A stretch of DNA of 64,000 bases, taken from the sequence record OL631257.1, one strand, 5' to 3'. A program made the translations under genes and the position numbers. This document shows, piece by piece, positions 1 to 64,000 of this stretch (positions within the stretch are counted from its first letter, which is position 1; the number at the start of each line of letters is the position of its first letter). The notes beneath the pieces were generated by a model. It was not told where the DNA came from. It worked only from the letters and a program-made list of their open reading frames with translations, and did no database searches. The stretch is from Escherichia phage ECCR664.

Positions 1-801
1 CTTTAGGTTCTTTAATAGGCTTAAGTTTATACATATTAGGGTTCTTCAGTTTAATTTGAATTCGAGAACTGAATAACATTGAACCGTTATCTTCAGTTTC
101 GCTGAACATTTCAACAACATCCATAGTCTGTAACATCATACGAAGTTTATAAGACAGCGAACGAACGGTTTTGTTGTGCTTATTAATTTCTTCAGCTTTC
201 ATGGTACCGAGATTACGTGAGTAGTAATAAGGAACCTGGATATCAATTGATAATGATGCGTTACCATTACCGGTTGGTTTGAATACTGCAGTAACCCAAT
301 CTTTAACATGAACTTTATTTGTACGACCATCACCGCCAGTGAATAATTTACGAGAATGTTTAAAAAGCATATTCACTTGGTTATTGAATTCACAAGCAAA
401 TTTATCAGCAAATTTAGTTTCAGGAATTGTAGATAACCAATCAGCTAAATGAGTCTTTTAACATCGTTAATAATAGTAAATTCAACCAAATCGGTTTTAG
501 ATGTCACAGATTTAATAAAGCTCGGTTTCATAAAGTTTTTAATGTTATCGCGAGCTACAGTAGAAGATAATAAACGAGAACGTTTGAACCATTGAAGCAG
601 CGTCCCTAATGAATGAGAATATGCATTTTGAGTATCTTTACAGATATGATTTTCTTGGCCGGTATATGTACCAAAATCGCGAAGAATACCACTTACTACA
701 TCTCGGTGTGGAACATCAAATCCTAATGAACCAGAAGCACGTTGGGCATGAACATTAGCGATAAGACCTGCAAAATAATCAATGTAATGTGAACGTGTCA
801 T
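1..801 (-). CDS. hypothetical early protein, 3' end beyond window; ORF 445-801 continues to position 1 in another frame after an apparent 1-bp frameshift near 445
   Basis: ORF 445..801 plus open frame continuing downstream (…THLADWLSTIPETKFADKF…); early-promoter motif upstream at 826-860. Confidence 0.4.
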
Positions 802-825
802 AATATTTTCCTCTCGTTAAGATAG

Positions 826-860
826 ATTCATTATACTCTAACCATCCTTGGTTGTAAACT
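826..860 (-). promoter_or_regulatory. early (sigma70-type) promoter motif: GTTTACA -35, 18-bp spacer, TATAAT -10, with short inverted repeat
   Basis: minus-strand reading AGTTTACAACCAAGGATGGTTAGAGTATAATGAATC. Confidence 0.6.
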
Positions 861-863
861 GAT

Positions 864-1821
864 TTATGATTTTAATGCATTCATTGCGTTAAAAAGTTTA
901 GAGTACTGCAACTGGAGATTGGTAACTACTTGTTGAGCATCACGAAGCTTAGCTTGTGCTTTGTCAAGTTCAACAGACAGTTGGTCCATAGTGGCCTTGA
1001 TTTGATTGTAATGGTAATCTTCGGCCGGAAGAAGGTCATTAGAAACATTTAGTTTTACTGCAGACAGTTTGCACACATTTGGCAAACCTTTAAACATTGA
1101 TTTACCCGAAGTAGAATAAGCACTTAAGACTTCGGCCTGTTCAATTGGGGTCCCAGTAAGCGATGCTTCAAACAATGCATTTTCCTTTTAAGATTTTGAT
1201 AGTATTCAGAGTCTTTGTGCCACCATGGCGCAGGAACCTTTTACCAATAGATACACGAGCCTGGATAGCGATATGGCCCTTATTCTTAATAGGGTTGATA
1301 ATATTAAGCTCACGAGAATAAATCGCTTTAATCTGGTGGATATTATCACCTAAAACTTCCAACGCTTGGTGGAATACACGAGCAACGTTATCATTCTTAG
1401 GTTTATACGTAAGAGTGAACTCATTCTCACTGATAACCATGATTTCTAACTTATCGTAAGTATATTTCAAATGTTTCATGTTAATTGCTTGAGGACGAAT
1501 ACGAGAAGCAATGGCCATCAGATTGTTAAGGTTATTTCGGAACTGTTTAGCGAAATATTGTCCTTCACCGCCGATACAAAAATTACGAAGTTTCTGTTTG
1601 GCTAATAAACGGCTGAACTCACCATTTTTAATGAACTCTTTAACGGGTGTGTTAGTAACGCATTCAAATTGAGTAAACTTACGAGAAGTAATCCCATAAT
1701 ATGAACAGATTTCCTCAATCTCTTCAGGAGTCTTTACAGGCATACGGATAGGATTAGGTCCTGGAGTATATGCGTTCGAGGTAAATTCTTTGATAAGTTC
1801 TCTACGTGTAATAAAAGCCAT
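864..1821 (-). CDS. hypothetical early protein (~318 aa), two ORF fragments joined across an apparent frameshift near 1175
   Basis: ORFs 1168..1821 and 864..1175 abut in different frames; early-promoter motif upstream at 1838-1875. Confidence 0.45.
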
Positions 1822-1876
1822 TTTATATTCCTCATGTTGAAAAATTTATTATACTCCAACCATCCTTGGTTGTACA

Positions 1877-2872
1877 TCATTCCTTAAGAAGTTTTACTAC
1901 TTGAATAAGATTAGCTCGTTCTGTTTTATTTTTACCATTTAAGCCTGCTAATCGTGAGATTTCATCGTCAGTCTGTTGAATAGTTACATTAAGTTCGTTA
2001 ATCAAAGCTTCAAAGTATTTGATTTGCTCAGCATGTTTTGATTCAAATTTCTGAACCGGAATAACGTCTTGGTTTAGTTCGTCAATAAGGTCTTTAAGAG
2101 CATCTTCTTGGTTGATATCGTATTCAACTTCTTTTATTTCTTCAACTAGCTCGTCTTTATATCTAACGTCTTTTAGTCCTGGTGCTGGTCCTGAAATCTC
2201 TTCTTTAAGAGTACAAACATACCCAATACGGTATCCAGTGTCGTCTCGCTTGATATCAACTTCGTCGATAAATCCACAATGTTTGAGACCAGAGCCGATT
2301 AGGTCAAAATATCCTTGACGACGTCCTTCAAACGTTACACGAACTACTAAGACAGTTTTGCCTGCAATCTTTTGAAGCTCACATTTATAAAAGTCAGTTG
2401 AACCTGAATAACGTGGATGAGTTTTAAAGTTCATCTGTCGATCTAGGCCCATTTGTAAACGTGCTGTTACGGCCATAAAACGTGTTTGGTTCTCGTTAAG
2501 ATGAGCAACAATCCATTTCAAAGGCATTTTACACTGTTCACGACCGAACAAATCAGTACGTCCTAGATTACGCAGGATGTTGTTAGAGTTAATCATCGAC
2601 AGAACGTTAAGTTTATTCAGCGCGCTGAAGATTCCATCAGCCATTGATTTTCCGTAGCCTTTACACGCTTTAATAAGCGCTCGCGGTAGATTAGTATAGA
2701 TTTCAGACGGCATATGAAAATCAAATTTACTAACCAGTAATTGATGAACTTGGATAGCAATTCGTTCATAATTAAGCGCTCTGCGATCATTATGGTCTTT
2801 AAACCACACTTTAATCTGTGAAGCACATAAACCGTTAATTTCATGTTTTATCGCATCAGATGTAATGCTCAT
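1877..2872 (-). CDS. hypothetical protein, 331 aa
   Basis: intact 331-aa ORF, no recognised motif. Confidence 0.5.
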   Translation of the reverse strand: MSITSDAIKHEINGLCASQIKVWFKDHNDRRALNYERIAIQVHQLLVSKFDFHMPSEIYTNLPRALIKACKGYGKSMADGIFSALNKLNVLSMINSNNILRNLGRTDLFGREQCKMPLKWIVAHLNENQTRFMAVTARLQMGLDRQMNFKTHPRYSGSTDFYKCELQKIAGKTVLVVRVTFEGRRQGYFDLIGSGLKHCGFIDEVDIKRDDTGYRIGYVCTLKEEISGPAPGLKDVRYKDELVEEIKEVEYDINQEDALKDLIDELNQDVIPVQKFESKHAEQIKYFEALINELNVTIQQTDDEISRLAGLNGKNKTERANLIQVVKLLKE

Positions 2873-2934
2873 AACTATTTCCTCAGATTGAATTGGAACT
2901 CAAAACCATTATAACCCGTCCTTGGGTAAAGCGT

Positions 2935-3460
2935 TTATGCGTGAACCGTCTTTAAACGTTCTTCAAATTTCCGAAGAGTACTAATACGTTCTGCTTTCTG
3001 TTTTGTATAGTTTGCAATACGTTCTGAAGTGAGAGCGTATCGTTCGTTTACTGTTTCTTTCATGAAGTCAGGGATTTCACGAGAAGCTTTAATTTCATCA
3101 AACTTATCGAGTACTGCCTGGTCTTCAGCGATTAAATTTTCGTACATCTCGATATCTTTCTTAATGAAGTCGATATCTTCCTGTGTTACTTTGGATAAAC
3201 GAGATGCTTTATCCTTTTGTACTGCTCGTTAGTTTCACGAGACCAGAATAATGTACGTTTTTGTTAGTGTTTTTGTAGACTTCCACAATTCCAACTGAAT
3301 CGATGATAACAATCCAATTCCAGCGAGATTTGAAAATCTGACCTCCATCCACGGTAATCTCATTACCATAAGCAACGTCATTAAAGAACTTGCTTTGTGC
3401 TTCAGATTTAAATTTACCGTCGTTATAATTTACCAGGTTGAAAATATCTTTAGCGTTCAT
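2935..3460 (-). CDS. hypothetical protein, possibly one gene split by a frameshift (ORFs 3209..3460 and 2935..3147)
   Basis: two collinear ORF fragments. Confidence 0.35.
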
Positions 3461-3484
3461 GTTTTACCTCCAGTAGTTGATAGG

Positions 3485-3517
3485 TCTATAATAACATAAT
3501 CATAGACCTTGTAAACA
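3485..3517 (-). promoter_or_regulatory. early promoter motif embedded in inverted repeat (AGGTCTAT…ATAGACCT)
   Basis: minus-strand GTTTACAAGGTCTATGATTATGTTATTATAGACCTATC. Confidence 0.55.
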
Positions 3518-3518
3518 A

Positions 3519-3830
3519 CTAAAAGAAACTTTTTCGGTATTTTTCCACTGAACCAAACCGACTTCGGGATTTTTGTAATTTTTCAGATTTAAGTTTCTCT
3601 TCCTGTTCTTTCTTATATACACCCTTGTCGTACTGGAGCATCTCTATGGCATTCTTTTGCAAACGATCTAAGGTAATTAAGGCTTTAGTTTTTCCTTTCA
3701 AGGAAGAGTCCTGGCGAACCTCCTCGCTATATTGCATTGTAGAACTAACCATACGATGAGCATAGAGTTCGACTGCTGCTTTGATTTTTGCATAAAATCC
3801 ATAACATATCCTCTTTGATTTGTACATCAT
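3519..3830 (-). CDS. hypothetical basic protein, 103 aa
   Basis: ORF 3519..3830. Confidence 0.35.
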   Translation of the reverse strand: MMYKSKRICYGFYAKIKAAVELYAHRMVSSTMQYSEEVRQDSSLKGKTKALITLDRLQKNAIEMLQYDKGVYKKEQEEKLKSEKLQKSRSRFGSVEKYRKSFF

Positions 3831-3940
3831 TATTTTTAAATATTTCTATGCCCTCAGTAGGTTCCTGGTGTCCTTCTTTGAGGTAAGCCATATGATTATT
3901 CATCTTTATGGCTTTTGTTACCTCAGAACTTCCTATAAGC

Positions 3941-4940
3941 TTATTTCAGTAAAGTTACTTCGGAGATTTCCTCCCAACCATCTTTATCAGTTGAAATAAA
4001 ATCTGCTACATAAAGAGCCGTACGTAATGATACATTGCGAAGACGAGATACGTTAGCCTTCATCCAGGACAATGCTTTGTACGTTTCAGCATCAGTCAGA
4101 CCACGTTTCTGCATCATGTCAGTAGATAATATTACATCTTCAACTCGAACCATAATCTCTTCATTAGAGTGTACTCCAAGGTCGAGATACACTGAACGAG
4201 ATACTAAAGCTTGAAGGTGTGGAGCAAGTTTCGAACCACGTTCTAACTCTTTATCGATATCAACGTTTGTAATGAAAACGATAGTACCTTCAAACTCAAA
4301 TTCTTTATCAATACCCTTATCATCAAGATAAGATGACGCAGTGCTCCAACAAACTTTGCGTTTATCTCCGGTATCTAATGCTGCTTTAAGAAGGTTCAAG
4401 ATATCCATATCAGAGAATACATCAACATCGTCGATTAAGAGAACGCTGTCTGCATCACGGTTGAGCCAAAGTTGTTCGTAAAGGCCAATACCAGAGATTT
4501 TACCATTAATGCTTTTGTATTTGATGAAGCCATTATCATTAGCACTATTAAGTGCTTTATCCAGAGAATACGTCTTACCAATACCGGCTGCACCTGAAAT
4601 AATGAGTGAACGAATTTTGCCATCGATAATGCCATTCGTCATCATGTTCATTACTTTAAAGCGTTTGTTGATGCGAGTTTTCATATCTTCAGTGCTTTCA
4701 ACAACTGCAACTGGTGATGTCTCAACTCCTTCCATTACGATGTCTGATTTGAAGACCCATACTCCACGTTCAGAACCATCAATCATAACGAAAATTTTAC
4801 CATCACCTAAGTGGGAACATTCAGGATTAAGCTTTGCTGGGAACCAGGTCTTTGTGGCGACATAAGAACCAGAGATTTCGTTATTACGATAGATACCTTT
4901 TGATTTGAACGTTGAACATTTTATTCTCCAATTTACTCAT
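3941..4940 (-). CDS. P-loop ATPase (AAA-like), N-terminus apparently frameshifted
   Basis: Walker A GAAGIGKT, Walker B LLIDDVD, downstream FITN sensor-like motif in ORF 3941..4786; open frame continues upstream to ~4940. Confidence 0.55.
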
Positions 4941-5009
4941 TTCGTTTCGATAGGTCTATAATAACATATCCTAAAAGCATGTACACTACTTTTTAAAAAT
5001 ATTTTAACC

Positions 5010-5035
5010 CCTAAAGGGACCCGAAGGTCCCCACA
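5010..5035 (-). terminator. stem-loop (GGGACC-CGAA-GGTCCC) downstream of minus-strand gene 5037..5318
   Basis: perfect 6-bp stem with tetraloop; T-rich tract weak. Confidence 0.4.
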
Positions 5036-5036
5036 T

Positions 5037-5318
5037 TTACTTATCGCACTTAGCAACATAATTAGGCATATCACAGAATACGGAGCGAGTAACTACTCGA
5101 CCCTTTGACCATGCTTCAGTTGCTTGTCCGGCAGTGCTATTAATATAGCTTGATTTGATATTCTCAATACCCTGAGAATGTGATGCATTTACCGAACCGT
5201 TGGAAGGCCCAGAAGACTGGTTACCACCAGCTCCTGCACTACCGCTGGCTGCACCCGTGGTAGCACCAACAGAGAACGCCATCATTACTGCGAATAAACC
5301 AATTACTAATTTTTTCAT
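5037..5318 (-). CDS. small secreted/periplasmic protein (signal peptide, Gly/Ser/Ala-rich)
   Basis: N-terminal MKKLVIGLFAVMMAFSVGA hydrophobic leader; 93 aa. Confidence 0.5.
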   Translation of the reverse strand: MKKLVIGLFAVMMAFSVGATTGAASGSAGAGGNQSSGPSNGSVNASHSQGIENIKSSYINSTAGQATEAWSKGRVVTRSVFCDMPNYVAKCDK

Positions 5319-5413
5319 ATTTACCTCAAGTGAATGGTTATTTATCTATTTATAGTAAGAATTATGATTTTCGAGATAGACTTGCTCAAGGAAATCATCC
5401 CAGAAACTCATAT

Positions 5414-6334
5414 CTACTTTTGTTGCATACCGTTCTTAGCGGCTTGTTCTGATGCTTGTTCAACTTGGTCAACGATATCTTCTAGGAATTCTTGTACAGT
5501 TTTAAACGTATGTTTACCAAGCTTAACATCAAGAATAAATGGAGCATCCTGAAGCGGGTAAACCAGGTCACCGGTTTTGTAAATTTCCAATAATTGAAGT
5601 CCACCACGACATGCATGACTCAATGCTTTCCAGTCAATACCTTCGTTGGCTTCCGCCTTACGAGCACGTTCACCATAGTTCTCTTCCAGTTTAACCAGGA
5701 TGGCATTGAACTCTTTATTGGTTAACGTGTCTTGGAATTTACGGTCTAATAGATTATAGAATGTTTGCTTACCTGTTTTCTCGTTTTCGGTTTCAACCCA
5801 TGAAGCAAATTCACCTACAGGCAGAACATTCTTCATATGTGATAAACGAATTACCGCACCATTATCAAAGTATTGTCCCCATTCATTAGAACGTTTAAGG
5901 GCTTGACGAAGAACAGCCAGTCGAGAACCCTTGACACCATATTTAGAAGCTTGCTTACGGACATACCCTAAATAAGATTTCATGTTAGTGGTATAGAAAC
6001 GAGACCTGTTATCTTGAATATACTTCCATACATCAGGCAAATCAGATTTAACTACTAGACTTGGTGGGGTGTGAAGCATATCTAATGCGACGGTTTCACC
6101 ATCTGCAGCTAGTTTAAAGAAATATTTGAGACTATACAACTCGTGGTCCACGTCGTCTTTTGTGTTCTTAGAAGCAGTGTTGTTAGTGTTCTTGCTCATG
6201 TGTTCTTTAACGTTACCGGTCAAGATATCACGAGCATGAGGGACATAAATTTCTTTAAAATCGACGTCAGATTCAGGAGTAGACGTTCCATAAAGGTGGC
6301 TACCAAAGTAGCCTTTCATAATTGTTTTCATCAT
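5414..6334 (-). CDS. Pol-beta-superfamily nucleotidyltransferase-like protein
   Basis: N-terminal GSHLYGTSTPESDVDF matches the GS-x9-DxD nucleotidyltransferase motif; 306 aa with long C-terminal region. Confidence 0.5.
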   Translation of the reverse strand: MMKTIMKGYFGSHLYGTSTPESDVDFKEIYVPHARDILTGNVKEHMSKNTNNTASKNTKDDVDHELYSLKYFFKLAADGETVALDMLHTPPSLVVKSDLPDVWKYIQDNRSRFYTTNMKSYLGYVRKQASKYGVKGSRLAVLRQALKRSNEWGQYFDNGAVIRLSHMKNVLPVGEFASWVETENEKTGKQTFYNLLDRKFQDTLTNKEFNAILVKLEENYGERARKAEANEGIDWKALSHACRGGLQLLEIYKTGDLVYPLQDAPFILDVKLGKHTFKTVQEFLEDIVDQVEQASEQAAKNGMQQK

Positions 6335-6804
6335 TTAGCCTTATATTCAAGAGTAGGACAGACTTTTTCTTTACGAGCTTTAAGGTATTCACCTATTAAT
6401 GATTTCTTACGTTCAATAGGCTCAAGTCCATTTTTAATTCGTTCTTGGTTTTGTGCAATGAGCTCAATTTCTTTATAATATTTTCTGTCGTTATATTTGT
6501 CTAATAACCAAGATGGACCAATTACCGCCCCGACAGCAATAAGAACCATTACTGATATTGTTAAAATGCCTATACCAATTGAAGCAGGAACTAATGTCCA
6601 TAAACTACTAAAGACAAAGAATTTAGTTAAAATTTCTTGGCCAATGATTGCGGCACCTGCTAAAGTTGCAAATCCAACAATTGAAACAGCCAATACCGGA
6701 ATAAACGTTTTCCAAAAATAAGCACATAATGTTTTCGGACGATTCCACGTACTATTGAACGTGGCATAAATTTTAAAGTGCCAAGAGTTTTCATTGATAA
6801 TCAT
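6331..6804 (-). CDS. membrane protein (two hydrophobic segments)
   Basis: ORF 157 aa with hydrophobic stretches IPVLAVSIVGFATLAGAAIIG and GIGILTISVMVLIAVGAVIG. Confidence 0.45.
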   Translation of the reverse strand: MIINENSWHFKIYATFNSTWNRPKTLCAYFWKTFIPVLAVSIVGFATLAGAAIIGQEILTKFFVFSSLWTLVPASIGIGILTISVMVLIAVGAVIGPSWLLDKYNDRKYYKEIELIAQNQERIKNGLEPIERKKSLIGEYLKARKEKVCPTLEYKAK

Positions 6805-6806
6805 AA

Positions 6807-7343
6807 TAATTCCTTATTTCAAAGTCGGGATAATAGAATCGAGATAAGCTTTAAGAGCAACTGCTTCATCTTTGTCTAATGTAATGATATGTTGACGAAG
6901 GTCATCAATTTGGCGAATAACTACAACATCACCGTCTTCATAAGAAGGATTAACGCTCAGGACTGTTGTATAGTCAGGGTTGTCCTGATTTGTAATAAAA
7001 GCATTACGACATTTAGCCCATTGAAGTTTGGCCTTTTGGCTGTTTCAGATTCCATGAATTCTTTCACTTTAGCGACGAATGTTTTCCAATTATTAATAGA
7101 AAAACATTCGTCTTCTGTTTCGATATTAACCCCACTATAAAGTCCGTGATAAAAACGAACTTGAAGGTCTTCATCAATGTTAATTACAGATGCATGGCCT
7201 GGTGGATTGAGTTTCAAAATCTTGTCCAGTTCCATAGGAAGAATAGTAACAGCATCATCTTCTTGCGTCAGAACGTAAGCATAACCGCGTTTTTCAATAC
7301 ATAAATCACCGAACAACTCTGTTGTTTCAATTACAGTTTTCAT
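6807..7343 (-). CDS. hypothetical protein, apparent frameshift near 7030
   Basis: ORF 6957..7355 (real start MKTVIETT) with open frame continuing to ~6807. Confidence 0.4.
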
Positions 7344-7649
7344 ATTATTCACCAATTAAAGTTTCAACAAAATTCACCAAAGCATTCTGGCAAGCGTCAA
7401 CCTGATTTTCATAAAAGTCTACGTTATCATTTACCGCATGATAAGCTACATCATTCAAATCTGAATCGGCTTCACGTAAGTCATGGATAAGGTCCATCAA
7501 TTTATTAGCTTGTTCACGGGTCATTTTACCATACTCGTTTCAATAAGATTCACTATGCCGTTTACCATGTTATAAGTAAACATCGGATAATTGTATTGTA
7601 CTACAACATAAGCGATAAGCAAAAGTTTCATTTTGTTCTCCGTTCGTTT

Positions 7650-7690
7650 TGATAGGACTACTATAACATAGTCCTATCAAGTTGTAAACT
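7650..7690 (-). promoter_or_regulatory. early promoter motif embedded in 10-bp perfect inverted repeat GATAGGACTA/TAGTCCTATC
   Basis: minus-strand GTTTACAACTTGATAGGACTATGTTATAGTAGTCCTATC. Confidence 0.55.
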
Positions 7691-7925
7691 ACCGATTGTG
7701 TTTTAAATGTTGATAAAGTTCTTCAACTTGTTTAGGGTCCAAAACAATTAAGTCATTTTCTTGACGAAGATAAATCCATCCCTTATCCCCAGGGCCATTT
7801 TTACAAAACATCACCGTCGTCATATCGTCATCTTCAGCGCTTTCAGGTAAAAGTTCAAGTACACCGTCTTCAGATTTTCCAGTATAATCGTAAAGCATAA
7901 TATCCTCACATAATCTCGTTAACAT
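7689..7925 (-). CDS. hypothetical protein 78 aa
   Basis: ORF; early-promoter motif 7650-7690 just downstream. Confidence 0.4.
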   Translation of the reverse strand: MLTRLCEDIMLYDYTGKSEDGVLELLPESAEDDDMTTVMFCKNGPGDKGWIYLRQENDLIVLDPKQVEELYQHLKHNR

Positions 7926-8152
7926 ACATTTGCAATTCGGTGTGCGTATCAGCCATCTTTTTCATAGCTCTGTTAATGTCGATGTCTCCATCTTCGCAAC
8001 CATGAGCATTTTCCCAATCAGATACCGCATTAGCGTACTCTTCAATCAAAAACATTAACTTAGAAATTTTTTCTTTACGTGTCATAATGTTCTCCTCTAG
8101 TAAGTAAAGACTACTATAACACAACCTGAGGAAAAGTAAACTGCTAAATGCC

Positions 8153-8181
8153 AAAAGCCCCAACCTTTCGGAAGGGGCTAT
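8153..8181 (-). terminator. rho-independent terminator after rI
   Basis: hairpin AGCCCC…GGGGCT with A-run on plus strand (T-run on minus); same ~27-bp sequence as at 24114-24142. Confidence 0.65.
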
Positions 8182-8185
8182 TAAA

Positions 8186-8487
8186 TTAGATAGATGTAGG
8201 CTCTAATTTTATTTTCATGAACTCAGCAAATTGTCTGGCGGTTTTTATGCCTTGTTCATGACATTCAAATGCATCATCACAGGGACTATTTTTGTAATGC
8301 TTTGCCATATACTTATAGAATTTTTCAGAATTCTCGACATTTTGAATTTCAAACAAAGTATATACGTTTTTAATCCCTGATTCCATAAAGTTATCAAAAT
8401 ATGGGTCGATATGTGCAGTACCAACGATAGGAGTTGTTGCTGCAAAAACCCCAGCATCGCTATGACAGCTATCGCTCTTAAGGCCAT
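8186..8487 (-). CDS. rI: lysis inhibition regulator rI (frameshifted, two fragments)
   Basis: N-terminus MALRAIAVIAMLG and C-terminus …FMESGIKNVYTLFE…CHEQGIKTARQFAEFMKIKLE resemble T4 RI; fragments 8245..8487 and 8186..8386 in different frames. Confidence 0.75.
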
Positions 8488-8499
8488 ATAGGCCTCCTG

Positions 8500-8712
8500 T
8501 TAATTTTGGCCAGTATTTATTTTTCGCCTTTGGACGGCCTTAACATCTGTGAGGTATTTTTCCAGCTTGCGCTTGCGTGTATAATCAGCTTTAGAACCAG
8601 TTTGACGGATATCCTCATTTAAATGAGAAATAGAATGTCCTAATTCTCTTCGGATTTCATCCAATTGGGTTACAGTAAGATTACGAAGTTGTCTTTCGTT
8701 TAATTGCTGCAT
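8500..8712 (-). CDS. hypothetical protein 70 aa
   Basis: ORF. Confidence 0.4.
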
Positions 8713-8739
8713 ATATACCTCTTGGTTAGATATTAGTAT

Positions 8740-9319
8740 TTATAACAACCCTGTCAAATCATTCCAATGCTTCCGGCATAATGACACGTATCTATCAGTA
8801 TCACCAATTTCAATTTGACTGCCATCTGTAATTGGAAGTCCGTCTTCCGTGACTCTAGCTACCATTGTGGCCTTTTACCACAATGACAGACACCTTTAAG
8901 TTCAACAAGCTTATCGGCAATAGCCATTAATGCTTGAGAACCTTCAAATAGATTACCTTTAAAATCTGTTCGTAGTCCATATGCCATTACTGGCACATTG
9001 TATACGTCAACAATACGACTAAGTTGATACACCTTTTCAGTAGTTAAGAACTGAGCTTCGTCAACAAATACACAATGAATATCCTTTGTGCTGCAGCCCA
9101 TTTATAGAATTCAAAGATGTCCATGTCTTTTGTAATTATATTGGCATCCTGACGAATACCAATACGAGAGACTATTTCACCTTTTGAATCACGAGTATCA
9201 ATAGCCGGTTTAAGAACTAATACACCCATGCCACGTTCTTTATAGTTATGTGCGGCAGTAAGTAATGAAGCAGACTTACCAGCATTCATAGCGGCATATG
9301 TAAAAATTAAACTAGCCAT
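8740..9319 (-). CDS. tk: thymidine kinase (frameshifted in two places)
   Basis: [21 protein letters not shown]-loop; …VFVDEAQFL…CHCGK… as in T4 Tk; three collinear fragments. Confidence 0.9.
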
Positions 9320-9328
9320 AAGAGTCCC

Positions 9329-9511
9329 TTATAGTGAATTCACGTAGTCAATGAGTTCTTGTTCTTTCCTGTCAAATGATTCCATCAATGCGTGATATTC
9401 TTCGTCCGTCAAAGGAGCATATTCATCGTACGCATTGGTGGCTGCTTGTTCATCCAATAGGTCATGGATAAGTTCGAACAGTTTAGCTTTCTCTTCTTTA
9501 GTCAATTTCAT
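9329..9511 (-). CDS. hypothetical acidic protein 60 aa
   Basis: ORF. Confidence 0.35.
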   Translation of the reverse strand: MKLTKEEKAKLFELIHDLLDEQAATNAYDEYAPLTDEEYHALMESFDRKEQELIDYVNSL

Positions 9512-9720
9512 TTAGGTTCACCTTCTTTAACGAAATCTGGGTAAGGGTAAAATCCTGAGTAAAACCCTTCACCTTTATGATTACTACAACCTTTGTTCGA
9601 ACAGTAACACCAATAATCAAAATCACAAGCCATTTCGTCATTGCATAAAGCAAAAACTACAGGCCATTCGCATTTTTCGCATTTAGCGCCTGTAAGAATT
9701 TTTGTTTGGCTCATAACCAT
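9508..9720 (-). CDS. small Cys-rich protein (possible Zn-binding)
   Basis: CEKCEW…C…C…CYCSNKGCSNH cysteine pattern. Confidence 0.4.
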   Translation of the reverse strand: MVMSQTKILTGAKCEKCEWPVVFALCNDEMACDFDYWCYCSNKGCSNHKGEGFYSGFYPYPDFVKEGEPK

Positions 9721-9923
9721 GTCACCTTTAAGCAGTATTCTTCTACATGCTGTTTACGACCTTTCTTATCAATAAAGGTATATTCAACGAATGTTCCAAT
9801 GTAGTCTTTATCTACATCATGTGGACTATTAATTGGACATTTAGTACGACAAATGCGTTCCCATTGACGAATAATTACTGCCTTATTCTTTGGGTCGTAT
9901 GGATGTGGATAATGTATATTCAT
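9711..9923 (-). CDS. hypothetical protein ~70 aa
   Basis: ORF 9711..9938, likely start MNIHYPHPY. Confidence 0.35.
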   Translation of the reverse strand: MNIHYPHPYDPKNKAVIIRQWERICRTKCPINSPHDVDKDYIGTFVEYTFIDKKGRKQHVEEYCLKVTWL

Positions 9924-10417
9924 AATAATGGTTCCCAATCAACAATCACAATTTCTAGTTTAGTGGAATACGTATCTAAAATCTCTTCGATGATATCCCA
10001 GTTTCCGCCACCGATACCAGCACCAATTCTTGGCATATAAATTAAAGGCTTTGTTATCTTATTCTTTCCGAATTTATTTAATTCTATTATACAATTCATT
10101 AAAGCAGAGTACTCAAAATTAGGTCCAGGCTCAAACTGTGTATAAAGATTAAAGCAATAAGCTTTATGGGTCTTAAAATATTTTTCATAAACCGAATAAG
10201 TCCCGAGTTTAGATTCGTCTCCGAATTCGGTTTGAAGTTTATCGGCTTCCAGAATTTTTGGATAAGCCTTTGCTAATTGACCTGCTACACCAGCGCCCAT
10301 TGTATGAAAACAATTGCACCCATGAGCAATATTATTACCTTTAGAAAACAGGGCGACAATATCGCCCTTGATATAGTTTTTAATCACTTGCTGCAAGTCC
10401 TCTAGTATAAGAGTCAA
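9920..10417 (-). CDS. macrodomain protein, TARG1/OARD1/DarG-like (putative ADP-ribose hydrolase)
   Basis: YIKGDIVALFSKGNNIAHGCNCFHTMGAGVAGQ and MPRIGAGIGGGNWDIIEEIL resemble TARG1 motifs (…KGDLF…LAHCISEDCRMGAGIA… and MPRIGCGLDRLQW…), recalled from memory. Confidence 0.65.
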   Translation of the reverse strand: MTLILEDLQQVIKNYIKGDIVALFSKGNNIAHGCNCFHTMGAGVAGQLAKAYPKILEADKLQTEFGDESKLGTYSVYEKYFKTHKAYCFNLYTQFEPGPNFEYSALMNCIIELNKFGKNKITKPLIYMPRIGAGIGGGNWDIIEEILDTYSTKLEIVIVDWEPLL

Positions 10418-10727
10418 CTAGACGGTCCACCATAGAATTGCATGCTGCCTTATCTTTAGGTTCCGCCACCGAGCATTCTAATATTTGCCATTTTTTATAG
10501 TATCTTTTAATTAAGGTAGACGCCTTGAACCTACTAGACGCCCCATCTTTTTCTCCGTCTTTATACGCATATAACAATTTTTGTGAAAAATCTACTTTAC
10601 ACTCTTGACTTTTACCACAATAATCAGACGCCGTTCTGTTTGTATACTCCGTTACATCAGTATATGTAGTATTAGCAAGAGCGTTAAATGAAACCAAGCC
10701 AACTATTAAAGCTAACATTTTGGTCAT
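10380..10727 (-). CDS. secreted protein with signal peptide, 4 Cys
   Basis: MTKMLALIVGLVSFNALA leader. Confidence 0.45.
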   Translation of the reverse strand: MTKMLALIVGLVSFNALANTTYTDVTEYTNRTASDYCGKSQECKVDFSQKLLYAYKDGEKDGASSRFKASTLIKRYYKKWQILECSVAEPKDKAACNSMVDRLVDSYTRGLAASD

Positions 10728-11266
10728 TCTTTTATTTCCAGTAGTTTATTTGATTTAAGGTAATTAGCCTTTTCTAGGACTTCAGAAGCATATTTACTTC
10801 CAGCACTTGTCTTCCATCCCGCATTATATGAGGATATAGCTTTTCTTATATCCCCGTTATGTATATTTAACCAATAAGAAAATTCGATATAAGCCCATCT
10901 GGCTGAATTAGACCGCTTAGATAGCATTTTCTTAATTTGGGCATCAGTCATATTATAACCAAGCTGGTTAATTCTTGCCCTCATTGTTGGTAGATAGTTT
11001 TGGAACATTCCATACGCATGGTGACCTTTCTTATCTTTAAGATTAATACCTGCGGATGATTCTTGCCATAGTATTGCGGCCATTATGTATCCAAGTCCTT
11101 TCTTATGCATATTTTCATGCGTTTTAAATTTTCCGTCCTTAGAAAACTGTTCCCCAAACTGATAAGCATAATTCAAGTTATCGAGTTGGACATTACTAAA
11201 AGTATGCTCGGAGCTATGTGCTGATAACGAAAGAGCAAATAGACCAGCGAGTAGTGCTTTTCTCAT
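10724..11266 (-). CDS. secreted SLT-family lytic transglycosylase-like protein
   Basis: signal peptide MRKALLAGLFALSLSA; SLT motifs WQESSAG (catalytic E-S), GMFQ, YNAGW. Confidence 0.6.
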   Translation of the reverse strand: MRKALLAGLFALSLSAHSSEHTFSNVQLDNLNYAYQFGEQFSKDGKFKTHENMHKKGLGYIMAAILWQESSAGINLKDKKGHHAYGMFQNYLPTMRARINQLGYNMTDAQIKKMLSKRSNSARWAYIEFSYWLNIHNGDIRKAISSYNAGWKTSAGSKYASEVLEKANYLKSNKLLEIKE

Positions 11267-11274
11267 GTTTACCT

Positions 11275-11731
11275 CTAGATTTTAATCACTGCTTTAGAAG
11301 CTTTTCCTGGTAGTCGTTTACTGTTAATAATAGCCATTCTGCATTGAAGAGTCTTCATTTTGAATGCTGGATTTTCGCGACAGACTGTAAGTCCTAACCA
11401 AAGATTTCCGTCAGTTATTTCTAAACGGCCTGGGCGATATTCGACACCTTCGACAAAATCTTCATCAACATCTGGACGTGCCGGCATTGATAAAAATTCT
11501 GCAACTTCTTTAACATGATTTTTACTTTATGAAATAATTCAAAACGTAATTCTCATCTATTTCTCTCTGGATGGCACGATCTAAGAGATGTTGAGAATAC
11601 TTGATATGAAAGCCTGGTAGTCCAAGAGACTTTGCAGCATCTTTTATACCGGCATTTATTTTGCGGAACTCCGTTTCAAAGATTCGACGGAGTTTATTAC
11701 GGCGGATAAAAACGTCAGAATTGATAGTCAT
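11275..11731 (-). CDS. regB: endoribonuclease RegB (frameshifted)
   Basis: MTINSDVFIRRNKLRR…HLLDRAIQREIDE and …GVEYRPGRLEITDGNLWLG…CRMAIINS…LPGKASKAVIK match T4 RegB in two fragments. Confidence 0.85.
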
Positions 11732-11740
11732 TTTTGATTT

Positions 11741-11790
11741 CTCCTCTAGTTGACAGGTCTATAGTAACACATCTAGAGGAGAAGTAAACT
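11741..11790 (-). promoter_or_regulatory. early promoter motif with flanking inverted repeat CTCCTCTAG/CTAGAGGAG
   Basis: GTTTAC at 11784-11789 (minus); IR arms at ~11741-11749 and ~11771-11779. Confidence 0.5.
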
Positions 11791-11793
11791 ACT

Positions 11794-12009
11794 TTATTGA
11801 TAAAATGGAGTTAAAGCCCAAGATTCTTTAGATACCATATTGGCGAAATGCCTCATCTCTTCGATTTGGCGACGACGCTGGTCAGCATAGTCTTCTTCAC
11901 CTTCTTCCTTACAATCTTCAAGGTCTTCTTCAAGATACTTTAAGTATTCACTACAAATTTTGTTGACCTTTTCTTGAAAGTCCAATAACCCGGTAATAGT
12001 AGAAGCCAT
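11794..12009 (-). CDS. hypothetical acidic protein 71 aa
   Basis: ORF. Confidence 0.35.
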   Translation of the reverse strand: MASTITGLLDFQEKVNKICSEYLKYLEEDLEDCKEEGEEDYADQRRRQIEEMRHFANMVSKESWALTPFYQ

Positions 12010-12276
12010 TAGTATTTTTCCTCAGGTCGAAATACTGCACGACATGCCCACATACTGGCTTCTTTTAGATGTTGCTTAGCATACTTAAGAGCCTGCACTG
12101 CATCCATATCTTCTTTGGTTTGTTGCTCTGATTCATTTTCTTTCAAGATATATGCTTCTTCAATCAGAGCATCAAACATCAATCCAAGACGGACTTCGGC
12201 GTCTTTAATAGCGTTCACTTTACTGATTTTATCATCGGTATGCGGCTTGTAGCCTTTGATGTCTTCAATCGACATA
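12009..12276 (-). CDS. hypothetical protein (likely start MSIEDIKGYK)
   Basis: ORF 12009..12443, upstream part overlaps neighbour. Confidence 0.35.
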
Positions 12277-12489
12277 AGGAATTTCCTCATCGGTGGCAAG
12301 GTCATATTCGACCAATTGGATAGGCTCATTAATACCATATCCACGTACAGTGATATCGGTTGACGGATATTTTCCAGTAATATCACCCGTTCTAAATGCT
12401 TCAATGAATGATTGCTCGCCTGAGCAACTAAACCAGGCGGCAAAACATTTTAAAACATCTTCAGACCCTTCTATAATCAATTTAGCCAT
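12265..12489 (-). CDS. hypothetical protein 74 aa
   Basis: ORF. Confidence 0.35.
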   Translation of the reverse strand: MAKLIIEGSEDVLKCFAAWFSCSGEQSFIEAFRTGDITGKYPSTDITVRGYGINEPIQLVEYDLATDEEIPYVD

Positions 12490-12851
12490 TATAAACTCTC
12501 AGTAAAGGTACGAGCGATAACGTCGCGCTGCTGTTCCGGAGTCAGAGAGTTAAAGCGAACTGCATAACCGGATACACGAATGGTCAGCTGTGGATATTTT
12601 TCCGGATGCTTAACTGCATCTTCCAGAGTTTCACGACGCAGAACGTTAACGTTCAGGTGCTGACCACCTTCAATTTTAACTTTAGGTTGATGTTCAATTT
12701 CAATTTCACGAGCATTCAAACCGTAGAAAATTTCTGGGTCTACAATAGCGTCTTCTTTAAAAGTCTTAGAGACAATAATCCGGGCTTGAGTACCGTCTTC
12801 AAAATAAATAGTGCCTTTATGTTCACCTTCAAGAATTTGATATGCTTTCAT
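12489..12851 (-). CDS. autonomous glycyl radical cofactor (GrcA/YfiD-like; T4 Y06I-type)
   Basis: C-terminal …[25 protein letters not shown]… glycyl-radical signature, near-identical to the C-terminus of E. coli GrcA. Confidence 0.9.
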
Positions 12852-12874
12852 ATAACCTCAATTAGAAAATAAAT

Positions 12875-13165
12875 TTATCCAAGATTTTCTTTAATCAAAA
12901 ATGGGTCGGAATTAAACGCCATTAAACTTTGAGTGATTAATCCCTTAAATGGCCCATCAATAAATTCCATTTTGAAATGCGGAATACTAGTCATCAACCG
13001 TGCATTAGGAGCAGTACAAAGAACCTGCTGACCTGCGAACGGACCTTTAGTCAAACGATATCGTTTAGGTTTAAAATGGTAGATCTCGTAATTTTCTACA
13101 AGAGCCCTTTTATTGCATACTGGACTGTTATAACAATACTCAAAAACTTCAATAGTGGTCATCAT
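12875..13165 (-). CDS. hypothetical protein 96 aa
   Basis: ORF. Confidence 0.35.
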   Translation of the reverse strand: MMTTIEVFEYCYNSPVCNKRALVENYEIYHFKPKRYRLTKGPFAGQQVLCTAPNARLMTSIPHFKMEFIDGPFKGLITQSLMAFNSDPFLIKENLG

Positions 13166-13175
13166 TGCATTCCAA

Positions 13176-13700
13176 TCACAAAAATTGAGGACGAGCAGTA
13201 CCGCCTATGCAATATTTGCTTTTGCAGCAGTGCTGTACTGATTTAATATGGACATTGTAAATCTTATCCATATCAGGAGCTTTAATAGGCTCGTCAATTA
13301 TGTATAGAATACGAGAAAGCGTTAATCCACGGAATTTAGAACCTTCATTGCCAATAAAACTACGGACAGAATCAGTAAATAAACGGAATCGAATATCATC
13401 GCTAGAATAACGAGAAAATTCTTTTTAATGTTGCCAGCAGAAATTTTAGCATAAGCTGAAGTATTAGAAAGAACAATAACTGTTCCATCGTCGTGCAGCC
13501 AATTAGCAGCAAAATTAGTTACTGCAGTGGATTTACCTGATTGTCTGCCACCGTCTAAACGAAGTGTACAGTACTGCTTGAGTATGTCTTCAAATGGTGG
13601 GACATAACCATTCTTACAAATTTCTTCTACTCTAGCATCAGAATGGTGTGTAAAAGCATTCATCAGGGATAGATAAGGTCCAGTTAAAAATGTTTTCATT
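13176..13700 (-). CDS. small P-loop NTPase (terminase-like Walker A), frameshifted
   Basis: Walker A LDGGRQSGKST in ORF 13322..13747; after a -1 shift in an A/T run near 13430 the frame continues through a Walker B-like ILYIIDEP to a stop near 13176. Confidence 0.45.
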
Positions 13701-13971
13701 TTGTTCTCTCTAAGTTTGGGCCATTCCATGGCACATGAATTGTCCATTTCTGTATTTACCCATTACCGCACTTGGGCTCGACCTTATTACAGGTTGGCGG
13801 GAATCCCTCATAGAATCATGAGGTCCAGCTTGTTCCCATGTTATTTGAATGTAAATATTTTTGCCTTAATACTTATACCAGTGTGGCTTCATTAAAATTT
13901 TTTCATCGAGTCATTTTACCTCTCCAAGTAATTATGATTATACTATCACAATTCTAGGAGAAAGTAAACTG

Positions 13972-14274
13972 TTATTTACCTTTAATTACTTTAGCTGCTT
14001 CGATAGCCGCTTGCTGAAGGTCATCCATAGACATACCGAATTTAGAAGCAAAGTTATCAATTTTCTTTTCAACAGCATTCAAAGGCTTGGCCTGTTTACC
14101 TTCATTAGCGCCAGGAAGAGCGAGAATACGCTCTTTGTCAATATAAAGGCTTACAAGTTTCTTACGGTCTTTATCGGACAAATCGTGAAATGAATGGGCC
14201 TTTTTATTTATAGCGGCTTCTAATTTACCTGCACTCACTCGCGCTTCAGTAATAAATTCTTGATATGTTTTCAT
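13972..14274 (-). CDS. ipII: internal protein (IPII-like) with capsid-targeting N-terminus
   Basis: N-terminal MKTYQEFITEARV, 100 aa. Confidence 0.7.
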   Translation of the reverse strand: MKTYQEFITEARVSAGKLEAAINKKAHSFHDLSDKDRKKLVSLYIDKERILALPGANEGKQAKPLNAVEKKIDNFASKFGMSMDDLQQAAIEAAKVIKGK

Positions 14275-14365
14275 TTTTGTTTCCTTGTTTGTTTTGATAG
14301 AGTAATTATACCATATTAATACTTAAGCGTAAACTGTTTAAGCTTTACCATCGCAACCTTTTTCC

Positions 14366-14778
14366 TTAGTAAATTGATTTACCATAGTATTTGTACCAAG
14401 TAGGACGTTGAGCAATTTTTTCATCTAAACGAGCTTGACTTATCGCAATGGACGCTTCGGTCGGGACATAATTATTACGAAATTCGGCAGGGATGTCGGA
14501 AATATCTTGGACAGTCGTGTCCTTGATTTTGAAACCACGTTTCAAGCATTCAGCGATTAGCTCGATTTGACGTAAACGTAAAAATTCGAGTTTGTCGTAA
14601 AGAATGTTACATGACCTGTGCCTAAGATAAATGTCGGGGAGATTTTAAAATCCTTTACACGTTTACCGTTTTGAACATGTTTACGGACTGCACCAAATAT
14701 GCGTGGTAATTCACGATACTCAGCCATAAGATGTTGGTCGGTCAGTTCAGAAACAAGTGTTAAATTGATACGAGTCAT
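14366..14778 (-). CDS. denV: endonuclease V (pyrimidine dimer glycosylase), one frameshift
   Basis: [34 protein letters not shown]…[16 protein letters not shown] matches T4 DenV; C-terminus …[10 protein letters not shown] recovered in shifted frame. Confidence 0.9.
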
Positions 14779-14783
14779 AATTT

Positions 14784-14836
14784 CCTCCAAGTAGTTGATG
14801 AATGTATAGTATCAAAACCCTTGGAGGAAGTAAACA
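14784..14836 (-). promoter_or_regulatory. early promoter motif with inverted repeat CCTCCAAG/CTTGGAGG, upstream of denV
   Basis: GTTTAC at 14830-14835 (minus). Confidence 0.5.
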
Positions 14837-15118
14837 CTATTTTTCTGAAGCGCCTGAAATATATTTTTCAAGACGTTGTTTCATCAGCGAGCCGTTCTTA
14901 GCGATTTCTTCCGGTTTATCACACATACGCAACAAGGCTTCAAGCTTAACGATATCACTGGTGCGCTCAAATTTGCGAGTATCTATCTTACTAGCAAGTT
15001 CAGAAATACGTGCTAATAGACTTTCAGCTTCAACCAAAGCTGCACCTAGCTTAGTTGCAAATGTGTCAGTAGCTTCGTTAAGAATAGATTCTGATAAAAA
15101 TTCACTATATGTTTTCAT
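14837..15118 (-). CDS. internal protein (IPIII-position) with capsid-targeting N-terminus
   Basis: [16 protein letters not shown]… N-terminus; immediately downstream of e. Confidence 0.6.
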
Positions 15119-15603
15119 ATATACGCTTTCCAAGTTCCTGTTTTAAATGTTGAGATTACGCGTTTCGCGCGATTAGGTGTCTGACGATACCATTTAGATT
15201 GGGCTAGATTTACTGCCGCTTCATCCCAACGTTTCTGTTGAAGCATACGAAGAGAATTAGTAAAACCGGCGACGCCTGCTACTCCCATTTGGAAGACCAT
15301 ATTGACCAATGCACATCGACGAACCGCGTCTAAAGAATCATACACCGGTTTAAGTTTAGCATTACCCAAGATTCCGCGAACGGCTTTATCAACATCTTCA
15401 TTAAATAGCTTTTCAGCCTCATCAAGGGTAATTGTACCGTTACATTTACGGCCGACCATTCTGTCAAGTTCAGCTTTAGCTACGGCTAAAGACGGGTTCT
15501 TTGTTACCAAATGGCCTATGCCAATAGTCCAAAAGCCTTCGGTGTCTTTGTATAAAGACAGTCTAAGACCTTCGTCATTACGAAGCATTTCAAATATATT
15601 CAT
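15115..15603 (-). CDS. e: lysozyme (endolysin)
   Basis: [15 protein letters not shown]…[12 protein letters not shown]…[25 protein letters not shown]… closely matches T4 lysozyme. Confidence 0.95.
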
Positions 15604-15637
15604 AATACCTCCCACGTTTATAGGAGGTATTTATTAC

Positions 15638-16096
15638 TTATAGGAGGGTAGTGAGCACCTTATATAATGATTTGCCCATTACATATTCCCATTGAGAAGG
15701 TTTAATTAAAGCGAATGCATCAAATTCAGGAATCTGACGTCCGTCTGGGAATGTATGATAGGAATTACAAACACTGTTTCTGAATTGCTCGTGCTCTACA
15801 GGGATGGTATATAGGAACAGATGAATATTCTTATTGTCTGAGTAATGATGTTCACCTAGGTCTTTCAGGAAGGCAGGGTCATATTGTGTAAACCCAGTTT
15901 CTTCTTCGCATTCACGAATAGCGGCTTCAATAGGAGATTCGCCAGGTTCGACACGGCCTTTAGGAATATCCCACCGATGAGCTAAAGAACCTTTAGGACG
16001 AGAACCAGTTACACGTCCCATGAATAATTCTTTATCTTTTGTCATGAAGATAATACCGGCTGATAGTTCTTTCACTTTATTTTTCTTACTCATCAT
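15638..16096 (-). CDS. nudE: Nudix hydrolase
   Basis: Nudix box GRVEPGESPIEAAIRECEEETG; position next to e as in T4. Confidence 0.85.
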   Translation of the reverse strand: MMSKKNKVKELSAGIIFMTKDKELFMGRVTGSRPKGSLAHRWDIPKGRVEPGESPIEAAIRECEEETGFTQYDPAFLKDLGEHHYSDNKNIHLFLYTIPVEHEQFRNSVCNSYHTFPDGRQIPEFDAFALIKPSQWEYVMGKSLYKVLTTLL

Positions 16097-16317
16097 CTCG
16101 GTCCCATGATTTGGCCATTAATTCGGACATAAATTCTTCAATACGCGTTTCTTTAGATGGACTTTCACTATTAGAGACCGCGAGTTTGTAATCTGCAATA
16201 GGACGGAACAAATCAAGGTCCATATTAAGATCGTCTTTGATTTTTCTTCTGACACATCTTTATCATATGTGTACAGATAACTATCACACGATTCTGATTT
16301 AATGTAAATTGCTATAC

Positions 16318-16809
16318 TCATCTCAAATTCCTGCATTCAGTTATAAAACGTTCAACTTCATTATTCTTGGCCTTTATCTTGTCTTTACGTTCCTGTAAAC
16401 TACTTTTAACAAGATTAATAATGATGGCGGCGGTACCGCCGCCAATGATGCCACCAACAACACTTATGATACTAGATGCTAATAAGATAGCAATAATATC
16501 AACAAAACCGAAAGAACTAACCTTAGTACTAAAAAACCATACCGACGGTACAAATATAATCCATCCTGTTATCCATTGGCACTTATTGAAAAACTTTTCA
16601 AGCTCAGCTTGAGTTGTTCGTATTACTTCATCGATAGGTTGATATCCATTAATGTATCTGTTCACGATAATACCTGCTGGCTGGTCGATTTTAAATTCTT
16701 GACAAATACGTTTCACTAAGTAGGATGGACATCCTGTCCAATCCACTGAATAGTACGAAATACCTTCATTGTCATCGTCAATATTAGACCAATATGTTTT
16801 GTTAATCAT
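16318..16809 (-). CDS. membrane protein
   Basis: hydrophobic segment IIAILLASSIISVVGGIIGGGTAAIIINL. Confidence 0.4.
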   Translation of the reverse strand: MINKTYWSNIDDDNEGISYYSVDWTGCPSYLVKRICQEFKIDQPAGIIVNRYINGYQPIDEVIRTTQAELEKFFNKCQWITGWIIFVPSVWFFSTKVSSFGFVDIIAILLASSIISVVGGIIGGGTAAIIINLVKSSLQERKDKIKAKNNEVERFITECRNLR

Positions 16810-17494
16810 TACCAGCCTTCCATAGGGAATTCCAGATAAACTTGGGCATTGACACGAATTTCATTGGTAATCTTTTTAACTCGGTCTGTATTACGAGATA
16901 CACGTCCGAACCAACGCCATCCATTACTAATTGCACGAGAACCAGTGTGCCATGTTTGCCAATCGAACTGAAGAAGAGTACGGTCTGGAGCTTCCCATTT
17001 CTCTAGTTCACCTTTTTCAATTTTTCGAGGACTTCTTTGTGCCATTGGCGATAGATAAGTTCGCCATCAGGAATCTGGCTGAACTCTGCAGTTCCTGTTG
17101 CAAAATGAGTAGGACACACATCAGCGTTAACAAGGCCAAGAATATGTTCAGACAAATAGCGAGGATTGTCATAGTCGGGTTGTCCTGCAGTAATAAAGTG
17201 TTGACCAACCGGAATATCCGGGCGTGGTACATCGTCATGGTGATAACCTGGGATAGCAGGGTACCAACCAGGCATCAGCATGTGGACTCGTGAATCAAAT
17301 ACAACCTGGTCGGTGTTCCAATCATCTGGCAAGTTCATAATGAAGCTGCGAGTAATAGGACCGCCGTTATTATAAGCAAATTCTAAACTACAGTTGAAGA
17401 ACATAGGCTCGTTCTTGATTTTATCATTAGAAATACCGCCGGCAAAACCACCTACTGCACGAGCTTGACTATTAAACACTTTAGAACTATTCAT
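16809..17494 (-). CDS. hypothetical protein (~228 aa), frameshift near 17030
   Basis: ORFs 17003..17494 and 16809..17045 overlap in different frames. Confidence 0.4.
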
Positions 17495-17857
17495 ATTATT
17501 TTCCTCGACATTCTTTAATGAAATTTTCTAGATTGGTAGATTCAATAGCTTTTTACGAGCTTCTGAGTGTTCTTCTTCTGACAATTTACGTTTATAATTG
17601 ACCCAGACATTATGGTCGAAACCAGTCGTGGCATATAATAACAATGCTCCAACGAATAGCAAAAACGGCGATAAGAATACAAAACCAGGAACACCATCCA
17701 TATCGTAAGCCTTTTGTAATACTGCAACAGAAAGAGTTACGTAAAAGGTGATGCAAGTATTGTTAAAAGACCAATTCGGTTGGTTTCTGTTAATTTCATA
17801 ATATTCTCCTCATGTTTTAATAGGACTACTATAATATAGCCCTATCAGTTTGTACAC

Positions 17858-18058
17858 TTATTTTGACATTTCTTCGATGTCACGACGATACCCATCACGA
17901 ACTTCACGAAGAGCTTCAAGGCCACACATAGGCTCGATACCAGTAATGTGAACTTGATTAATCTGATACTCTACATCTTCTAACTGAGCGAAAACATAAC
18001 GACGTTCTGCTGCACAACCAGGTTTAGCTTTACCGAAACGTTTATTCAAAGTAGTCAT
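17858..18058 (-). CDS. hypothetical protein ~66 aa
   Basis: ORF 17858..18076, likely start MTTLNK. Confidence 0.35.
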   Translation of the reverse strand: MTTLNKRFGKAKPGCAAERRYVFAQLEDVEYQINQVHITGIEPMCGLEALREVRDGYRRDIEEMSK

Positions 18059-18138
18059 TTTTATATCTCCATTCACTCATTTGTTTTGATAGGTCTATAG
18101 TATCAACAACTACAGACCTTGTAAACAGTTTTGTGAAA

Positions 18139-19094
18139 TTATTTGAAAGGTTTTACCATATGGAAATTTTGTTTGAAACGTTTTACGTAATCGTCATGTC
18201 CTAAGCTTTGGTACATACTTACTACTTTGCTGTAGTTTTCCCAGGCGTATTCACGGAACCAACCGGAGGTGATGCTTGTGCAGACTTTTTCTAATGCCAT
18301 CATGAAACTGGCTTCAGGGTTAATTTCAAAGTTATTAGGAATCTGAGAACGTTCTAATGCTAGTACACATGATTCTTCGTATACACCGGCCAATTTGACC
18401 ATTTCTGGTAATGATTCGAACTTCTCGCGTGAGGTCATGACTTCAGAACCATCTTTCATGTAAAACGTATAAGCAGGGCGGTCTGTTAGTGCAATGGCTT
18501 CGTGAATAGTATCATGGTCATATGTATAGATGTCATCTTTAAAGAATGCGCTTTTAGAAGTGTCAAGAACCGGGTGAGCATAGTTCAAGGTTTCTTTCTG
18601 GCGTTTCAGCATAATTTCAGTAAGTTCATCGTTCAGTGTAACACCTTTACCACGAAGATACTGAATATGGTTCATAGTCTTTAAAAGAATGGATTATTTT
18701 TCTTGAAACGATGGGACATCTTAATTGCAAGACACATCTCAGGAGTTGCCCAGTAAAACCCGTTCAAACGGTCTTTAGTCAAATTTTTCTTGGCATATTT
18801 TAAAAGGTCATAAGAAGACGTGAAATCTTCAGGAGTGAGTTCACCGACTAATTCACGGACATTAGTGATTGCCGGAACAATATATGCTTCAAAATGAGTT
18901 TCGCGTCCATTATGGAAGCATTTGAAAACTTGGACATCAGGGTTATCTTGGTGGACATATACACCCATCATTTGATTTTTGAATGCATTCCAAGAACCTT
19001 GGTCTGCAATAAAGTCCCAGTCACTATTTTTGATAGCGTTAGAATCAATAAGTCCGTGATAGTGAAGTGCACGAGAACCAATAACTAACATCAT
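18139..19094 (-). CDS. hypothetical protein (~315 aa), frameshift near 18680
   Basis: ORFs 18681..19094 and 18139..18675 adjacent in different frames. Confidence 0.4.
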
Positions 19095-19375
19095 AATATT
19101 TTCCTCGGATTAATTAACTTAAATTTCGCGACATGCGATATTATATTCATCCCAGAGGTCGTCATGTGAAGCCTCTACCAATGGAACGATTGTACCGTTT
19201 ATGTCTTCATTATAAGGACAAATTGTACAGTGCGCATCTTCGAATCGGATGCCTTTGTGTTCAGATTTTTATAACGCATATCGAATATCTTTGCAAACTT
19301 TTCACGAGTAATGGTTTTAGCAACCACTTTAGTTCCGATACTTTCGTAATAAATCATTGTGGACTCCATTTAATT

Positions 19376-19416
19376 TGATAGGACTACTATAACATAGCCC
19401 TATCTTGTTGTAAACT
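19376..19416 (-). promoter_or_regulatory. early promoter motif with GATAGGACTA-type inverted repeat
   Basis: GTTTAC at 19410-19415 (minus). Confidence 0.5.
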
Positions 19417-19419
19417 GTT

Positions 19420-19617
19420 TTAGCAAGAATAACTAGATGATACCCAGCCTTGAACAGTAATACTATTATTTGATACCGAGATTGCGTTCTGGAGATTCAG
19501 ACCTGCGTTATCTTCAATCCATAATGTAACTTCTTCGCGTTCTTCTGTTGCAATTTGGAACAGGTTTTCCAGGGCAGCTACTGCCGTACGTACAGCACAA
19601 TCTAATTCACGAGACAT
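19420..19617 (-). CDS. small protein, paralog family member (C-terminal …GWVSSSYSC)
   Basis: shares C-terminal G-W-V-S-S-S-x-x-C with the two neighbours. Confidence 0.45.
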   Translation of the reverse strand: MSRELDCAVRTAVAALENLFQIATEEREEVTLWIEDNAGLNLQNAISVSNNSITVQGWVSSSYSC

Positions 19618-19622
19618 ATGAT

Positions 19623-19898
19623 TTCCTTAGCAAGTGTGAGAAGATGCAACCCAACCACCAGTTTCGAGGCTCAGGTTATAGTCGTATTGGTAAACGTCGG
19701 CCCATTCAGCATAGCCGTTTTTGTACAACGTTCAAGATCGGCTTTAAGATGTCCTGGCGAATGATAGGTTCCACCCATACCATAAGCTGGATACAAGTCG
19801 AATGTTGTGTTTTGTTTATCAGCAATTTCTTTGGCAGCCTCAATAGCTGCATAGATTTTTGCTACGGCTTCAGCCAGTTCGGTTTGTTCTTTAGACAT
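19623..19898 (-). CDS. small protein, paralog family member (frameshifted; C-terminus …GGWVASSHTC recovered in shifted frame)
   Basis: ORF 19671..19898 plus shifted continuation. Confidence 0.4.
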
Positions 19899-19907
19899 AA
19901 TGATTCC

Positions 19908-20213
19908 TTAGCACAACGCAGAAGACGAAACCCAAGCACCTTCAGTAATAACGTAACCATTACCTTCACGCTTAACATCGCCACCATTATTTTCAATTTC
20001 ATTTTTCATCCATTGGGATACGATTTCACCCTTAGGATAATAAGTACGACCGCTACCATAATCACCTACAGAAAATGATACGGCATATTGGTCTGCGATC
20101 TTTGTTGCTTCTTCTTCGATACGTTCAGCTTGATTCAGAAGTTTATAAATTGCATCTGAAGCGGATTTGGCATCATTAAACTCTGGTACTTTAATTTCAA
20201 TAATCTTACTCAT
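19908..20213 (-). CDS. small protein, paralog family member (C-terminal …GAWVSSSALC)
   Basis: ORF 101 aa. Confidence 0.45.
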   Translation of the reverse strand: MSKIIEIKVPEFNDAKSASDAIYKLLNQAERIEEEATKIADQYAVSFSVGDYGSGRTYYPKGEIVSQWMKNEIENNGGDVKREGNGYVITEGAWVSSSALC

Positions 20214-20569
20214 TTTCTACATTCCTTAATAAAGTTTTCTATTGTTTCATTTTCACGTCTAGCTAGGAGTTCATTATAACTAATCATTTGAGAAGCGTAA
20301 ACCTTTTTATTTTTCTTGTTATGGTTTATAAAATCGTAGTAAAAATAGACTACAGTACAAAAGGATGCGATGGATGCAAAGGCTTGGGTGTACCGTAAGT
20401 CCTGCCATTGGTCTGTGAATCCACCGGTGTTCCCTATAAATCCTAACACAACCCCGTCAATAAGAAATCCAACTAATCCAAAGGCAAATCCCATGCCAAT
20501 ACTCATAATAAAAATTAGAATGTTCTCACCAAGAGACGGCCATACGGTTAAGAGTTGAGGCTTTTGCAT
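20210..20569 (-). CDS. membrane protein
   Basis: hydrophobic helices ILIFIMSIGMGFAFGLVGFLIDGVVLGFIG. Confidence 0.45.
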   Translation of the reverse strand: MQKPQLLTVWPSLGENILIFIMSIGMGFAFGLVGFLIDGVVLGFIGNTGGFTDQWQDLRYTQAFASIASFCTVVYFYYDFINHNKKNKKVYASQMISYNELLARRENETIENFIKECRK

Positions 20570-20973
20570 CTTATTTCCTTAACGAATTCCATAGCTTCTT
20601 CATATTCATACTTTTTAACAGCTTCGTCATACTGAGCTTGGGCTTTTGCGCACTGAACTTTCCACTCACGAACTCGAGCTCTGTGATGACGTCCTTGGTA
20701 CCAATATCCCACCCAGTTAATAGGCATTAATAAAAACGGTACAATAAGTGGTGCGACGAACATTAATGAAAATGCTGCATCAGACGATATAACTTCACTA
20801 GAATCTAAAACAGCTCCTATAATCATAAAGATTAAAAATGCTAAAGCCAAAATAGGGCCAAATAGTACTTCGTTTGGGATTAATTTACGTTTGTATTCGT
20901 ATGCCCAGGGCTTACTCGGCATGTATAGGGTTGGCTTTGACATATTCTCTACATTCCATAATAAATTGCTCAA
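20548..20973 (-). CDS. membrane protein
   Basis: hydrophobic helices LFGPILALAFLIFMIIGAV and FSLMFVAPLIVPFLLMPI. Confidence 0.45.
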   Translation of the reverse strand: MSNLLWNVENMSKPTLYMPSKPWAYEYKRKLIPNEVLFGPILALAFLIFMIIGAVLDSSEVISSDAAFSLMFVAPLIVPFLLMPINWVGYWYQGRHHRARVREWKVQCAKAQAQYDEAVKKYEYEEAMEFVKEIRCKSLNS

Positions 20974-21096
20974 GGATTAAATTGTTAGTGAAATTAGGAC
21001 TAACAACCATAGTTTCATAAAGCGCATCAATAGCACTTAAAGCATCAACTCTTTTAAGCAAAGGCTTGCCTTCATACATAGTTTCAGAATCGACGA

Positions 21097-21534
21097 TTAA
21101 CGTAAAGTAATATTTTTATTATCGACTAGAACTTCTGTGTCAATATAAAACATATTAGACCTCAGAAGCTTATCTCTAAAACCGTAATAATCTTCTGAAC
21201 GTTCACTGATATATTCCCATTCAGTGTTTAAACAACAAACAGACCACGTAGGAGCAACGAAATCAGTGAATCTAATATCATGGTCTGCAACTAGTTTAGC
21301 AATAGCTCCGATATCATGAATCATAATACCTGGGGCTAATAAAGATTTTCTGCTATGGCTAGCCGTTTTCTCGGTGGTCTCATAAGAAGACGACCAGTAC
21401 CATTTACGTCCAGTTGCAACATATCGTAATGAATCAACTAAAGACGTAGGTGGATTTACCTTATCTCGGAACTCTTCGAACATTGAGTCAATATCATTAT
21501 TTTGGTTTCGCATGTTAACTCCTTTATTATCCAA
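21097..21534 (-). CDS. hypothetical protein
   Basis: ORF 145 aa. Confidence 0.4.
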   Translation of the reverse strand: MDNKGVNMRNQNNDIDSMFEEFRDKVNPPTSLVDSLRYVATGRKWYWSSSYETTEKTASHSRKSLLAPGIMIHDIGAIAKLVADHDIRFTDFVAPTWSVCCLNTEWEYISERSEDYYGFRDKLLRSNMFYIDTEVLVDNKNITLR

Positions 21535-21562
21535 AAGGAGGACCGGAGTCCTCCGTATTATT

Positions 21563-22156
21563 TTATTTCAAAGAGTTAATATATTCTTGTACATCGGCAG
21601 AAGTGGTTTCGACACCGGCTGGAGTACCATTGAACGTTTCAACACGAGTCAGAGTGTCTTCGATATCAACCTTAGTCAGTGCAGCAATTTCAATCACATC
21701 ATCAGCCGTAGAGATACCAAGGGCATTGGCTGCTCGAGTTTCACGAATGTATTCGAGTTTGATTGCCAGATTCTGACGAGCATCATCAAGTTCAACCACC
21801 TTACGAGCAATTTCAATTCGCATAGCGGCATACCCGTCAGCTTTTGTATTAAGTTGTTCGGCAGTTCGACGATACAAAAGACCAAGCTTAGCATGCATGG
21901 TAACATCTTGTCCTTCAGCCAGGAGCTTACGAATTTCACGTTCCTTAGAAGCGGCTTGCTTATTCTTTTCAATAACAAGTTCGCGAATACGTTTTTCTTC
22001 ATTAATAGATTTAACAGAAGCCGTTTTTAGTTCTTTGATTTGGGTAATCAACTTATCTGCAGCTGCGTTATACTGTTCTTCGACAGTCAGATTTTTAGCC
22101 ATAGCAGTACCCAGTTTAGTGCGGATGAATTCAACAAGTTTCTTCAGTGTGTTCAT
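21563..22156 (-). CDS. coiled-coil protein (weak PspA/IM30-like resemblance, not established)
   Basis: ~197 aa, heptad-rich K/E/A/R composition. Confidence 0.4.
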
Positions 22157-22504
22157 ATTATTACCTTTCAATTGGTGGTTTATTATCCAACGAGAGTATT
22201 ATACTCTGCTCTAAAGAGTTTGTACACTTATTTGTACGAATTAATAATCTCTTCCATTTTATCCAGAACATGGATATCGATTATACGAGGAAGTGCCGAA
22301 AGATTAGAACCGTCGAAAGATTTAAGGTCTTCCAAAATAATATTTTCAATGGCCTTTAAAGCTTCCGCAGATTCTGACGCAGAATTAAATTCAGGAATTT
22401 CTCCAAAAGACGTAAGAATGAACCAAAGTATTCTGCGGCGATTTCTTTAGCTTGTTCGATATCAGACTTAAACATTTTGTTTTCCTCATTTGTTGGTGGA
22501 GTAA

Positions 22505-22759
22505 TCATATCACCATCCTTGGCGTTTGTACATTATTTTTAATCAAGTTGACATAAAATTCTGCATCTTCAGGGTGCATGCCTTCACAGTATTCTTCAAC
22601 CATGAACTTCTTAACAGCTTCATAAGGACCACTCAGATTAAGCTCAGTTGTCCAGAACTTGGAATCTTGGACCGAATCGATACGAACGTCAGGGTGACGG
22701 TTGCGAATAACTTCTTCGGTGTATTCATAATCAACGACATCAATACTAACTGTAGCCAT
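22505..22759 (-). CDS. hypothetical protein 84 aa
   Basis: ORF. Confidence 0.4.
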   Translation of the reverse strand: MATVSIDVVDYEYTEEVIRNRHPDVRIDSVQDSKFWTTELNLSGPYEAVKKFMVEEYCEGMHPEDAEFYVNLIKNNVQTPRMVI

Positions 22760-23424
22760 TTTGTTTTCCTCTTGATTTGATGTGATTACTATAACATAAA
22801 CTTACTTAGATGTAAATTATTTCAACGTCACCTTTAGCGGCTTTATAACCTTCAGCCCAAGATACAACAGAGTTTTTATCTGAGGATTCAAATTCAGGCA
22901 TTGGACTTTCACCAATATTCACACAGTATGTTTCTTCATTTTCATCGAACCAAATAATTAAAGTAGTCATTTTGTTTACTCCTTTGTAGTTGATAAGTCT
23001 ATAGTATCACCATCCTTGGTGCTTGTACATCATTATTTTAATTTTTCCAACTTAACAACTTGTAGTATCCTTCATTCGTACGTGGTTTATCCCAAAAATA
23101 CTAATATATGATTCGCTGTCAATAGAAGTCGCCGGGTTTTTCTCTACCGTAAGACCTTCACTTTCCAGCCATTCAATAGTATTTGCGCATAAATCAGAAG
23201 AACACCTCATCGGGAACCGGCAAGATTTTTCACCTTTAGCTGCAGTGTTATACATCTTTTCTAAAATACGCTTTTGCACGTTTTTAAAAATAGTTTCAGC
23301 AGATTCTTCAGATTTTTATTCAGTTCAGTGTAAAGACTCATACTATTCTCCTCATGTTTTAATAGGACTATAGTAACACATCCAGGGAAGAAGTAAACAA
23401 CTTTTTCAGTAAGTTATAGACCCC

Positions 23425-23447
23425 TAAAGGGGCCCGAAGGTCCCCAT
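23425..23447 (-). terminator. stem-loop downstream of the IP-like gene; related in sequence to the 5010-5035 hairpin
   Basis: CCCCTAAAGGGGCCCGAAGGTCCCCA, imperfect stem. Confidence 0.35.
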
Positions 23448-23450
23448 TCT

Positions 23451-24069
23451 TTACTTACGAGTTTTTGCATACTGAGCAGCGTCAGCAGCCAAACGACCTG
23501 CCTGACGAAGTTTTTCTTTAATCGCATCGTGAAGTGGTTGAGTATACTTCAAACCTTCGATAGTCAAATAAAGACGATAAAGGTCTGGGGTATCAAGGTT
23601 GTTGATATGTTGGCCATTACGAAGACTGTTGAATTCACGAACGAGTGAAGATGTATCGGATTCAATATCACGAACAAGCGAAGATAGTTGTTTATATTTT
23701 TTTCCAGGCTAGAAGTATCAAACTTAAGAGCAGGAGCTTTAGGAGTTGCTTTTACTTCCGGCTTAGGCTCAGGTTTTGCTTTAGGGGCCGCAGGTTTAGG
23801 AACGGTAGGAGCAGGTTTTACTTTAGGCGAACCCGATTTAGCAGAAACACCACCACTAACAATATCTTTGAATGCTTTAGAAGCTCTGTAATATTCTTTT
23901 GGGTGGAAGTGTCGATACCGTACATGGCTTGAACGTTTTTGAAAAACTCTGTACTAGTTTTTGTACCAGAAATAGCATCGTAAGCAGCTTGCCATTTCTC
24001 TTTTGTCATACGTACACCGGCTTCGGTGATTACTTCCGTTTCGGCTAAAAATTCATTAAAAGTATACAT
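23451..24069 (-). CDS. internal-protein-like gene with capsid-targeting N-terminus and Pro/Lys/Ala-rich linker; at least two frameshifts
   Basis: MYTFNEFLAETEV N-terminus; shifted frames give …KPAPTVPKPAAPKAKPEPKPEVK… and a C-terminus ending …AAQYAKTRK; T7 run at ~23694-23703. Confidence 0.5.
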
Positions 24070-24104
24070 TGATGGTCCTTAGAAAGTGGGTTTATTGTTT
24101 ACTA

Positions 24105-24112
24105 TATTTATA
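24105..24112 (-). promoter_or_regulatory. late promoter TATAAATA on minus strand upstream of the IP-like gene
   Basis: TATTTATA on plus strand ~36 nt upstream of start at 24069. Confidence 0.5.
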
Positions 24113-24113
24113 C

Positions 24114-24142
24114 AAAAAGCCCCAACCTTTCGGAAGGGGCTA
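24114..24142 (-). terminator. rho-independent terminator
   Basis: AAAAAGCCCCAACCTTTCGGAAGGGGCT, same sequence as 8153-8181. Confidence 0.65.
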
Positions 24143-24164
24143 TATACCTTGTCGGGGTTTCCAC

Positions 24165-24440
24165 CTACTAAGGCAAGTGTTTGTACGAAACGCCGGGATT
24201 CGAACCCGGTTATTAAGCAGTTGACGCTACTCAATATTTTTAAAGGCCATATCTCGACCATATCCGAACGTTCCGTCAAAAACGCTACTCGGCTTACGGC
24301 AAAGATATTTCCTCGAATCGATAATTCTGTGCGCCGTTTCTGCTGTGATGTAAGGGGATATTAACGAATCATAAAGATTTATTAAGACCAGTCCTTACTC
24401 AGGGAACATCAGTCCGACGACTTGCCGGTAGCGACCCGGC
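24165..24440 (-). ncRNA. putative tRNA-like/stable small RNA region (cf. T4 species 1/2 RNAs)
   Basis: minus-strand T-arm-like CCGGGTTCGAATCCCGG at ~24189-24210 with no protein-coding frame; boundaries not determined. Confidence 0.3.
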
Positions 24441-24443
24441 TTC

Positions 24444-24790
24444 TTATTTTGACATATCATCAATTTGTTCTCTACGTCTACGCCATAGATTAATTACTTC
24501 ATCAACACATTCGGCGTTTGATATATGACGGCAATAATATAATGATTCGCGTTTCTGGAACCGATGTTGCAATGGGATTTCGTTTAAAAGGTCTTTACGG
24601 TCAAAGTATTCAAAACTAGTTAACCCAGAACGGTTTTTAAGGAACTTCCAATGACCAAATTCATTTTGAACATAGACGTAATCGGCATGCTGATACAGCG
24701 AATTAATTAACCTATCGGAAATAACTGTTTCACGTTCGTTAAAATAAAACGTTAAATCATGAACTACCAGATAAACATTGCCTTTCATAT
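24444..24790 (-). CDS. hypothetical protein (~115 aa) adjacent to tRNA genes
   Basis: ORF 24444..24836; upstream part overlaps tRNA-Arg so start taken at MKGNVYLV. Confidence 0.4.
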
Positions 24791-24806
24791 TTTCCTCACT
24801 TAAAGT

Positions 24807-24883
<77 letters not shown>

Positions 24884-24889
24884 AATATA

Positions 24890-24963
24890 TGACCCAGACC
24901 AGATTCGAACTGGTAACCTTTCCCTTATGAGGGGACTGCTGCTAACCATTGAGCTACAGGGCC
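24890..24963 (-). tRNA. tRNA with CAT anticodon (Ile2 if lysidine-modified, as for T4 tRNA-Ile; otherwise Met)
   Basis: GGCCCTGTAGCTCAATGGTTAGC…CTCATAA…GGTTACCAGTTCGAATCTGG…; CCA not encoded. Confidence 0.75.
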
Positions 24964-25039
24964 TAAATAACTTTCTATTATGAAAGGCACTTTAGAGCAC
25001 CTTTGGTAATAGAGGATATGAATTAATAATAACACATAA

Positions 25040-25557
25040 TTCTTAAAGCAAATCAACCATTTTAACGGTCGGCAAAACGATTTCTTCTTCAATATAAGCA
25101 AATTCGACACGTTCAACTACACGCAAGAAATCGTAATCGTAGTATTCAGAAGCGTAGCCAAGAATATCAATAAGACCTTGAGATATCTCATCGCCTTTCA
25201 CAAAGAACAGGTCGAATACACGTGATTCATCTTCTTCAGATTTATTACCGAGGTCGACTTCGATACCAAAGACCTTTTAATGAATTCCGGATAAAGCTGG
25301 TCTGAGAACAGTCCTTCAACCAAGTATTCATAGATTAAAAGCGAGCAATCACTGAATGGTGTATTACCACAATAACGTTCGGCTTTGGTGCTAGAATGAC
25401 GGCTCTTAAATTTCTTCAAGAGATATTTAAACTGTTGGAGCTCATGCTCTTCCACTTCAAACAATGTTTTGGTTTTATAGTTGTCACCATCATTTTCATA
25501 GGTAGTGACATCAATTACGTAACCCTTAGGAATTGTACTGCCTAAACAAATATTCAT
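25040..25557 (-). CDS. hypothetical protein, frameshift near 25270
   Basis: ORF 25198..25557 with open frame continuing in another frame. Confidence 0.35.
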
Positions 25558-25561
25558 TTAC

Positions 25562-25852
25562 TCACCGTACCATATTAATGTAATTATATTCAATGCAACG
25601 TAATTTCAAAGGATTCTTGAAAATATCATATTCAAGAGGACCTTTTTCTGTTTCAATAAAGAAATCAAAGTTCACACTATTAAATTTGCGGTCTTCCCAA
25701 AGTAATTTAACCTGTGAAGATGAACGGTCGATGTAAACCTTTTCAACTTCAAAGTGGGTCAAAATACCATAGTAATCGACTAGTGCTTTAGCTGCAGCTC
25801 GGTCGCTTTCATATCCATTCTCAACGGATTTTACCTTAGCATAAAGAATCAT
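25562..25852 (-). CDS. hypothetical protein 96 aa
   Basis: ORF. Confidence 0.4.
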   Translation of the reverse strand: MILYAKVKSVENGYESDRAAAKALVDYYGILTHFEVEKVYIDRSSSQVKLLWEDRKFNSVNFDFFIETEKGPLEYDIFKNPLKLRCIEYNYINMVR

Positions 25853-26229
25853 GAATGTTCCACCATTTCAAAGGTATGAGCATCAACAATATGATACCAG
25901 TCAAAATTTTCTTCTGCGTTTTTATAAATTTCGCGAAGAGCCTCAACAGTTTTTCCTGTAGCAACAAGGTCGTCAATACCACCAAGAGGATAACAGTCAT
26001 AACCAGCAAACAGAAGGAAATTAATAGTTTCTGTAGGTTCTGGATGCAGAACTCCGTTATCGTCTACCACTTCAAAGAAAGTGTAAGAAGGAGTACAAGT
26101 TTTAATCCAGGCCCATGCTTGAGCTGCTGAATCAAACGGATTACGGAATAAACGACAATCCGGGTCTTTAGAAGGATTTGCTTCAAAATCAGCATATACA
26201 TGATATTTCATTTTACTCACCTTTTGCAA
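25849..26229 (-). CDS. hypothetical protein 126 aa
   Basis: ORF. Confidence 0.4.
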   Translation of the reverse strand: MQKVSKMKYHVYADFEANPSKDPDCRLFRNPFDSAAQAWAWIKTCTPSYTFFEVVDDNGVLHPEPTETINFLLFAGYDCYPLGGIDDLVATGKTVEALREIYKNAEENFDWYHIVDAHTFEMVEHS

Positions 26230-26419
26230 TTTTATCCATAACGATAGCGATTAAGCCGATTAGAAATGCTACTACCAATGAGATAGAATTTTCTGTTGTT
26301 GTCAGTAGTCCACAAATGAATCCTACAAACATCGAAAAACTAAAAGCCATTGAAGCAATTACTACAGCAACATTACGAATCAGTTCAGCGCGTTTCATTT
26401 TATTTCTCCATTTACTCAT
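26213..26419 (-). CDS. small membrane protein
   Basis: hydrophobic core VAVVIASMAFSFSMFVGFICGLL…LVVAFLIGLIAIV. Confidence 0.45.
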   Translation of the reverse strand: MSKWRNKMKRAELIRNVAVVIASMAFSFSMFVGFICGLLTTTENSISLVVAFLIGLIAIVMDKIAKGE

Positions 26420-26468
26420 TTGATTTGATAGGACTACTATAACATAGTCCTATCAGCATGTAAACTAC

Positions 26469-26756
26469 TTATAGAAGAGTTTTTGCAATAATTTTAAGCT
26501 GAGCTACAGAAATATGCTTAGCTTTAAACAGTGCAGTCTCTTCAGCCGGAGAGATAACAATAGTAGCGCCATCTTTCTTAGCAGACCATCCATCCCCTAA
26601 GTAAACAGTACCTTTTACTTCTTCACCATCAACCAGACTAATCATTGGTTTACCCTCACGTCCTTTATTTGTTTTAATAACTTCAGAAGTAAGGGATGCT
26701 TCGGTCAGAGTAGAAACGTTAGCAACAGGTGATATAAATTCTTTATAGGTTTTCAT
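26469..26756 (-). CDS. ipI: internal protein I-like (capsid-targeted)
   Basis: MKTYKEFISP… N-terminus, 95 aa, position upstream of 57B as in T4. Confidence 0.7.
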   Translation of the reverse strand: MKTYKEFISPVANVSTLTEASLTSEVIKTNKGREGKPMISLVDGEEVKGTVYLGDGWSAKKDGATIVISPAEETALFKAKHISVAQLKIIAKTLL

Positions 26757-26780
26757 TTTATTTCCTTGAGGCTGTTTATT

Positions 26781-26821
26781 TGATAGGATGATAGTAACAC
26801 ACCATCATCCTTATGTAAACT
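26781..26821 (-). promoter_or_regulatory. early promoter motif with inverted repeat AGGATGAT/ATCATCCT, upstream of ipI
   Basis: GTTTAC at 26815-26820 (minus). Confidence 0.5.
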
Positions 26822-26833
26822 GTTTTGTGAAAA

Positions 26834-27519
<686 letters not shown>

Positions 27520-27523
27520 TTTA

Positions 27524-28255
27524 TTACCTTAAGATTGTTTCAATTTTAGAATAAAGCTCTTCTAAAGAGCCGTCGTTTGTAATAACTAAATCGCCTTCTT
27601 CAATAGGCAACCCAGCTTCTGTAATATGTTTATCGGTGGATTCCGTACCAGAGCGAACCACATGAATAACTGTAGCACCCATCGCTCTAGCGGTTTCCAT
27701 TTCATGGACTTGACGTGTATCGGTTACGACATAGTAATCGAAATCACTTCCAATATAATCCATATAGTTTAATGCAAAAGTTTAACCCAATACATACGGT
27801 CAAATAAATTAACGACAACATCCGTACCGAGGGCTTGCATAAGACGGCGGATTGACCATGTGTCGTTGATATTATTTATAGCTTCACGCAGGGCTTCATA
27901 TAGTTTAATATCTAGATACGAATATCCACCTTCTAACGATGATAATACTTTAACATTATTAATTGGTAAATATTGACTTTGCAAATAAATTAGCGCTTCT
28001 TCCAATAATTCAATAACATCCAACTTATTGAGATTTAATGGTGTTTCACGGTCGTATCCAATGCCTTCAAAGTATTCGTATTTCAACTCTGTGAATACAT
28101 CAGGATTTTCAGCATGTCTACGTCCCCAGGCTATTGCTAGAGCGTCTTTAATCGGATATGCCAATTGGTATTTTACGGATTTAAAGTTTGAATTGATGTA
28201 ATCAGCGGTGGTGTCTTTACCACTACGTTTGATGCCGCTTAAAGATTAGCTCCAT
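27524..28255 (-). CDS. 1: dNMP kinase gp1 (two frameshifts)
   Basis: …YPIKDALAIAW…DVFTELKYEYFEGIGYDRETPLNLNKLDVIEL… and …MDYIGSDFDYYVVTDTRQVHEMETARAMGATVIHVVRSG… match T4 gp1; N-terminal P-loop segment recovered in shifted frame. Confidence 0.9.
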
Positions 28256-28308
28256 AAGTTTTCCTCATATAATTTATGAGTGATTATAACATATGGAGCT
28301 AGAAGCGA

Positions 28309-28898
28309 TTAACGCAAGGAAGGGTGTCTAGAAATGGATTTAGATTCGACGGCTTGACGTGGTTGTTGAGATACAATGACTTCGCCATCTTTTTCTATCG
28401 TCATATACGCGTAGTGAATAGTTGCTACGCACGTAACGGCAGGGTCAGAGTCTTCAGTGTAACTAAATTCAATTTCACTCAAATCAGAAATCCATGGTTT
28501 ATAGAAATTTGCTGTCAAAACTACTTCTGTCTTATTGTTGTTTAAAATGTGCAAAGTAACAAACTCAGGACCATCGGCATGGGCTGTATTATGACCTGTT
28601 ATATAGTTATTAGTGCTGAGCATCCATTTATACATGTTCATCCAGGACGTCATGTCTTCATCAACTATAAATCGTACAATAAAGGGTCATATTCAAATGT
28701 AGTGCCTGCGCGCATTGCACGTCCTAACCCCATTGTGCCTGTCACAGTTTCAACAACAGGAATTCTCACACCTGGCAGTGGTGCCGTTTGGGCATTGAGC
28801 ACAAAACCTGAAGTTCGTGCACTATCCGGGATATCCACAACAAAGTTTGTTATATTTGTTTGGTTAAAAATCTGTCTCGCTGGACGAGTCATAAGCAC
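28309..28898 (-). CDS. 3: tail tube terminator gp3 (one frameshift)
   Basis: …IFNQTNITNFVVDIPDSARTSGFVLNAQ… and …TSWM…YKWMLSTNNY…LTANFYKPW… match T4 gp3. Confidence 0.85.
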
Positions 28899-28994
28899 CT
28901 CAAAAACGCTTTAATAAAAATGCAGTATAATGGTTTTAGGTCTCTTCCATTAATCCGGTTCAACAGAATATCAGAAGAACGGAAGAGAATAGAA

Positions 28995-29816
28995 TTAAGA
29001 TTTCCAAACAGTATTCGCAGAGAAACGTTTTCCTTTTGACATAAATTGCTGAGTAGGTAACATGATTATGTTAGCCCAGTCTTTAGGAGCTATTTCTGTT
29101 ATTGTTCCTCTAATGTGGCCTGGCAGGTATGCTTTAATCATTTTGTCAGCACCTTGAAATCCTTTCACCTTGCTCCAGTCTATCTTCAACTTTGTGTTAT
29201 TAGTAATAGTAGTTGTGCTAGCATATTGCTTCAGCAATTCTTCAAGAAACTGTTGACGTGCTTTAGGTGGGATATAGTGCAAGTTTAACCCATACATCAA
29301 ATTATGTTTACCTAATCCTAAATAAATAATCAAAGGATATCTGTCCCAGTATGGCAGAGTATCTTTATGTTTAGCATCATACACGTAAGTATAAATTTTG
29401 CCTGGCGTAGGCTTGACTACTTTATGACCTTTTACACTTTTCTTAATTGTTTCAACAAACCACTTAGATGATTTATTGTTTACTGCTGCGCCTTCATTTC
29501 TAATCTTTTCTCGTATTGAACTGCGAAACGAGTTTATCATCAGAAGTTGACGTTCTTGCTTATTAAGTTTATTTTTAGGTTTAGATTCAAGCGTTTCAAT
29601 TTTCTGTGCAGTCTTAATAGATGATGCATATCTAGACATTGCAGATGTAAACGACGAGTATTTTATTCCTTTTGATTCTGCAAATGCTTTTGCAGTGATT
29701 CCTTTCTCTTTAGCTTTCTTGTATTCTAATCCTATCTCAATCCATTTTCTTTCATTCATAGACTGAGCAATCTTAGGGGCTTGTACGCCTTCAGATATAA
29801 TTTGGAATATGCTCAT
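28995..29816 (-). CDS. 2: DNA end protector gp2
   Basis: intact 273-aa ORF, size and position as T4 gp2. Confidence 0.85.
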
Positions 29817-29818
29817 AA

Positions 29819-30263
29819 TTACCCCTTGTATCCGAGTTTCCTAAGTCCGTCTTCGGTTAGAACTCGAAATTTTATATTTCTCTTTTCAGCAACAGCTGAG
29901 GCAGCTTTCCATTTGTCACAGTTCACAGACCAGGTGTATATTTCATTCATATAACGTTTCTTTGCCGCGGTCGTAAGATTTGCAGGCTTAATAGGTGGTT
30001 GAGTTTCTTTCTTTGGTTTTATTTCTACAAAAACTCTTGACCTGATGCATCTTTCATCCATATGTCCATATAGTATCGACGTTTCTTACCTTCTGCGTTA
30101 CAGAAATATGGAATTACTGCTGTTTCACTACCCCATGCAATAATTTCTGGATTTTTATCTAACCATTCGAAAAGAATTTTTCCCAGTTTGAACGATACGT
30201 TATTTTGGTATGGTCTCCACGGTATTTTTAAATTTTCGGGACCCATTTACCAGAGTAGGCCAT
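29819..30263 (-). CDS. 4: head completion protein gp4 (two frameshifts)
   Basis: …[33 protein letters not shown]…[12 protein letters not shown]…[11 protein letters not shown]… matches T4 gp4. Confidence 0.9.
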
Positions 30264-30274
30264 GTTGTCCTCCT

Positions 30275-30282
30275 TATAAATA
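30275..30282 (+). promoter_or_regulatory. late promoter TATAAATA (gp53/gp5)
   Basis: exact TATAAATA ~40 nt upstream of gp53 start. Confidence 0.6.
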
Positions 30283-30289
30283 GTATTAT

Positions 30290-30297
30290 TATTTATA
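30290..30297 (-). promoter_or_regulatory. late promoter TATAAATA on minus strand (gp4), divergent from the gp53 promoter
   Basis: TATTTATA on plus strand ~25 nt upstream of gp4 start. Confidence 0.5.
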
Positions 30298-30324
30298 CCA
30301 ATTTCATATTGGAAGGAGACTATC

Positions 30325-30900
30325 TTGTTATTTACATTCTTCGACCCAATAGGATATAGTGCTAAAACAGTTGATAAGAATGCACCTACTATTCCTATGA
30401 CAGACATATTTCGTAACTATAAAGAGTACTTTAAGCGTGTGGCTGCCAATTATAGATTACGTTCTTATTACATTAAAGGCTCTCCACGTCCTGAAGAACT
30501 AGCAAACATAATTTATGGCAACCCGCAATTATACTGGGTTCTTTTGATGTGCAACGATAACTACGACCCGTATTATGGTTGGATTACATCTCAGGAAGCA
30601 GCGTATCAAGCGTCTATTCAGAAATATGCAAATGCTGGTGGAGACCAAATTCTTTACCATATTAACGAGAACCGTGAGAAATTTTACAATTTAGTTTCAT
30701 ATCCGGATGAGCCTTTAGTGTGGTATGATAAAGGTGATGAAGCTCGTAAGTATCCACAATATAAAGGACCTTTAGCTGCAGTAGATACTTATGAAGCGGC
30801 AGTATTAGATAATGAAAAACTTCGTAAAATAAAAATTGTTGCAAAAGAAGATATAAACTCGTTTATTACTGATTTGATTCGTGAGATGGAGATTGCATAA
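30325..30900 (+). CDS. 53: baseplate wedge protein gp53
   Basis: MLFTFFDPIGYSAKTVDKNAPTIPMTDIFRNYK… near-identical to T4 gp53. Confidence 0.95.
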   Translation: MLFTFFDPIGYSAKTVDKNAPTIPMTDIFRNYKEYFKRVAANYRLRSYYIKGSPRPEELANIIYGNPQLYWVLLMCNDNYDPYYGWITSQEAAYQASIQKYANAGGDQILYHINENREKFYNLVSYPDEPLVWYDKGDEARKYPQYKGPLAAVDTYEAAVLDNEKLRKIKIVAKEDINSFITDLIREMEIA

Positions 30901-32631
30901 TGGAAATGATTAGCAGTAGCCTTAATTGGTTCGTGGGTGTTGTCGAGGACAGAATGGACCCATTAAAACAAGGACGAGTTCGAGTTCGAGTCGTTGGTCT
31001 TCATCCGGCACAGAGAGCACAAGGTGATGTACAAGGTATTCCTACAGAAAAACTTCCATGGATGACTGTTATTCAACCTATTACGTCTGCGTCAATGTCA
31101 GGTATTGGTGGTTCTGTTACAGGTCCTGTTGAAGGAACTCGAGTATATGGTCATTTCTTAGACAAATGGAAAACAAACGGGATTGTACTTGGTACATACG
31201 GCGGGATTGTACGTGAAAAGCCTAATAGACTTGAAGGTTTTTCTGACCCTACAGGTCAATATCCACGACGTTTAGGTAATGATACGAACGTATTAAACCA
31301 AGGTGGTGAAGCTGGTTATTATTCAAACTCTAACGTAATTCAAGATAACAACTTGGATTATGGTATAAACCCAGATGATACAGATTTAGCAAATATTCCA
31401 GAAGATGACGACCCTAATTTTACAATAACAGAAATGTTACGTCGTGACGAAGGTCTTCGTGATAAAGTGTATTGGGACCATCTCGGGTATCCTACAGTAG
31501 GTATTGGACACCTTATCATAATGGAAAAGACCCGAGATATGTCTCGAATTAATAAATTGTTATCCGATCAAGTAGGGCGTGAAGTAACAGGAAATCCAGG
31601 GACTATTACATTAGAAGAAGCAACAGCGTTATTTGAGAAAGACCTTGCTAAGATGCAGAAAGACATTCGTTCTAATTCTAAAGTAGGTCCTGTTTATGCT
31701 AAAATGAACAGGTCTCGCCAAATGGCATTAGAAAACATGTGTTTCCAAATGGGCGTTGGTGGTGTAGCAAAATTCAATACTATGCTTAAAGCAATGGCCA
31801 CAGGTGATTGGAAAACAGCATACAAATCTGGGCGTGATTCATTATGGTTCCAACAGACTAAAGGTCGTGCTTCACGCGTAACAACAATTATTTTAACTGG
31901 TAACATGGAATCGTACGGTGTTCCTGTTAAAACACCACCTTCACCAGGAGTCGGTGCCGATTTAGTTACTAGAAATACCGATTCAGAAGACCCGGCCGGT
32001 CCTCCTGTTCCATTAGATTCACGTATCCTTTTAAAGAACCGGAATCAAGTTATCGCGGTGAGTATCCATACGTTCATGCTATGGAAACAGAAAGTGGTCA
32101 TATCCAAGAATTTGACGATACTCCAGGTAATGAACGTTATCGATTAGTTCATCCAACAGGGACATATGAGGAAGTTTCTCCGTCTGGGCGTCGTACTCGT
32201 AAAACTGTAGAAGACCTTTTGACATCACTAATGGTGATGGGAACTTCTTGATTTCTGGCGATAAGCTTGTTAACGTTGGTGCTAATGAAATATATTATAA
32301 CATGGCAGACCGCCTCCATCAAATAGACGGCAATGACACAATCTTTATTCGTGGTAACCAAACTAAAACTGTTGAAGGCGATGGAACTCTTTACGTTAAG
32401 GGTAATATCAAAATAGTTGTTGACGGAAATGCAGATATTCTTGTTAAAGGTGATGCTAAAACTCAAGTCGAAGGGAATCATGATTACACCGTCAACGGAA
32501 ACGTTAAATGGACTGTTAATGGTAATGTTGATATGACTGTTGCCGGGGATTGGGCAGAAACAATGTCTACAATGAGCTCAGTAGCTTCAGGGCAATACAC
32601 TGTTGACGGATCTCGTATTGATATTGGGTAA
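30900..32631 (+). CDS. 5: baseplate hub / tail lysozyme gp5 (two 1-bp deletions at ~32029-32032 and ~32217-32220)
   Basis: lysozyme domain …LRRDEGLRDKVYWDHLGYPTVGIGHL… and C-terminal beta-helix VxG repeats; three collinear fragments in frames 0/-1/-2. Confidence 0.95.
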
Positions 32632-32635
32632 TATA

Positions 32636-33089
32636 TGGCACAAATACTTCCTTTAAATACCGACTTAGGAGAAGACATGGAAGGGGCGTCTATTGACGTC
32701 CTTTTACTCCGCAGTTAGAAACAACCGAAACTTTAGTGTCAATAAATATAACAGATTATGAACCGACACAAGGCATTACGGTAGATGGTAATCGTTTATA
32801 TGGAACATATGAAAGTGTGTTTAGCTTTTCTTCGGACGCATTGAAATACCGATTAAATGATGATTTTGAAACCGCATCTTCATGGGATGATTTACCAAAA
32901 GATGAGTCCACACAGTTATATTTGTGGAGAGCTCCTCAGAATCTTCGTAAAGTGTTTAGTTATACGGTTGAAATGATTTATAACTACCAAGAAGAAAGTT
33001 CATCAGGCGGCACAGGAAGTGACTCTGGTACAGAACCTCCACCGGCTCCAGTACAAAAACTCTTACTAAGGTTTATACAAAAACTATAG
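32636..33089 (+). CDS. 5.1: gp5.1-like protein (one frameshift)
   Basis: start [17 protein letters not shown]…; continues into ORF 32736..33089. Confidence 0.6.
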
Positions 33090-33150
33090 TAGGAAATTGG
33101 AGCAAATGGGCACAACAATTACGAAACTATGTTTATATGAGGCCATAAAA

Positions 33151-33443
33151 ATGTCTGGCTTAAGTTACGACAAGTGCGTTACAACAGGTCATGAAGCATG
33201 GCCTCCTACTGTAATAAATGCGTCCCAATCTAAAGTGTTCACCGGCGGTATTCCTGTTCTTGTAGCAGGAGACCAAATAACACCTCATACAGAAATTAAA
33301 AAACCATACGAGACTCATGGAGGTGTTACTGAACCTCGTACATCTAAAGTATACGTCACCGGTAAAAGGCCGTTCAAATGGCTGACCCAATTTCATGCGG
33401 GGATACTGTTTCTCAGGCCTCGTCAAAAGTCTTTATAAAATAG
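33151..33443 (+). CDS. 5.4: PAAR-repeat spike tip protein gp5.4 (one frameshift at A-run ~33364)
   Basis: [41 protein letters not shown]…; C-terminus …[16 protein letters not shown] in shifted frame. Confidence 0.85.
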
Positions 33444-33451
33444 GAATTAAA

Positions 33452-35425
33452 ATGGCAAACACTCCTGTAAATTATCAATTAACCCGAACAGCGAATGCTA
33501 TTCCCGAGATTTTTATCGGGGGCACATTTGCCGAAATCAAACAAAACATTATCGAATGGCTCCACGGGCAGAATGAATTTCTTGATTATGATTTTGAAGG
33601 TTCACGCTTAAACGTATTGTGCGACCTTTTAGCATATAACACTCTTTACATCCAACAGTTCAGTAATAGTGCAGTGTATGAAAGTTTTATGCGTACTGCA
33701 AACTTGCGTAGTTCTGTTGTACAAGCGGCTCAAGATAACGGATATCTGCCTTCATCTAAATCAGCAGCACAAACAGAAATTATGCTCACATGTACGGATG
33801 CGTTAAATAGAAACTATATCACCATTCCACGTGGCACTCGTTTCTTAGCATATGCTAAAGATACTTCTGTTAACCCATATAACTTTGTTTCTACTGAAGA
33901 TGTCATTGTAGTTAAAGACAAAAATAACCAATATTTCCCACGTCTTAGATTAGCTCAGGGACGTATTGTTCGTACTGAATTAACATTTGATAAATTAAAA
34001 CCTATCATTATTCGTGATAAGAACATTGACCGTAATTTAGTTAAGTTGTACGTTGATGGAGCAGAATGGATTAACTGGACTCGTAAGTCGATGGTTCACG
34101 CTGGTTCTACGTCAACAATCTATTATATGCGTGAAACAGTTGATGGGAACACCGAATTTTATTTTGGTGAAGGCGAAATCTCTATTAACACATCAGAAGG
34201 CGCGTTAACATCCAACTATATTGGTGGCCTTAAACCTGTTCAGGGTTCTAAAATCGTAATTGAGTATATTTCTACTAATGGCGCAGATGCTAACGGTGCT
34301 GTAGGATTTTCTTATGCAGATACATTAGCTAATATCACGGTAATCGATATTAACGAGAACCCTAGCAATAACCCAGACTTTGTCGGGGCCGACGGTGGTG
34401 GTGACCCTGAAGATATTGAACGTATCCGCGAATTAGGCACAATTAAACGCGAAACTCAACAACGTTGTGTAACCGCTTCCGACTATGACACATTCGTCTC
34501 TGAGCGGTTTGGTTCTATTATTCAAGCTGTTCAAACATTCACAGATTCATCTAAACCAGGGTACGCATATATTGCTGCTAAGCCTAAATCTGGATTGTAT
34601 TTGACTTCTGTCCAACGTGATGATATCAAAAATTATTTGAATGATTATAACTTAGGGACTATTACACCTGTTGTTATTTCGCCTGATTATTTGTTTATCA
34701 AAATGAATATCAAAGTTACATACGCGTTGAATAAACTCCAAGAATCAGAACAATATCTTGAAGGGCAAATTATTAATAAAATTGACCGATATTATATTGA
34801 AGATGTAGAAATTTTTAACTCATCGTTTGCAAAATCTAAAATGCTAACTTATGTCGATGATGCAGATATTTCTATTATTGGTTCTTCAGCTACTATTCAA
34901 ATGGTTCGCGAAGTACAGAACTTTTATAAAACGCCTGAGGCCGGTATTAAATACAATAATCAGATTAAAGATAGATCGATGGAATCTAATATATTCTCGT
35001 TTGATTCGCACAGACCTAATCCAGAAAATGCAAACGAAACTATTAAATACGGTGTTCGCATAGTATCTTCTGACCGTAATGACCGTGGCATAGGTCAAGT
35101 TATTATCGGTCCATTTGCCGACGGTGATGTTGTTGAAAACGAAAATATACAACCTTATACAGGTAATGATTTTAATAAACTTGCTGTTACTGACGGACGA
35201 AACAAATACTATTCAATTGGTGAAGTGAATTATCCTGCCGATTCGATTTATTGGAACATTGCTAAAATTGACCTCACTTCAGACCGTTTTGAAGTTCAAA
35301 CAATTGAACTTTATTCCGACCCTGCAGATGATATTATTTTTACAAAGGATGGTTCTTTAATCGTATTCGAAAATGACTTACGTCCTCAGTACTTAACTAT
35401 AGATTTGGAGCCTATTTCACAATGA
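33452..35425 (+). CDS. 6: baseplate wedge protein gp6
   Basis: intact ~658-aa ORF from MANTPVNYQL; size and position. Confidence 0.9.
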   Translation: MANTPVNYQLTRTANAIPEIFIGGTFAEIKQNIIEWLHGQNEFLDYDFEGSRLNVLCDLLAYNTLYIQQFSNSAVYESFMRTANLRSSVVQAAQDNGYLPSSKSAAQTEIMLTCTDALNRNYITIPRGTRFLAYAKDTSVNPYNFVSTEDVIVVKDKNNQYFPRLRLAQGRIVRTELTFDKLKPIIIRDKNIDRNLVKLYVDGAEWINWTRKSMVHAGSTSTIYYMRETVDGNTEFYFGEGEISINTSEGALTSNYIGGLKPVQGSKIVIEYISTNGADANGAVGFSYADTLANITVIDINENPSNNPDFVGADGGGDPEDIERIRELGTIKRETQQRCVTASDYDTFVSERFGSIIQAVQTFTDSSKPGYAYIAAKPKSGLYLTSVQRDDIKNYLNDYNLGTITPVVISPDYLFIKMNIKVTYALNKLQESEQYLEGQIINKIDRYYIEDVEIFNSSFAKSKMLTYVDDADISIIGSSATIQMVREVQNFYKTPEAGIKYNNQIKDRSMESNIFSFDSHRPNPENANETIKYGVRIVSSDRNDRGIGQVIIGPFADGDVVENENIQPYTGNDFNKLAVTDGRNKYYSIGEVNYPADSIYWNIAKIDLTSDRFEVQTIELYSDPADDIIFTKDGSLIVFENDLRPQYLTIDLEPISQ

Positions 35426-38400
35426 CAGTAAAAGCGCCAGCAGTCACAAGTCTCAGAATATCCAAGTTGTCCGCTAACCAAGTTCAAATACGCTGGGATG
35501 ACGTTGGTGCTAATTTCTACTATTTCGTAGAAATCGCTGAGACTAAAACGGCAGACGGGGAAATAATTCCTCCTGCCAGCTACAGATGGATAAATTTAGG
35601 ATATACTCCTAATAGCAACTGGTTCGAAAGTAGCTTAGACCCATTAACTTCTTATATTATTCGTGTATCAACTGCCGCTGAAGGCTTCGAGAGATCTGAT
35701 TGGGTATACACCGAAATATTTGAATCATTTCAGACTAACGCGTATACATTTCAACATATGATTGAAATGCAATTGGCTAACACTTTTATTAGAGAAAAAT
35801 TTACAAATAACAACATGGCTTATGTCGATTTTAATAACGACACTATAATGGCAGCTCTAATGAATGAATCGTTCCAATTTAGCCCTGCTTATGCGGATAT
35901 TTCATCTATTAAAAATTTCATTATTGGCGAAAATGAGTATCATGAAATTCAAGGTTCGATTCAACAGGTGTGTCATGATATAAACCGTGTTTATTTGATG
36001 GAATCTGAAGGAATTCTTTATTTGTTTGAACGGTATCAGCCTGTGGTTAAAGTCTCTAATGATAAGGGACAAACCTGGAAATCGGTTAAATTGTTTAATG
36101 ACCGTGTAGGGTACCCTGTATCAAGAACAGTGTATTACCAGACAGGTTATACCACGTATGTTCTTGGGTATGATAAATTATTTTACGGCCGTAAATCAAC
36201 TGACGTTCGTTGGTCTGCTGATGATGTGAGATTTAGTTCTCAAGATATAACATTTGCTAAAATTGGTGACCAGTTAAATTTAGGATTTGATGTAGAAATA
36301 TTTGGTAACTACGCATCATTACCTGCTAACGTATCACGTATTGCAGAAGCTATCGTTTGCAACGACGATTATGTATACGTTGCTGCTCGAGATAAAGTTC
36401 GTTTTATTAAAACTAGTAATGCCCCTATTGATTCAGACCCGTTATCTCCGACATATTCCGAACGTTTGTTTGAACAAGAAACATTTAACATCACAGGTAA
36501 CCCTAAGGCAGTTTGCTATAAAATGGATTCTGTTGGCGGTAAAATATTTGCACTGATTATCGGCGAAGTTGTTAATCTTAATGACGACCCGAGGACCACT
36601 CCTATTGTTGATTCTGCTGATAAGGGCGTTTACGTTCTAGACCATGATGCTGGCACATTTAAACGTGTGTTTGGTAATACTGAAGAAGAACGCCGTCGTA
36701 TTGAACCTGGGTACACCAGTATGTCTACTGATGGTGTTGAGTTATCTATTTCATCTAGTAATTTTAAATTTCTAGAATCGGATATTGTTGATGACCCAAA
36801 AACACAAATCAAGTACGGTTTAATCGGTGCTGTTAAATATGAGTATCCTCGCGAATGGTTGGCTGATAAACATTATCATATGATGGCATTTATTTCAACT
36901 GAAGACTCTCAATGGGAATCGTTCACTCCTCAACCGATGGAATACTATGCTGAGCCATTCTTTAGTTATTCTAGAAAGTCTGGTACTCGTTGTTGGATTA
37001 ATAACTCAGACAAGGCCGTTGTAATTTATTCTGATTTACTTTACACTAAGGTTATTGAGAATCATCCACTTAGTTCTTCAGACCGTGAAGTTCATGAATA
37101 TTGGAAGGACGGTGACTGTACAATAGTGATGCCTAACGTAGATTTCACCGGATTTAAAAATATGCATCCGGCATGATTTTCTATAAATCATCAGGTGAGA
37201 TTATTTCTTATTATGATTTTAGTTATCGTGTTAGAGATAATGTTTCTATAATTTGGAAGCCTACTAATATATTCTTAACAGCATCGTTACAAAACCAAGA
37301 AAAAGATACCACATGGACTCCTGTAGAAGAGAACGGCATTGCGGACCCAGATTTACGACCATTGCTCACTACAATGATGCCGGAGTCTTATCTTTTAGAT
37401 AATACAAACTTCGAAGCATTCTGCGAGGCTTATATTCAGTATCTTTCTGACGGTTATGGGACCCATTATAACAACCTTTTGAATCTTATTAAAAATCAAT
37501 ATCCGCGAGAAGAACATGCGTGGGAATATTTATGGTCTGAGATTTATAAACGAAACATTTACTTAAACGCCGAAAAACGCGATTTAGTGTCTCGTTTCTT
37601 TGAATCAAGAAGTTATGACTTCTATTCAACTAAAGGAACTGAAGCGTCATATAAATTCTTGTTTAAAGTGCTTTATAACGAAGATGTTGAAATTGAAATT
37701 GAATCTAGTTCCGGGACCGAATATGATATCATCATTGAATCTGATTCGTTGACAGAAGATTTGGTCGGACAAACCATATACACCGCTACAGGACGTTGTA
37801 ATGTGACGTATATCGAGAGAAGTTACTCTAAAGGTAAATTACAATGGACTGTAACAATTCACAACCTCTTAGGTCGTTTAATCCAAGGACAGGAAGTTAA
37901 AGCTGAAAGACTCCCGGGTTTTGAAGGTGAAATTGTTCGTGGTATTAAAGGTAAAGAGCTTTCTCAGAACAACATCGATTACATAAATCGTGGTAGAGCA
38001 TACTACGTAATGAAGATTAAATCTAAACTTCCATCATCTCGTTGGAAATCAGACGTATTACGTTTTGTTCATCCGGTTGGATTTGGATTTATCGCAATTA
38101 CCCTTCTCACAATGTTTATTAACACCGGATTAACACTTAAACATGTTGAAACCATTATTAATAAATACAAAAACTATAAGTGGGATTCTGGATTACCGAC
38201 TAAATATGCAGACCGAGTGGCTAAATTAGACCCACAAGGAAATGTTGAGTTTGACCCTATTACAGGTAAAGCGATATATGAAATAGGCCCTATGGCTGGT
38301 CAAGATTATCCATTGCCTGAAGATTATAACGCTGAAAACAATAACTCCATATTTCAAGGTCAACTTCCATCGGAACGACGTAAACTGATGAGCCCATTAT

Positions 38401-38519
38401 TTGATGCGTCCGGAACAACATTCTCTAGATTTAGAGATTTGGTTGAACAACGGTTAATCGATAATGTAGGAAATCCAAGAGACCCCGTGAATCCACCACA
38501 GGTTAAATTAGATGAATGA
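35422..38519 (+). CDS. 7: baseplate wedge protein gp7 (one frameshift at A-run ~37156-37160)
   Basis: fragments of 584 + 448 aa sum to ~1032 aa, the size of T4 gp7. Confidence 0.85.
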
Positions 38520-39516
38520 TTCAAGTGTTATCTATCGTGCAATAGTTACATCAAAATTTAGAACAGAGAAAATGCTGAATTTTTATAATTCAGTTGGGGA
38601 TGGAGATGATAAGAACTCCATTTATATTACGTTTGGACGTTCAGAGCCTTGGGCGTCAAATGAAAATGAGGTGGGCTTCGCCCCACCTTATCCTACAGAT
38701 TCTGTTCTTGGTGTTACTGATATGTGGACCCATATGATGGGTACCGTTAAAGTTTTACCTTCAATGTTAGATTCTGTTATTCCTAGACGTGATTGGGGAG
38801 ATGTGCGATATCCAGACCCTTACACGTTTAGAATTAACGATATAGTCGCATGTAATACTGCTCCGTACAACGCGACAGAAGTTGGAGCCGGTTGGTTAAT
38901 TTACCGTTGTTTAGATGTCCCTGACGTAGGGCTCTGTTCAATAGAATCTTTAGATAATAAAGATGAATGTCTTAAATTGGGTGGTAAATGGACCCCGTCT
39001 GTTCGTTCTATGTCTCCTCCTGAAGGTAGAGGCGATGCTAATGGGGTTATCGAAACCGGTGATGGATACATTTGGGAATATCTTTATGAGATTCCTGCCG
39101 ATGTGTCAATTAACCGTTGCACTAATGAATATCTTGTAGTTCCATGGCCGGAAGAAATTAAAGAAGACCCCACCCGTTGGGGATATGAAAATAACTTAAC
39201 TTGGCAACAAGATGACTACGGTTTGATTTACCGTGTTAAAGCCAATACGATGCGGTTTAAAGCATATTTTGATTCTGTTTATTTCCCTGAGGCAGCTTTG
39301 CCTGGTAACAAGGGTTTTAGACAGATATCAATTATCGCAAACCCATTAGAAGCTAAGAAAAATCCAAATGACCCTAATGTTAAAGCAGAAAAGGATTATT
39401 ACGACCCTAGAGACCTGCAACGTCATTCAGGTGAAATGATTTATATGGAAAACCGACCACCTGTTATTATGGCAATGGACCAAACAGAAGAAATTAACAT
39501 TTTGTTTATGTTTTAA
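38512..39516 (+). CDS. 8: baseplate wedge protein gp8
   Basis: intact 334-aa ORF; size and position. Confidence 0.9.
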   Translation: MNDSSVIYRAIVTSKFRTEKMLNFYNSVGDGDDKNSIYITFGRSEPWASNENEVGFAPPYPTDSVLGVTDMWTHMMGTVKVLPSMLDSVIPRRDWGDVRYPDPYTFRINDIVACNTAPYNATEVGAGWLIYRCLDVPDVGLCSIESLDNKDECLKLGGKWTPSVRSMSPPEGRGDANGVIETGDGYIWEYLYEIPADVSINRCTNEYLVVPWPEEIKEDPTRWGYENNLTWQQDDYGLIYRVKANTMRFKAYFDSVYFPEAALPGNKGFRQISIIANPLEAKKNPNDPNVKAEKDYYDPRDLQRHSGEMIYMENRPPVIMAMDQTEEINILFMF

Positions 39517-39518
39517 TT

Positions 39519-39546
39519 AGGGAGCCTTCGGGCTCCCATTTTTGTA
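39519..39546 (+). terminator. rho-independent terminator after gp8
   Basis: GGGAGCC-TTCG-GGCTCCC followed by ATTTTTG. Confidence 0.75.
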
Positions 39547-39548
39547 TC

Positions 39549-39556
39549 TATAAATA
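39549..39556 (+). promoter_or_regulatory. late promoter TATAAATA (gp9)
   Basis: exact motif ~33 nt upstream of gp9 start. Confidence 0.6.
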
Positions 39557-39588
39557 GAATATAATATCGGACAACAAAAGGCAGAATT

Positions 39589-40458
39589 ATGGCATTTTTA
39601 AGCAAACTCCTAAACAATTAATCGATACCGGCGAAATTGGTAATGCCTCAACAGGTGATATCTTATTCGACGGTGGTAATAAAATAAATGACGATATCAA
39701 CGCTATTTACAATGCATTTGGCGATCAACGTAAAATGGCCGTAGCAGATGGAACCGGACCTACAGGTCAAACTATTCATGCCACAGGTTATTATCAAAAG
39801 GAAAGGCGGCCGATTATCAAACTCCTATTAAACCAGGCACTATGCATGATATTGATGCTTCTGATGGTGGTGTGATTGTTATTATTGACCGTCCTGAATT
39901 AGGTGACTCTGTAGAATTCATAAATTCTAATGGGTCTATTTCTGTTAACAATCCTTTAAGTATCCAAGTAACCGATGGTTCGATTAAAGGTGTTCTTAAT
40001 AATCTTGTTATTTCCACCCCTTATACCCATGTTGTTCTTCGTTGTGTTGAACTTAATGGGCCAACTTCAGTATGGAATTATTCTACTGATAGCATGTTTG
40101 GGCAGAAAGAATCTCCTGTCGATGGGACTTGAGTCTTACAGGAAACACAGTTTCTATTCCTCTGTTTTATCGCACCGATTATAATATGGCTAAATTGCTT
40201 GTTACATGCCAATCCGCAGACGGTAGAAAAATAAAAACATGCGAAATAAATATTCTAATAGATACAATTAACTCAGAAGTTCTTTCTACTGAATTTGCAG
40301 TAATGCGAGTTGGTAATGTAGATGAAACTGACGAGATTGCTAATATTAGCTTTAGTATTATTAACAACTTTGCTACTATGACGATTACATCCGATATTAT
40401 TGGATTGCGTTCAGCAGTTAAAATTATCTCAACACAGAAAATTGGGGTCGCTCAATAA
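39589..40458 (+). CDS. 9: baseplate wedge / long tail fibre socket gp9 (at least three frameshifts)
   Basis: …LIDTGEIGNASTGDILFDGGNKIN…VEFINSNGSISV…YNMAKLLVTCQS…KIGVAQ matches T4 gp9 across shifted frames. Confidence 0.9.
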
Positions 40459-42261
40459 TGAAACAAAATATTAAAATTGGTAACGTCGTTGATGACGGAC
40501 AAGGCGATTACCTTCGTCGAGGTGGTGAAAAATAAATGAGAACTTTGACGAAATCTATTATGAATTAGGTGATGGTGAAGTTCCTTATGCCGCTGGCGCA
40601 TGGAAGACTTATGATGCGGCTGATGGTCTTAATCTTAATGCTGCTTGGGGTAAATCTTATGCAATTAATACTACTTCTGGACGAGTTTCAGTAAATCTTC
40701 CTAAAGGGACAATTGCAGACTATAATAAAGTTATTCGTGCTCGTGACGTATTTGCAACTTGGAACATTAACCCTGTTACTTTAATTCCGGCAAACGGAGA
40801 CACGATTAAAGGTTCTTCATCTCCGGTAGAAATTAACGTCCAGTTCTCTGATTTAGAATTAGTTTATTGTGCTCCTGGACGTTGGGAATACATCAAGAAC
40901 AAACAAATTGATAAAATAGTTAGCTCTGACATTAGTAATGTTGCTCGTAGAGAATATCTGGTTGAAACCCAAGGTCAGACCGATTTCATGGATGTTTTTA
41001 ACGGGACATCTTATAACGTTAACAACATTCGCGTAAAACATCGTGGCAACGAATTGTATTATGGCGATGTATTCAGTGATAATAGTGATTTTGGTTCACC
41101 AGGCGATAATCCTGGTGAACTGGTTGCACTTGATGGATTTAATATTAGATTACGCCAACCATGTAACGTTGGGGATACTGTACAAATTGAGACATTCCTA
41201 GATGGTGTTTCTCAGTGGCGTAGTTCATATACTCGTCGCCAAGTTCGCATTTTAGATAGTAAATTGACCGCTAAAAGTCTATTGACGGAAGTATTTACGT
41301 CACTGATTTGAGTACGTTCAGGTCTATTCCATTTACAGCATTTGGTATTAACCCTACAGAACCACCTAACCCGAATTCATTAGAAGTTCGCTTCAATGGT
41401 ATTCTCCAAGAATTAGCTGGTACTGTTGGAACTCCTATTTTCCGTTGTGAAGGTGTGGATGCTGATTCTGAAGAGTCATGCACTAATCTCGGTGGGACGT
41501 GGACTCAATCGTATACAGATTATGCGATTGAATATACTGATAATATCCCTAGCGCAATTCTATTTGACCGTCAATTTGAAGACCAAGACATTATTACCAT
41601 CACATGGTTTAATAACGATTTAGGAACTCTTCTTGAAATGGAAGAAATCCTTGATGTCGCTGATGAGAAATATGTTTCTCAAGGGTCTAACATTGAAATT
41701 ACTGGTGACGTTGCATTAACTGATTTCGATAAAATTGGATGGCCTAATGTAGAACCTGTTCCTAAGTATGAACGTGAATTCTCGACTATCTCAGCAATAT
41801 TTGATACAATTTATCCTGTCGGGACTATTTACGAAAATGCGGTTAACCCTAATAATCCGGCCACTTATTTAGGTTTTGGTTCGTGGAAAATTTGGGGACA
41901 AGGCAAAGTATTAGCCGGTTGGAATGATGACGCATCGGATCCTAATTTTGCATTAAATAATAATGACCTTGACATCAATGGTAACCCTACTCATACCGCA
42001 GGTGGTACCGTTGGTGTAACAACTATCACATTAGAAAATGCTGATTTACCAGCTACACAAACCGATGAAAAGGTTCTTATTTCTGATGATAATGGTACAG
42101 TAATTATAGGCGGTTGTCAATATGACCCAGATGCAGAAGGTCCTATTTACACTAAATATCGTGAAGACCATGCAAAGACTAATGGATCTCATGTTCCAGC
42201 ACGTTCTATAACTAATATTCAGCCATCTATAACTGTATACCGTTGGGTAAGGATTGCATAA
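40458..42261 (+). CDS. 10: baseplate wedge protein gp10 (two frameshifts, ~40528-40532 and ~41305)
   Basis: [18 protein letters not shown]…; …[19 protein letters not shown]…; …[10 protein letters not shown] matches T4 gp10. Confidence 0.9.
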
Positions 42262-42917
42262 TGACTGTACTTAATACAAAGGCGGGAGTTATTTCCCGTC
42301 ATGCTGATTTTGAATTACAGAAAAATCCAGCTCAAATCGATGTTTTAAACAACCAAGCTGTAGGTTCCGTGACTATTTCTCAGTTAGCTCGCGGTTTTTA
42401 TGATGCTAACGTAGAATCTGCAATAAATGATGTCCATAATATGGCACGAGCTGATATTGGTACTGTTGTCACAAACACTTCAGGCGTATCGCCTGAAGGT
42501 GCAGCACAAGTTGATTATTGGACTTTTTCCGGTGATGTTCTCGACGATACTTTGGACACTGGAACGCCAGTCGTTATTAACGTATTTGGACTTGCCGTTA
42601 AAGCAACAATCGGTATGACTGATAACGAATTAACGGCACAAGTTCGTATAGCTTTACAAGAGGCCATTGCTAATCAAATCGCTATTTCTTCTTATAAAGA
42701 CCATCCAACTGAAGGTAATAAACTTCAGGTGACATATTTAGATAACCAACGTCATGTGTTGCCAACATATGCTTCGTTTGGTGTAACAATTTCGCAAGAA
42801 ATTTTGTCTGAAGCAAAATCCGGATACGGAACATGGAATTTATTGGGTGCCCAAACGGTTACTCTTGATAACCATGATACTCCTACCGTTTTCTACCACT
42901 TTGTGAGAGCCTCATGA
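42261..42917 (+). CDS. 11: baseplate wedge protein gp11
   Basis: …NTKAGVISR…[15 protein letters not shown]…TPTVFYHF matches T4 gp11. Confidence 0.95.
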
Positions 42918-44497
42918 GTAATAACAATACATACCAACACGTTTCAAACGAATCCATTTACGTTGAATTCGACCCTACGGGGACGAATTTTCCAGATACA
43001 GTCACTAATGTCCAAGCCGCATTAGCTGCTATTTCTCCTTCAGGTGTTAATGGTGTACCGGAAGCAACAACTACTACACCAGGAATTATTCAAATAGCTA
43101 CTCCACAAGAAGTTATTGATGGATTAGATAATAATAAAGCTGTTACTCCAGCATCACTGAATGCTCGTCTACAATATCCTAATGCAACCGAAACTCAATA
43201 TGGCTTAACTCGTTATGCTACTGAAGATGAAGCAGTAACCGGAACTATTGACGATGCATCAATTACTCCGCTTAAATTGAATCAAAAAATAGACAATGTA
43301 TTTCAGACAAAAGTGTCAACAGAAGCAACAAATGGTGTAATTAAAATTTCAACTTCTGCTGCCGCATTAGCTGGTTCTGATGATACAACGGCAATGACTC
43401 CGTTAAAAACGCAACAATTAGCAATTAAACTTATTTCACAAATTGCTCCAAATAATAGTGACGCCACCGAATCTATTACAGGTGTTGTTCGTTTGGCTAC
43501 AGTTGCTCAAGCACAACAAGGCACCCTGCGTGAAGGCTATGCAATTTCGCCTTATACCTTTATGAATTCAGTAGCATCAGAAACTAATAAAGGCGTCGTT
43601 AAACTAGGGACACAGACTGAAGTAAATAGTAACAACTCTTCAGTTGTAGTGACCGGCGCAACATTAAACGGGCGTGGGGCTACAACTTCTTTACGTGGAG
43701 TTGTTCGTTTAACTACACAAGCGGGTAGCCAATCAGGTGGTGATGGTTCTTCTGCTCTTGCTTGGAATGCTGATGTTATCCACCAACGAGGCGGACAAAC
43801 TATTAATGGCACACTTCGCATTAATAATACGTTGACGGTTGGTTCTGGCGGCGCTAATATAACTGGTAATGTCAATATGACAGGTGGTTATATTCAAGGC
43901 AATCGTATTGTGACTCAAAATGAATTAGACCGAATTCTTCCAGTTGGCGCTATTACAATGTGGGCTGCAGATAGTTTACCGAGTTCCGACTGGCGCTTCT
44001 GTCACGGTGGGACTGTTTCTGCTTCAGAATGTCCAGTATATGCTTCCAGAATTGGGACACGATATGGTGGTAGTTCTTCTAACCCAGGCTTGCCTGATAT
44101 GCGTGGATTATTTGTTCGTGGCTCAGGTCGTGGCTCTCACTTAACAAATCCAAATGTTAATGGTAATGACCAGTTTGGTAAGCCTAGATTAGGTGTAGGT
44201 TGTACTGGTGGATATGTTGGTGAAGTACAGAAACAACAGATGTCTTATCATAAACACGCTGGCGGATTTGGTGAGCATGATGATTCTGGAGCATTCGGTA
44301 ATACCCGTAGATCAAATTTTGTTGGTACACGTAAAGGACTTGACTGGGATAACCGTTCATACTTCACCAATGACGGATATGAAATTGACCCGGCATCACA
44401 ACGAAATTCCAAATATACATTAAATCGTCCTGAATTAATTGGAAATGAAACACGCCCATGGAACATTTCTTTAAACTATATCATTAAGGTAAAATAA
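42914..44497 (+). CDS. 12: short tail fibre gp12
   Basis: intact 527-aa ORF, size equals T4 gp12. Confidence 0.95.
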
Positions 44498-45945
44498 TGG
44501 CTGATATATCTCTGGTAGATTTACCATATGTTGACGGCCCGCCAGACGCGGGTCAGAGTCGTATTGAATGGATTAAAAACGATGAAGAAATAACAGGTGC
44601 CGACACAAAATACGGTTCTGAAGGTGTAATGAACCGTCCTATTGTTGAAGTTCAACGTAACGTAGAAGCGTTAGATGTTAATATTAAAACTATAGCATCT
44701 TCTTTGAATACGGCCAATGAAGATATCAAAGTTATTCAAGGTATTTTAGATGTTTCTGGGGATGTTGATGCTCTTGCACAGATAGGCCAGAACACCCAAG
44801 ATATCGATGTCATTAAAGTCACAGTTCAAACTCATGCCAGTGAATTGAATGATTTGAATGAACATATTGATGCGAATACTGATGATATTGGTGTTTATAA
44901 TCAGGAAACAGATTCAGTTTATAGAACGGTTCGTAATGACCTGCTTTGGATTAAAAATGAATTAGGACAATATACTGGTCAAGATATTAATGGGGTTCCT
45001 ACTCCAGGAAATGATAGCACTGGTATGAAACGCCGTATTATGACTAATAGCTCCGTAATTGTTGACCACGGCGTTCGATTAACTGATTTAGAAACTAAAT
45101 TTGCTGATTCTGACGTCGGCTCTTTAACTATTGAAGTCGAACGCTTACGCGAAGAAATGGGACCTCGTACTTCTTTCACTACTCCAGTGTTTAGTCGTCT
45201 TTCCGGTATTGATTTAACCTTGTCGCGTCAAAATGCTGACTTGGACGGCATTAAACAGTCTATTGGATATCCTAATACGACTTCTATTATTACTACCACT
45301 AATGCAAATAGTTCAGCAATAAATGACATTAATCTTGAGCTCAATCAATCAGGTGGTATTAAACCTCGTTTGACTACAGTAGAAACTGCCATTGGCGCTG
45401 ATGATTTGCCTACTACAATCCAAGGTCGTATTAAACTCAATACTGATGCTATCGGAGCATTGAACACTGTTGTCGGCTCTGATTCTTCGTCAGGATTGCG
45501 TTTTAATGTGTCATGGTTAAATAACGTAGTTGGTGTTGACGCTTCAGGTGGGAAACCGGAACCAGCCGACTCTTTGCTTTATCGTACTCGAGAGCTTGAA
45601 GGAACTATCAGTGGGATGAGTAATGACATTCAGAACATTCAAACTGATGTTGGGACTACTACCACAGGAATTAAGGGTTCTGTAAACACATTAAATACTC
45701 TTATAAATGGCACCAACCCAAATGGTTCGACTGTTGAAGAACGCGGTATATTGCCTACAGTTAAAAGTCATGATACGACAATTAATAGTTTAACTTCTAG
45801 AATTGCTACTCTTGAAACTGATTTGGCCGCTGCAGAAGCTGAAATCCAAACTCTTAAGGAAGCTGGATATATTGAAGATGCTCCTTCAGACGGTAAATTC
45901 TATGTTCGCAAAGATGGTGCATGGGTTGAACTTCCTACAGCTTAA
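44497..45945 (+). CDS. wac: fibritin (whisker antigen control)
   Basis: 482-aa coiled-coil protein ending …GYIEDAPSDGKFYVRKDGAWVELPTA (foldon-like C-terminus). Confidence 0.95.
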   Translation: MADISLVDLPYVDGPPDAGQSRIEWIKNDEEITGADTKYGSEGVMNRPIVEVQRNVEALDVNIKTIASSLNTANEDIKVIQGILDVSGDVDALAQIGQNTQDIDVIKVTVQTHASELNDLNEHIDANTDDIGVYNQETDSVYRTVRNDLLWIKNELGQYTGQDINGVPTPGNDSTGMKRRIMTNSSVIVDHGVRLTDLETKFADSDVGSLTIEVERLREEMGPRTSFTTPVFSRLSGIDLTLSRQNADLDGIKQSIGYPNTTSIITTTNANSSAINDINLELNQSGGIKPRLTTVETAIGADDLPTTIQGRIKLNTDAIGALNTVVGSDSSSGLRFNVSWLNNVVGVDASGGKPEPADSLLYRTRELEGTISGMSNDIQNIQTDVGTTTTGIKGSVNTLNTLINGTNPNGSTVEERGILPTVKSHDTTINSLTSRIATLETDLAAAEAEIQTLKEAGYIEDAPSDGKFYVRKDGAWVELPTA

Positions 45946-45950
45946 TGAAA

Positions 45951-45966
45951 AGGGCCTTCGGGCCCT
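45951..45966 (+). terminator. palindromic stem-loop after wac (weak terminator, no T-run)
   Basis: AGGGCC-TTCG-GGCCCT. Confidence 0.35.
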
Positions 45967-45968
45967 AA

Positions 45969-46903
<935 letters not shown>

Positions 46904-46904
46904 T

Positions 46905-47669
46905 ATGGCAACTTATGATAAAAATCTTTTCGCCAAACTAGAAAATCGTGGTGGGTATTCTCAGACAAATGAAACCGAAATCCTCAACCCATTTGTCAAT
47001 TTTAATAACTATGAGAATAGTCAGACATTAGCTGATGTTCTAGTGGCAGAAAGCATACAGATGCGCGGTATTGAATGTTTTTATGTTCCACGTGAATATG
47101 TCGCCGTGGACCTTATCTTTGGTGAGGACCTTAAAAATAAATTTACTAAAGCATGGAAATTTGCTGCATATCTGAACTCTTTTGAAGGTTATGAAGGAGC
47201 GAAATCCTTCTTCAGCAACTTCGGAATGCAAGTTCAAGACGAAGTTACATTATCTATTAACCCGGGTCTTTTCAAACACCAGGTCAACAATCAGGAGCCC
47301 AAGGAAGGTGATTTAATATACTTCCCAATGGATAACAGTTTGTTTGAGATTAACTGGGTTGAACCATATGACCCATTCTATCAAGTAGGTAAAAATGCGA
47401 TTCGTAAAATTACTGCAGGCAAGTTTATTTACTCAGGTGAAGAAATCAATCCGGTGCTTCAGAAAAATGAAGGTATCAATATACCTGAATTTAGTGACTT
47501 GGAACTTAACCCTGTTAGAAATCTTGACGGTATCCATGACATTAATATCGATGAATATTCTGAAGTTGAGCAAATCAATTCAGAGGCAAGTGAATACGTT
47601 GAACCATACGTAGTAGTTAACAACCGTGGTAGACAAAATTCACCATTTGACGATGGGTTTATGAATTAA
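46905..47669 (+). CDS. 14: neck protein gp14
   Basis: intact 254-aa ORF; size and position. Confidence 0.9.
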
Positions 47670-47721
47670 TAAATAGATAAGATAAAGCAAACACCGGTCG
47701 AAAGGCCGGTTAGGAGAAATG

Positions 47722-48543
47722 ATGTTTGGCTATTTTTACAACTCGTCGTTCAGGCGATATATCACAATGATGGGCGATTTGTTTTCAAATATCCAAGTTA
47801 ACCGTCAATTGTCTACAGGCAATAAATTAATTAGAGTTCCTATTACGTATGCATCTAAAGAGCACTTTATGATGAAACTTAATAAATGGACCTCTATAAA
47901 CTCACAAGAAGATGTGGCTAAAGTCGAAACTATTCTACCACGTATAAATCTCCAAATGGTAGATTTCGTTTATAACCCAACGTTTAAAACGAATATATTG
48001 AATAACTCTCTTTTGAGTAAATCGACTAAGGATATTGTAGACCAATACAACCCATCACCAATTAAAATGATTTTTGAACTGAGCATCTTTACTCGTTATG
48101 AAGATGATATGTTCCAAATCGTTGAGCAAATTATTCCATATTTTCAGCCGCATTTTAATACGACTATGATTGAGCAATATGGACAGGATATTCCATTTGA
48201 AAGGGATATTAAAGTCGTATGGATGGCAGCAGCAATGGATGAACAAATAGACGGTGATAATTTATCCCGTCGACGTTTAGAGTGGTCATTAACATTTGAA
48301 GTAAATGGATGGATGTATCCTCCGGTAGGCGCAGCTGAAGGCCTTATTAAAACAACTTATCTTGATTTTCATGCTAATGAACGAGACCTTCAAACAGCCG
48401 CCAGTGTTTTTGAATCAGTTGATACAGAAATTAAACCGAGAGACGTTGAAGCACAAGATTGGAATGGCGAAGTTGAACAAACTTATACTCATGATATTCC
48501 AATCCCGACTCCACCAACCCCTCCTGGTCCTAGAAAACAATAA
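47722..48543 (+). CDS. 15: tail sheath stabiliser / tail terminator gp15
   Basis: MFGYFYNSSFRRY…MMGDLFSNIQ… matches T4 gp15. Confidence 0.9.
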   Translation: MFGYFYNSSFRRYITMMGDLFSNIQVNRQLSTGNKLIRVPITYASKEHFMMKLNKWTSINSQEDVAKVETILPRINLQMVDFVYNPTFKTNILNNSLLSKSTKDIVDQYNPSPIKMIFELSIFTRYEDDMFQIVEQIIPYFQPHFNTTMIEQYGQDIPFERDIKVVWMAAAMDEQIDGDNLSRRRLEWSLTFEVNGWMYPPVGAAEGLIKTTYLDFHANERDLQTAASVFESVDTEIKPRDVEAQDWNGEVEQTYTHDIPIPTPPTPPGPRKQ

Positions 48544-50867
<2,324 letters not shown>

Positions 50868-50894
50868 AAATAAAGCAAATTAAGAGGAATTAAA

Positions 50895-52876
50895 ATGGCA
50901 CTTCTCTCTCCGGGCGTTGAGCTCAAAGAAACTACCGTACAGAGTACTGTAGTTAATAACTCCACTGGTACTGCTGCCCTGGCTGGAAAATTCCAATGGG
51001 GACCTGCATTCCAGATTAAACAAATCACTGATGAAGTTGCATTAGTTGATATGTTTGGTACTCCTAATACGGATACAGCAGATTATTTCATGTCTGCTAT
51101 GAACTTCCTTCAATACGGTAATGACCTTCGTGTTGTACGCGCAGTTGATCGTGATACTGCTAAGAACTCATCTCCTGTAGCAGGCAATATTGAATTCACA
51201 ATCTCTGCCGCTGGTAGTAACTATGCGGTTGGTGATAAAATTATCGTTAAGTATTTGACCGAAACTGTTGAAGCAGATGGTTATGTCACTTCAGTTGATG
51301 TCGATGGTAAAATTCTTAACATTTATATCCCAACCGGTAAAATTATTGCTCGTGCAAAAGAAATTAATGAATATCCGGCATTGGGTTCTAACTGGACCGC
51401 CGAAGTTGCCAGTTCTTCTTCTGGACTCTCTGGCGTTATTACAATTGGTTCTATCGTAACCGATTCAGGTATTCTGTTGACTGAAGTTGAAACTTCAGAA
51501 GAAGCTATTACTTCTCTAACTTTCCAAGAATCTATTAAAAATATGGTGTCCCAGGCGTAGTTGCTCTTTATCCTGGTGAACTTGGCGACCAGCTCGAAAT
51601 TGAAATCGTATCTAAAGCAGACTATGACAAAGGTGCTTCAGCCCAGTTAAAAATTTATCCTGATGGCGGTACTCGTGCATCTACTGCTAAAGCAATCTTT
51701 GGATATGGCCCACAAACTGATGACCAATATGCAATTATCGTTCGTCGTAACGATGCTGTAGTCCAGAGCGTAGTTCTTTCTACTAAACGTGGTGAACGAG
51801 ATATTTATGGTAGTAATATCTTTATTGATGATTTCTTTGCTAAAGGCGCAAGCAATTATATTTTCGCTACTGCACAAGGTTGGCCAAAAGGTTTCTCTGG
51901 CGTAATCAAACTGAGTGGTGGCTTATCATCTAATGAAACGGTCGACGCTGGTGATTTAATGGAAGCTTGGGATTTGTTTGCTGACCGCGAATCTGTTAAT
52001 GCGCAGTTGTTTATTGCCGGTTCTTGTGCAGGTGAATCTTTAGAAGTTGCTTCTACAGTTCAGAAACATGTTGTAGCAATTGGTGATTCTCGCCAAGATT
52101 GCTTGGTTCTTTGCTCACCACCACGTTCAACTATAGTCGGTATTCCTGTTAATCGTGCAGTTGATAATCTTGTTGATTGGCGTACTGCATCAGGAACTTA
52201 CACTGATAATAACTTTAATGTAAGTTCTACTTATGCTGCTATTGACGGTAACTATAAATATCAATATGACAAATATAATGATGTGAATCGTTGGGTTCCA
52301 TTAGCTGCTGATATCGCTGGTCTTTGTGCTCGTACAGACAATATTTCTCAGCCTTGGATGTCTCCGGCTGGTTATAACCGTGGACAAATTCTTAACGTTA
52401 TTAAGCTTGCAATTGAAACTCGTCAACCACAACGTGATCGTTTGTATCAGGAAGCTATTAACCCTGTTACTGGTACCGGTGGTGATGGATATGTTCTGTA
52501 TGGTGATAAAACTGCCACTTCTGTTCCTTCACCATTTGACCGTATTAACGTTCGTCGTTTGTTCAATATGGTTAAAACGAACATTGGTTCAGCATCTAAA
52601 TATCGCCTGTTTGAATTGAACAACGCATTTACCCGTTCTTCTTTCCGTACAGAGACTTCTCAATATCTACAGGGTATTAAAGCTCTCGGTGGTGTATATA
52701 ACTTTAAAGTTGTTTGTGATACTACCAATAACACCCCAGCAGTTATCGACCGTAATGAATTTGTAGCTACTTTCTACTTACAACCTGCCCGCTCGATAAA
52801 TTATATTACGTTGAACTTTGTAGCAACAGCAACTGGTGCCGATTTCGACGAACTGATTGGTGCTGTAGGTGGTTAA
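50895..52876 (+). CDS. 18: tail sheath protein gp18 (one frameshift at A-run ~51537)
   Basis: MALLSPGVELKETTVQSTVVNNSTGTAALAGKFQWGPAFQ…; total ~660 aa as T4 gp18. Confidence 0.95.
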
Positions 52877-52908
52877 TAAGACGCCTGATGGGCTATTTCG
52901 GTAGCCCA

Positions 52909-52916
52909 TATAAATA
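52909..52916 (+). promoter_or_regulatory. late promoter TATAAATA (gp19)
   Basis: exact motif in gp18-gp19 intergenic region. Confidence 0.55.
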
Positions 52917-52988
52917 TACTATATCGTTTAAAAATTAATTCTATGGGCATCCGGTTAATCCTAAGCCCATATTACTACAGAGGCTAAT

Positions 52989-53478
52989 ATGTTTGTAGAT
53001 GACGTAACTCGTGCCTTCGAATCTGGTGATTTCGCTCGCCCTAACCTGTTCGAAGTAGAAATCTCTTATCTTGGGCAAAACTTTAGCTTCCAGTGTCGTG
53101 CTACGGCTCTTCCTGCTGCGATCGTTGAAAAGGTTCCTGTTTCTTATATGAACCGTAAAATTAACGTGGCAGGTGACCGTACATTTGACGATTGGACTAT
53201 TACAGTAATGAATGACGATGCTCATAGTATTCGTCAGAAATTTGTTGATTGGCAAGGTATTGCAGCAGGACAAGGTAATGAAATTACCGGTGGTAAACCT
53301 GCTGAATATAAAAGACTGCTATCGTTCGTCAATTTGCTCGTGATGCTAAAACGGTCACTAAAGAAGTTGAAATTGTTGGCTTGTGGCCTACTAACGTCGG
53401 CGAAGTATCTCTTGACTGGGATTCGAATAACGAGATTGAAACGTTCGAAGTAACTCTTGCTCTTGATTGGTGGGAATA
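52989..53478 (+). CDS. 19: tail tube protein gp19 (one frameshift at A-run ~53310)
   Basis: MFVDDVTRAFESGDFARPNLFEVEISYLGQNF… matches T4 gp19. Confidence 0.95.
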
Positions 53479-53527
53479 ATCTGGTTGGGGAGAAATCCCC
53501 AGCTTCCCGTGATGACGGAGAAGTCCA

Positions 53528-53535
53528 TATAAATA
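53528..53535 (+). promoter_or_regulatory. late promoter TATAAATA (gp20)
   Basis: exact motif ~30 nt upstream of gp20 start. Confidence 0.6.
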
Positions 53536-53563
53536 TAACTATAATTCCCATTCGGAGAATACA

Positions 53564-55132
53564 ATGAAATTTAATATCTTAAGTTTGTTTGCTCCATGGG
53601 CAAAAATGGACGAACGTGATTACAAAGACCAAGAAAAGAAAATTTAGAATCGATCACCACACCAAAATTAGACGACGGCGCTAAAGAATACGAAGTATCT
53701 GAAAATGAAGCACAGCAAACATATAATGCTATGTTTCAGAGAATGTTCGGTAGCCAAGAACCAGGGCTCAAATCAACGCGTGAATTAATCGATACGTATC
53801 GAAATTTGATGACGAACTATGAAGTGGATAATGCAGTCTCTGAAATAGTTTCCGATGCTATCGTATATGAAGATGATACAGAAGTCGTTTCTATAAATTT
53901 AGACAACACAAAATTTAGTCCAAATATCAAATCAATGATGTTGGATGAATTTAACGAAGTGTTAAATCATTTATCTTTCCAACGTAAAGGTTCAGACCAT
54001 TTTAGACGTTGGTACGTAGATTCTCGAATTTTCTTCCATAAAATTATTGACCCTAAACGCCCTAAAGAAGGTATTAAAGAGCTTCGTCGTTTAGACCCAC
54101 GTCAAGTTCAATATGTCCGTGAAGTTATTACAACCACTGAAGCTGGTGTTAAAATAGTCAAGGGTTATAAAGAATATTTCATTTATGACACATCACACGA
54201 ATCTTATGCTTGTGATGGTCGCATATATGAAGCTGGCACAAAAATAAAAATCCCTAAAGCCGCGATTGTTTATGCCCATTCTGGTTTAGTTGATTGTTGT
54301 GGTAAAAATATCATTGGTTATTTGCATCGGGCTATTAAGCCGGCGAACCAATTAAAACTTCTTGAAGATGCCGTCGTAATTTATCGTATTACTCGTGCTC
54401 CAGATCGTCGTGTATGGTACGTTGATACAGGTAATATGCCTTCAAGAAAAGCAGCAGAACATATGCAACATGTTATGAATACGATGAAAAACCGTATTGC
54501 ATATGATGCCACTACAGGCAAGATTAAAACCAACAGCATATTATGTCGATGACCGAAGATTATTGGTTACAACGACGTGATGGTAAAGCAGTAACAGAAG
54601 TTGATACATTACCGGGTGCAGATAATACTGGAAATATGGAAGATGTACGTTGGTTCCGTAATGCGCTTTATATGGCTTTACGTATTCCTATTACCCGTAT
54701 TCCAAGCGACCAAGGTGGTATACAGTTTGATGCTGGTACTTCTATTACACGAGATGAATTGTCATTTGGTAAATTTATTCGTGAGCTGCAACATAAATTT
54801 GAAGAGATATTCCTAGACCCGCTTAAAACTAATTTAATTCTTAAAGGAATTATTACAGAAGATGAGTGGAATGATGAAATAAATAATATTAAGATAAAAT
54901 TTCATCGGGATAGTTATTTCTCGGAATTAAAGGATGCTGAGATTCTGGAGCGTCGCATTAATATGCTTCAGATGGCCGAACCATTTATTGGTAAATATAT
55001 TTCTCACAGAACAGCTATGAAAGATATTCTTCAGATGTCTGACGAGGAAATTGAACAAGAGGCTAAGCAAATTGAAGAAGAGTCGAAAGAGGCTCGTTTC
55101 AAGACCCCGACCAAGAACAAGAGGATTTTTAA
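53564..55132 (+). CDS. 20: portal protein gp20 (at least three frameshifts)
   Basis: [25 protein letters not shown]…; …[13 protein letters not shown]…; …[32 protein letters not shown]… matches T4 gp20. Confidence 0.95.
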
Positions 55133-55368
55133 TGGACGATTTAATTCAAGCTATTAAATCAAACGACCTCGTTGCTACTCGAAAGTTTTTGAAAGTGCAA
55201 TGGCAGAAAAAACGGTTCGTTTGATTGAAGCACGCAAAGCAGAAATCGCTTCTCAATTTTTGATTGAAGGCGAAGAACCTGAAGAAGAAAAGAAAGCTAA
55301 AGCTTCGGAAGACGACGCTGATGAAGGCGATGACGACGAAGACGAAGATGATGAGGACGATGAATAAT
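55132..55368 (+). CDS. 67: prohead core protein gp67 (one frameshift at T-run ~55186)
   Basis: [19 protein letters not shown]…; acidic C-terminus …[15 protein letters not shown] in shifted frame. Confidence 0.85.
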
Positions 55369-55779
55369 GTATCTTATCCCTGAATCTTATGAATTGGTAC
55401 TCGAAAATGTCGAAGCACTTATTCCTGAAGCACAGGGCCGAATCGATGCATTGTCTTCTGCTCTCGATATTGACGATATAAATACTATTATCGAGAACAT
55501 GCTTGAAACTGAAACGGATTTAGCTGTTGCAATGGCTTCCATTATTAATGAAGAACAGTTAAATGAGTTTATCGTTAAACATGTTTCTTCTCGTGGTGAA
55601 GTCACCCGCACTAAAGACCGTAAAACTCGTGAACGTAACGCGTTCCAAACAACCGGTCTTTCTAAAGCAAAACGTAGACAAATCGCTCGTAAGGTCGTTA
55701 AAGCTAAAAAGCTAACCCTTCAGGCCAAGTTAAAGGCATGCGTAAGCGTAAAAAGCTCTTAAACGTCGTAAAGCATTAG
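55367..55779 (+). CDS. 68: prohead core protein gp68 (C-terminal frameshift)
   Basis: position between gp67 and gp21; basic C-terminus …[12 protein letters not shown] in shifted frame. Confidence 0.75.
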
Positions 55780-55789
55780 GATTAAGCTA

Positions 55790-56431
55790 ATGAATAAACC
55801 CGAGTTACTTATTGAAACTTGGGGTCAACCCGGTGAGATTATTGATGGCGTTCCAATGTTGGAATCTCATGATGGAAAAGATTCTGGCTTAAAACCAGGG
55901 CTTTATATAGAAGGTATTTTTCTTCAGGCAGAGGTTGTTAACCGAAATAAACGTTTATATCCTAAACGCGTTTTGGAAAAAGCAGTAAGTGACTATATTA
56001 AAGAACAAGTCGCAACCAAACAAGCCCTTGGAGAATTAAACCATCCACCTCGCGCAAATGTTGACCCTATGCAAGCCGCTATCATTATTGAAGATATGTG
56101 GTGGAAAGGAAACGATGTATATGGACGCGCTAGAATTATTGAAGGTGACCATGGTCCCGGTGATAAATTAGCTGCTAATATACGAGCTGGTTGGATTCCA
56201 GGTGTTTCCTCTCGTGGTCTTGGTTCTTTAACCGACACCAATAAAGGGTACCGTATCGTGAACGAAGGATTTAAATTAACCGTCGGTGTAGATGCCGTAT
56301 GGGGACCTTCTGCTCCAGATGCTTGGGTTACTCCTAAACAAATATCAGAATCAGAAAATTCGGTGGAAATCACCAAAAACAGTGCTGATGAAGCATTTAA
56401 AGCTCTCGCAGAGAGTTTAAAAGCATTATAA
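55790..56431 (+). CDS. 21: prohead core scaffold / protease gp21
   Basis: …LLIETWG…GEIIDGVPMLESHDGKD…LGELNHPPRANVDPMQAAIIIEDMWWKGNDVYGRAR… matches T4 gp21. Confidence 0.95.
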   Translation: MNKPELLIETWGQPGEIIDGVPMLESHDGKDSGLKPGLYIEGIFLQAEVVNRNKRLYPKRVLEKAVSDYIKEQVATKQALGELNHPPRANVDPMQAAIIIEDMWWKGNDVYGRARIIEGDHGPGDKLAANIRAGWIPGVSSRGLGSLTDTNKGYRIVNEGFKLTVGVDAVWGPSAPDAWVTPKQISESENSVEITKNSADEAFKALAESLKAL

Positions 56432-56434
56432 ATA
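56427..56434 (+). promoter_or_regulatory. late promoter TATAAATA (gp22)
   Basis: exact motif ~30 nt upstream of gp22 start. Confidence 0.6.
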
Positions 56435-56464
56435 ATAATGTAATCTAAACCACAGGACACTAAA

Positions 56465-57276
56465 ATGATCAAAGAACAACTTTTGAAAGAAGCTCAGAAC
56501 ATCGAGACTTCAGTTGCTCTTAATAGTGTTTTCGAATCAGTAGAACTGTCTCCGGACGTTAAAGCTAATTTCAGCACTGTATTCGAAGCCACCGTTAAGC
56601 AGGAAGCAGTCAAACTGGCTGAATCTCATATCAAAGCCATCGCCGAAAAGGCTGAAGAAGAAGTTGAAAAGGCCAAAGAAGATGCTGAAGAGAAAGCTGA
56701 TAAAAATTGGCTGAACAAGCTTCTAAATTCCTAGACCATCTTGCAAAAGAATGGCTCACAGAAAACCAAATCGCAGTTGATAAAGGCATTAAAGCTGATT
56801 TGTTTGAATCCATGCTTGGTGGTCTGAAAGAACTGTTTGTTGAACATAACGTTGTTGTTCCAGAAGAATCTGTAGATGTTGTAGCAGAAATGGAAGAAGA
56901 GCTGGCCGAACATAAAGAAGAAACCGCTCGTTTGTTCGAAGAAGTTACCAAACGTGATGCATATATCAATTACGTTCAGCGTGAAACCGCTATTAATGAA
57001 AGCGTAAAAGACCTGACTGAATCTCAGAAAGAAAAAGTTATTGGCCTGGTTGAAGGTATGGATTATTCTGACGCATTTGGTACTAAGTTAACTGCTATTG
57101 TAGAAATGGTTAAAGGTTCTACTAAAGAAGAAGCCGCTATTACCGAAAGTATAAATACAGTTGACAATGACGCTGCCGGTCTTAATTTTGTTGCCGAAGC
57201 AGTTGACACTACCACAACTCAGGTAGAACAGAATTCTAATGTAAGTTTATATGCGAAAGTCGCATCTCGTTTCTAA
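56465..57276 (+). CDS. 22: prohead core scaffold protein gp22 (one frameshift at A-run ~56702)
   Basis: two fragments of 89 + 189 aa, acidic coiled-coil protein; position. Confidence 0.9.
57150..57157 (+). promoter_or_regulatory. late promoter TATAAATA inside gp22 3' end (gp23)
   Basis: exact motif ~140 nt upstream of gp23 start. Confidence 0.5.
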
Positions 57277-57293
57277 TTTAAAGGTTAACACAA

Positions 57294-58862
57294 ATGACTA
57301 CTATCAAAACTAAAGCTCAGCTCGTAGACAAATGGAAAGAACTGCTGGAAGGTGAAGGCCTGCCGGAAATCGCTAATAGCAAGCAGGCTATTATCGCTAA
57401 AATCTTCGAAAACCAGGAAAAAGATTTCGAAGTATCCCCTGAATATAAAGACGAGAAAATCGCTCAGGCATTTGGTTCTTTCTTGACCGAAGCTGAAATT
57501 GGTGGTGACCACGGTTATAATGCTCAGAACATCGCAGCAGGTCAAACCTCTGGTGCAGTAACCCAAATTGGGCCGGCAGTTATGGGTATGGTTCGTCGTG
57601 CTATTCCTAATCTGATCGCTTTTGATATTTGTGGTGTTCAGCCTATGAACAGCCCGACCGGTCAGGTATTTGCTCTCCGTGCAGTATATGGTAAAGACCC
57701 TATCGCTGCTGGCGCTAAAGAAGCTTTCCATCCGATGTATGCCCCAGACGCGATGTTCTCTGGTCAGGGTGCTGCTAAGAAATTCCCAGCTCTGGCTGCT
57801 GACACTACTACTGTTGTAGGTGATATCTATACTCACTTCTTCCAAGAAACTGGTACTGTATATCTGCAAGCTTCTGCTGTCGTAACACTTGATTCTAGTG
57901 CAACTGATGCAGCTAAATTAGATGCAGAAGTTAAGAAACAAATGGAAGCCGGTGCACTGGTAGAAATCGCTGAAGGTATGGCTACTTCTATCGCTGAACT
58001 CCAGGAAGGTTTCAACGGTTCTACCGATAACCCATGGAATGAAATGGGCTTCCGTATCGATAAACAAGTTATCGAAGCTAAATCTCGCCAGCTGAAAGCT
58101 GCTTACTCTATCGAATTAGCACAAGACCTCCGTGCAGTACACGGTATGGATGCTGATGCTGAACTGAGCGGTATTCTGGCTACAGAAATTATGCTAGAAA
58201 TCAACCGTGAAGTTGTTGATTGGATTAACTACTCAGCACAGGTTGGTAAATCTGGTATGACCCTGACTCCAGGTTCTAAAGCTGGTGTATTTGACTTCCA
58301 GGACCCGATTGATATCCGTGGTGCTCGTTGGGCCGGTGAAAGCTTTAAATCTCTGTTGTTCCAGATTGATAAAGAAGCAGTTGAAATTGCTCGTCAAACC
58401 GGACGTGGTGAAGGTAACTTCATTATCGCTTCCCGTAACGTAGTTAACGTACTGGCTTCAGTTGATACTGGTATTTCTTACGCTGCACAGGGTCTGGCTT
58501 CTGGTTTTAATACCGACACTACTAAGTCTGTATTTGCCGGTGTACTTGGTGGTAAATACCGCGTATATATCGACCAGTATGCTAAACAGGATTACTTCAC
58601 CGTTGGTTACAAAGGCGCTAACGAAATGGATGCAGGTATTTACTATGCTCCTTACGTTGCACTTACCCCACTGCGTGGTTCCGATCCTAAGAACTTCCAG
58701 CCGGTAATGGGCTTTAAAACTCGTTACGGTATCGGTGTTAACCCGTTTGCTGAAAGTTCCCTGCAGGCTCCAGGTGCTCGCATCCAGTCCGGTATGCCGT
58801 CTATCCTGAACAGCCTTGGTAAGAACGCTTACTTCCGCCGTGTATATGTAAAAGGCATCTAA
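57294..58862 (+). CDS. 23: major capsid protein gp23
   Basis: intact 522-aa ORF closely matching T4 gp23 throughout. Confidence 0.98.
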   Translation: MTTIKTKAQLVDKWKELLEGEGLPEIANSKQAIIAKIFENQEKDFEVSPEYKDEKIAQAFGSFLTEAEIGGDHGYNAQNIAAGQTSGAVTQIGPAVMGMVRRAIPNLIAFDICGVQPMNSPTGQVFALRAVYGKDPIAAGAKEAFHPMYAPDAMFSGQGAAKKFPALAADTTTVVGDIYTHFFQETGTVYLQASAVVTLDSSATDAAKLDAEVKKQMEAGALVEIAEGMATSIAELQEGFNGSTDNPWNEMGFRIDKQVIEAKSRQLKAAYSIELAQDLRAVHGMDADAELSGILATEIMLEINREVVDWINYSAQVGKSGMTLTPGSKAGVFDFQDPIDIRGARWAGESFKSLLFQIDKEAVEIARQTGRGEGNFIIASRNVVNVLASVDTGISYAAQGLASGFNTDTTKSVFAGVLGGKYRVYIDQYAKQDYFTVGYKGANEMDAGIYYAPYVALTPLRGSDPKNFQPVMGFKTRYGIGVNPFAESSLQAPGARIQSGMPSILNSLGKNAYFRRVYVKGI

Positions 58863-58887
58863 TCTTAATTGATTAAATCTTATTTTG

Positions 58888-58915
58888 GGAGACTTCGGTC
58901 TCCCATTTTTGGTTT
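58888..58915 (+). terminator. rho-independent terminator after gp23
   Basis: GGGAGAC-TTCG-GTCTCCC followed by ATTTTTGGTTTT. Confidence 0.8.
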
Positions 58916-59184
58916 TATTTCTGTGCAATTTCGATGTAAGTTTTCAAAATATTTTGCCAATTAGGCATACCTTCTTGGACATATGCTGGAGAACCGTCTT
59001 TGTTTTTGAATGATGCAAGTTTATCAGTGGCCCAATAACCTTTAGCTCGAGCTTCAGAATCAACTTTCATCCATACTTTGTTGAAGGCATTACCATTAAC
59101 TTTTGCACCATATTTTTCTACTAACTTAACTGCTTCAGCTTCTAGAACTTTTAAAGTATCTCGTAAGAAACGTGCTTTAGTCAT
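58915..59184 (-). CDS. hypothetical protein (89 aa) in the gp23-gp24 intergenic position, with its own early-promoter motif
   Basis: ORF MTKARFLRDTLKVLEAEAVKLVEKYGAK…; promoter motif at 59200-59245; no GIY-YIG or HNH motif. Confidence 0.5.
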   Translation of the reverse strand: MTKARFLRDTLKVLEAEAVKLVEKYGAKVNGNAFNKVWMKVDSEARAKGYWATDKLASFKNKDGSPAYVQEGMPNWQNILKTYIEIAQK

Positions 59185-59199
59185 TTTGTTTACTCCTCT

Positions 59200-59245
59200 G
59201 TAGTTGATAAGTCTATAGTATCACATACCAAATACGTTGTAAACA
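59200..59245 (-). promoter_or_regulatory. early promoter motif upstream of the ORF between gp23 and gp24
   Basis: GTTTAC at 59239-59244 (minus); GATAAGTCTATAGTATCAC element as in other copies. Confidence 0.5.
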
Positions 59246-59250
59246 ATCTT

Positions 59251-59258
59251 TATAAATA
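59251..59258 (+). promoter_or_regulatory. late promoter TATAAATA (gp24)
   Basis: exact motif ~27 nt upstream of gp24 start. Confidence 0.6.
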
Positions 59259-59284
59259 ATCTATATCACATAAGGAAAAATGCA

Positions 59285-60567
59285 ATGAGTAAAATCCAAA
59301 AATTATTGCGTGAATCTACAACGTCTACTAGCAACTCAATCGGTCGCCCAAATCTCGTTGCTTTGACTCGCGCTACGACTAAATTAATATATTCTGACAT
59401 TGTGGCAACACAAAGAACTAATCAACCTGTTGCTGCTTTTTATGGTATTAAATATCTTAACCCAGACAACGAATTAACATTTAAAACTGGTGCTACTTAT
59501 GCCGGTGAAGCTGGATATGTAGACCGAGAAAAAATTACCGAGCTCACAGAAGAATCAAAAGTCACACTAAATAAAGGCGATTTTTTCAAATATAATAATA
59601 TCGTCTATAAAGTGTTAGAAGATACACCGTTTGCAGATATTCAGGAAAGTGATCTAGAATTAGCTCTTCAGATTGCGGTCGTTCATTTAAAGGTACGGCT
59701 ATTTTCAGATGCAGCGGTAACAAGCAAATTTGAAAGCTCTGGTAGCGAAATTTCTGATGCAAGATTCCAGATTAATAAATGGCAAACTTCAGTCAAATCT
59801 CGTAAACTTAAAACCGGCCTCACGGTTGAATTAGCGCAAGATTTGGAAGCGAATGGATTTGATGCCCCTAACTTCTTAGAAGATTTGCTTGCTACTGAAA
59901 TGGCTGATGAAATTAATAAAGATATTCTTCAGTCTTTAATTACTGTATCGAAACGTTATAAAGTTACTGGAATTACTGACACCGGATTTATTGACTTGAG
60001 CTATGCGTCTGCTCCGGAAGCAGGTCGTTCGTTATATCGAATGGTGTGTGAAATGGTATCACACATTCAAAAGAGTCAACTTATACTGCAACGTTTTGCG
60101 TAGCTTCAGCTCGTGCAGCTGCTATTCTTGCTGCTTCGGGTTGGTTAAAACATAAGCCGGAAGATGATAAGTACCTTTCACAAAATGCTTATGGATTCTT
60201 GGCAAATGGATTACCTCTTTACTGCGATACCAACAGTCCGTTAGATTATGTTATTGTGGGTGTTGTAGAAAATATCGGCGAAAAAGAGATTGTAGGGTCC
60301 ATCTTTTATGCTCCATACACTGAAGGAATGGATTTAGACGACCCGGAACATGTCGGTGCATTTAAAGTTGTAGTTGATCCGGAAAGCTTACAACCGTCTA
60401 TAGGTTTATTGGTTAGATATGCTTTATCAGCAAATCCTTACACAGTAGCAAAAGATGAAAAAGAAGCTAGAGTAATTGATGGCGGGGACATGGATAAAAT
60501 GGCAGGACGTTCAGACTTGTCTGTTTTACTCGGTGTTAAATTGCCTAAAATTATTATAGATGAATAA
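59285..60567 (+). CDS. 24: capsid vertex protein gp24 (one frameshift at A-run ~60069)
   Basis: two fragments totalling ~427 aa; gp23-like fold expected from position and size. Confidence 0.9.
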
Positions 60568-60570
60568 ACG

Positions 60571-60596
60571 AAAAAGGGACCGTAAGGTCCCTTTTT
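60571..60596. terminator. bidirectional terminator between convergent gp24 and rnlB
   Basis: AAAAA-GGGACC-GTAA-GGTCCC-TTTTT. Confidence 0.75.
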
Positions 60597-60600
60597 CTTG

Positions 60601-61597
60601 TTATGATACTAATTCAATCCATGCAGGACGCAGAACATCTTGCACCATTCGGACTAATTCTTTCTTAACAAGACTCGGGTCATCGGATGATGTTAATACA
60701 ATACCTTCACGAGAAGTTTCTTCCAGAATATCTTGAACAGTCAATCCCATCACTTTGCCAAAATCTTTTGGCGTTACTGTCCCAATCTTAGAAATCACAT
60801 TGTTAACACGATTTAATGTAACATAACAAGCTAGAACATCAAGCAAGTTTTTGTCAATTTCGGTTAATGGAACCTGAGTTTTAATAGGCTTATCAGACTT
60901 TTCTTTTCACTGAATTTAGAGTTCTTGCACTTAATAGCTACACGAGTACCGTTTGGCAGCCATTTAGGAAACAAGGCTTCAGAACATAACCTTCTGCCGT
61001 ATTATCACCAATAACATTAGCATCAAATACACAATTATTTGCTTCGACAAGGTCTTCTGACGCAGTAGCATTATAAGCGGCTAAGACGGAATCAAGGTCA
61101 TTTGGAATCATGATAAGAGAATCAAATGTTCCACGACCAAGCATTGGTGCCATTTTAAAACCAAATTCATTACAGAAATCTTGCATTTCGTAATCGGTCA
61201 AATACGTATTATCACCACTTTCTGTATTGATAATGATATCGAACACATAAAAATCTTTTTCACCGTAGTCAACACCTTTCTGGATTCCACCACCAGCGAA
61301 TTCACCGAATACTTGATATGATACGGCTCGAGCTGTGTACATGAATTCCTGAACGGCTTTAATAGCTTTATCATACTTCTTGAGTACGATTTCATAACCG
61401 TAAAAATCTTCTGCTGGAAGAATAGGGCCTGTGCGCTTGGCGCATGTGACGTTGTCACGTTCAATAATTAAACTAAAGTTGGTCCCATGGATTTTCTCAC
61501 GTGCTACCCAAACACCAGTAGTCAAACCATTAGTGTAGAGTTTTTCAATAAACTTAGAGTTGTAGTGGTTTTCAAGACTGCTGTATTTCTTAAACAT
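60601..61597 (-). CDS. rnlB: RNA ligase 2 (RnlB), frameshifted
   Basis: [21 protein letters not shown]…[18 protein letters not shown] (ligase KxHG motif) and C-terminus …VISKIG…[18 protein letters not shown]… match T4 Rnl2. Confidence 0.9.
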
Positions 61598-61715
61598 AAA
61601 TCACCATTATAAATAATAATATCAAAATAATTAGCAGAGACTCTATCTCCGACCCGATGTTTAATTTGAATGGATAGAACCTAGATTCATTATACCATCA
61701 AAAATGTAAAGCATA

Positions 61716-61967
61716 TTAGAACTTGATTTCTATCCAATGCCCATCACGTTGGTCATGATTAATTTTGTACTGAAAGCCGTTATCACGAAGCCACTGACCG
61801 ACTTGCTCGGTGATAGTTAAATCATTCTTTGATGGATAGTACGTGAATTGTGTCTGACCTTTGTCAGCGGCTTTCTCTGCCATCGCAGAGAAGTTAGTAA
61901 TAAAATCACTCAGCAAATTAGCTTTAGTGGCCAGAGCCCTTTCTCTTAATTCCTGTGCAAAACTCAT
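61716..61967 (-). CDS. hypothetical protein (T4 24.2 position)
   Basis: ORF 83 aa. Confidence 0.4.
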   Translation of the reverse strand: MSFAQELRERALATKANLLSDFITNFSAMAEKAADKGQTQFTYYPSKNDLTITEQVGQWLRDNGFQYKINHDQRDGHWIEIKF

Positions 61968-61985
61968 TTCTTCACCTTTTGTTAA

Positions 61986-62168
61986 TCAAACGTTTACGGT
62001 ATACAACTTTTCTTTTGCTTTAAACTTTGACCGAGCTGTCTCGGCTTTAGTCCATAGTAATCCAACTTCTTTAGGTTGTAAACCAATTTTTTGAGCAATT
62101 TCTACGAATGAAAATCCCGCCTCATGTAATGTATAAACTTCAACTTCAGCTCTCATAATCAATCCCAT
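61986..62168 (-). CDS. small protein, possible helix-turn-helix (T4 24.3 position)
   Basis: ORF 60 aa …EAGFSFVEIAQKIGLQPKEVGLLW…. Confidence 0.35.
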   Translation of the reverse strand: MGLIMRAEVEVYTLHEAGFSFVEIAQKIGLQPKEVGLLWTKAETARSKFKAKEKLYTVNV

Positions 62169-62221
62169 ATTATTTGGTTTGTGCCATTATATACATTGAT
62201 CTCAAGTTGTGTTTTGTATGC

Positions 62222-62252
62222 TTTAAAAACGAAGAAAGGGGCCGAAGCCCTT
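62222..62252 (-). terminator. stem-loop after hoc
   Basis: GGGC-CGAA-GCCC with A-rich tract on plus strand. Confidence 0.45.
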
Positions 62253-62256
62253 ACGA

Positions 62257-63385
62257 TTATGGATATGTATAGATGATACCAGTTTCCAAAGCAGTTTTAT
62301 GGATGATGTATCCATTACGCGATTCTTGAACATCAACTTCTGGGTAGTCTTTCATCATCTTCTGAAGAGTGTAACGATGCAGGTAGTATTTACTATCTGG
62401 ATCTTCAGTTTTCCAATCTTTACCTTCTTCAGTCATTTTTGTATTTCATCCATAACCCACCAACCGCACCAGATGTAAGCTGAAGTACGATGTGGAAGAG
62501 GATGAACATAAGGTAATTCACCTTCTGGTTCTGGAGCAACTTTATCAGTCACTTGAACTTGACCTTCTGCTGTAATAGTTTTGCTATCATAGTCATCTGC
62601 AGTAACGACGGCAGTAACTTCAATAGTTTGACTTCCAACAGATGAAGTATCAACTGTATATACATTAGTTGACCCTTCTACAGGAGAAGAATCTTTCTTC
62701 CATGAATACGTAATTTGCGCTTCTTCTGGAGCATCAGTGACATTAGCGGTAAATGTAGCTGAAGCATCTTGCTGAACGTTAATAGAAGGAGGAGTCAATG
62801 TAACCTGTGGATTCATTGTCTTCTTATTAACCGTTAATGATACTTCATTCGAAGTAACTTCCTTTGCATCATAATCTGTTGCGGTTACTTGGGCTACGCA
62901 TTTAATTCTTTTACTCCACTTGTAGTTGGAGTATAGCTAAATGTAGAGTTAGTTTCTCCACCAACTTGTGAATCATCTACATACCACTGATACGTAGCAG
63001 ACGCTCCAGCAGGTTGAGAAGCTAAGGCAGCAGTAAATTGAACTTGGGTTCCAATTACTCCAGCTGAAGGACTATTGGGAGTTACTGCCAACGTAGTTGA
63101 CTGAGTTTTATTTTTAACCGTGATAGTCGTAGTAATTTCTGCTGTTTCAGCGTCAGTATCAGGAATAGTATTTGTTGCAACAACTTTAATTGTTTTTGTT
63201 CCAGCGGGTCCTTTTAACACATAATCAAAAGTTTCTGCCGATCCTACTTGAGGAGCATCGTCTACACTCCATGCATAGGTAATAGTTCCACCTCCAGTTT
63301 CACCACTGGGAGTAGCAGTAAACTGCTTAGTCTCGTCTATAACTCCAGTAGGTGTTTTAGGAGTTATATCAACTGTAAAAGCCAT
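62257..63385 (-). CDS. hoc: highly immunogenic outer capsid protein Hoc (frameshifted)
   Basis: MAFTVDITPKTPTGVIDETKQFTATPSG… Ig-like repeats; C-terminus …YVHPLPHR…WCGWWVMDEIQK… matches T4 Hoc. Confidence 0.9.
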
Positions 63386-63394
63386 AAGTTATCC

Positions 63395-64000
63395 TTATTT
63401 TAATGTTACGAAAGAAGAATTACGAGTTTCACGAATTAGAACTGATCCATCGCGATTAATATAATAAATTAAGCTAAATAATGTTTGGTGAGCAGAAGCA
63501 TGCACAAAACTAGTTGGGCGAGATTTCCAATCTGGGGTTTCGGCTATCCATTGATAAATCCACCAAGGAACAGTAACATATCCTGGGCCTTTGCCTAATT
63601 TAATGAGTGTAGGACTAAAATTTTCAGGCAGAACAAAATTTATCTTTATTTACTTCTGTCTCAGGCTCTTTTTCAGATTCAACAACCTGAGTAATTGCTT
63701 CTTCAAATTTATCATGGTCGAATTCTTTTTCTTGTTCGACAACTTCTAATACTTCAACTTGGTCTGTTGGAGAATCAAACAACAGAATAGCTTCTTCTTT
63801 AACTTCTTCGTTGGTGAAATTAACACCGTCCACATCATCTGCGGCAGTAATTAAATCGGTGATAGATAATCCATCAGTTTCAGGTAACGGTTCATCAGCC
63901 AGTGCGTTAAGAGCTTCTTCGATATCAATAACAATATTATCGAATGATTTTGTTTTCTTAACACTAATGCCAAATTGTTCTGCATATTCAAACAGTTTAG
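63395..64000 (-). CDS. inh: probable inh (prohead protease inhibitor) homolog, partial, frameshifted
   Basis: acidic ORF 63624..63833 plus shifted C-terminal continuation; assignment by position downstream of hoc only. Confidence 0.45.

Follow-up and report, generated by a model that had tools for sequence, protein, structure and literature searches.

The 64,000-nt stretch of Escherichia phage ECCR664 DNA analysed here (OL631257.1; hereafter the window) raises the question of whether its many broken genes belong to the phage or to the sequence record. That essential genes are split into collinear fragments, as the original prediction held, is directly visible in the ORF list: gp5 begins as 30900..32147 and continues in later fragments, gp7 is divided into 35422..37176 and 37173..38519, gp18 into 50895..51560 and 51959..52876, and gp17 into 49031..50230, 50266..50571 and onwards. 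The window is collinear with Mosigvirus phages (98% identity over 24 kb) and ~98% identical to phages Mizar, LH01 and SA79RD, the last two of which are classified as Mosigvirus in their records; judged by its sequence, the window is a Mosigvirus-type T4-like coliphage. Run lengths were compared with these three phages, the nearest obtainable genomes (96–98% identical to the window). Support came from a single reference at 12 of 81 sites, where natural variants are possible, and an under-call at one such site (17378) was dropped when it proved wrong.

Relative to the three references, ~90 bases are missing from the window at 86 sites, 81 in homopolymers and five in short or adjacent runs, a density of ~1.3 shortened sites per kb. 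The splitting is more extensive than the at least 25 genes first claimed, with 45 of 89 mapped CDS affected, further genes beyond those first named being gp5.1, gp68 and ~20 small early genes; 12 sites lie outside mapped CDS, mostly in intergenic DNA. Alignment to Mizar gave 100 one-base gaps in the window versus 24 one-base insertions, and nearly all gaps were A/T runs reduced from five to four or from six to five. The expectation that every junction is a –1 change holds for most of them; it fails at 4898, 28241, 30225 and 42308, where two bases are lost.

Positions of the shortened runs

Reference and window run lengths are given in that order below, so that T5→T4 denotes five T in the references and four in the window. 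In the left part, from the early genes to gp4, all affected genes lie on the minus strand. The Mizar CDS 089 homologue, cut by the window start, carries T5→T4 at 456..459, with its ORF (445..801) truncated. The nrdC.5-like y05A (864..1821) is shortened at 1186-1189 and 1239-1242 (both T5→T4), and nrdC.8 (2935..3460) at 3215-3218 (T5→T4) and 3258-3262 (T6→T5). In y05E (3519..3802), T6→T5 occurs at 3530, 3540, 3570 and 3785; the first three total –3, and the ORF stays open with a few codons garbled. Two bases are missing from y05F (3941..4919) at 4898-4901 (T6→T4). Single T5→T4 changes affect the nucleotidyltransferase gene (5347..6331, at 5418-5421), y05I (6814..7343, at 7034-7037), the Mizar_143 homologue (25043..25557, at 25275-25278) and vs.7 (12858..13165, at 12885-12888, with one alignable reference only), and single T6→T5 changes the homologues of Mizar_121 (16086..16321, at 16241-16245), Mizar_123 (16809..17494, at 17021-17025), Mizar_127 (19119..19357, at 19266-19270) and Mizar_129 (19627..19898, at 19718-19722), as well as e.5 (20912..21513, at 21113-21117). 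The Mizar_115 homologue (13162..13699) combines A6→A5 at 13180-13184 with a C missing at 13427 beside a T5 run, and the Mizar_124 homologue (17496..17799) T6→T5 at 17550-17554 with A5→A4 at 17743-17746. The Ig-like protein gene (18139..19094) carries A5→A4 at 18683-18686. Two changes each are found in the region of the SA79RD_142 homologue and frd.3 (22231..22759; A5→A4 at 22405-22408, T6→T5 at 22536-22540), the SA79RD_145 homologue (23044..23341; a G missing at 23096 in an A-rich run, T6→T5 at 23313-23317) and the Mizar_137/LH01_146 homologue (23451..24069; T8→T7 at 23697-23703, T5→T4 at 23897-23900).

Among the genes already named as affected, all of which were borne out by the references, rI (8186..8487) is shortened at 8444-8448 (A6→A5), tk (8740..9319) at 8873-8876 (T5→T4) and 9085-9087 (T4→T3), regB (11275..11732) at 11519-11523 (T6→T5) and 11541-11544 (A5→A4), and denV (14366..14778) at 14599-14601 (A4→A3, in an AAAAG context). 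The dNMP kinase gene gp1 (27524..28255) carries A5→A4 at 27776-27779 and a two-base loss, A5→A3, at 28241-28243; gp3 (28309..28892) carries A4→A3 at 28681-28683; and gp4 (29819..30263) has four changes, at 30029-30033 (A6→A5), 30170-30173 (A5→A4), 30225-30229 (T7→T5) and 30233-30236 (T4, from T5 or T6 in the references). Of the same group, rnlB (60601..61597, minus strand) shows T5→T4 at 60899-60902 and GGG reduced to GG at 60967-60968, and hoc (62257..63385, minus strand) T6→T5 at 62436-62440 and T5→T4 at 62909-62912.

Intergenic runs are shortened at 5008..5011 and 23421..23424 (both C5→C4), 8153..8156 (A5→A4), 24242..24244 (A4→A3, within a spurious ARAGORN tRNA-Stop call), 59276..59280 (A6→A5, directly 5′ of the gp24 start), 61700..61704 (A6→A5) and 62248..62250 (C4→C3); an intergenic A5 at 24114..24118 is ambiguous, being A6 in two references and A5 in one. 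Three sites are of low confidence: 13718..13720 (G3 versus G4 in the sole alignable reference, in a divergent stretch where natural variation is possible), 22166..22168 (T3 versus T4 in one reference, with the e.6 ORF intact unrepaired) and 26419..26421 (T3, with T4 in a single reference, on the margin of a region variable between genomes).

In the right part, plus-strand genes predominate, and most predicted sites were located to the base. These comprise gp5 (30900..32631; 32029-32032 and 32217-32220, both T5→T4), gp5.4 (33151..33443; 33364-33367, A5→A4), gp7 (35422..38519; 37156-37160, A6→A5), gp13 (45978..46903; 46155-46159, T6→T5), the tail sheath gene gp18 (50895..52876; 51537-51541, A6→A5), the tail tube gene gp19 (52989..53479; 53310-53313, A5→A4), gp67 (55132..55367; 55186-55190, T6→T5), gp22 (56465..57276; 56702-56706, A6→A5) and gp24 (59285..60567; 60069-60072, A5→A4), together with all three sites in each of gp9 (39589..40458; T6→T5 at 39595-39599, A5→A4 at 39796-39799, GG reduced to G at 40131) and the portal gene gp20 (53564..55132; A5→A4 at 53634-53637 and 54526-54529, CC reduced to C at 55100). 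For gp10 (40458..42261), the A5 at 40528-40532 is present as described, but A6 occurs in SA79RD only, Mizar and LH01 having AAAAGA; its second under-call is real but lies at 41273-41276 (A5→A4) rather than ~41305. Likewise, the two under-calls in the large terminase gene gp17 (49031..50864) map to 50192-50195 and 50552-50555 (both A5→A4) rather than ~50205 and ~50559. On the plus strand, gp5.1 (32635..33148) is also shortened, at 32702-32705 (T5→T4) and 33055-33059 (A6→A5), as is gp68 (55367..55790), at 55706-55710 (A6→A5) and 55750-55754 (A5; A6 in LH01, AAAAAGG in the other references). Net loss in gp11 (42261..42917) is three bases, at 42308-42311 (T6→T4) and 42321-42325 (A6→A5); the ORF remains open, with the codons between both runs garbled and one residue lost. 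Gene 24.3 (61964..62156, minus strand) carries T5→T4 at 61977-61980 and 62008-62011.

Run length, flanking bases and reading frame

Shortening depends steeply on run length. Against each of the three references, ~1% of A/T runs of four were shortened, 31–32 of ~190 runs of five (16%) and 30–31 of 41–43 runs of six; the runs of seven and eight were both shortened, and for all A/T runs of at least six together the proportion was ~77%; the window has 15 such runs, compared with 52 in each reference. C/G runs of five were shortened in one of two to two of three cases, according to the reference used. Lengthening relative to the three references affected no run of five or more. Three reference-versus-reference controls gave 0–2 length changes per class, 0–1% at every run length, and the pattern in the window is far beyond chance because these control rates stand against 16% for runs of five and ~77% for runs of at least six. 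Indels relative to these phages are thus, as proposed, concentrated inside homopolymers, and they are one-directional and run-length-dependent.

Local context nearly decides the fate of a run. An A5 followed by G was shortened in 28 of 50 cases, compared with 4 of 142 for all other A5 runs, in which C or T comes next (Fisher p = 5e-16), and the 5′ neighbour graded the outcome further, from CAAAAAG (10/10) through TAAAAAG (13/18) to GAAAAAG (5/22). All A4→A3 events relative to Mizar occurred in AAAAG. The strand on which a run is read is neutral, with 15/89 A runs versus 17/103 T runs of the plus strand shortened. Susceptible-run content also accounts for which genes escape: a model built on it expects 49.9 unaffected genes, and 50 were observed. 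Intactness of gp23, gp12, wac, gp6 and gp8, as originally reported, was confirmed; gp6, gp8, wac, gp14, gp15, gp16 and gp2 are intact because they contain no A≥6 or A5G runs. One gene, gp24, is under-affected, with one shortened run against 3.9 expected from its run content.

Gene function had little bearing on these rates. In structural/essential CDS, other CDS and intergenic DNA, A5G runs were shortened at rates of 0.59, 0.57 and 0.40, respectively, and A≥6 runs at 0.65, 0.83 and 1.0; for neither run type was the difference between the three classes significant. Window-specific codon changes number 511; read in the reference frame, 80% of them are synonymous (79–84% for the intact reference genomes), and past the first break 140 of 181 (77%) still are, so that the original frame continues to show purifying selection beyond the breaks. 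The window substitution spectrum was indistinguishable from those of the references.

Reinsertion of the missing bases yielded full-length proteins, as foreseen: 84 of 91 CDS were then full-length, compared with 46 before repair; gp5 lengthened from 415 to 577 aa, gp7 from 584 to 1032 aa and y05A from 217 to 319 aa. Comparison with SA79RD proteins indicated that regB, Mizar_123 and hoc were also restored, regB as a single 152-aa match and hoc as a single 376-aa match to SA79RD Hoc. The gp11 deletions were common to none of 104 related phage records and the gp18 deletion to none of 148, and the few matching IMG/VR contigs have the longer runs.

Source of the missing bases

We consider it very nearly certain that the window is a viable phage consensus whose homopolymers were systematically under-called, and the fragmented genes are, on these comparisons, a data-quality problem and not biology. 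On this reading, a sequencing, base-calling or consensus step reported runs one base short and in a few cases two; full-length runs are almost certainly present in the real DNA, and the split genes exist solely in the sequence file. This under-call reading, proposed at the outset, draws support from flanking context, equal rates between gene classes, absence of the deletions in relatives, repair, and retained selection on frame. The error source appears most like an unpolished nanopore-type consensus because of the deletion-only profile, the steep threshold across runs of four, five and six, and the worst failure at AAAAAG (CTTTTT on the opposite strand), with substitutions remaining accurate. 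Assignment of the platform is less secure than the artefact verdict, because the modified cytosine that is usual in T-even-type DNA should disturb native nanopore base-calling more widely, and no excess of substitutions was seen in the window when codon changes and substitution spectra were compared with the references. Nanopore reads underestimate homopolymer length, with deletions dominating as length rises, and a G-flanked A-run is read worse than a T-flanked one (Delahaye & Nicolas 2021, PMC8486125). In phage assemblies, homopolymer errors split genes into several annotated proteins, which short-read polishing corrects (Elek et al. 2023, PMC10438801).

A genuine artefact from another source, such as flow-based sequencing (454, Ion Torrent), an early PacBio consensus or a run-collapsing assembler or polisher, is unlikely but deserves some weight: run-length-dependent homopolymer errors are generally known from flow-based sequencing too, and the window is free of the cytosine-linked substitution noise that might be expected in native nanopore reads of hydroxymethylcytosine DNA. 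However, the errors are strictly deletions with ~77% of 6-mers already wrong in the consensus, flow-based errors are generally bidirectional and, in runs of five to six, mostly average out once consensus depth is reached, and the strong dependence on the 3′ G and the 5′ neighbour fits a signal-level explanation for nanopore reads (PMC8486125).

That the deletions are real, in a non-viable, heavily pseudogenised or mutagenised genome subject to Streisinger-type slippage, we regard as highly improbable, although A/T runs are well-known frameshift hot spots in T4 and the bare sequence offers no formal exclusion. Slippage would have had to strike ~60% of susceptible runs in baseplate, sheath, tube, portal and terminase genes, a rate matched in non-essential genes and between genes, with zero +1 events in runs of at least five and an outcome near-deterministic by heptamer context; moreover, ~77% of substitutions past the breaks are synonymous in the old frame, the tested gp11 and gp18 sites are shared by none of the related genomes examined, and a lytic lifestyle is incompatible with 45 broken genes. 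Real deletions compensated by transcriptional slippage or +1 ribosomal frameshifting are less probable still: slippage on long poly(A) is known to rescue frameshifted genes in some endosymbionts, but the window runs of 3–5 bases are far below the tract lengths generally needed for efficient slippage, relatives all have the in-frame run where conserved recoding sites would be expected, runs outside mapped genes, mostly intergenic, are shortened too, and the most abundant virion proteins would have to depend on ~70 independent, highly efficient recoding sites, which is not credible.

Comparison with known systems follows the same lines. Programmed frameshifting and transcriptional slippage likewise give neighbouring collinear ORFs with a one-base offset at a run, but the window sites are unconserved in relatives and spread over dozens of genes instead of one or two, the runs are too short, and intergenic runs are affected equally. 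Streisinger slippage in T4 also involves A/T runs; unlike the window, it produces both +1 and –1 events, is purged by selection in essential genes, and would not strike most susceptible runs simultaneously. Flow-based errors are similarly homopolymer-confined and length-dependent, but comprise over- and under-calls and are generally rarer in consensus for runs of five to six; no flanking-base dependence of the present kind is known for them. Nanopore long-read-only assemblies share with the window deletions that rise with run length, worst performance at A-runs beside G, fragmented genes and good consensus-level substitution accuracy, whereas the window differs in its high density of ~1.3 sites per kb, with half of its genes affected, and in the unusual sharpness of its rule (CAAAAAG, 10/10).

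Split genes in a Mosigvirus-type segment

Structural genes of the window appear as collinear pieces in a mechanical ORF list; the corresponding genes of relatives are single CDS in the annotation of phages Mizar, LH01 and SA79RD, whose homologous 65 kb, with annotation, formed our comparison set. On the minus strand, gene order starts in the nrdC-mobD region and continues with rI, tk, vs, regB, denV, e, the tRNA cluster and ipI to 57A/B, followed by gp53 and gp5 to gp24 on the plus strand, and then by rnlB, hoc and inh. Escherichia phage Mizar is 98.3% identical to the window across 24 kb, with ATK47, LH01, HX01, ST0 and ~100 more records similarly close, and the early-gene half shows 96-97% identity to JS09, SA79RD and others. 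The LH01 and SA79RD records are classified as Straboviridae; Tevenvirinae; Mosigvirus. Judged by its collinear order and 96-98% identity to classified members, the window is evidently a T4-like coliphage segment of Mosigvirus type.

Gene content differs in places from that of Mizar. Window stretches 9332-9709, 11801-12003, 13798-14358, 22234-22523 and 22782-23082 lack a Mizar counterpart, and two stretches around 22234-23082 match small SA79RD genes (homologues of SA79RD_142 and SA79RD_144); a patchwork of this kind in the small early genes is common between Mosigvirus genomes. In addition, tRNA-Arg(tct) and tRNA-Met(cat) adjoin at 24807-24963 (minus strand; compared with L001 24007-24960), as they do in LH01 and SA79RD, whereas in Mizar they are separated by a NUMOD3/DUF559 homing-endonuclease-like gene and tRNA-Asn, a mobile-element presence/absence polymorphism within the tRNA cluster.

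BLAST alignment with Mizar revealed 100 one-base gaps in the window and 24 one-base insertions, the gaps falling nearly all in A or T runs shortened from five bases to four or from six to five. The original prediction, that homopolymer under-calls (runs shorter in the window than in references) split at least 25 genes, many of them essential, is borne out and surpassed in extent, with 45 of 89 mapped CDS affected. In total, 86 sites account for ~90 missing bases, including four two-base losses; 81 of these sites lie in runs of 4 or more, and 12 fall outside mapped CDS, mostly in intergenic DNA. The predicted positions were exact for gp5 (two sites), gp5.4, gp7, gp9 (three sites), gp13, gp18, gp19, gp20 (three sites), gp67, gp22 and gp24. 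The second gp10 site and the gp17 sites are real, but had been placed 7 to ~30 bases away from their actual positions, which are 41273-41276 (rather than ~41305) in gp10, and 50192-50195 and 50552-50555 in gp17. At gp10 40528-40532, the window carries A5 where SA79RD has the anticipated A6, and Mizar and LH01 read AAAAGA. The genes named as intact (gp23, gp12, wac, gp6 and gp8) are indeed so.

Two clusters are more insidious: in gp11 (42308-42325) and y05E (3530-3574), neighbouring under-calls sum to -3, such that the ORF stays open with wrong codons between the sites, and the gene looks intact, leaving the error invisible to ORF-based checks. Support for 12 of the 81 run sites comes from a single alignable reference, and such sites were flagged as being of lower confidence; sites 13718, 22166 and 26419 are of low confidence, and 24114 is ambiguous. 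Site 17378, supported by LH01 only, was dropped from the list when an insertion there broke the homologue of Mizar_123 (a CDS number in the Mizar genome).

Run length and sequence context of shortening

For each reference homopolymer, the length of the aligned window run was read, with matching flanks required. A/T runs of 1-3 bases show essentially no shortening in the window, rising to ~1% for runs of 4, ~16% for runs of 5 (31-32 of ~190) and ~75% for runs of 6 (30-31 of 41-43), and runs of 7 and 8 are both shortened. Runs of 5 or more are never longer in the window than in the references, and A/T runs of 6 or more number 15 in the window versus 52 in each reference. The identical computation on reference pairs, as a control, yielded 0-2 differences per class. 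Indels in the alignments to relatives, compared inside and outside homopolymers as had been proposed, are concentrated in runs, with a frequency that depends on run length and with deletions as the only direction in runs of 5 or more. Among C/G runs of 5, between 1/2 and 2/3 are shortened, varying with the reference. Both shortened C5 runs (5008-5011 and 23421-23424) occur in one intergenic motif, A-CCCC(C)-TAAA, and may thus belong to a repeated intergenic element, perhaps part of a loop or stem in terminator-like structures.

Whether a five-base run is shortened depends almost entirely on its local context. With runs on either strand oriented as A, those followed by G are shortened in 28 of 50 cases, compared to 4 of 142 followed by C or T (Fisher p = 5e-16), and A5 followed by T is never shortened. 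The 5' neighbour also has an effect, with shortening at 10/10 CAAAAAG, 13/18 TAAAAAG and 5/22 GAAAAAG. The strand bearing the A-run has no influence.

Biological alternatives and in-silico repair

A truly pseudogenised genome, in which the broken frames would be genuine, is contradicted by several lines of evidence. Shortening is blind to gene class, as susceptible runs are affected at an equal rate in structural or essential genes, other genes and intergenic DNA (Fisher p = 0.78 and 0.16). Run content alone predicts the intact genes: an escape model given context-specific rates and the run content per gene, and nothing else, returns 49.9 genes without any shortened run, compared to 50 observed, and the large, intact gp6, gp8 and wac, as well as gp14, gp15, gp16 and gp2, possess zero A≥6 or AAAAAG runs. 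Selection in the old frame also persists past the breaks. Window-unique codon changes, scored where all three references agree, are 80% synonymous in the reference frame, a share equal to that of every intact reference. For codons beyond a gene's first break, the distribution is 77% synonymous and 23% non-synonymous, as in intact genes, against a benchmark for a truly lost frame of drift to ~25% synonymous (~75% non-synonymous); no relaxed selection downstream of breaks was seen in these changes. Nor are the tested deletions shared by relatives. An IMG/VR gapped-pattern search matched too few contigs (1-2, all with the longer run), and BLAST against the phage collection was therefore used, whereby the three-base loss in gp11 was found in 0 of 104 matching phage records and the one-base loss in gp18 in 0 of 148. 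Furthermore, the phage lifestyle is lytic.

Recoding at the runs, whether by slippage or +1 frameshifting, is likewise contradicted, in that relatives show neither a shifty site nor a two-frame layout, and hence no conserved site of this kind (the run is in frame in the three references and in the 104 gp11 and 148 gp18 records), the runs are very short, and intergenic runs are also shortened.

Of 94 genes, gp24 (59285-60567) departs furthest from the simple context model: one of its six susceptible runs (two A≥6, four AAAAAG) is shortened versus ~3.9 expected; this deviation may reflect chance, or local coverage or context. The substitution spectrum of the window matches that of the references, with no substitution-error signature (e.g. 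cytosine-linked errors) found in the window, and only run lengths are therefore wrong. Overall, the comparative tests support the artefact interpretation in the original prediction. The differences in run length between window and references are shown, by sequence comparison, to be artefacts of systematic homopolymer under-call; the observation of split genes is confirmed, and on the same comparative grounds they are not a real biological feature.

Upon restoration of the missing bases, the number of CDS reading from reference start to stop at reference length increased from 46 to 84 of 91. Full-length frames were thus recovered as foreseen, although not always by one base per site, given the two-base losses. 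Translation from the mapped start codon mis-scored regB, because its start adjoins a differing run, and hoc, because Mizar Hoc is longer; tblastn with SA79RD proteins was used instead, and gave single full-length matches for regB, the Mizar_123 homologue and hoc after repair. The y06B gene shows a small natural length difference (70 vs 63 aa) that repair does not change, and the remaining unrestored CDS are genes divergent in, or missing from, the window.

Non-homopolymer indels in hoc, rnlB, the Mizar_095 homologue and gp21 do not belong to the artefact and are natural variation, being paired or multiples of three in divergent stretches. Natural in-frame indels relative to Mizar, outside homopolymers, comprise -6 nt in gp21 (56344), -9 nt in rnlB (61325-61340) and +15 nt in the Mizar_095 homologue (5237-5256). 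Repaired Hoc (62257-63385, minus strand) corresponds to the 376-aa form of SA79RD and LH01, the Mizar form being 472 aa; identity to SA79RD drops to 82% in its N-terminal third, compared with 96-100% elsewhere, which is natural domain-level variation in a capsid decoration protein.

Consequences for annotation and origin of the under-calls

The importance of these results is practical only, with no new biology. Annotation of the uncorrected sequence would produce ~45 falsely split or truncated genes, garbled open stretches in gp11 and y05E, and a false suppressor-tRNA call, and would inflate counts of "pseudogenes" or "novel small ORFs" in later surveys. The tRNA call, a 94-nt 'tRNA-Stop (anticodon tta)' assigned by ARAGORN at 24183-24276 (minus strand), would resemble an ochre suppressor. 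However, it has no Rfam support, is absent from all three reference genomes, and is gone after restoring the under-calls at 24242 and 24114; the candidate was rejected as a false positive produced by the artefact. Based on the listed sites and on the rule for local context (A/T runs ≥6; AAAAAG/CTTTTT), targeted correction or masking is feasible, and the value of the result lies in this correction list and a caution for downstream annotation, nothing further.

Most likely, homopolymer length was systematically underestimated in a nanopore-type long-read consensus, left without polishing by accurate reads. Given an artefact, a nanopore platform is the probable source, with flow-based chemistry or a polishing tool as a possible origin instead. 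In searches for the source sequence, an exact 40-mer across two of the deletions had no match in IMG/VR, the JGI metagenomes or the GTDB genomes, and neither the truncated gp18 fragment nor Wac had an exact match in the protein collection. A caveat to the nanopore assignment is that T-even-type DNA usually bears modified cytosine, and the absence of cytosine-linked substitution noise would point to either amplified DNA as input or noise absorbed by the consensus. The invariable shortening of CAAAAAG / CTTTTTG could also be read as the footprint of glucosyl-hydroxymethyl-C beside the T-run on the raw signal, as opposed to a generic base-caller bias. We consider this footprint reading unlikely: no other cytosine-linked errors were seen in the window, and the published account of A next to G in the signal suffices, such that modified cytosine is not required. 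Were the footprint reading true, error motifs in unpolished long-read assemblies could reveal hypermodified phage DNA at low cost.

In phage assemblies affected by homopolymer errors, a single gene may be annotated as two or three proteins, a defect that short-read polishing fixes (PMC10438801). In nanopore reads, homopolymer length is underestimated, with deletions predominating as length rises, and an A-run is read worse beside G than beside T, since A and G give similar current levels (PMC8486125). The window shares with the reads of the latter study the underestimation of length, the bias towards deletions, and the weakness at A-runs beside G.

Follow-up and report, generated by a model that had tools for sequence, protein, structure and literature searches.

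The window analysed here, a 64-kb stretch (64,000 nucleotides) of the genome of Escherichia phage ECCR664, is RB69-like. It is 96–99% identical to Mosigvirus genomes, the nearest being phage mogra. Positions 1–27000 constitute the early region, with the gene order nrdC-tk-vs-regB-ip-denV-e-tRNA-ipI and the internal-protein (IP) locus at 13900–14900. A preliminary description of this DNA had listed 21 copies of a recurrent early-promoter motif. All of them exist, and our motif search confirmed the recurrence: a strict scan (T[TG]TAC, N16–18, TA[TC][ATG][AG]T) gave 23 matches on the minus strand, where 200 Markov-2 simulations predict about 2.2, and three on the plus strand. Twenty matches are listed sites, every one with a Shine-Dalgarno (SD) sequence and ATG downstream; their −35 T positions, used below as names, are 858, 1876, 3515, 4985, 7688, 8140, 11788, 14333, 14834, 17856, 18125, 19414, 22226, 22532, 22816, 23029, 23397, 26464, 26819, and 59243. 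The remaining copy, listed near 13905 (13969–13912), is decayed.

These motifs represent the early promoters of a T4-family coliphage of the RB69 type. The 20 sites are canonical T4-type promoters, with an A-rich upstream tract, GT(T/G)TAC(A/T), a 16–17 bp spacer, often TGn, and a −10 of the form TATAGT, TACTAT, or TATAAT, followed by a 21–32 nt leader, the SD, and ATG. The 24 nt 5′ of the −35 are 73% AT, compared with 62% overall. The start-region motif RGTYCTATCAA is conserved, and the predicted +1 is the A of CTATC; promoter activity and start positions are likewise predicted from sequence. Previous studies have described T4 early promoters as UP / −35 GTTTAC / TGn / −10 (PMC2988021) and predicted 57 early promoters in RB69 (Nolan et al. 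2006, PMC1524935). The window promoters have the same consensus, lie at the same positions 5′ of orthologous early genes, and have the C-rich −3..−1 region in common with them. A search of the RB69 paper found neither "stem-loop" nor "palindrom", and promoter inverted repeats are seemingly unmentioned there.

The cassettes are intergenic and clustered in the hyperplastic early region. The segment from the −35 to the ATG of each was folded with RNAfold and compared with 200 dinucleotide shuffles, with a cut-off of z ≤ −2.5. All features are on the minus strand (−).

799..859 (−): early-promoter cassette; −35 853–859, −10 830–835, predicted TSS ~823, ATG 801; 5-bp spacer hairpin AACCAaggaTGGTT only
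1819..1877 (−): early-promoter cassette; ATGTACA, TATAAT, ATG 1821; spacer and −10 near-identical to those of the 858 copy
3458..3516 (−): early-promoter cassette with spacer/start-site hairpin; z −2.6, −12.9 kcal/mol; arms AGGTCTATGAT (3499–3509) with ATTATAGACCT (3482–3492)
4917..4986 (−): early-promoter cassette, canonical terminator upstream; internal hairpin not significant
5008..5035 (−): intrinsic terminator, GGGGACCTTCGGGTCCC then TTTAGGGG; 5′ of promoter 4985
7629..7689 (−): early-promoter cassette with hairpin; z −5.8, −17.7 kcal/mol; arms TTGATAGGACTAT (7668–7680) / GTAGTCCTATCAA (7649–7661), most of the −10 in the loop
8083..8141 (−): early-promoter cassette; weak anti-SD/SD complementarity, TTTTCCTC (8128–8135) / GAGGAGAA (8090–8097), RNAfold not significant
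8153..8181 (−): intrinsic terminator, AGCCCC..GGGGCT then TTTT; 5′ of promoter 8140
11729..11789 (−): regB early-promoter cassette, anti-SD/SD type; z −3.2; anti-SD TTCTCCTCTAG (11773–11783), directly 3′ of the −35, with SD segment CTAGAGGAGAA (11739–11749)
13912..13969 (−): decayed cassette; GTTTACT, 20-nt spacing to TATAAT, SD, ORF reduced to a 3-codon remnant (ATG ACT CGA TGA)
14272..14334 (−): early-promoter cassette, internal-protein locus; no significant hairpin; JS09 and AV110 indels adjoin both sides
14776..14835 (−): early-promoter cassette, anti-SD/SD type; z −4.7; anti-SD TTCCTCCAAG (14820–14829) with SD CTTGGAGGAA (14782–14791)
17797..17857 (−): early-promoter cassette with hairpin including G·U pairs; z −3.8; arms TGATAGGGCTAT (17836–17847) / GTAGTCCTATTA (17818–17829)
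18056..18126 (−): early-promoter cassette with hairpin including one G·U; z −4.7; arms AGGTCTGTAGT (18109–18119) / ACTATAGACCT (18091–18101)
19355..19415 (−): early-promoter cassette with hairpin; z −5.7; arms GATAGGGCTAT (19394–19404) / GTAGTCCTATC (19377–19387)
20211..20302 (−): extra promoter-like match (20301), absent from the earlier list; intragenic, within the 3′ end of the upstream ORF, uncertain
22154..22227 (−): early-promoter cassette; 6-bp AGAGTA/TACTCT stem across the −10 (GAGAGCA/TGCTCTC in the JS09 ortholog)
22473..22533 (−): early-promoter cassette; ATGTACA, spacer motif CCAAGGATGG
22757..22817 (−): early-promoter cassette, no hairpin; z +1.0
22968..23030 (−): early-promoter cassette (ATGTACA); 5-bp spacer hairpin CACCAaggaTGGTG
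23339..23398 (−): early-promoter cassette, canonical terminator upstream; no internal hairpin
23422..23449 (−): intrinsic terminator, GGGGACCTTCGGGCCCC then TTTAGGGG; 5′ of promoter 23397
26396..26465 (−): early-promoter cassette with hairpin; z −5.0; arms TGATAGGACTAT (26444–26455) / GTAGTCCTATCA (26426–26437)
26754..26820 (−): ipI early-promoter cassette with hairpin; z −3.5; arms AGGATGATGGTG (26800–26811) / TACTATCATCCT (26785–26796)
59182..59244 (−): isolated early-promoter cassette, late region; z −1.5, marginal; complementarity only TTGTTTAC/GTAAACAA

The promoters had been described as embedded in inverted repeats of one recurring architecture. Embedding holds for about half of the copies and fails for the others: nine of the 21 have significant hairpins of −13 to −18 kcal/mol (3515, 7688, 11788, 14834, 17856, 18125, 19414, 26464, and 26819), 59243 is marginal, and no significant hairpin was found by RNAfold against the shuffles in the rest. 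The five inverted repeats quoted earlier were all in place, but the repeats belong to several distinct types, namely spacer/start-site, anti-SD/SD, small spacer hairpin, and separate upstream terminator. Class-a spacers pair with −7..+4; in class b an anti-SD just 3′ of the −35 pairs with the SD. The terminator-like hairpins noted at 5010–5035, 8153–8181, and 23425–23447 are indeed GC stems, each with a T run after it, and they immediately precede three other promoters (4985, 8140, and 23397); those at 5008–5035 and 23422–23449 are a ~27-nt repeat of each other. Since a significant hairpin is missing from about half of the cassettes, neither promoter function nor recombination requires one.

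Perfect stems of at least 8 bp occur in 6/21 cassettes, against 5% with spacers swapped between promoters and 0.8% with the spacer shuffled. We also pooled 189 early promoters from the window, JS09, HX01, AV110, T4, AbTZA1, and IMG/VR, all of them predictions and some IMG/VR entries possibly chance matches. Stems of at least 9 bp were found in 23% of these, compared with 3.0% for swapped and 1.4% for shuffled spacers, so that the arms are clearly more complementary than shuffled controls. Class-b helices of at least 8 bp were present in 16/192 promoters (1.0% with halves swapped), and their flanking bases covary.

The pairing of the arms is under selection. There are 68 distinct stems, and in a 22-sequence alignment both sides have changed in 10 of 12 pairs. 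The compensatory variation suggested earlier was borne out: 43 compensatory cells were counted against 15.3 ± 3.0 in shuffles, none of 500 shuffles reached 43, and registers slid along the same alignment gave 6–14. Among 151 promoters taken without pairing-based selection, the excess complementarity forms one anti-diagonal peak. Single internal mismatches are strand-asymmetric, with 18 G·T or T·G and 1 A·C or C·A, while the controls gave 162:87 and 115:77. This 18:1 excess of sense-strand G·U suggests that the arms pair as RNA, in transcripts reading through from upstream.

Comparison with JS09, HX01, and AV110, relative to which single-gene indels were defined, matched cassette positions to gene-content breakpoints. 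Three indels (856–1824, 17845–18120, and 22233–22524) have junctions chimeric for both flanking cassettes. AV110 lacks 856–1824 and has a single chimeric cassette there, the 858 and 1876 copies being the partners. The 17856 and 18125 copies flank a 66–72 aa ORF missing in HX01 and AV110, and the 22226 and 22532 copies flank a 50-aa ORF missing in JS09, HX01, and AV110. An AV110 replacement begins 7 nt upstream of the −35 of the 23397 promoter. About 11 of 15 indels or replacements adjoin a cassette, an enrichment to be expected in part, since the ends of a viable indel have to lie between genes. Crossovers fall in the homology of the −35 and early spacer, away from the stem and dyad centre. 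As noted earlier, one copy also heads an ORF inserted between gp23 (57294–58862) and gp24 (59285 onward), namely the 59243 promoter with its 89-aa minus-strand ORF at 58915–59184.

The suggested resemblance to promoter early stem-loops (PeSLs) is borne out by all features open to in silico checking. PeSLs have been reported for phi1/RB49 (Arbiol et al. 2010, PMC2839356) and for PST/T4 and nt-1/KVP40 (Comeau et al. 2014, PMC4122927), with the stem-loop mostly between −35 and −10 or overlapping the −10 (PMC2839356). PeSLs, like the window cassettes, combine an intergenic AT-rich tract, early promoter, stem-loop, SD, and start codon, are concentrated in hyperplastic regions beside small ORFs of unknown function, and carry the indel junctions between close relatives in paired cassettes. 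The window core AGGA...TCCT agrees with AGNA-loop-TCNT, the stem consensus of PST/T4 (PMC4122927). However, the window lineage is Mosigvirus (RB69-like), unlike the published pairs, and its stems contain more AT than the G4/C4 stems of phi1/RB49, with no U-tract after them. Our analysis adds the sense-strand assignment of the pairing and a separate anti-SD/SD class, neither of which was met in the consulted parts of PMC2839356 or PMC4122927. According to PMC2839356, Repoila et al. 1994 found that the highly variable IP genes of T-even phages are flanked by early promoters of T4 type, whose stem-loops are AT-rich and differ in size. The window IP locus at 13900–14900 and the ipI cassette (26754–26820) are similar, with indels of the relatives there, but the window cassettes extend across the whole 27-kb early region, beyond IP loci.

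Class b also resembles the RBS-sequestering helices with internal promoters of T4 e, soc, 49, and I-TevI (PMC3014915). In both, the promoter lies within the helix-coding region, long transcripts bury the SD (for class b, as predicted from sequence), and the 5′ strand is missing from the transcript that starts at the gene's own promoter. Predicted SD unpairing falls from 0.49 in the own RNA to 0.00 in read-through RNA for 11788, and from 0.24 to 0.00 for 14834. The T4 cases have late (gp55) promoters, with late genes silenced on early transcripts (PMC3014915), whereas the predicted internal promoter of class b is an early sigma-70 one.

We consider it probable that the motifs are T-even-type PeSL cassettes with a read-through-RNA hairpin and a portable homology core. 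Each may be viewed as a compact five-part module, in which an A-rich UP-like tract is followed by a strong early promoter of sigma-70 type (GTTTACA, 16–17 bp spacer, TGn, TATAGT/TACTAT/TATAAT), the start region, an unstructured 21–32 nt leader, and SD plus ATG. In about half, the otherwise free spacer would have evolved complementarity to −7..+4 (class a) or the SD (class b). By analogy with T4, from which start sites and read-through extent are taken, the cassette's own transcript would begin within the 3′ arm in class a and 3′ of the 5′ arm in class b, so that the hairpin could form only in RNA entering from an upstream promoter, where it may insulate the module. Class b would bury the SD in read-through RNA, leaving the gene's own early transcript as the sole template for its translation. 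In class a, the upstream cistron would end in a stem of −13 to −18 kcal/mol, which may stand in for the canonical terminator of other cassettes by attenuation, pausing, or 3′-end protection. Because class-a stems show neither contact with the SD in predicted accessibility nor a U-tract, this molecular effect is a proposal.

It is rather unlikely that class-a hairpins are efficient transcription terminators that make each ORF a strict one-promoter, one-gene unit. The PeSL papers describe the phi1/RB49 stem-loops as efficient terminators, and one phi1 stem-loop lowered lacZ expression by as much as rrnB T1 did (PMC2839356). The window stems equal its canonical terminators in stability, and internal hairpins are rare where such a terminator lies upstream, the two tending weakly to be alternatives (2/19 vs 64/184, Fisher p = 0.038). 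However, the tested phi1 element is a GC-rich G4/C4 stem, and the AT-richer window stems have A-rich tails with only 0–2 T in the 8 nt 3′ of class-a stems (3 T for class-b 14834) and were missed by a consensus terminator scan.

It seems improbable that the repeats act as dsDNA palindromes, either as the operator of a dimeric repressor of early promoters or as cruciforms whose cleavage by endonuclease VII would start recombination at cassettes. Although the dyad is centred on the −10 region, recombination junctions are cassettes, and coliphages and Acinetobacter phages alike have kept a TAGG...CCTA core, the start-region motif, found also in repeat-less promoters, accounts for this core, and the crossovers lie at the −35 and early spacer. 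Arm sequence, register, and loop length (3–16 nt; class b up to 30) vary between copies, which indicates no fixed protein site, and the G·U/A·C asymmetry is not expected of a duplex or cruciform. That the hairpin is functionless, its pairing a passenger of a self-complementary promoter variant spread by duplication and gene conversion, is hardly credible: four window copies do have near-identical GATAGGRCTA/TAGTCCTATC arms and the promoter consensus is in part a palindrome, but the covariation results, with many distinct stems and double-sided changes, largely refute it, pairing with the own spacer far exceeds that with swapped ones, orthologs keep hairpins of other sequence (at ipI, T4 has TGATGAGGTA/TACCTCATCA), and the same architecture occurs in AbTZA1, of another subfamily.

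The PeSL-type finding is thus real but largely known, the cassettes belonging to a published class of shuffling cassettes. In the PeSL reading favoured here, the conserved 30–45 nt promoter core would serve as a portable homology patch, separate from the role of the hairpin, and T4-type recombination would use this core to delete, insert, or swap single ORFs.

Scanning the window for the pattern T[TG]TAC, N16-18, TA[TC][ATG][AG]T gave 23 matches on the minus strand and 3 on the plus strand, against about 2.2 per strand expected from 200 Markov-2 simulations. Of the 21 sites listed in the preliminary description as early-promoter copies, 20 were recovered as minus-strand matches (copies are named here by the position of the T of their −35 element). 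All 20 canonical copies have a Shine-Dalgarno (SD) sequence and an ATG 21–32 nt past the predicted transcription start site. They are intergenic: the upstream ORFs stop just before the −35, and the next gene in the same orientation follows with its SD and start codon. The 24 nt on the 5′ side of the −35 are 73% AT and 42% A, compared with 62% and 31% overall. Scans of the generic sigma-70 consensus (TTGACA/TATAAT) showed no enrichment (71 found vs 68 expected, and 37 vs 33), and the T4-type −35 motif is the sole discriminating element among the promoter scans. The scan enrichment, the SD and ATG context, the AT-rich tract and the lack of enrichment of the generic consensus argue that the cassette promoters are predicted T4-type early promoters. 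Previously, 57 early promoters were predicted in RB69 (PMC1524935), and the layout of T4 early promoters has been described as UP / −35 / TGn / −10 (PMC2988021).

An additional match, at 20301, is intragenic and uncertain as a promoter. Those at 27970 and 62082 were rejected, as they have no SD plus ATG context and their number fits the chance expectation. The plus-strand matches at 3463 and 26411 mirror palindromic cassettes and were not taken as separate promoters. One previously described copy, near 13905, is present in decayed form, with an ORF reduced to 3 codons:

13912–13969, minus strand: decayed orphan cassette with intact −35 and SD, 20-nt spacing and the ORF ATG ACT CGA TGA

Its intact neighbour at 14778 starts with ATG ACT CGT (MTR...), and the decayed cassette looks like the remnant of a lost internal-protein-type gene.

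A start-site motif, RGTYCTATCAA(A/C), spans −7 to +8 (e.g. 7646–7660) and is conserved in the early promoters of E. coli, T4 and Acinetobacter T4-like phages. This start region is kept even in promoters without the repeat, and might have a role in promoter escape, the 5′ leader or RNA processing. In the Acinetobacter phage AbTZA1 (MK278860, 1–50000), many early genes carry GAGTAAA, not GAGG, as the purine-rich element 8–9 nt before the ATG. The string ATGAGTAAAT is also present 5′ of the real SD in the window cassettes 4985, 18125 (as ATGAGTGAAT) and 26464.

The regions 7000–12000 and 1–25000 are 96–97.5% identical to Mosigvirus (RB69-like) coliphages such as APCEc01, JK42/45, JS09 and HX01, and phage mogra matches the gp23-gp24 segment at 99.3% identity. 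By comparison with the annotated JS09, positions 1–27000 make up the early region, on the minus strand, with the order nrdC.x - mobD - rI - tk - vs - regB - ip - denV - e - tRNA - ipI - 57B. In T4-type genomes this is the classical region of hyperplasticity, and 20 of the 21 cassette copies lie within it. The ORFs flanked by cassettes belong to PHROG families of unknown function. As proposed before, one copy (59243) precedes an ORF between gp23 and gp24, an opposite-strand ORF of 89 aa (58915–59184) belonging to PHROG 6003, of unknown function. This site holds the homing endonuclease gene segD in T4 and nothing in many Tequatroviruses. A hairpin, GGGAGACTTCGGTCTCCC, at 58886–58905, in the gap where gp23 and the 89-aa ORF converge, looks like a shared bidirectional terminator.

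The inverted repeats quoted in the preliminary description were all found at the coordinates given there. Its statement that the promoters are embedded in such repeats applies to about half of them, the rest having only weak stems or none. When the segment from −35 to ATG was folded and compared with 200 dinucleotide shuffles (cut-off z ≤ −2.5), nine copies passed: 3515, 7688, 11788, 14834, 17856, 18125, 19414, 26464 and 26819. The hairpin of copy 59243 was marginal, and all other copies were not significant. Perfect stems of at least 8 bp were present in 6 of 21 window copies, but in only 5% when spacers were swapped between promoters and 0.8% with shuffled spacers.

Three arrangements were identified. 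In class a, the spacer supplies the 5′ arm, and the 3′ arm extends from the final base of the −10 as far as about +4, which leaves most of the −10 in the loop (e.g. GATAGGACTA/TAGTCCTATC, AGGTCTAT/ATAGACCT and AGGATGATGGT/ACTATCATCCT). In class b, an anti-SD immediately past the −35 pairs with the SD, as in TTCTCCTCTAG/CTAGAGGAGAA (regB promoter) and TTCCTCCAAG/CTTGGAGGAA. In the third, a canonical terminator stands just upstream of promoters 4985, 8140 and 23397, as the earlier mention of terminator-like hairpins had it, and these three have no internal hairpin. The 8–9 remaining copies, with weak stems or none, are comparable to the "degraded" promoter-early stem-loops (PeSLs) in the available text of the PeSL papers. 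The spacer motif (A/C)CCAAGGATGG(T/G) is common to four promoters (858, 1876, 22532 and 23029), of which three carry the weaker −35 ATGTACA. The small CCAAGGATGG hairpin was non-significant, and is unlike the selected hairpins because its loop-closing pair becomes A·C in relatives.

To examine selection on pairing, predicted early promoters were pooled from the window, T4, AbTZA1, three relatives in Mosigvirus and IMG/VR contigs, which gave 189 distinct ones. Of these, 23% had stems of at least 9 Watson-Crick pairs, compared with 3.0% for swapped and 1.4% for shuffled spacers, and there were 68 distinct stem sequences. The IMG/VR matches (at least 120 loci) were conditioned on GTTTACA-N14-TGTTATAGT alone; they are mostly chance matches in unrelated contigs, and are usable only as a sample not conditioned on the arms. 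In this sample the arms around the constant loop covary: TAGGGTCA/TGACCCTA, TAGGGCCA/TGGCCCT, TAGGGCTA/TAGCCCTA and TAGGACTA/TAGTCCTA. Among 151 promoters unselected for pairing, the excess complementarity was greatest on one anti-diagonal. One consensus structure for all copies was rejected, since the stem register varies (anti-diagonals 42–50), and formal covariation was therefore counted on one register only. In the 22 cassettes of that register, both sides change in 10 of 12 pairs. The compensatory variation noted earlier was borne out, with 43 compensatory cells, whereas shuffles gave 15.3 ± 3.0 (0 of 500 reached 43) and slid registers 6–14; picking these cassettes for that stem introduces a bias into the percentage paired, though not into the shuffle comparison. 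Class b helices of at least 8 bp were found in 16 of 192 promoters vs 1.0% with swapped halves, and the bases beside the SD covary. T4 carries both classes, at the promoters of ipI, mobD.2, denV, regB and nrdC.8, and in AbTZA1, of a different subfamily, about half of some 25 early promoters have class a stems.

Stems with a single internal mismatch, read on the sense strand, gave 18 G·T or T·G against 1 A·C or C·A, or about 14 to 1 once related copies were collapsed, while the ratio in controls was about 1.5–1.9 to 1. A duplex operator or cruciform would treat both strands alike, which argues that the hairpin is selected in a sense-strand single-stranded molecule, probably RNA as the simplest candidate. 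A DNA palindrome of either kind was rejected on the strand asymmetry of the mismatches and the covariation, and on the same two observations the repeats were rejected as mere passengers. In T4, transcription starts at the A of CCTATC, 7 nt past the −10. With starts placed by these rules, a promoter's own transcript would contain three bases of the class a 3′ arm and none of the class b 5′ arm, so the hairpin would be possible only in read-through RNA arriving from upstream.

Such a hairpin might be an intrinsic (Rho-independent) terminator. Class a stems are stable (−13 to −18 kcal/mol). The GC-rich stem with a direct U-tract is absent from the internal hairpins and present only in the three separate upstream ones. 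Internal hairpins have A-rich tails, with 0–3 T in the next 8 nt, and a consensus terminator scan of the window did not call them. As class a stems are followed by A-rich sequence with 0–2 T in 8 nt, they are not canonical intrinsic terminators. A literature search for T4 maps of transcription starts or 3′ ends gave nothing usable for testing termination at the stems. Of the promoters with a canonical terminator upstream, few also carry an internal hairpin (2 of 19, against 64 of 184; p = 0.038), so the two may be alternative answers to incoming transcripts. The terminators at 5008–5035 and 23422–23449 (minus strand) are repeats of each other over about 27 nt, GGGGACCTTCGGG[T/C]CCCTTTAGGGGT, each just upstream of an early promoter; this terminator module seems to move together with some of the cassettes.

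Partition-function folding predicted that the unpaired probability of the SD falls from 0.49 in its own transcript to 0.00 in read-through RNA at 11788, and from 0.24 to 0.00 at 14834. In class b, then, the SD would be accessible in the cassette's own RNA and completely sequestered in read-through RNA. The T4 genes e, soc, 49 and I-TevI have an SD-sequestering helix together with an internal promoter (PMC3014915). The class b prediction is similar: the long transcript would have its SD paired, and the transcript from the internal promoter would have it free. However, that promoter is late in the T4 genes (gp55, TATAAATA) and of the early GTTTAC/TACTAT type in class b. Class b cassettes may therefore act like the T4 system without belonging to it. 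In class a, folding predicted no effect of the hairpin on the SD; incoming transcripts may instead be handled by attenuation, pausing or protection of the 3′ end of the upstream cistron.

A tentative joint reading, which we hold to be possible but rather doubtful, is that the promoter-embedded hairpins are an ancient RNA-level device of Tevenvirinae and Twarogvirinae that distinguishes transcripts by origin, and are neither terminators nor recombination signals. The own early transcript would be hairpin-free and translatable. RNA from upstream would be folded, with class b masking the SD and class a capping or insulating the cistron structurally.

Aligning the window with the Mosigvirus relatives JS09, HX01 and AV110 revealed three ORF-sized segments missing from the relatives, each between two cassettes:

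856–1824: nrdC.5 homolog
17845–18120: ORF of 66–72 aa
22233–22524: ORF of 50 aa

At each, the sole remaining cassette of the relatives is a chimera that joins the upstream flank of one copy to the downstream part of the other. The switch point is at the −35, in TACAAAC, or inside a shared 30-nt core. These chimeric junctions are direct evidence for cassette recombination. Other replacements begin 7–45 nt upstream of promoters 4985, 7688, 11788, 14333, 23029 and 23397. Overall, about 11 of 15 indel or replacement events touch a cassette and four are not near one; part of this association is to be expected from the need of viable indels to end between genes.

Relative to JS09, HX01 and AV110, several conserved genes are split by changes of homopolymer length:

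11275–11731: regB, T5 to T4 and A6 to A5, about 22 nt apart
4786–4919: nrdC.10, A6 to A4, with a stop after 11 codons
17492–17799, 23052–23341 and 864–1821 (nrdC.5): other shorter or split orthologs

The same cause is suggested for the last three. These splits are likely assembly or sequencing errors, and real pseudogenes are possible. ARAGORN called a 94-nt "tRNA-Stop (anticodon tta)" at 24183–24276 (minus strand), beside a tRNA-Arg/tRNA-Met pair (24807–24963). The Rfam tRNA model gave no support for this call, which may be a false positive or else a small RNA resembling a tRNA, like rnaC/rnaD of T4. An Rfam search found no family for the cassettes, two tRNAs being the only matches.

A search with the 52-nt 7688 cassette found 1256 places in 341 phage records, with 5–9 places per Mosigvirus genome and single places in Tequatrovirus, Dhakavirus, and Acinetobacter, Serratia, Enterobacter and Aeromonas phages (85–92% identity over about 40 nt). 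Horizontal transfer is not needed for this similarity, since the −35, the TGn-10 and the start region are fixed and the spacer is tied to the start region by pairing, so that almost every position is constrained.

PeSLs were defined for phi1/RB49 (Arbiol 2010, PMC2839356) and extended to PST/T4 and nt-1/KVP40 (Comeau 2014, PMC4122927), and analogous early-promoter/stem-loop elements with AT-rich stems were noted around T-even internal-protein genes in 2010 (PMC2839356), as far as the available text of these papers goes. The published PeSLs are further marked by demonstrated promoter and terminator activity and by mini-circles. Compared with that text, the window cassettes have every PeSL feature at the sequence level: intergenic site, AT-rich tract, predicted sigma-70-like early promoter (TTTACW-N17-TAYWAT in the T-even type; scan matches at 23 sites vs 2.2 expected), stem-loop (nine copies with a significant internal hairpin and 3 with a canonical upstream terminator), hyperplastic location and PeSL-bounded indels. 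The likeness to PeSLs proposed earlier was thus correct, and the cassettes can be classed as putative PeSLs in a lineage outside the published pairs, a modest novelty. Sense-strand selection, the absence of U-tracts and the covarying anti-SD class are refinements, none of which was found in the available text of PMC2839356 and PMC4122927.

The chimeric junctions of three single-gene indels are direct evidence that the PeSL mechanism of modular gene shuffling is also at work in the RB69-like Mosigvirus, a widely isolated lineage used in phage therapy work. The role of the stem-loop becomes testable through the stems that are non-canonical as terminators, the SD-masking class, and the sense-strand selection, which points to a role at the RNA level. 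The cassettes mark natural sites of insertion and the borders of self-contained expression units, which is of use in annotation and engineering. If transcripts are indeed distinguished by origin, each small early ORF would be an autonomous, context-independent expression module, which would explain the free shuffling of these ORFs; and the tie between spacer and start region would explain the near-identical 40-nt promoters of coliphages and Acinetobacter phages without horizontal transfer.

Follow-up and report, generated by a model that had tools for sequence, protein, structure and literature searches.

The four genes at positions 3,941 to 6,804 of the DNA considered here (the window: a stretch of 64,000 nucleotides from Escherichia phage ECCR664, sequence record OL631257.1) are ordinary and already catalogued, and they do not make up a new accessory module. 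We propose, with a probability of roughly 0.7, that they are four independent genes of the nrdC-mobD region, that one of them encodes a nucleotidyltransferase (NTase) acting in tRNA repair in the manner of RlaP, and that the apparent truncations at this locus are base-calling errors. The source of the stretch is an RB69-like (Mosigvirus) T4-type phage, and the segment is part of its nrdC-mobD early-gene region. This region is present in 558 phage records, with 98.7% identity in the best megablast match, and the annotations of T4 and JS09 supply the names nrdC.10, nrdC.11 and RB69ORF104c for the genes at this locus. As a discovery this carries little weight, for the family of the NTase, its likely activity and its likely role against RloC have all been published. 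Some practical value lies elsewhere, for instance in the finding that many GenBank records wrongly call the products of nrdC.10 and nrdC.11 thioredoxin.

A preliminary description of the locus reported four adjacent open reading frames on the minus strand, and these are confirmed: 3941-4786 (281 aa), 5037-5318 (93 aa), 5414-6334 (306 aa) and 6331-6804 (157 aa). The motifs that it quoted, SGAAGIGKT, LLIDDVD and GSHLYGTSTPESDVDF, are all found. What fails is the proposal that the genes form an accessory module without core T4 function. The ATPase is the orthologue of T4 NrdC.10 (83% identity by BLASTP) and the NTase is that of T4 NrdC.11 (77% identity by BLASTP, over the full length). That the proteins would prove to be conserved T4 ORFs had been named beforehand as the finding that would speak against such a module, and nrdC.10 is found in 1,311 phage records and nrdC.11 in 1,535. 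Searches with the PADLOC and NCBIfam profiles gave no meaningful match for any of the four proteins. The thioredoxin label, which many GenBank records attach to both genes, was rejected: neither protein has a thioredoxin family match in Pfam or NCBIfam. The mislabel was apparently carried over from the names nrdC.10 and nrdC.11, which denote position.

The odd lengths of 281 and 306 aa are artefacts of homopolymer under-calling throughout the window. The run at 4897 has two T fewer, and the run at 5417 one T fewer, than in every close relative. The two gene boundaries concerned are artefacts. When the bases are restored, the ATPase gene starts at 4919 and encodes 326 aa (3941..4919, minus strand); the ORF at 3941-4786 has lost the N-terminus through the two-base deletion at about 4897. 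The NTase gene then ends at 5346 and encodes 329 aa (5346..6334, minus strand), the ORF at 5414-6334 being shortened by the one-base deletion at about 5417. Both restored lengths agree with every database homologue. It could be argued that the frameshifts are genuine, in which case the phage would encode NrdC.10 without its N-terminus and NrdC.11 without its C-terminus, and its nrdC.8 would be broken. The shorter ORFs are, after all, what the sequence of the window encodes as it stands, and a split nrdC.10 occurs in at least one further deposited phage, SHFML-11. Against this, the window lacks bases at every one of the 18 indels that distinguish it from a full-length relative, 15 of them in runs of four or more, and six-base homopolymers number 0.22 per kb in the window against 0.9-1.5 per kb in relatives, a roughly fivefold deficit. 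Many neighbouring genes, nrdC.8, nrdC.9 and mobD.1 among them, are damaged by indels in a like manner, and past each shift the conservation of the protein continues in the shifted frame. Further runs presumed to be under-called are those at 3214, 3257, 3534, 3539, 3784, 7033 and 8152. We therefore regard genuine truncation as very improbable. Since homopolymer errors break many genes in the window, any observation of ORF length or of a "pseudogene" there should be treated with caution.

The protein first seen as an ORF of 306 aa had been described as a nucleotidyltransferase of the Pol-beta fold, and this is borne out. Its profile match and motifs place the NTase securely in the RlaP family (PF10127). 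With a Pfam cutoff of 23 bits for RlaP, the window ORF scores 47.3 and the full-length protein 48.5, and the match to phrog_388 has an E-value of 7e-115. RlaP is matched by 86 of 87 diverse homologues of the NTase, and other Pfam families by none. Across the 87 homologues (33-52% identity to the query) the G-S pair (G11, S12), the D-x-D pair (D23, D25) and the third aspartate (D63) are invariant and D85 is conserved in at least 90%; the same catalytic residues are kept in an alignment of five sequences reaching 29% identity. The RlaP profile aligned only over positions 23-147 of 249, that is, over the N-terminal NTase domain. Because the match is confined to this part, the phage protein and the characterised enzymes may have unlike C-terminal domains. 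In the crystal structure of PfRlaP the N-terminal NTase domain is followed by a C-terminal helical domain, and the terminal helix packs back onto the NTase domain. A shallow alignment of nine sequences yielded only a poor AlphaFold model of the phage NTase, with a pLDDT of 58 that falls below 50 in the NTase domain. The C-terminal two-thirds are predicted to be helical, which agrees with the PfRlaP architecture but does not decide the matter. The PDB was searched with the NTase once by single sequence and twice by profile, and no RlaP structure, PfRlaP included, was returned.

A possible function for the NTase is suggested by its bacterial relatives. Bacterial RlaPs add one or two NMPs to the 3'-OH ends of RNA, not to DNA or protein, and they improve the aminoacylation of tRNA that is repaired after the loss of one nucleotide (PMC12776372, a single preprint). 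According to the same source, nucleotide addition has been demonstrated only for two Pseudomonas enzymes, and T4 NrdC.11 is assigned to cluster 5 of PF10127. That such proteins counter RloC in phages was predicted earlier (PMC7824862). By analogy with the bacterial members of the family, the phage NTase would be an active enzyme whose G-S, D-x-D and Asp site binds an NTP and a divalent metal, and its target in the phage would be damaged tRNA. Pnkp and RNA ligase 1 of the phage would then heal and seal the break, giving a usable tRNA. In this way the NTase would feed into the T4 tRNA repair pathway, in which Pnkp (PseT) and Rnl1 act against the anticodon nuclease PrrC. The classical pathway requires no nucleotide addition; according to a prediction in the literature, the NTase would extend it to breaks from which a nucleotide has been removed.

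The likeness to the bacterial RlaPs lies in the PF10127 match and in the G-S, D-x-D and third Asp residues. There are also differences. The characterised enzymes belong to cluster 1a, at a distance from the phage subfamily (cluster 5), the partners of the phage enzyme would be the 5'-phosphate ligase Rnl1 and Pnkp instead of RtcB and RtcA, and in T4-like phages the NTase gene does not adjoin an RNA ligase gene. The T4 segment nrdC.11-mobD.3 can be deleted under laboratory conditions (PMC9825161). Such dispensability fits a conditional role for these genes, and it proves nothing.

Repair of tRNA was one of several options listed in the preliminary description, and it is the reading that we favour, given the membership in RlaP and the operons of distant phages. 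It is supported because NTases of the same subfamily share operons with RNA ligase and Pnkp in those phages. At one distant locus (L101) the NTase gene is followed by genes for RNA ligase and then Pnkp, which abut or overlap. At two others, L106 and L107, which are near-duplicates of each other, an HD-kinase, Rnl1 and the NTase form a cluster; at L097 an RNA ligase gene lies 1.2 kb from the NTase gene; and in R16F the gene for an enzyme of the CCA-adding type overlaps it. In these clusters the repair genes are on the same strand as full-length NTase members of the same subfamily. Altogether, a repair-type gene was found within 6 kb of the NTase gene, always on its strand, in 10 of the 40 loci whose NTase identity is below 50%, a number that includes the near-duplicates L106 and L107 and some neighbours that are 3-5 kb off. 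The loci with such neighbours include, besides those already named, L078 and L090. No repair gene was seen within 6 kb in any of the 40 loci with NTase identity of at least 50%, or in the window. Nor is the NTase gene locally linked to pseT and rnlA in T4-like phages, where about 80 kb separate it from them. Homologues of Pnkp and Rnl1 do occur in phages of the Mosigvirus type. When occurrence of the NTase, the ATPase and these two proteins is expressed as counts of phage records per collection or genus, the numbers for NTase, Pnkp and Rnl1 are 622, 636 and 637 in Escherichia phages, 286, 286 and 287 in Klebsiella phages, and 83 each in Shigella phages; such near-equal counts may simply reflect the near-universality of all three in T4-like phages. 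The operons of the distant phages make nrdC.11 of T4 or RB69 a stronger candidate for a role against tRNA nucleases that excise nucleotides.

Other roles can be considered for the NTase. It might act on a different RNA end, either rebuilding a trimmed 3'-CCA of tRNA together with CCA-adding enzymes or tailing other RNAs of the phage or the host. Enzymes with a PolyA_pol head, of the CCA-adding type, are indeed encoded near distant homologues, overlapping in R16F and within about 4 kb at L071, L082 and L085; the scan of neighbourhoods for such enzymes used the PolyA_pol head alone. (Two tblastn matches to the R16F enzyme, at L106 and L099, were discarded as CCA-adding enzymes, being only HD-domain matches in Pfam.) Besides tRNA fragments, bacterial RlaP also labelled species of the size of rRNA and of full-length tRNA, and it had little NTP specificity. 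Yet the tightest NTase operons contain RNA ligase and Pnkp, which are enzymes of internal breaks, and with a mimic of cleaved tRNA the bacterial RlaP favoured the 3' end at the break over the acceptor-side fragment. For these reasons action at another RNA end seems to us rather unlikely. A further set of options, some of them named in the preliminary description, would make the NTase a protein of signalling or counter-signalling (CD-NTase-like, anti-CBASS, anti-Pycsar), a toxin or antitoxin of the AbiEii, MenT or MntA type, or an antibiotic NTase. With signalling and toxin NTases it has only the G-S and D-x-D core motif of Pol-beta in common. The NTase has no match among the PADLOC defence families; the NCBIfam MntA profile reaches 13 of the 60 bits required, with no significant stretch, and Pfam NTP_transf_2 reaches 13.4 bits where 21 are required. 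All 86 homologues with any Pfam match have RlaP only, and the substrates of the characterised RlaPs are RNA 3' ends. These options are not supported, and a role in signalling or as a toxin or antitoxin is extremely improbable.

The description of the neighbouring gene product as an AAA-like ATPase is upheld in a stricter sense, since the protein has the full set of catalytic motifs and the fold matches of a true AAA+ ATPase. It is a phage-restricted orphan AAA+ protein with an N-terminal beta-rich domain (phrog_1250, E-value 1e-146). After correction of the frameshift it has the same length as T4 NrdC.10, and its gene has the same place next to nrdC.11. Conservation was assessed in eight sequences down to 35% identity and also in 58 sequences. 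The invariant residues are K116 of Walker A, D164 and D165 of Walker B, N219 of sensor-1, R242 in an S-R-S/C motif and R300; by position, R242 would be the arginine finger and R300 the sensor-2 residue. In the AlphaFold model (pLDDT 90.4) a helical lid domain comes after the alpha-beta-alpha core that binds the nucleotide. The protein is probably an oligomeric remodelling motor. MoxR-type AAA+ proteins (NorQ, CbbQ) are the top structural matches, by small margins and at identities of no more than 15%, and a hairpin precedes sensor-1 in the model. Among known AAA+ proteins, these MoxR-type ATPases and the AAA+ domains of sigma-54 activators come nearest to NrdC.10. The MoxR type is marked by inserts specific to the clade and by a partner protein with a VWA domain; no VWA gene was seen by profile search among the window ORFs in the neighbourhood of the ATPase gene, and the sequence search of the PDB with the ATPase found nothing. 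The label of clamp loader, given by some GenBank records and by weak PHROG matches, was not retained, there being no specific likeness to RFC or gp44 above other AAA+ clades. An HTH_37 match in the lid region was weak and below threshold. When contigs were scanned for relatives of the ATPase in cells, only 12 loci were recovered; all belonged to metagenome bins, several lay on phage-sized contigs, and none offered an informative cellular context. The NrdC.10 family is a widespread orphan AAA+ family of phages.

It is tempting to join the two conserved genes in one function. All four genes, or at least those for the ATPase and the NTase, might work together, for example if the motor served the NTase by delivering or releasing nuclease complexes or damaged RNA. 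More specifically, the NrdC.10 AAA+ protein could be the partner of the RlaP NTase, for example by clearing damaged tRNA of anticodon nucleases or stalled complexes before the end is rebuilt. If true, the pair nrdC.11-nrdC.10 would be an unrecognised extension of the RNA-repair counter-defence of T4. The order NTase, small ORF or ORFs, ATPase is conserved across Tevenvirinae and the Twarogvirinae phages of Acinetobacter, and the ATPase gene is near the NTase gene in 26 of the 40 loci with NTase identity of at least 50%. This adjacency is, however, consistent with inherited synteny, and it fades in distant phages, where the ATPase is near in only 1 of the 40 loci. Both genes are spread over T4-like phages of Escherichia, Klebsiella, Acinetobacter, Aeromonas and Vibrio, but in Aeromonas, Vibrio (KVP40-like) and jumbo phages one is kept without the other nearby, as an ATPase gene with no NTase gene near it. 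In Klebsiella phages 149 records have the ATPase against 286 with the NTase, so that roughly half are missing the ATPase. The intergenic spot tolerates insertions, a hairpin and a promoter-like site separate the two genes, and T4 is without both small genes at this locus. There is no evidence for a link of ATPase and NTase beyond the local gene order. We consider joint function of the genes improbable, and a direct partnership of NrdC.10 with the NTase no less doubtful. As for the proposed four-gene module, presence and absence mapping gives unlike distributions (NTase in 1,535 phage records, ATPase in 1,311, the 157-aa protein in 1,190 and the 93-aa protein in 102), the hairpin and promoter-like site are internal to it, and the genes are not co-inherited in distant phages. 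We prefer to regard them as independent genes.

A terminator hairpin and promoter motifs were said to flank the module. The hairpin is present, at 5015..5032 on the minus strand directly 3' of the 93-aa ORF, but it does not flank: together with the promoter-like site it lies between the 93-aa ORF and the ATPase gene. It has a G+C-rich stem of 7 bp and a UUCG loop (GGGGACC-UUCG-GGUCCCU). Its predicted stability is -14.6 kcal/mol, but its z-score against shuffled sequences is only -1.5, and no clean U-run follows. The annotation of phage SA79RD has a rho-independent terminator here, and the hairpin is probably a terminator that parts the upstream genes from the ATPase gene. The promoter-like site, upstream of the ATPase gene at 4958..4985 on the minus strand, is a consensus match only (TGTACA, 16 nt, TATTAT, with a TG). 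Generic scans of the region for sigma-70 promoters and terminators yield no more candidate sites than shuffled sequence does. At the other end of the supposed module, about 10 nt separate the end of the upstream gene, a homologue of mobD.1, from the 157-aa gene, which leaves no room for an upstream promoter boundary. Downstream of the ATPase gene there is a stable hairpin (about 3880-3924, z = -2.9) that lacks a U-tract. A different kind of signal precedes the 93-aa ORF. The sequence TATAAATA, an exact match to the T4 late-promoter consensus, is found at 5347..5354 on the minus strand, 29 nt upstream of this ORF, and overlaps the last codons of the NTase. The motif occurs 17 times in the window, with 8.3 expected, and this copy is annotated as a late promoter in SA79RD; it is a candidate late promoter.

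The 93-aa protein (5037..5318, minus strand; phrog_2243, E-value 4e-38) is, as far as its sequence allows us to say, a Mosigvirus-specific secreted or periplasmic protein encoded in a cassette of its own, which would consist of the late-promoter motif, the ORF and the hairpin. The signal peptide attributed to it agrees with the hydropathy profile, which has one N-terminal hydrophobic segment after MKK. The signal peptide is followed by a linker rich in Gly, Ser, Ala and Asn and then by a C-terminal region with two cysteines. All of its 102 phage records are from Escherichia, Shigella or Mosigvirus phages. A length polymorphism of 15 nt occurs in the low-complexity region of the gene. A YbgS-like Pfam match (E-value 0.0015, 19 bits against a cutoff of 27) was set aside as probably a similarity of low complexity.

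In T4 neither small gene was detected at this locus, and mobD is in the place of the 157-aa gene. The 157-aa protein (6331..6804, minus strand) is a member of a widespread family of phage membrane proteins, the RB69ORF104c family (phrog_944, E-value 3.5e-52). It had been called a two-helix membrane protein. The membrane location stands, but the number of helices is less exact: hydrophobic stretches at 30-56 and 62-103 would make two or three transmembrane segments, and the protein has a basic soluble C-terminal tail. Its family extends to Tequatrovirus (about 49% identity), Klebsiella and Aeromonas phages and the Vibrio phage ICP1, and the homologue in JS09 is annotated as RB69ORF104c-like.

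The preliminary description recognized a Pol-beta-type nucleotidyltransferase (NTase) in the product of the minus-strand ORF at 5414-6334, and rightly so: the protein scores 47-48 bits against the Pfam family RlaP (PF10127), whose gathering threshold is 23. An exhaustive search (E <= 0.001) returned homologues in 3,228 clusters at 50% identity; 86 of 87 diverse full-length representatives matched RlaP and no other family. G11, S12, S22, D23, D25, N57, D63, Y132, K236, R243 and G273 are invariant across the 87, and D61 and D85 nearly so. Given these invariant residues, the Pol-beta catalytic signature is intact. Several functions had been suggested for this protein. Signalling and toxin readings found no support in Pfam, NCBIfam or PADLOC profile searches. 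tRNA repair, another of the suggestions and one previously proposed in the literature, is the function that we would favour.

The COG3541 NTase match for nrdC.11, the T4 orthologue, was noted in a 2006 comparison together with an AAA match for nrdC.10 (PMC1524935). According to a December 2025 preprint (PMC12776372), two RlaPs from Pseudomonas extend RNA 3'-OH ends by one or two NMPs and act on neither DNA nor protein. They prefer Mn2+, favour the break end when given a cleaved-tRNA mimic, and improve the aminoacylation of tRNA that had lost one nucleotide and been repaired. T4 NrdC.11 is assigned there to cluster 5 of PF10127, and RlaP is put forward as the antidote to ribotoxins that excise nucleotides, RloC among them; a 2021 survey made the same RloC-type prediction for phages (PMC7824862).

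New supporting context comes from same-strand RNA-repair neighbours of the NTase in distant phages. We considered 80 diverse viral contigs with the NTase, 40 at 50% NTase identity or more and 40 below, over a range of 6 kb. A repair-type gene lies within that range in 10 of the 40 loci below 50%, always on the NTase strand, and in none of the 40 at or above it. The distant NTases near repair genes are full-length members of the same subfamily (about 40% identity). In the viral locus L101 (5962-9179) the NTase is followed by an RNA ligase (PF09414) and a T4-type Pnkp in abutting or overlapping frames, and in L106 (1855-6933) and L107 a P-loop kinase (Zeta/AAA_33 in L106), an HD-plus-kinase healing enzyme (HD+AAA_33 in L106) and an Rnl1-type ligase precede it. 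Elsewhere an RNA ligase lies 1.2 kb downstream (L097), an Rnl1-type ligase at a distance of about 3 kb (L078), an HD-domain protein adjoins the NTase (L099 and L090) or, in Vibrio phage R16F, a PolyA_pol-head + HD (CCA-adding-type) enzyme overlaps it. The L101 and L106 clusters, both on contigs of uncultured viruses, are compact phage operons for RNA repair.

T4-like phages have Pnkp and Rnl1 far from the NTase gene, and homologues of both are present in Mosigvirus-type phages. Records with NTase, Pnkp and Rnl1 number 622/636/637 for Escherichia, 286/286/287 for Klebsiella, 83/83/83 for Shigella, 75/77/77 for Aeromonas, 69/70/69 for Acinetobacter and 56/56/56 for Enterobacter. Such near-equal counts fit a shared role; they may also follow merely from the near-universality of all three genes in the T4-like group.

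The NTase gene is one of four consecutive minus-strand ORFs, at 3941-4786 (281 aa, the ATPase), 5037-5318 (93 aa), 5414-6334 (306 aa) and 6331-6804 (157 aa, a membrane protein). All four exist as first reported, and the Walker A, Walker B and G-S...D-x-D motifs are all found; the observation is real, if partly mis-measured. Base composition across the region is unremarkable, megablast matches it to 558 phage records (at least 80% covered in 151), and the best match is Mosigvirus phage LNA2 (98.7% identity). Judged by these relatives, the window belongs to an RB69/JS09-like T4-type phage. Annotations of relatives and of T4 name the ATPase gene nrdC.10 and the NTase gene nrdC.11; in relatives the membrane protein gene is RB69ORF104c and the 93-aa ORF VR7ORF099c-like. 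Identity to the T4 proteins is 83% for NrdC.10 and 77% for NrdC.11 (BLASTP), and PHROG families 1250, 2243, 388 and 944 cover all four proteins. The two large genes are thus conserved T4 nrdC/mobD-region ORFs, an outcome that the preliminary description itself had named as refuting its proposal. The name "thioredoxin" is given to nrdC.10 and nrdC.11 homologues in many phage genomes on deposit (GenBank/UniRef). Neither type of protein has a thioredoxin domain, and the label seems to derive from the positional gene names.

Do the four genes form an accessory module? Unequal distributions, an internal hairpin and promoter-like site, and an order lost in distant phages leave that proposal unsupported. 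Of 50,697 phage records searched by tblastn, 1,535 carry the NTase, 1,311 the ATPase and 1,190 the 157-aa protein; only 102 have the 93-aa protein, every one an Escherichia/Shigella Mosigvirus-type phage. Neither small gene was detected by tblastn at the equivalent locus of T4, where the homing endonuclease gene mobD takes the membrane gene's place and nothing separates nrdC.11 from nrdC.10. A mobD.1 homologue ends about 10 nt ahead of the membrane protein gene, so the set has no upstream boundary. Tevenvirinae and Acinetobacter Twarogvirinae phages retain the order NTase, small ORF(s), ATPase; it is gone in an Aeromonas phage, KVP40-like vibriophages and jumbo phages, each with one gene and the other not nearby. 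The ATPase lies within 6 kb of the NTase in 26 of 40 loci at 50% NTase identity or more, against 1 of 40 below.

A UUCG-loop hairpin (5015-5032) and a promoter-like site (4958-4985) are present, but rather than flanking the proposed module both lie inside it, separating the ATPase from the 93-aa ORF. Ahead of the 93-aa ORF stands an exact copy of the T4 late-promoter motif, TATAAATA (5347-5354). From these positions the likely layout has three parts: upstream genes with membrane protein and NTase, then a late-promoter/93-aa ORF/hairpin cassette, then a separately promoted ATPase. Between the 93-aa ORF and nrdC.10, at window 4944-4967 approximately, lies a hot spot for insertion. LNA2, F27, G2469, JM10 and the contig of P0001, all close relatives, carry there an extra insert of about 250-290 nt with a 72-aa ORF (in relatives L004 and L108, 6412-6630). 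A further hairpin (3880-3924, minus strand) directly follows the stop codon of the ATPase gene; it is stable (z = -2.9) but lacks a U-tract, and phage SA79RD has a terminator annotated at the corresponding position. Over the window the late-promoter motif is enriched (17 matches, 8.3 expected; no shuffle reached 17), with minus-strand sites at, e.g., 5347, 8737 and 14205 and plus-strand sites at 50860-61608. Near 30 kb the matches pass from the minus to the plus strand, suggesting that the direction of transcription switches there.

The ATPase and NTase are shorter than in relatives, where nrdC.10 is annotated at 326 aa and nrdC.11 at 328-329 aa. Aligned to four relatives, the window has about a dozen deletions, mostly of single bases and nearly all within runs of at least five identical bases; at each site the four relatives agree and the window alone differs. 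A fifth, full-length relative differs from the window by 18 indels over about 10 kb; in every case it is the window that lacks the bases, and 15 of the 18 fall in homopolymers of at least four. Six-base runs occur at 0.22/kb in the whole window versus 0.9-1.5/kb in relatives, i.e. some five times more rarely. Two T restored at 4897 give an ATPase of 326 aa starting at 4919, with GGAG eight bases upstream; one T restored at 5417 gives an NTase of 329 aa ending at 5346. On these alignments, the odd lengths are to be read as base-calling error, not biology. Systematic one-base under-calling of homopolymer runs affects the whole window, for example at 1185, 1238, 3214, 3257, 3534, 3539, 3784 and 4897, and further at 5007, 5417, 7033, 8152, 8443 and 8872. 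Homopolymer deletions break the nrdC.8 homologue (2935-3460; 175 aa intact in relatives) into ORFs of 83 and 70 aa, and disrupt or shorten nrdC.9 (DUF7203; 3519-3830; 95 aa) and mobD.1 (T4_y05I; 6957-7355; 176 aa). With so many genes frameshifted, claims of ORF length, pseudogenes or "novel small ORFs" from this window are suspect. ARAGORN also reports a 94-nt "tRNA-Stop" with anticodon TTA at 24183-24276 (minus strand), adjoining tRNA-Arg(TCT) and tRNA-Met(CAT); it may be a tRNA of suppressor type, or else one with a long arm that was miscalled through homopolymer errors.

In homologues of the ATPase (8 down to 35% identity; 58 down to 45%), K116 of Walker A, D164/D165 of Walker B and N219 of sensor-1 are conserved, as are R242 (S-R-S/C motif) and R300 (S-L-R motif). 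Its AlphaFold model, a confident one (pLDDT 90.4), has a beta-rich N-terminal domain (residues 1-64), an AAA+ core in which an inserted hairpin precedes sensor-1, and a helical lid; from this fold alone we infer a putative ATP-driven oligomeric remodeller. Among viral structures it matches only uncharacterised proteins of phages. When one genome per species was scanned for some 185,000 species of bacteria and archaea, just 12 loci turned up, every one in a metagenome bin and several on contigs of phage size. Jumbo-phage homologues occur in Klebsiella phiKp_21, Erwinia pEa_SNUABM_12 and Pseudomonas Deifobo (L011-L013), amid unrelated small or membrane-protein genes and with no NTase nearby; in the first two, both enterobacterial, the N-terminal beta domain is missing.

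For the two small proteins, Pfam, PHROG, NCBIfam and PADLOC profiles gave no functional homologue. The 157-aa protein, described as two-helix, does have TM helices, their number being 2-3 and not clearly two; it has a basic tail, and its family extends to Vibrio ICP1 and Pseudomonas phages. The 93-aa protein, taken to be secreted, bears a signal-peptide-like N-terminus, two C-terminal cysteines and a linker (73% Gly/Ser/Ala/Asn/Thr) whose length differs among phages. Compared with JS09 and p000y, this Gly/Ser-rich linker shows a 15-nt in-frame length polymorphism at 5233-5247.

Follow-up and report, generated by a model that had tools for sequence, protein, structure and literature searches.

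Tk.4 (AdfM) of Escherichia phage ECCR664, a candidate anti-DarTG2 macrodomain with glutamine at the catalytic-lysine position of TARG1 and DarG

The window analysed here, a stretch of 64,000 nucleotides from Escherichia phage ECCR664 (OL631257.1), contains on its minus strand an intact open reading frame at 9920..10417, which in its maximal form encodes 165 aa from a TTG codon and whose translation includes both KGDIVALFSKGNNIAHGCNCFHTMGAGVAGQ and MPRIGAGIGGGNWDIIEEIL, the two segments quoted in an earlier, sequence-only reading of this DNA as the hallmark loops of a macrodomain (Table 1). Translation most likely begins at the GTG at 10387, with a product of 155 aa rather than 165, a preference based on homology with T4 and its relatives: the GTG occupies the homologous position of the T4 tk.4 ATG, which is preceded by the same GAGGA at the same distance, and 155 aa is also the annotated length in T4 and in Mosigvirus relatives. 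In tblastn, phage matches of under ~90% identity start at residue 11 of the 165-aa frame, and the first 10 codons of that frame are the 3' end of vs read in another frame and probably form no part of the translated macrodomain protein. The 165-aa TTG-start frame was considered as the gene and rejected, since the starts in T4 and relatives and the extents of the tblastn matches favour the GTG.

The putative start overlaps the stop of vs by 8 nt (GTGATTAA), compared with 4 nt in T4, an arrangement that hints at coupled translation of vs and tk.4. Codons 7–13 of tk.4 contain a GC-rich hairpin of 7–8 bp (AGGGCGA-TATTG-TCGCCCT) with a T-rich run after it; the T4 sequence is identical here, and the hairpin may be a mere reflection of the conserved KGDIVAL codons. 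A scan of 8500..13500 for promoters and terminators found no more sites than in shuffled sequence, and for this reason no claim about transcription is made.

Table 1. Features of the tk.4 region, in positions of the 64,000-nucleotide window
Feature	Position	Strand	Description
tk	8740..9319	-	Three ORFs through two 1-nt deletions
Cys-rich ORF	9508..9720	-	70 aa
tk.4/adfM CDS	9920..10387	-	155 aa, GTG start, most likely the biological one; stand-alone macrodomain; from ORF, homology, synteny, Pfam and AF2
P119-R-I-G-A-G-I-G126-G-G-N-W130 codons	9998..10033	-	Second ADP-ribose binding loop
N80-L-Y-T83-Q84 codons	10136..10150	-	Site of the TARG1 (K84)/DarG (K80) 'TK' catalytic motif; here Gln
M30-G-A-G-V-A-G36 codons	10280..10300	-	First ADP-ribose (phosphate) binding loop, GxG
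H22-G-C-N25-C26 codons	10310..10324	-	Compare HSCNC of yeast Poa1p
Hairpin	10350..10368	-	Within tk.4 codons
vs/tk.4 overlap	10380..10387	-	8 nt
vs	10380..10727	-	
vs and vs.1	10380..11266	-	
Upstream extension of the maximal ORF	10388..10417	-	Adds 10 codons, from a TTG; lies within the 3' end of vs
GAGGA Shine-Dalgarno-like motif	10398..10402	-	10 nt upstream of the GTG start; read from sequence
regB	11275..11733	-	Two 1-nt deletions

The gene order of the window, i.e. tk, tk.1-like, tk.2-like, tk.3, tk.4, vs, vs.1 and regB, is the same in T4 and in the Mosigvirus relative L001, and tk.4 lies between tk.3 and vs as it does in T4 and in Mosigvirus mar005P1. Between 9000 and 11500 the DNA is 98–99% identical to that of many Escherichia T-even phages, and one annotated relative, vB_Eco_mar005P1, is a Mosigvirus. 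The window protein is identical to T4 Tk.4 at 131 of 155 positions (85%), over the full length and with no gaps, and a protein cluster of 184 members (P0001) matches it at 97% identity. All motif residues are the same in the two proteins; the 24 substitutions include one in the second loop, K127 in T4 versus G127 in the window, and the T4 gene, from a Tequatrovirus, starts with ATG where the Mosigvirus gene starts with GTG. Judged by sequence and gene order, the ORF is the syntenic Mosigvirus orthologue of T4 tk.4, which is also named adfM, for anti-DarT factor macrodomain. The sequence-only reading placed it among accessory ORFs and did not recognise a core T4 gene, which the 85% identity and the synteny show to be wrong; tk.4 is a conserved T4 gene, and the A1pp (macro) domain that it encodes in T4-like genomes has been on record since 2006 (PMC1524935). 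The T4 RefSeq label is 'phosphatase; contains A1pp phosphatase motif', and the names 'ADP-ribose binding module' and 'macro domain protein' occur in other records. The literature already covers the gene, the macro fold and the anti-DarTG2 role of the T4 orthologue.

The neighbours, which had been described as small secreted and Cys-rich ORFs of unknown function, can in part be named: vs encodes the modifier of valyl-tRNA synthetase, tk.3 encodes DUF7202, and the Cys-rich ORF matches the Pfam 'Phage zinc binding domain' (Phage_zn_bind, E 4e-29). Vs and Vs.1 both have signal-peptide-like N-termini, and Vs.1 gives a weak, sub-threshold match to an SLT transglycosylase. Compared with L001, tk is broken by two 1-nt deletions in runs of T (T5 to T4 at ~8872, T4 to T3 at ~9084), and these look more like under-called homopolymers of the source assembly than like the marks of a true pseudogene. 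Two further homopolymer deletions in regB (T6 to T5 at ~11518, A5 to A4 at ~11540) are probably sequencing errors of the same kind. The genes tk.4, vs and vs.1 are without indels.

The family to which the protein belongs is widespread. Homologues were found by tblastn with the window protein in 2,799 phage records, and an exhaustive HMMER search recovered 5,252 representatives of 50%-identity clusters at E ≤ 1e-3, of which 1,550 were at E ≤ 1e-10. Purifying selection on the Tk.4 family is strong. One metagenomic protein of 1,314 aa (P0129) gave 23 separate partial matches to Tk.4 residues ~19–70, the choice being between an unusual array of tandemly repeated macro fragments and a product of faulty assembly.

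Evidence for the fold comes from several kinds of comparison, and the similarity is much greater than chance would give. The Pfam Macro profile PF01661 matches over positions 2–117 of 118 (E 2.5e-6, 27.9 bits against a cutoff of 22), phrog_335 (PHROG 335) matches at E 4.7e-66, and the PADLOC DarG model at E 2.2e-8 over the macro part only; in PADLOC and NCBIfam no models other than those for DarG were matched, and these over the macro part only. Sequence matches among PDB entries were to BT1257 (3e-11), Poa1p (1e-8), TARG1 (1e-3) and DarG (2e-3). An AlphaFold2 model built from 78 homologues has a mean pLDDT of 95.5 and a pTM of 0.91, and Foldseek against the PDB returned TARG1 4j5r first (E 3e-10), followed by Poa1p, DarG and BT1257. 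The predicted structure has the three-layer alpha/beta/alpha arrangement and the two Gly-rich ADP-ribose binding loops of a macrodomain, and its structural neighbourhood is the branch that contains TARG1, DarG, Poa1p, BT1257 and SCO6735. Profile searches and predicted structure therefore confirm the predicted protein as a macrodomain that is TARG1/DarG-like at the level of fold and clade, as had been proposed from the letters of the sequence; the human TARG1 (C6orf130) strings quoted in that proposal were also accurate, matching the sequence of PDB 2LGR.

Considering which residues of the active site are shared with TARG1 and DarG, the Tk.4 family was aligned by profile to TARG1, two DarG macrodomains and BT1257, and the columns were then read in the retrieved homologues. 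Profile-HMM alignments were relied on because MAFFT alone, run on seven sequences, misaligned the TK motif. In the first motif H22 is conserved in 117, N25 in 118 and C26 in 119 of 120 homologues, and N25 aligns with an Asn conserved in DarG and in PhiKZ AdfM, where mutation of the residue, N23, lowers activity (PMC13309987). In the first binding loop, which aligns with MGAGIA in TARG1 and MGKG in DarG, G33 is invariant; in the second loop P119, G122 and G124 never vary and W130 hardly does. The two hallmark loops named in the earlier reading are thus present and of the ADP-ribose-binding kind, but the catalytic residues of TARG1 (K84/D125) and DarG (K80) are replaced by Gln84 and Gly126. Q84 lies opposite TARG1 K84 and DarG K80 (T. 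aquaticus numbering) in the profile alignments, and Gln is found here in all 255 informative homologues (120/120 and 135/135), Lys in none; BT1257 likewise has Gln. G126 takes the position of TARG1 D125, which is Gly or Ala in the Tk.4 family and G in DarG. Altogether H22, N25, C26, N80, Y82 and Q84 are invariant or nearly so in >250 diverse homologues.

In TARG1, K84 and D125 form the catalytic pair, and a DarG K80 mutant is inactive, as summarised in a review (PMC8120803). By its predicted active site the Tk.4 protein accordingly falls outside both the DarG equivalog and the TARG1-type enzymes, and the published accounts of Tk.4/AdfM searched, in the parts available, make no mention of the Lys to Gln replacement. 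The invariant Gln at the site of the catalytic Lys means that the presumed de-ADP-ribosylation of DNA is mechanistically unproven, and, as DarG and TARG1 need a Lys there, the chemistry of Tk.4 is probably Lys-independent, e.g. water- or substrate-assisted with Asn25, His22 and Gln84.

The functional evidence comes from T4. In the HIDEN-SEQ preprint of November 2025, a T4 transposon library was screened on DarTG2-expressing E. coli and tk.4 was the single significant T4 hit on this host; a clean tk.4 knockout rendered T4 more sensitive to DarTG2. The gene mattered only with DarTG2, being dispensable on plain K-12, and was renamed adfM (bioRxiv 10.1101/2025.11.20.689424). This fits earlier work in which T4 ΔadfA ΔadfN was still resistant to DarTG2, a result that had predicted one more factor (PMC11825919). 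On enzymatic removal of ADP-ribose, the wording of the preprint is only that it 'seems likely', and the portion of the literature searched yielded no enzymology of T4-type Tk.4/AdfM. These genetics of an 85%-identical orthologue bear out the earlier suggestion that the protein counters an ADP-ribosylating defence such as DarTG, and by analogy they support an anti-DarTG2 role for the window gene, from a phenotype measured in the T4 orthologue only.

We favour, with a probability of roughly 0.7, the reading that the Tk.4 protein is an orphan antitoxin, which would bind the ADP-ribose attached to thymidine in ssDNA and presumably hydrolyse the linkage. According to this model, the host DarT2 toxin, freed during infection, would ADP-ribosylate thymidines of single-stranded phage DNA and so block replication; the two conserved Gly-rich loops of the phage macrodomain would hold the ADP-ribose, and the bond between ribose and thymine would then be hydrolysed, giving back replicable DNA. 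It would do so as an antitoxin without the DarT-binding C-terminal domain of DarG. Support for the model comes from the orthology with T4 Tk.4, the T4 genetics, the in vitro precedent of the PhiKZ macrodomain AdfM, the conserved binding loops and Asn25, and the strong purifying selection.

Against hydrolysis of this linkage stand the Gln at the position of the Lys essential to DarG, the different, DarG-type lineage of PhiKZ AdfM, and the closest relatives in sequence and structure, which are BT1257 and the Appr-1''-p phosphatase Poa1p, not DarG. The main substrates might be small ADP-ribose derivatives, with Tk.4 acting as a Poa1p-like ADP-ribose-1''-phosphate phosphatase or an O-acetyl-ADP-ribose deacetylase that clears toxic or signalling NAD-derived metabolites, and with the DarTG2 phenotype being secondary or an added activity. 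This we consider unlikely: the sole experimental phenotype concerns specifically a defence by DNA ADP-ribosyltransferase, the 'phosphatase' labels were transferred by homology, and SCO6735, a member of the same branch that is without the Lys/Asp pair, still de-ADP-ribosylates protein (PMC8120803).

The missing catalytic Lys would also fit a protein that neutralises DarTG2 by non-catalytic means, either by sequestering DarT2 or as a 'reader' of ADP-ribosylated DNA. There are precedents for both, viz. the ICP1 anti-DarT factor AdfB, which works by direct binding of the toxin (PMC11481870), and macrodomains that are pure readers (PMC9503650). However, at 155 aa, with DarG models matching 4–146 only, the protein is without a counterpart of the DarT-binding C-terminal domain; its invariant active-site-like residues are more typical of an enzyme, and a protein that only bound the DNA lesion would leave replication blocked, all of which makes a non-catalytic role quite improbable.

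The sequence-only reading had also offered a role in tuning the phage's own Alt, ModA and ModB transferases, and this part found no support. Its appeal is one of reasoning, in that T-even phages have three ADP-ribosyltransferases and an eraser would allow their ADP-ribosylation or RNAylation to be undone. The residue modified by Alt and Mod enzymes is arginine, and Arg-ADPr is typically removed by ARH/DraG-type enzymes rather than by the TARG1 clade, of which we know of no macro member that cleaves Arg-ADP-ribose bonds. A T4 gene that is dispensable on plain K-12 and needed only with DarTG2 also speaks against such an eraser, which we regard as very improbable indeed. CmdTAC, which ADP-ribosylates mRNA, was considered as a target and rejected, as T4 carrying tk.4 is still restricted by it and escapes only via alt.-3 mutations; that wild-type T4 is restricted by CmdTAC means that tk.4 does not cancel every ADP-ribosylating system.

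Returning to the preferred reading of an orphan antitoxin that reverses thymidine ADP-ribosylation, its remaining value is mechanistic, since it raises the question of a second, Lys-independent macrodomain chemistry for cleavage of thymidine-ADPr. We tentatively propose, at somewhat less than even odds, that Tk.4/AdfM and BT1257 form a distinct lineage, recognisable by H-G-C-N-C … N-x-Y-T-Q … P-x-I-G-x-G, which reverses thymidine-ADPr, and possibly other ADPr, independently of Lys. If true, T-even phages would have recruited a separate and widespread phage macro clade and not simply captured a DarG macrodomain, and the substrate range of the clade might exceed DarT2 lesions. The matter bears on how one of the commonest phage macro families works and on which ADP-ribosylating defences it cancels.

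Among known systems, DarG (DarG2; PDB 5M31, 5M3I, 7OMU) is ~20% identical to the window protein and has the catalytic Lys80, a DarT-binding C-terminal domain and darT alongside, whereas the window protein has Gln84 and is without both of the others; no darT/ART-like gene adjoins tk.4, whose neighbours are tk.3 (DUF7202) and vs. The NCBIfam DarG equivalog model NF048014 scores 29.8 bits against a cutoff of 250, with positions 4–146 of 338 matched, and membership of DarG was rejected on the absence of both the catalytic Lys and the C-terminal domain.

PhiKZ gp104, which shares the name AdfM with the T4 protein, is likewise a stand-alone phage macrodomain against DarTG2; it strips ADP-ribose from DarT2-modified ssDNA in vitro and rescues DarT2 toxicity (PMC13309987, Cell Rep 2026). 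It is a true DarG-type macrodomain with an FPTK motif, which the window protein does not have, and the similarity between the two is marginal (BLASTP E 6e-4 over 23 residues). DNA de-ADP-ribosylation is shown biochemically for PhiKZ AdfM and presumed for the T4 type; the sole biochemical demonstration thus belongs to a different macro lineage.

Human TARG1/OARD1 (PDB 4J5R/4J5S), at 24% identity, has the KGD…H…MGAG and MPRIG.G…W loops in common with the window protein, but where TARG1 carries the K84/D125 dyad the phage protein has Q84/G126, and with both the Lys and the Asp missing, membership of TARG1 was also rejected. Identity is 26–30% to BT1257 of Bacteroides (PDB 2AFC/2FG1), a protein without known function, and to yeast Poa1p (PDB 6LFQ), a eukaryotic ADP-ribose-1''-phosphate phosphatase whose H-S-C-N-C resembles the H-G-C-N-C of the window protein.

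Follow-up and report, generated by a model that had tools for sequence, protein, structure and literature searches.

The locus analysed here raises two questions, i.e. whether this phage encodes a murein-cutting enzyme that is exported early in infection and is separate from the endolysin, and what the small cysteine-containing protein encoded next to it may do. The window, the whole stretch of 64,000 nucleotides that was analysed, comes from a JS09-like Mosigvirus, a T4-like E. coli phage, and shares 96.7% identity with phage JS09 across 25 kb. A first-pass annotation had read two open reading frames, 10724..11266 and 10380..10727, as a secreted SLT-type enzyme and a second secreted protein. 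Both ORFs were found at exactly these coordinates, on the minus strand. The annotation had missed that both are T4 genes catalogued long ago, vs.1 and vs respectively. It had also missed the published SLT similarity of the former, and that the latter is annotated as a modifier of valyl-tRNA synthetase (ValRS), a label that conflicts with export.

The vs.1-vs locus and its expression

The product of ORF 10724..11266 shares 83% amino acid identity with T4 Vs.1 and falls into phrog_600 ('unknown function', E=3.7e-67). The product of 10380..10727 is 67% identical to T4 Vs, the 'valyl-tRNA synthetase modifier' (phrog_1256, E=5e-35). The 1.7 kb around vs.1-vs is 98-99% identical at the DNA level to many annotated Mosigvirus phages, and one 98%-identical annotated record gives the gene order regB, Vs.1, vs, Tk.4, tk.3 ... 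tk, rI.1, rI. The order regB-vs.1-vs-tk.4 is common to T4 as well. The shared gene order, the amino acid identity and the phrog_600 assignment identify ORF 10724..11266 as the ortholog of T4 vs.1. The features of the locus, together with the endolysin gene, are:

11761..11789, minus strand: T4-early-promoter-like site upstream of regB (GTTTAC, 17 nt, TACTAT), read by eye and below the threshold of the consensus scan
11272..11276, minus strand: putative Shine-Dalgarno sequence AGAGG of vs.1, overlapping the regB stop codon, assigned from its position
10724..11266, minus strand: vs.1 CDS, 180 aa, predicted exported GH23/family-1 lytic transglycosylase, T4 Vs.1 ortholog
10724..10727, minus strand: ATGA overlap of the vs.1 stop and the vs start, a probable site of translational coupling, read from the sequence and from the junction of -8 to +7 nt in 56 related loci
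10380..10727, minus strand: vs CDS, 115 aa, predicted exported four-helix bundle with two disulfides, T4 Vs ortholog
15115..15603, minus strand: endolysin e, Pfam Phage_lysozyme, E=1e-13

The Pfam match confirms the endolysin e from which the enzyme had been described as separate. The stop codon of vs overlaps the start codon (GTG) of tk.4, a macro-domain gene. In T4 the vs.1-vs region is presumably a block that is dispensable in the laboratory. Compared with 98-99% identical phages, single-base deletions in homopolymer runs break tk (two deletions), regB (two) and rI (one), and these look like a sequencing-error pattern. The reading frames of vs.1 and vs are both intact, at 99-100% identity to their database copies.

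The placement of the two genes in the early region, also proposed in the first-pass annotation, agrees with their T4 orthologs. According to the supplement of PMC9697503, T4 vs.1 and vs are classed as early at the RNA level and middle at the protein level, and both proteins were detected by mass spectrometry. Immediately upstream of vs.1 our consensus promoter scan detected no site on the minus strand, and its counts did not exceed those expected from shuffled sequence. The scan gave nothing better on the minus strand than the site upstream of regB, which is the likely start of a regB-vs.1-vs-tk.4 transcript.

Vs.1 as an exported SLT-type enzyme

Family-1 lytic transglycosylases are characterised by four motifs: E-S, G-L-M-Q, A-Y-N-x-G and a downstream Tyr. 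The three motifs noticed at first pass are present in Vs.1, as W67-Q-E69-S-S-A-G73, G86-M-F-Q89 and Y147-N-A-G-W151, and Y159, located after YNAGW, provides motif IV. Homologs of Vs.1 are found in 2052 phage records. In an alignment of 54 homologs E69, S71, G86, Q89, Y147, N148, G150 and Y159 are invariant, while S146 is invariant or nearly so. The first three motifs lie at:

11060..11062, minus strand: GAA codon of Glu69, predicted single catalytic acid/base, motif I (E-S), invariant, at the end of helix 59-70
11000..11011, minus strand: Vs.1 codons 86-89, GMFQ, motif II of the G-L-M-Q type, G86 and Q89 invariant, pairing with SGLMQ of Slt70
10814..10828, minus strand: Vs.1 codons 147-151, YNAGW, motif III of the A-Y-N-x-G type, Y147, N148 and G150 invariant

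The proposed catalytic glutamate also holds in an alignment with a known enzyme. Using hhalign against the C-terminal domain of E. coli Slt, an alignment that is weak alone (E=0.05), AILWQES of Vs.1 pairs with AIARQES of Slt70, placing E69 at E505 of the precursor, i.e. E478 of the mature protein, and YGMFQ pairs with SGLMQ. Glu478 of mature Slt70 is the known catalytic residue.

The Pfam search suggested at first pass gave a divided answer. At the family level the SLT assignment stands, as 49 of the 54 homologs match Pfam SLT (PF01464) at E<=0.01, the best at 1.3e-7, whereas the sequence from this phage scores 18.8 bits (E=0.0013), below the gathering score of 21.3. A PF01464 match is precomputed for several homologs, and the databases give many homologs names such as 'Transglycosylase SLT domain-containing protein'.

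The AF2 model of Vs.1, built on the homolog alignment, obtained a pLDDT of 89.9 and a pTM of 0.83. It has the lysozyme-like, all-alpha fold of GH23 enzymes, with E69 at the C-terminal end of helix 59-70. A conserved N-terminal segment (F23, Q27, N30, A34, Y35, G38) is specific to the family. Neither the single sequence nor the family profile reached a lytic transglycosylase when searched against PDB sequences, which marks Vs.1 as a divergent branch. The weak top matches in that search, a metacaspase and the Sgm methylase, were rejected as chance. NCBIfam contains no family for Vs.1 or Vs. Taken together, the in silico evidence supports Vs.1 as an SLT-type GH23 family-1 lytic transglycosylase, and the assignment is clear at the family level.

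The signal-peptide calls, for Vs.1 as well as for Vs, are based on an n/h/c architecture heuristic and on the conservation of that architecture among homologs. The two predicted leaders are:

11213..11266, minus strand: Vs.1 codons 1-18, predicted Sec signal peptide MRKALLAGLFALSLSAHS, likely cleaved between AHS and SE or between LSA and HS
10674..10727, minus strand: Vs codons 1-18, predicted Sec signal peptide MTKMLALIVGLVSFNALA, followed by N, with a classical A-x-A site

In the Vs.1 leader, which continues into SEH, two positive charges are combined with a hydrophobic core of 13 residues, and positions -3/-1 are occupied by small residues. The same architecture, with 1-3 Lys/Arg, an uncharged core of 10-18 residues and small residues at -3/-1, is found in 53 of the 54 homologs, and the cleavage-type site is located a few residues before a conserved motif of the mature protein, F-S-x-x-Q-x-x-N. 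The lone exception has an N-terminal extension that resembles a mis-called start codon. The homologs differ in the sequence of the leader but keep its architecture, the pattern expected of a functional leader. In the AF2 model residues 1-20 have a pLDDT of about 60.

The heuristic was applied to 99 non-overlapping ORFs of the window, each 70 aa or longer, and only four pass it, i.e. vs.1, vs, rI and an unknown 93-aa ORF. The rI product has an experimentally known cleavable signal peptide (PMC8385771). The features of Vs.1 and Vs are not chance, given the widespread homologs, the invariant motif residues and the small number of ORFs that pass. We therefore predict that Vs.1 is exported via a cleavable-type Sec signal peptide, as had been proposed at first pass. 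Two other ways of carrying such an enzyme were rejected: a lipoprotein, because a conserved lipobox is absent, and a virion-borne entry enzyme, because of the Sec leader and the early expression.

Three other explanations of Vs.1 were considered. It could be a hydrolytic GH23 enzyme, a muramidase like the goose-type lysozymes or a chitinase-like protein. Goose-type lysozymes combine the catalytic Glu with one or more conserved Asp residues in the stretch after it, which position the hydrolytic water. In the 54 Vs.1 homologs no invariant Asp was found after E69, D78 is variable, and the only invariant acidic residues are E69 and E128. The lack of a conserved second acidic residue near E69 favours lytic transglycosylase chemistry over hydrolysis, and we consider a hydrolytic Vs.1 unlikely. 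A back-up or SAR-type endolysin, kept inactive on an uncleaved inner-membrane anchor and released at lysis, would account for a hydrophobic N-terminus in which Ala, Gly, Ser and Leu are frequent and for a muralytic fold in a phage. However, the core of 13 residues (10-18 in the family) is too short for any membrane anchor, including a SAR anchor, which should have about 20, and in nearly all homologs a good cleavage-type site (-3/-1) comes after it; we rejected the anchor for its length. The expression of Vs.1 is early/middle and not late, and T4 lysis is classically ascribed to endolysin e and holin t, of which e is present in the window, making this explanation quite unlikely. A non-catalytic, peptidoglycan-binding pseudo-enzyme would be compatible with a sub-threshold Pfam score and with an activity that is a prediction only, but the residues of the catalytic and substrate-binding motifs are strictly invariant in phages of hosts from Escherichia to Acinetobacter and Aeromonas, and it is highly improbable that they would serve binding only.

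Vs and its pairing with vs.1

The 115-aa ORF has the signal peptide and the four cysteines that had been noticed at first pass. The cysteines number exactly four (C37, C43, C85, C96), and both C37-x5-C43 and C85-x10-C96 are invariant in Vs homologs. The signal-peptide architecture is kept in all full-length homologs. A lipobox, LSGC followed by K, terminates the leader in one Karamvirus-like clade, which predicts that Vs is a lipoprotein there.

The AF2 model of Vs, obtained from an alignment of 5 sequences, has a pLDDT of 84.5, with residues 1-15 below 50, and consists of four helices (14-37, 41-64, 69-85, 90-114). In this four-helix bundle each cysteine pair bridges a helix-helix turn, as would be expected if the protein formed two disulfides in an oxidising compartment. 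A fold search with the model returned generic helical bundles alone, nothing informative, and the match of Vs to an antibody light chain among PDB sequences (E=0.27) was dismissed as noise. The features of Vs argue for an exported protein, although it is labelled as a modifier of a cytoplasmic tRNA synthetase, and the discrepancy applies to T4 Vs too.

By BLAST, Vs homologs are detectable in 795 phage records, compared with the 2052 for Vs.1. An exhaustive search of representatives found 7 relatives among 1.8 billion proteins and a word-index protein search found 4. The wider family was found by inspecting the DNA downstream of vs.1 and was confirmed by hhalign and an HMM. BLAST misses Vs in Jiaodavirus and Acinetobacter phages. 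Klebsiella phage JD18 and Acinetobacter phage PhT2, for instance, have an ORF of 106-108 aa after vs.1 with a leader and the four-cysteine pattern, and hhalign aligns these to Vs with a probability of 97.9% (E=4e-13) for JD18 and 82% (E=1e-5) for PhT2.

Of the 70 IMG/VR loci with a Vs.1 homolog, 56 carry, according to the HMM, a Vs-family ORF as the next gene after vs.1, its start located -8 to +7 nt from the vs.1 stop. Conversely, each of the 27 loci in which Vs was found has vs.1 immediately upstream. Vs.1 is found without Vs in Aeromonas phages, RB43-like phages, two jumbo-phage contigs, Kuttervirus and Felixounavirus, which shows that Vs is not required for the function of Vs.1. Judged by this distribution, Vs behaves as an accessory partner of Vs.1.

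The alternative is that Vs is what its annotation says, a cytoplasmic 10-kDa binder of ValRS, with a hydrophobic N-terminus that is an inefficient or unused leader and an adjacency to vs.1 that is meaningless. The annotation is uniform across records and in phrog_1256, and it goes back to a classical 10-kDa ValRS-binding factor (Mueller & Marchin 1975/1977, as cited in PMC8076793). Size does not separate the two readings, as the predicted mature protein of 97 aa, about 11 kDa, fits the 10-kDa factor either way. However, a cytoplasmic binder would not be expected to keep a leader architecture as far as Acinetobacter phages while the leader sequence drifts, nor to have a lipobox in one clade. 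Four invariant cysteines placed to staple pairs of helices are unusual in the cytoplasm, the gene strictly adjoins and often overlaps that of a predicted exported enzyme, and Vs produced in full length with a His tag proved insoluble in the cytoplasm (PMC8076793). A purely cytoplasmic ValRS binder is a possibility to be taken seriously, with the odds somewhat against it, and a periplasmic partner of Vs.1 fits the features of Vs better.

The stronger proposal, that T4 Vs is not primarily a ValRS modifier and is instead an exported, disulfide-stapled four-helix protein that forms a periplasmic module with Vs.1, as its inhibitor, regulator or targeting subunit, is offered only tentatively. If it is true, the ValRS phenotype of the 1970s may have been assigned to the wrong ORF at sequencing, may be due to a non-exported fraction of Vs, or may reflect binding after cell breakage. 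In that case T4-like phages would possess a third muralytic system, a regulated one, working on the host wall from an early stage of infection.

Proposed mechanism and comparison with known systems

The first-pass reading, an exported SLT-type enzyme and a second exported, cysteine-containing protein encoded in a pre-replicative unit, is supported by the sequence analysis. Our joint reading goes further: Vs.1 would be an exported, periplasmic GH23 wall-cutter, and Vs, coupled to it, would be exported too and, as a working model, act on it or with it. We estimate the probability of this reading at about 0.75.

The mechanism could be as follows. Host RNA polymerase would transcribe regB-vs.1-vs-tk.4 early, with Vs.1 translated from its own AGAGG Shine-Dalgarno sequence and Vs through the ATGA overlap. 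Sec would export both pre-proteins, leader peptidase would cleave them, and Vs would be oxidised to form its two disulfides. Mature Vs.1 would be released into the periplasm of the infected cell as a small single-domain enzyme, in which Glu69, as the single acid/base, would protonate the MurNAc-beta-1,4-GlcNAc bond. As expected for a member of this enzyme family, the C6-OH of MurNAc would then close a 1,6-anhydro ring, giving 1,6-anhydroMurNAc ends; ring closure is proposed since Vs.1 has no conserved second acidic residue. In this way the host peptidoglycan would be cut from within the periplasm, within minutes of infection and without involvement of the virion lysozyme gp5 or of the holin-dependent endolysin e. 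As a more speculative step, Vs might bind Vs.1 or its substrate site and restrain or direct its activity. The purpose, along the lines guessed at first pass, could be local loosening or remodelling of the wall, a contribution to lysis or lysis inhibition, or some influence on phage that superinfect the cell.

The SLT similarity of vs.1 is a re-discovery and not novel, as it was published by Nolan et al. 2006, corroborating PSI-BLAST matches given in the 2003 T4 genome review (PMC1524935). What is added here is firmer in silico support, from the fold, the alignment of the catalytic residue and the conserved export signal. Vs.1 is predicted to be a third wall-cutting enzyme of T4, an exported one beside e and gp5, and more than 2000 phage genomes have conserved it. 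The abstract of one paper on muralytic activities of T4 lists e and gene 5 only (PMC7650644). In the searchable literature we found no biochemical or genetic data on Vs.1, nor localisation data for either protein. The export signals of Vs and the conserved vs.1-vs module were not found discussed there either, with key older reviews outside its reach, and the main text of a preprint on a CRISPRi-ART screen of T4 does not mention vs.1 or vs. In vs, a functional label is 50 years old and the sequence features point to another compartment, and the tight coupling of vs.1 and vs gives a concrete hypothesis that can be tested cheaply.

Compared with T4 Vs.1 (UniProt P13311, Y06E_BPT4; phrog_600), nothing of substance differs. 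The orthologs have 180 aa here and 181 in T4, both genes are located between regB and vs, and the sequence described here is the Mosigvirus allele. The 115-aa ORF is likewise the ortholog of T4 Vs (UniProt P13310; phrog_1256), in the same position after vs.1. The named target of T4 Vs is cytoplasmic, whereas the sequence features of Vs argue for export.

Among the family-1 GH23 lytic transglycosylases, Vs.1 was compared with Slt70, MltC, MltE/EmtA and MltF, and with the small 'specialised' EtgA. It is too divergent from these for sequence profiles to reach the solved structures. Unlike them it is encoded by a lytic phage and expressed early, it is predicted to be soluble and not a lipoprotein, and it is connected to no known envelope machine.

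Vs itself resembles two T4 proteins, Spackle (gp61.3) and RI, which are small, helical periplasmic proteins with cleavable signal peptides and are made early or before lysis. Spackle inhibits the gp5 lysozyme, a muralytic enzyme (PMC7677548, PMC8385771), and we propose a role of that kind for Vs.

Reading frames of regB, tk and rI

Homopolymer deletions are found in three genes:

11275..11731, minus strand: regB, broken into two ORFs of 69 and 70 aa
8738..9319, minus strand: tk (thymidine kinase), frame disrupted
8185..8487, minus strand: rI (lysis-inhibition gene), T6 to T5 deletion

Compared with phages 98-99% identical to the window, in which regB is whole (152 aa), its frame is broken by two one-base losses in homopolymer runs, T5 to T4 and A6 to A5. 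The tk gene has lost one base in each of two A-runs (A4 to A3 and A5 to A4) relative to a near-identical phage, where it is whole and encodes 193 aa. The deletion in rI lies directly 3' of the signal-peptide codons, and the 80-aa ORF 8245..8487, as listed, is therefore out of frame. The split regB is either a sequencing-error pattern or the mark of a regB-defective isolate; the occurrence of five homopolymer deletions inside about 3.5 kb of the window, in regB, tk and rI, suggests systematic assembly errors.

The region downstream of vs

10350..10368, minus strand: terminator-like hairpin, AGGGCGATATTGTCGCCCT, then GTTTTCT
9920..10387, minus strand: tk.4, the gene 3' of vs, encoding a macro-domain protein

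The hairpin has a stem of 8 bp with five G-C pairs and is located 12 nt 3' of the vs stop codon, within the 5' end of tk.4. Possible roles are attenuation of read-through and protection of the regB-vs.1-vs transcript from decay. The tk.4 product matches Pfam Macro (E=2.5e-6), related phages label the gene 'phosphatase' or A1pp, and its start is probably a GTG overlapping the vs stop.

Other predicted exported proteins, in the window and in related phages

5037..5318, minus strand: 93-aa ORF, signal-peptide-like N-terminus MKKLVIGLFAVMMAFSVGA
L065-L069 and L090 (Karamvirus-like contigs): Vs homologs, the ORF after vs.1, N-terminus MKKLFVLLVVFALSGC|K
L031 2309..2701 (Klebsiella phage JD18): third signal-peptide ORF, directly 3' of vs.1-vs
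L032 2282..2707 (Acinetobacter phage PhT2): third signal-peptide ORF, directly 3' of vs.1-vs

Among the 99 window ORFs, the 93-aa ORF encodes the sole exported-looking protein beyond Vs.1, Vs and RI, and it is unexplained. Its N-terminus is clearly signal-peptide-like, the mature part is Gly/Ser-rich, and it belongs to phrog_2243, annotated 'unknown function'.

In the Karamvirus-like Vs homologs a lipobox replaces the A-x-A site, and these proteins are therefore predicted to be lipoproteins. The third ORFs of JD18 and PhT2 encode 130-141 aa and belong to phrog_4957, also annotated 'unknown function'; in PhT2, rI is located two genes beyond this ORF. Together, vs.1, vs, the phrog_4957 ORF and rI form a small cluster of genes whose products are predicted to be targeted to the periplasm.

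Follow-up and report, generated by a model that had tools for sequence, protein, structure and literature searches.

Escherichia phage ECCR664 (sequence record OL631257.1) carries, in the 64,000-nucleotide stretch of DNA analysed here (the window), a small P-loop gene whose reading frame is interrupted, which raises the questions of which protein it encodes, whether the gene is really broken, and what such a protein might do for the phage. According to the first-pass annotation, which was made from the sequence alone, the motif LDGGRQSGKST lies in an ORF at 13322..13747, and after a shift the frame continues through ILYIIDEP; both were found as described, on the minus strand. The second frame (13176..13433, minus strand) ends in ...CCKSKYCIGGTARPQFL followed by a stop codon, and its translation reads ...EFSRYSSDDIRFRLFTDSVRSFIGNEGSKFRGLTLSRILYIIDEPIKAPDMDKIYNVHIKSVQHCCKSKYCIGGTARPQFL up to that stop. 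The annotation also placed a single -1 shift near 13430, where a break does lie, and overlooked a second gap (Table 1).

The closest database relative is Escherichia phage vB_EcoM-ZQ3 (Mosigvirus), which shares 99.6% identity over 701 nt, and over this length the window differs from ZQ3 by two one-base gaps and one base substitution and by nothing else. In an alignment of the window with ZQ3 and phage moha, both of these relatives have six bases at each of the two gap sites, which bears out the suspected homopolymer indel in the gene. An uninterrupted reading frame is absent from the window because of the two gaps, and the second of them replaces the true C-terminus, ...PQFFVIGMQ and stop, with a false end, ...PQFL and stop. 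When the sequence was corrected, one contiguous frame with both Walker A and Walker B was obtained, and its product of 179 aa agrees with the small P-loop ATPase (~175-180 aa) that had been predicted. Exactly the same ORF is annotated, intact, in ZQ3, whose protein matches the window in two frames by tblastn at 98.8-98.9% identity.

Table 1. Features of the window discussed in the text (positions counted from the first base of the window).
Feature	Position	Strand	Remarks
Reconstructed vs.8 CDS	13162..13699	-	179 aa plus stop, reading through two one-base gaps
Start codon (ATG) of vs.8	13699-13697	-	
Stop codon (TGA) of vs.8	13164-13162	-	overlaps the vs.7 ATG
Walker A / P-loop, DGGRQSGKST	13526..13555	-	residues 49-58
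Walker B, ILYIIDEP	13287..13310	-	residues 131-138, with the Asp-Glu pair
First frame break	13422..13426		T5 on the plus strand, A5 on the coding strand; six bases in relatives
Second frame break	13180..13184		A5 on the plus strand, T5 on the coding strand; six bases in relatives
vs.7 ortholog (T4 Y06J, PHROG 2049)	12875..13165	-	start overlaps the vs.8 stop (ATGA)
Candidate structured RNA	13714..13835	-	~122 nt; covariance model R1, 71.7 bits, E 1e-20
AT-rich inverted repeat, CUCCUAGAAUUGUGAU...AUCAUAAUUACUUGGAG	13922-13961	-	shortly past the stop of the ip-like gene; contains TATAAT
Example stretches with frame breaks	49031-50861, 50895-52873, 52989-53476, 53564-55130, 59285-60564, 14366-14790		

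The same kind of damage runs through the whole record. Compared with ZQ3, the whole window shows 94 one-base deletions and 30 one-base insertions, 66 of the 94 deletions hit runs for which ZQ3 has a length of 5 or 6 bases, and six-base runs number 14 in the window as against 60 in the corresponding ZQ3 DNA. When ZQ3 proteins were aligned with the window, gp17, gp18, gp19, gp20, gp24 and denV were each split over two or three frames at 96-100% identity, and the broken genes thus include those for the essential large terminase, portal, sheath, tube and vertex protein. Because a phage with all those genes broken could not exist, the breaks represent under-calls and not pseudogenisation or programmed frameshifting. 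Judged from these comparisons, both breaks in vs.8 are homopolymer under-calls of record OL631257.1 and the gene would be intact in nature; the frameshift belongs to the record, as a sequencing error, and not to the gene itself. Since the gaps are ascribed to record-wide homopolymer errors, the broken frame is no argument against counting the product as a Vs.8 protein, and any other frameshift or pseudogene in the window should be discounted as an artefact as well.

A truly frameshifted vs.8, decaying as a pseudogene in ECCR664, was considered very improbable. Two frame breaks are indeed present in the window as given, vs.8 is a non-core accessory gene, and a few records (P0013, P0018, P0019 and P0027) contain no more than fragments of it. 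However, breaks of the same type occur in the terminase, portal, sheath, tube and vertex genes, they are strongly skewed to deletions in runs of 5-6, and, gaps aside, the protein keeps 98.8-98.9% identity to that of ZQ3, with no sign of relaxed selection. Programmed ribosomal frameshifting, which might have joined the two frames at the A-rich, slippery-looking run A AAA AG, has next to no probability and is effectively refuted by the single frame with A6 in the compared relatives (ZQ3 and others), besides leaving both the second, unrelated break and the identical defect in essential genes to be explained.

Sequence and position identify the gene as the ortholog, in Mosigvirus, of vs.8 from phage T4. 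The first-pass annotation considered it unassignable to a known T4 protein, but over residues 1-179 the repaired protein shares 87.7% identity with the annotated vs.8 of T4T (tblastn), and the gene is syntenic with that of T4 Vs.8 (Y06K). PHROG 1488 is matched with an E-value of 4.4e-78 over profile positions 2-177 of 177, and 1010 phage records match the repaired protein, nearly all of them over at least 80% of its length. In the record of phage S143_2 the gene is labelled as homologous to T4 y06K, whose product goes by the name of '25.0 kDa protein in regB-denV intergenic region'. As well, the neighbours are annotated alike in ZQ3, moha, S143_2 and T4T, with denV or internal-protein genes followed by vs.8 and vs.7, and across 35 T4-like loci from IMG/VR the gene order is e – (ip genes) – denV – vs.8 – vs.7 – (vs.6/grcA) – vs.5 – vs.4 – (vs.3) – regB – vs.1. 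A gene for vs.7 is detectable directly downstream of vs.8 in 29 of the 34 full-length loci, and a Vs.8 homolog of ~22% identity occupies the same position even in a distant 167-kb T4-like genome.

The ATGA overlap between vs.8 and vs.7 (Table 1) is compatible with translational coupling. In the window the C-terminus of vs.7 is damaged too, by a homopolymer gap near 12889; a protein search with vs.7 returned three homologs only, and its AlphaFold model (pLDDT 49) is unusable. Several GenBank records label vs.8 and vs.7 both as 'endoribonuclease', which is apparently the RegB label propagated in error.

In T4, Vs.8 is annotated with an N-terminal extension of 37-40 codons, for example in two T4 records at 2390-3040 (L006) and 754-1413 (L079). 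Homologs begin M(K/R)(T/Y)(F)LT, and the additional T4 codons overlap a structured RNA element. Because this element lies within the extension, and an in-frame stop shuts the extension off in each of the other loci (27 of 27), the 179-aa form starting MK/MR-TFLT is probably the real protein, and the start annotated in T4 probably lies too far upstream; in the window itself, too, an in-frame stop is located within or behind the extension.

The RNA element is ~122-145 nt long across loci and lies between the denV/ip genes and vs.8, in a region that is GC-rich (GC 0.41-0.49 across loci). Its DNA is conserved even where Vs.8 is only 35-45% identical. Different phages open different frames in it, and the region was judged not to be coding. 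The predicted architecture starts with a variable 5' hairpin, followed by a three-way junction P2/P3/P4 with the core ACCUGUAAUAAGGUCGAGCCCAAGUGCGGUAA, a P5 stem and a P6 hairpin; the P3 loop reads GUAAUA, the junction is closed by GGUAA, and P5 carries a conserved GGAC loop. The structure was worked out manually, and a covariance model built from 11 sequences served to refit it. With this model the window yields exactly one copy. Of the 36 related loci searched at first, 35 have one copy or two, and the element is also present in all four further T4-like loci that a pattern scan supplied. The T4T copy lies at 2366-2487 of L006, and one or two copies are present in nearly all of the loci L007-L041. 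Moreover, in the IMG/VR collection the DNA pattern of the core is confined to 37 T4-like contigs, with one occurrence per contig.

Conserved pairing is supported by covariation. Among 37 distinct model-aligned sequences, 87.7% of cells are paired, as against 23-43% when the partners are slid, and 14 of 32 pairs have changed on both sides, values that 0 of 500 shuffles reach, although the structure was derived from some of the same sequences and the alignment was fitted to the structure. The G-U pairs tie the structure to the sense strand. Folded as a single sequence, the window element has an unremarkable energy (z -0.25), and support for the element is therefore comparative only. RNAalifold, run on a raw MAFFT alignment of the upstream region, returned two short hairpins only. 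A long-range helix between the 5' flank and the segment GGAAUGGC, and an alternative P2 register, were both dropped, since on hand inspection the local P6 hairpin and register (i) suit the variants better. Rfam 15 gave no match at E-values up to 1 for window positions 12500-14500 or for 10 related loci, no tRNA or tmRNA was found in the element, and literature searches of the searchable papers for a described RNA in the denV-vs.8 interval returned nothing relevant. The element is absent from two distant T4-like phages.

An internal-protein gene stands between the element and vs.8 in four loci (L024-L026 and L028, around 2426-2590), and three loci carry a tandem partial copy, consisting of the 5' hairpin and the junction, followed by a full copy (L015 2718-2973, L027 2725-2979 and L040 2747-2888). 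Apart from these tandem cases, there is essentially a single copy in each T4-like genome. The element is thus not strictly a vs.8 leader. In the four loci with the intervening gene, only a P6-like hairpin is left beside vs.8, and the ORF map of L024 shows the inserted gene. Taken on the comparative evidence, the element is a candidate new structured RNA. If real and functional, it would be a new conserved non-coding feature in one of the best-studied phage genomes; it is more unusual than the vs.8 gene and deserves a separate look.

An AT-rich inverted repeat (Table 1) resembles promoter or stem-loop elements described beside internal-protein genes of T-even phages (PMC2839356). As a sigma-70 or T4 early promoter within the RNA element or immediately upstream of it, TATAAT at 13942-13937 was considered and rejected as unproven: GTTTAC, 21 nt upstream, is too far away, and a promoter scan made no call. 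With this spacing, a promoter function of the repeat is doubtful.

Vs.8 is a stand-alone single RecA-like domain of the ASCE P-loop class and a homolog of ATPase subdomain I of the large terminase gp17. With the sequence of the same phage's gp17, pairwise BLASTP finds only a weak P-loop match (E 0.098), and hhalign against the single gp17 sequence gives a probability of 21%. The best Pfam match is Terminase_6N (E 0.0015, 18.6 bits, below the cut-off of 22), with generic AAA families next, while a PHROG large-terminase family is matched at E 2e-5, and 9 of 45 Vs.8-family representatives match Terminase_6N on their own. When 45 Vs.8-family sequences were compared by hhalign with an alignment built from T4-type TerL ATPase domains, the two families matched over residues 26-159 with a probability of 98% and an E-value of 2.4e-13; the relationship becomes clear only with alignments on both sides. 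In that match GRQSGKS stands in register with SRQLGKT, FRG with VRG and ILYIIDEP with MIYIDEC, and the strand and helix that follow the P-loop are aligned as well, which upholds the terminase-like Walker A and the Walker B that the first-pass annotation had proposed. The AlphaFold model (pLDDT 81.8, pTM 0.83) is a single alpha/beta domain, and the top Foldseek matches include the P74-26 terminase ATPase domain as well as helicases.

Searches of other kinds gave little. Sequence searches of the PDB, with the single sequence and with a profile, yielded no match of note, only a TraD-like coupling protein with an E-value of 0.03-0.1, NCBIfam gave no match, and PADLOC gave weak AAA-type matches only. 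No terminase-length protein was listed by a profile HMM search of 1.84 billion representative proteins. With a Pfam score below threshold and a single-profile search that lists small proteins only, the homology to the terminase requires profile-profile or iterated searches to be seen.

ATPase subdomain II and the RNase H-like nuclease domain are absent from Vs.8, which ends at residue 179, apparently at the position of the terminase coupling motif. Because the protein stops there and family members measure 57-259 aa, Vs.8 is a homolog of one terminase subdomain and not a terminase. An identity as a P-loop nucleotide or nucleoside kinase, or as a zeta-toxin-like kinase, had been suggested and would suit the small size and the GxxxxGK[ST] loop, but it is extremely improbable: the Walker B, hhhhDE, is of the type usual for ASCE ATPases, no kinase family matches in Pfam at E-values up to 1, the profile homology goes to the terminase ATPase, and no nucleotide kinase occurs among the Pfam, PHROG, hhalign or Foldseek matches. 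Taken together, the statements on the identity of Vs.8, on the artefact and on the fold are held with very high confidence.

Across 22 homologs, down to 38% identity, DGGRQSGK, R113, R124-G125 and E137-P138 are invariant, which argues that the Walker motifs are not a chance occurrence. In the same 22 sequences, I135 and D136 of the Walker B are nearly invariant; L5, Y9, L10, L12, M13, A15 and F16 of an N-terminal helix (LTxxYLxLMxAF), as well as F63 and W67, are invariant or nearly so; and at the C-terminus G177 and Q179 are invariant, with F173, F174 and V175 (FFV) nearly so. The cysteines of the Cys-rich tail, which had been singled out as a feature, are confined to close relatives and are not a family-wide character.

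The profile search of the 1.84 billion representative proteins collected 59 family members. GRQxGK[ST] and hhhh[DE]E are preserved throughout the core family, whereas a distant sister branch (about 10 of the 45 representatives: P0056, P0060, P0065, P0066, P0070, P0072, P0074, P0075, P0077 and P0078) has R[QR]SGH[ST], with VDCA or VDVS where DE would stand and with F[IL]FVE at the end. This branch has thus lost both the P-loop Lys and the catalytic Glu, which indicates that catalysis is dispensable in some relatives, and its proteins are presumably non-catalytic or use a different chemistry. In a structure search of BFVD, unrelated large and jumbo phages (201phi2-1, EL, Phabio, Desertfox, JA29, Aes012 and phiP4-3) proved to have small, uncharacterized proteins of ~145-175 aa that share this single-domain ATPase fold. 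Comparison of these predicted models suggests a wider class of stand-alone mini-ATPases.

We are confident in the joint reading of the gene as a T4 vs.8 ortholog, disrupted by errors of the record, that encodes a terminase-type single-domain ATPase. According to a recent study, in which T4 proteins were screened against the immune sensor EcAvs2 with AlphaFold 3 (Nature Communications, August 2026; PMC13601566), T4 vs.8 is homologous in sequence to the T4 terminase ATPase domain, Walker A and B included, so that the finding on Vs.8 is known already, both in its kind and in its details. The same study reported that vs.8 has a toxic effect if expressed together with EcAvs2 and that EcAvs2 is activated, modelled vs.8 in the terminase pocket of EcAvs2 with a bridging ATP, and put forward anti-defence as one possible natural role of vs.8 (PMC13601566). 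The neighbouring gene vs.3 encodes TadIV-1, an anti-Thoeris sponge for the type IV Thoeris signal (PMC13243611).

As to mechanism, the conserved residues would allow Vs.8 to bind Mg-ATP through K56 and S57 of the P-loop and to hydrolyse it with D136 and E137, helped by the conserved R52, R113 and R124. The protein probably acts as an oligomer or on a partner, which the invariant N-terminal helix might hold. Since Vs.8 copies both the fold and the ATP site of the terminase ATPase, bacterial Avs2 can take it for a terminase, as has been published for T4 vs.8.

Any specific physiological role can be assigned only tentatively. Our best guess, of low confidence, is that Vs.8 is an accessory ATPase in the interplay of phage and host defence rather than in DNA packaging. 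A rival reading, possible though unlikely, is that Vs.8 works mainly as a structural mimic of the terminase ATPase which titrates or misdirects terminase-sensing immunity, with ATP needed for the mimicry and hydrolysis unneeded. The terminase fold with its ATP site, the predicted placement in the Avs2 pocket with bridging ATP, the anti-Thoeris gene vs.3 in the same block, the sister branch that lacks the catalytic residues yet keeps the fold, and the suggestion of an anti-defence role by the authors of the Avs2 study (PMC13601566) are all in line with mimicry. However, EcAvs2 is activated and not blocked, and this activation, the only phenotype known, would harm the phage, which speaks against Vs.8 as a simple decoy for EcAvs2; the core family conserves the catalytic Glu and the arginines, for which pure mimicry would have no need, and no inhibited defence system is known.

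A combined proposal goes further and is less probable still: that the upstream element belongs to an undescribed class of phage RNA (a cis-regulatory leader, a riboswitch-like three-way junction or a stable small RNA) common to many Tevenvirinae, hidden until now because T4 annotates the region as the N-terminus of Vs.8, and that Vs.8 itself is an ATP-dependent mimic of the terminase ATPase directed at terminase-sensing immunity.

The ATPase subdomain of gp17 contacts neighbouring subunits and the small terminase. Given its homology to that subdomain, Vs.8 might instead act on the packaging machinery, co-assembling or competing with gp17 or gp16 and so delaying or tuning packaging. This appears improbable, as subdomain II and the C-terminal domain are missing from Vs.8, nothing in gp17 corresponds to the invariant N-terminal helix of Vs.8, and vs.8 lies in the denV-regB accessory block, ~35 kb from the terminase genes.

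Vs.8 is topical because it reproduces the terminase ATPase fold as an independent, naturally occurring protein and is able to trigger Avs2. Of use for further work on it are the 179-aa form as the probable real protein, the conserved catalytic motifs of the core family, and the sister branch without catalytic residues.

Compared with known systems, the protein encoded in the window is closest to T4 Vs.8 (Y06K, PHROG 1488), with which it shares sequence, neighbours and motifs, and differs from it in that the T4 protein is annotated with 216-219 aa from the more upstream start. With ATPase subdomain I of gp17 (Terminase_6N; PDB 2o0h) it shares the ASCE fold, the Arg-Gln P-loop (GRQSGKS as against SRQLGKT), an RG motif ahead of Walker B, a Walker B ending in DE, and apparently also a last beta-strand with a short polar motif behind it. 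Unlike gp17, Vs.8 has neither subdomain II nor an RNase H-like nuclease/translocation domain, carries no conserved counterpart of the adenine-binding Gln, possesses the extra, invariant N-terminal helix, and is encoded in the accessory block away from the terminase genes. Where gp17 has its TTT coupling motif, Vs.8 has GMQ, within a C-terminus that reads VIG[MT]Q in the family, a position across which the local hhalign alignment is not reliable. The matches to SF1/SF2 helicases (for example DDX1, Mfd, RIG-I and RecD2) cover RecA1 only, at 8-16% identity; helicases need a second RecA-like domain for the ATP site and for movement on nucleic acid, whereas Vs.8 has one. Finally, compared by their description, the non-terminase Avs2 activators Ksap1 and Ksap2 are likewise small proteins of particular phage taxa that resemble the terminase ATPase core; their similarity is one of secondary structure only, in contrast to the sequence homology and Walker motifs of Vs.8 (PMC13601566).
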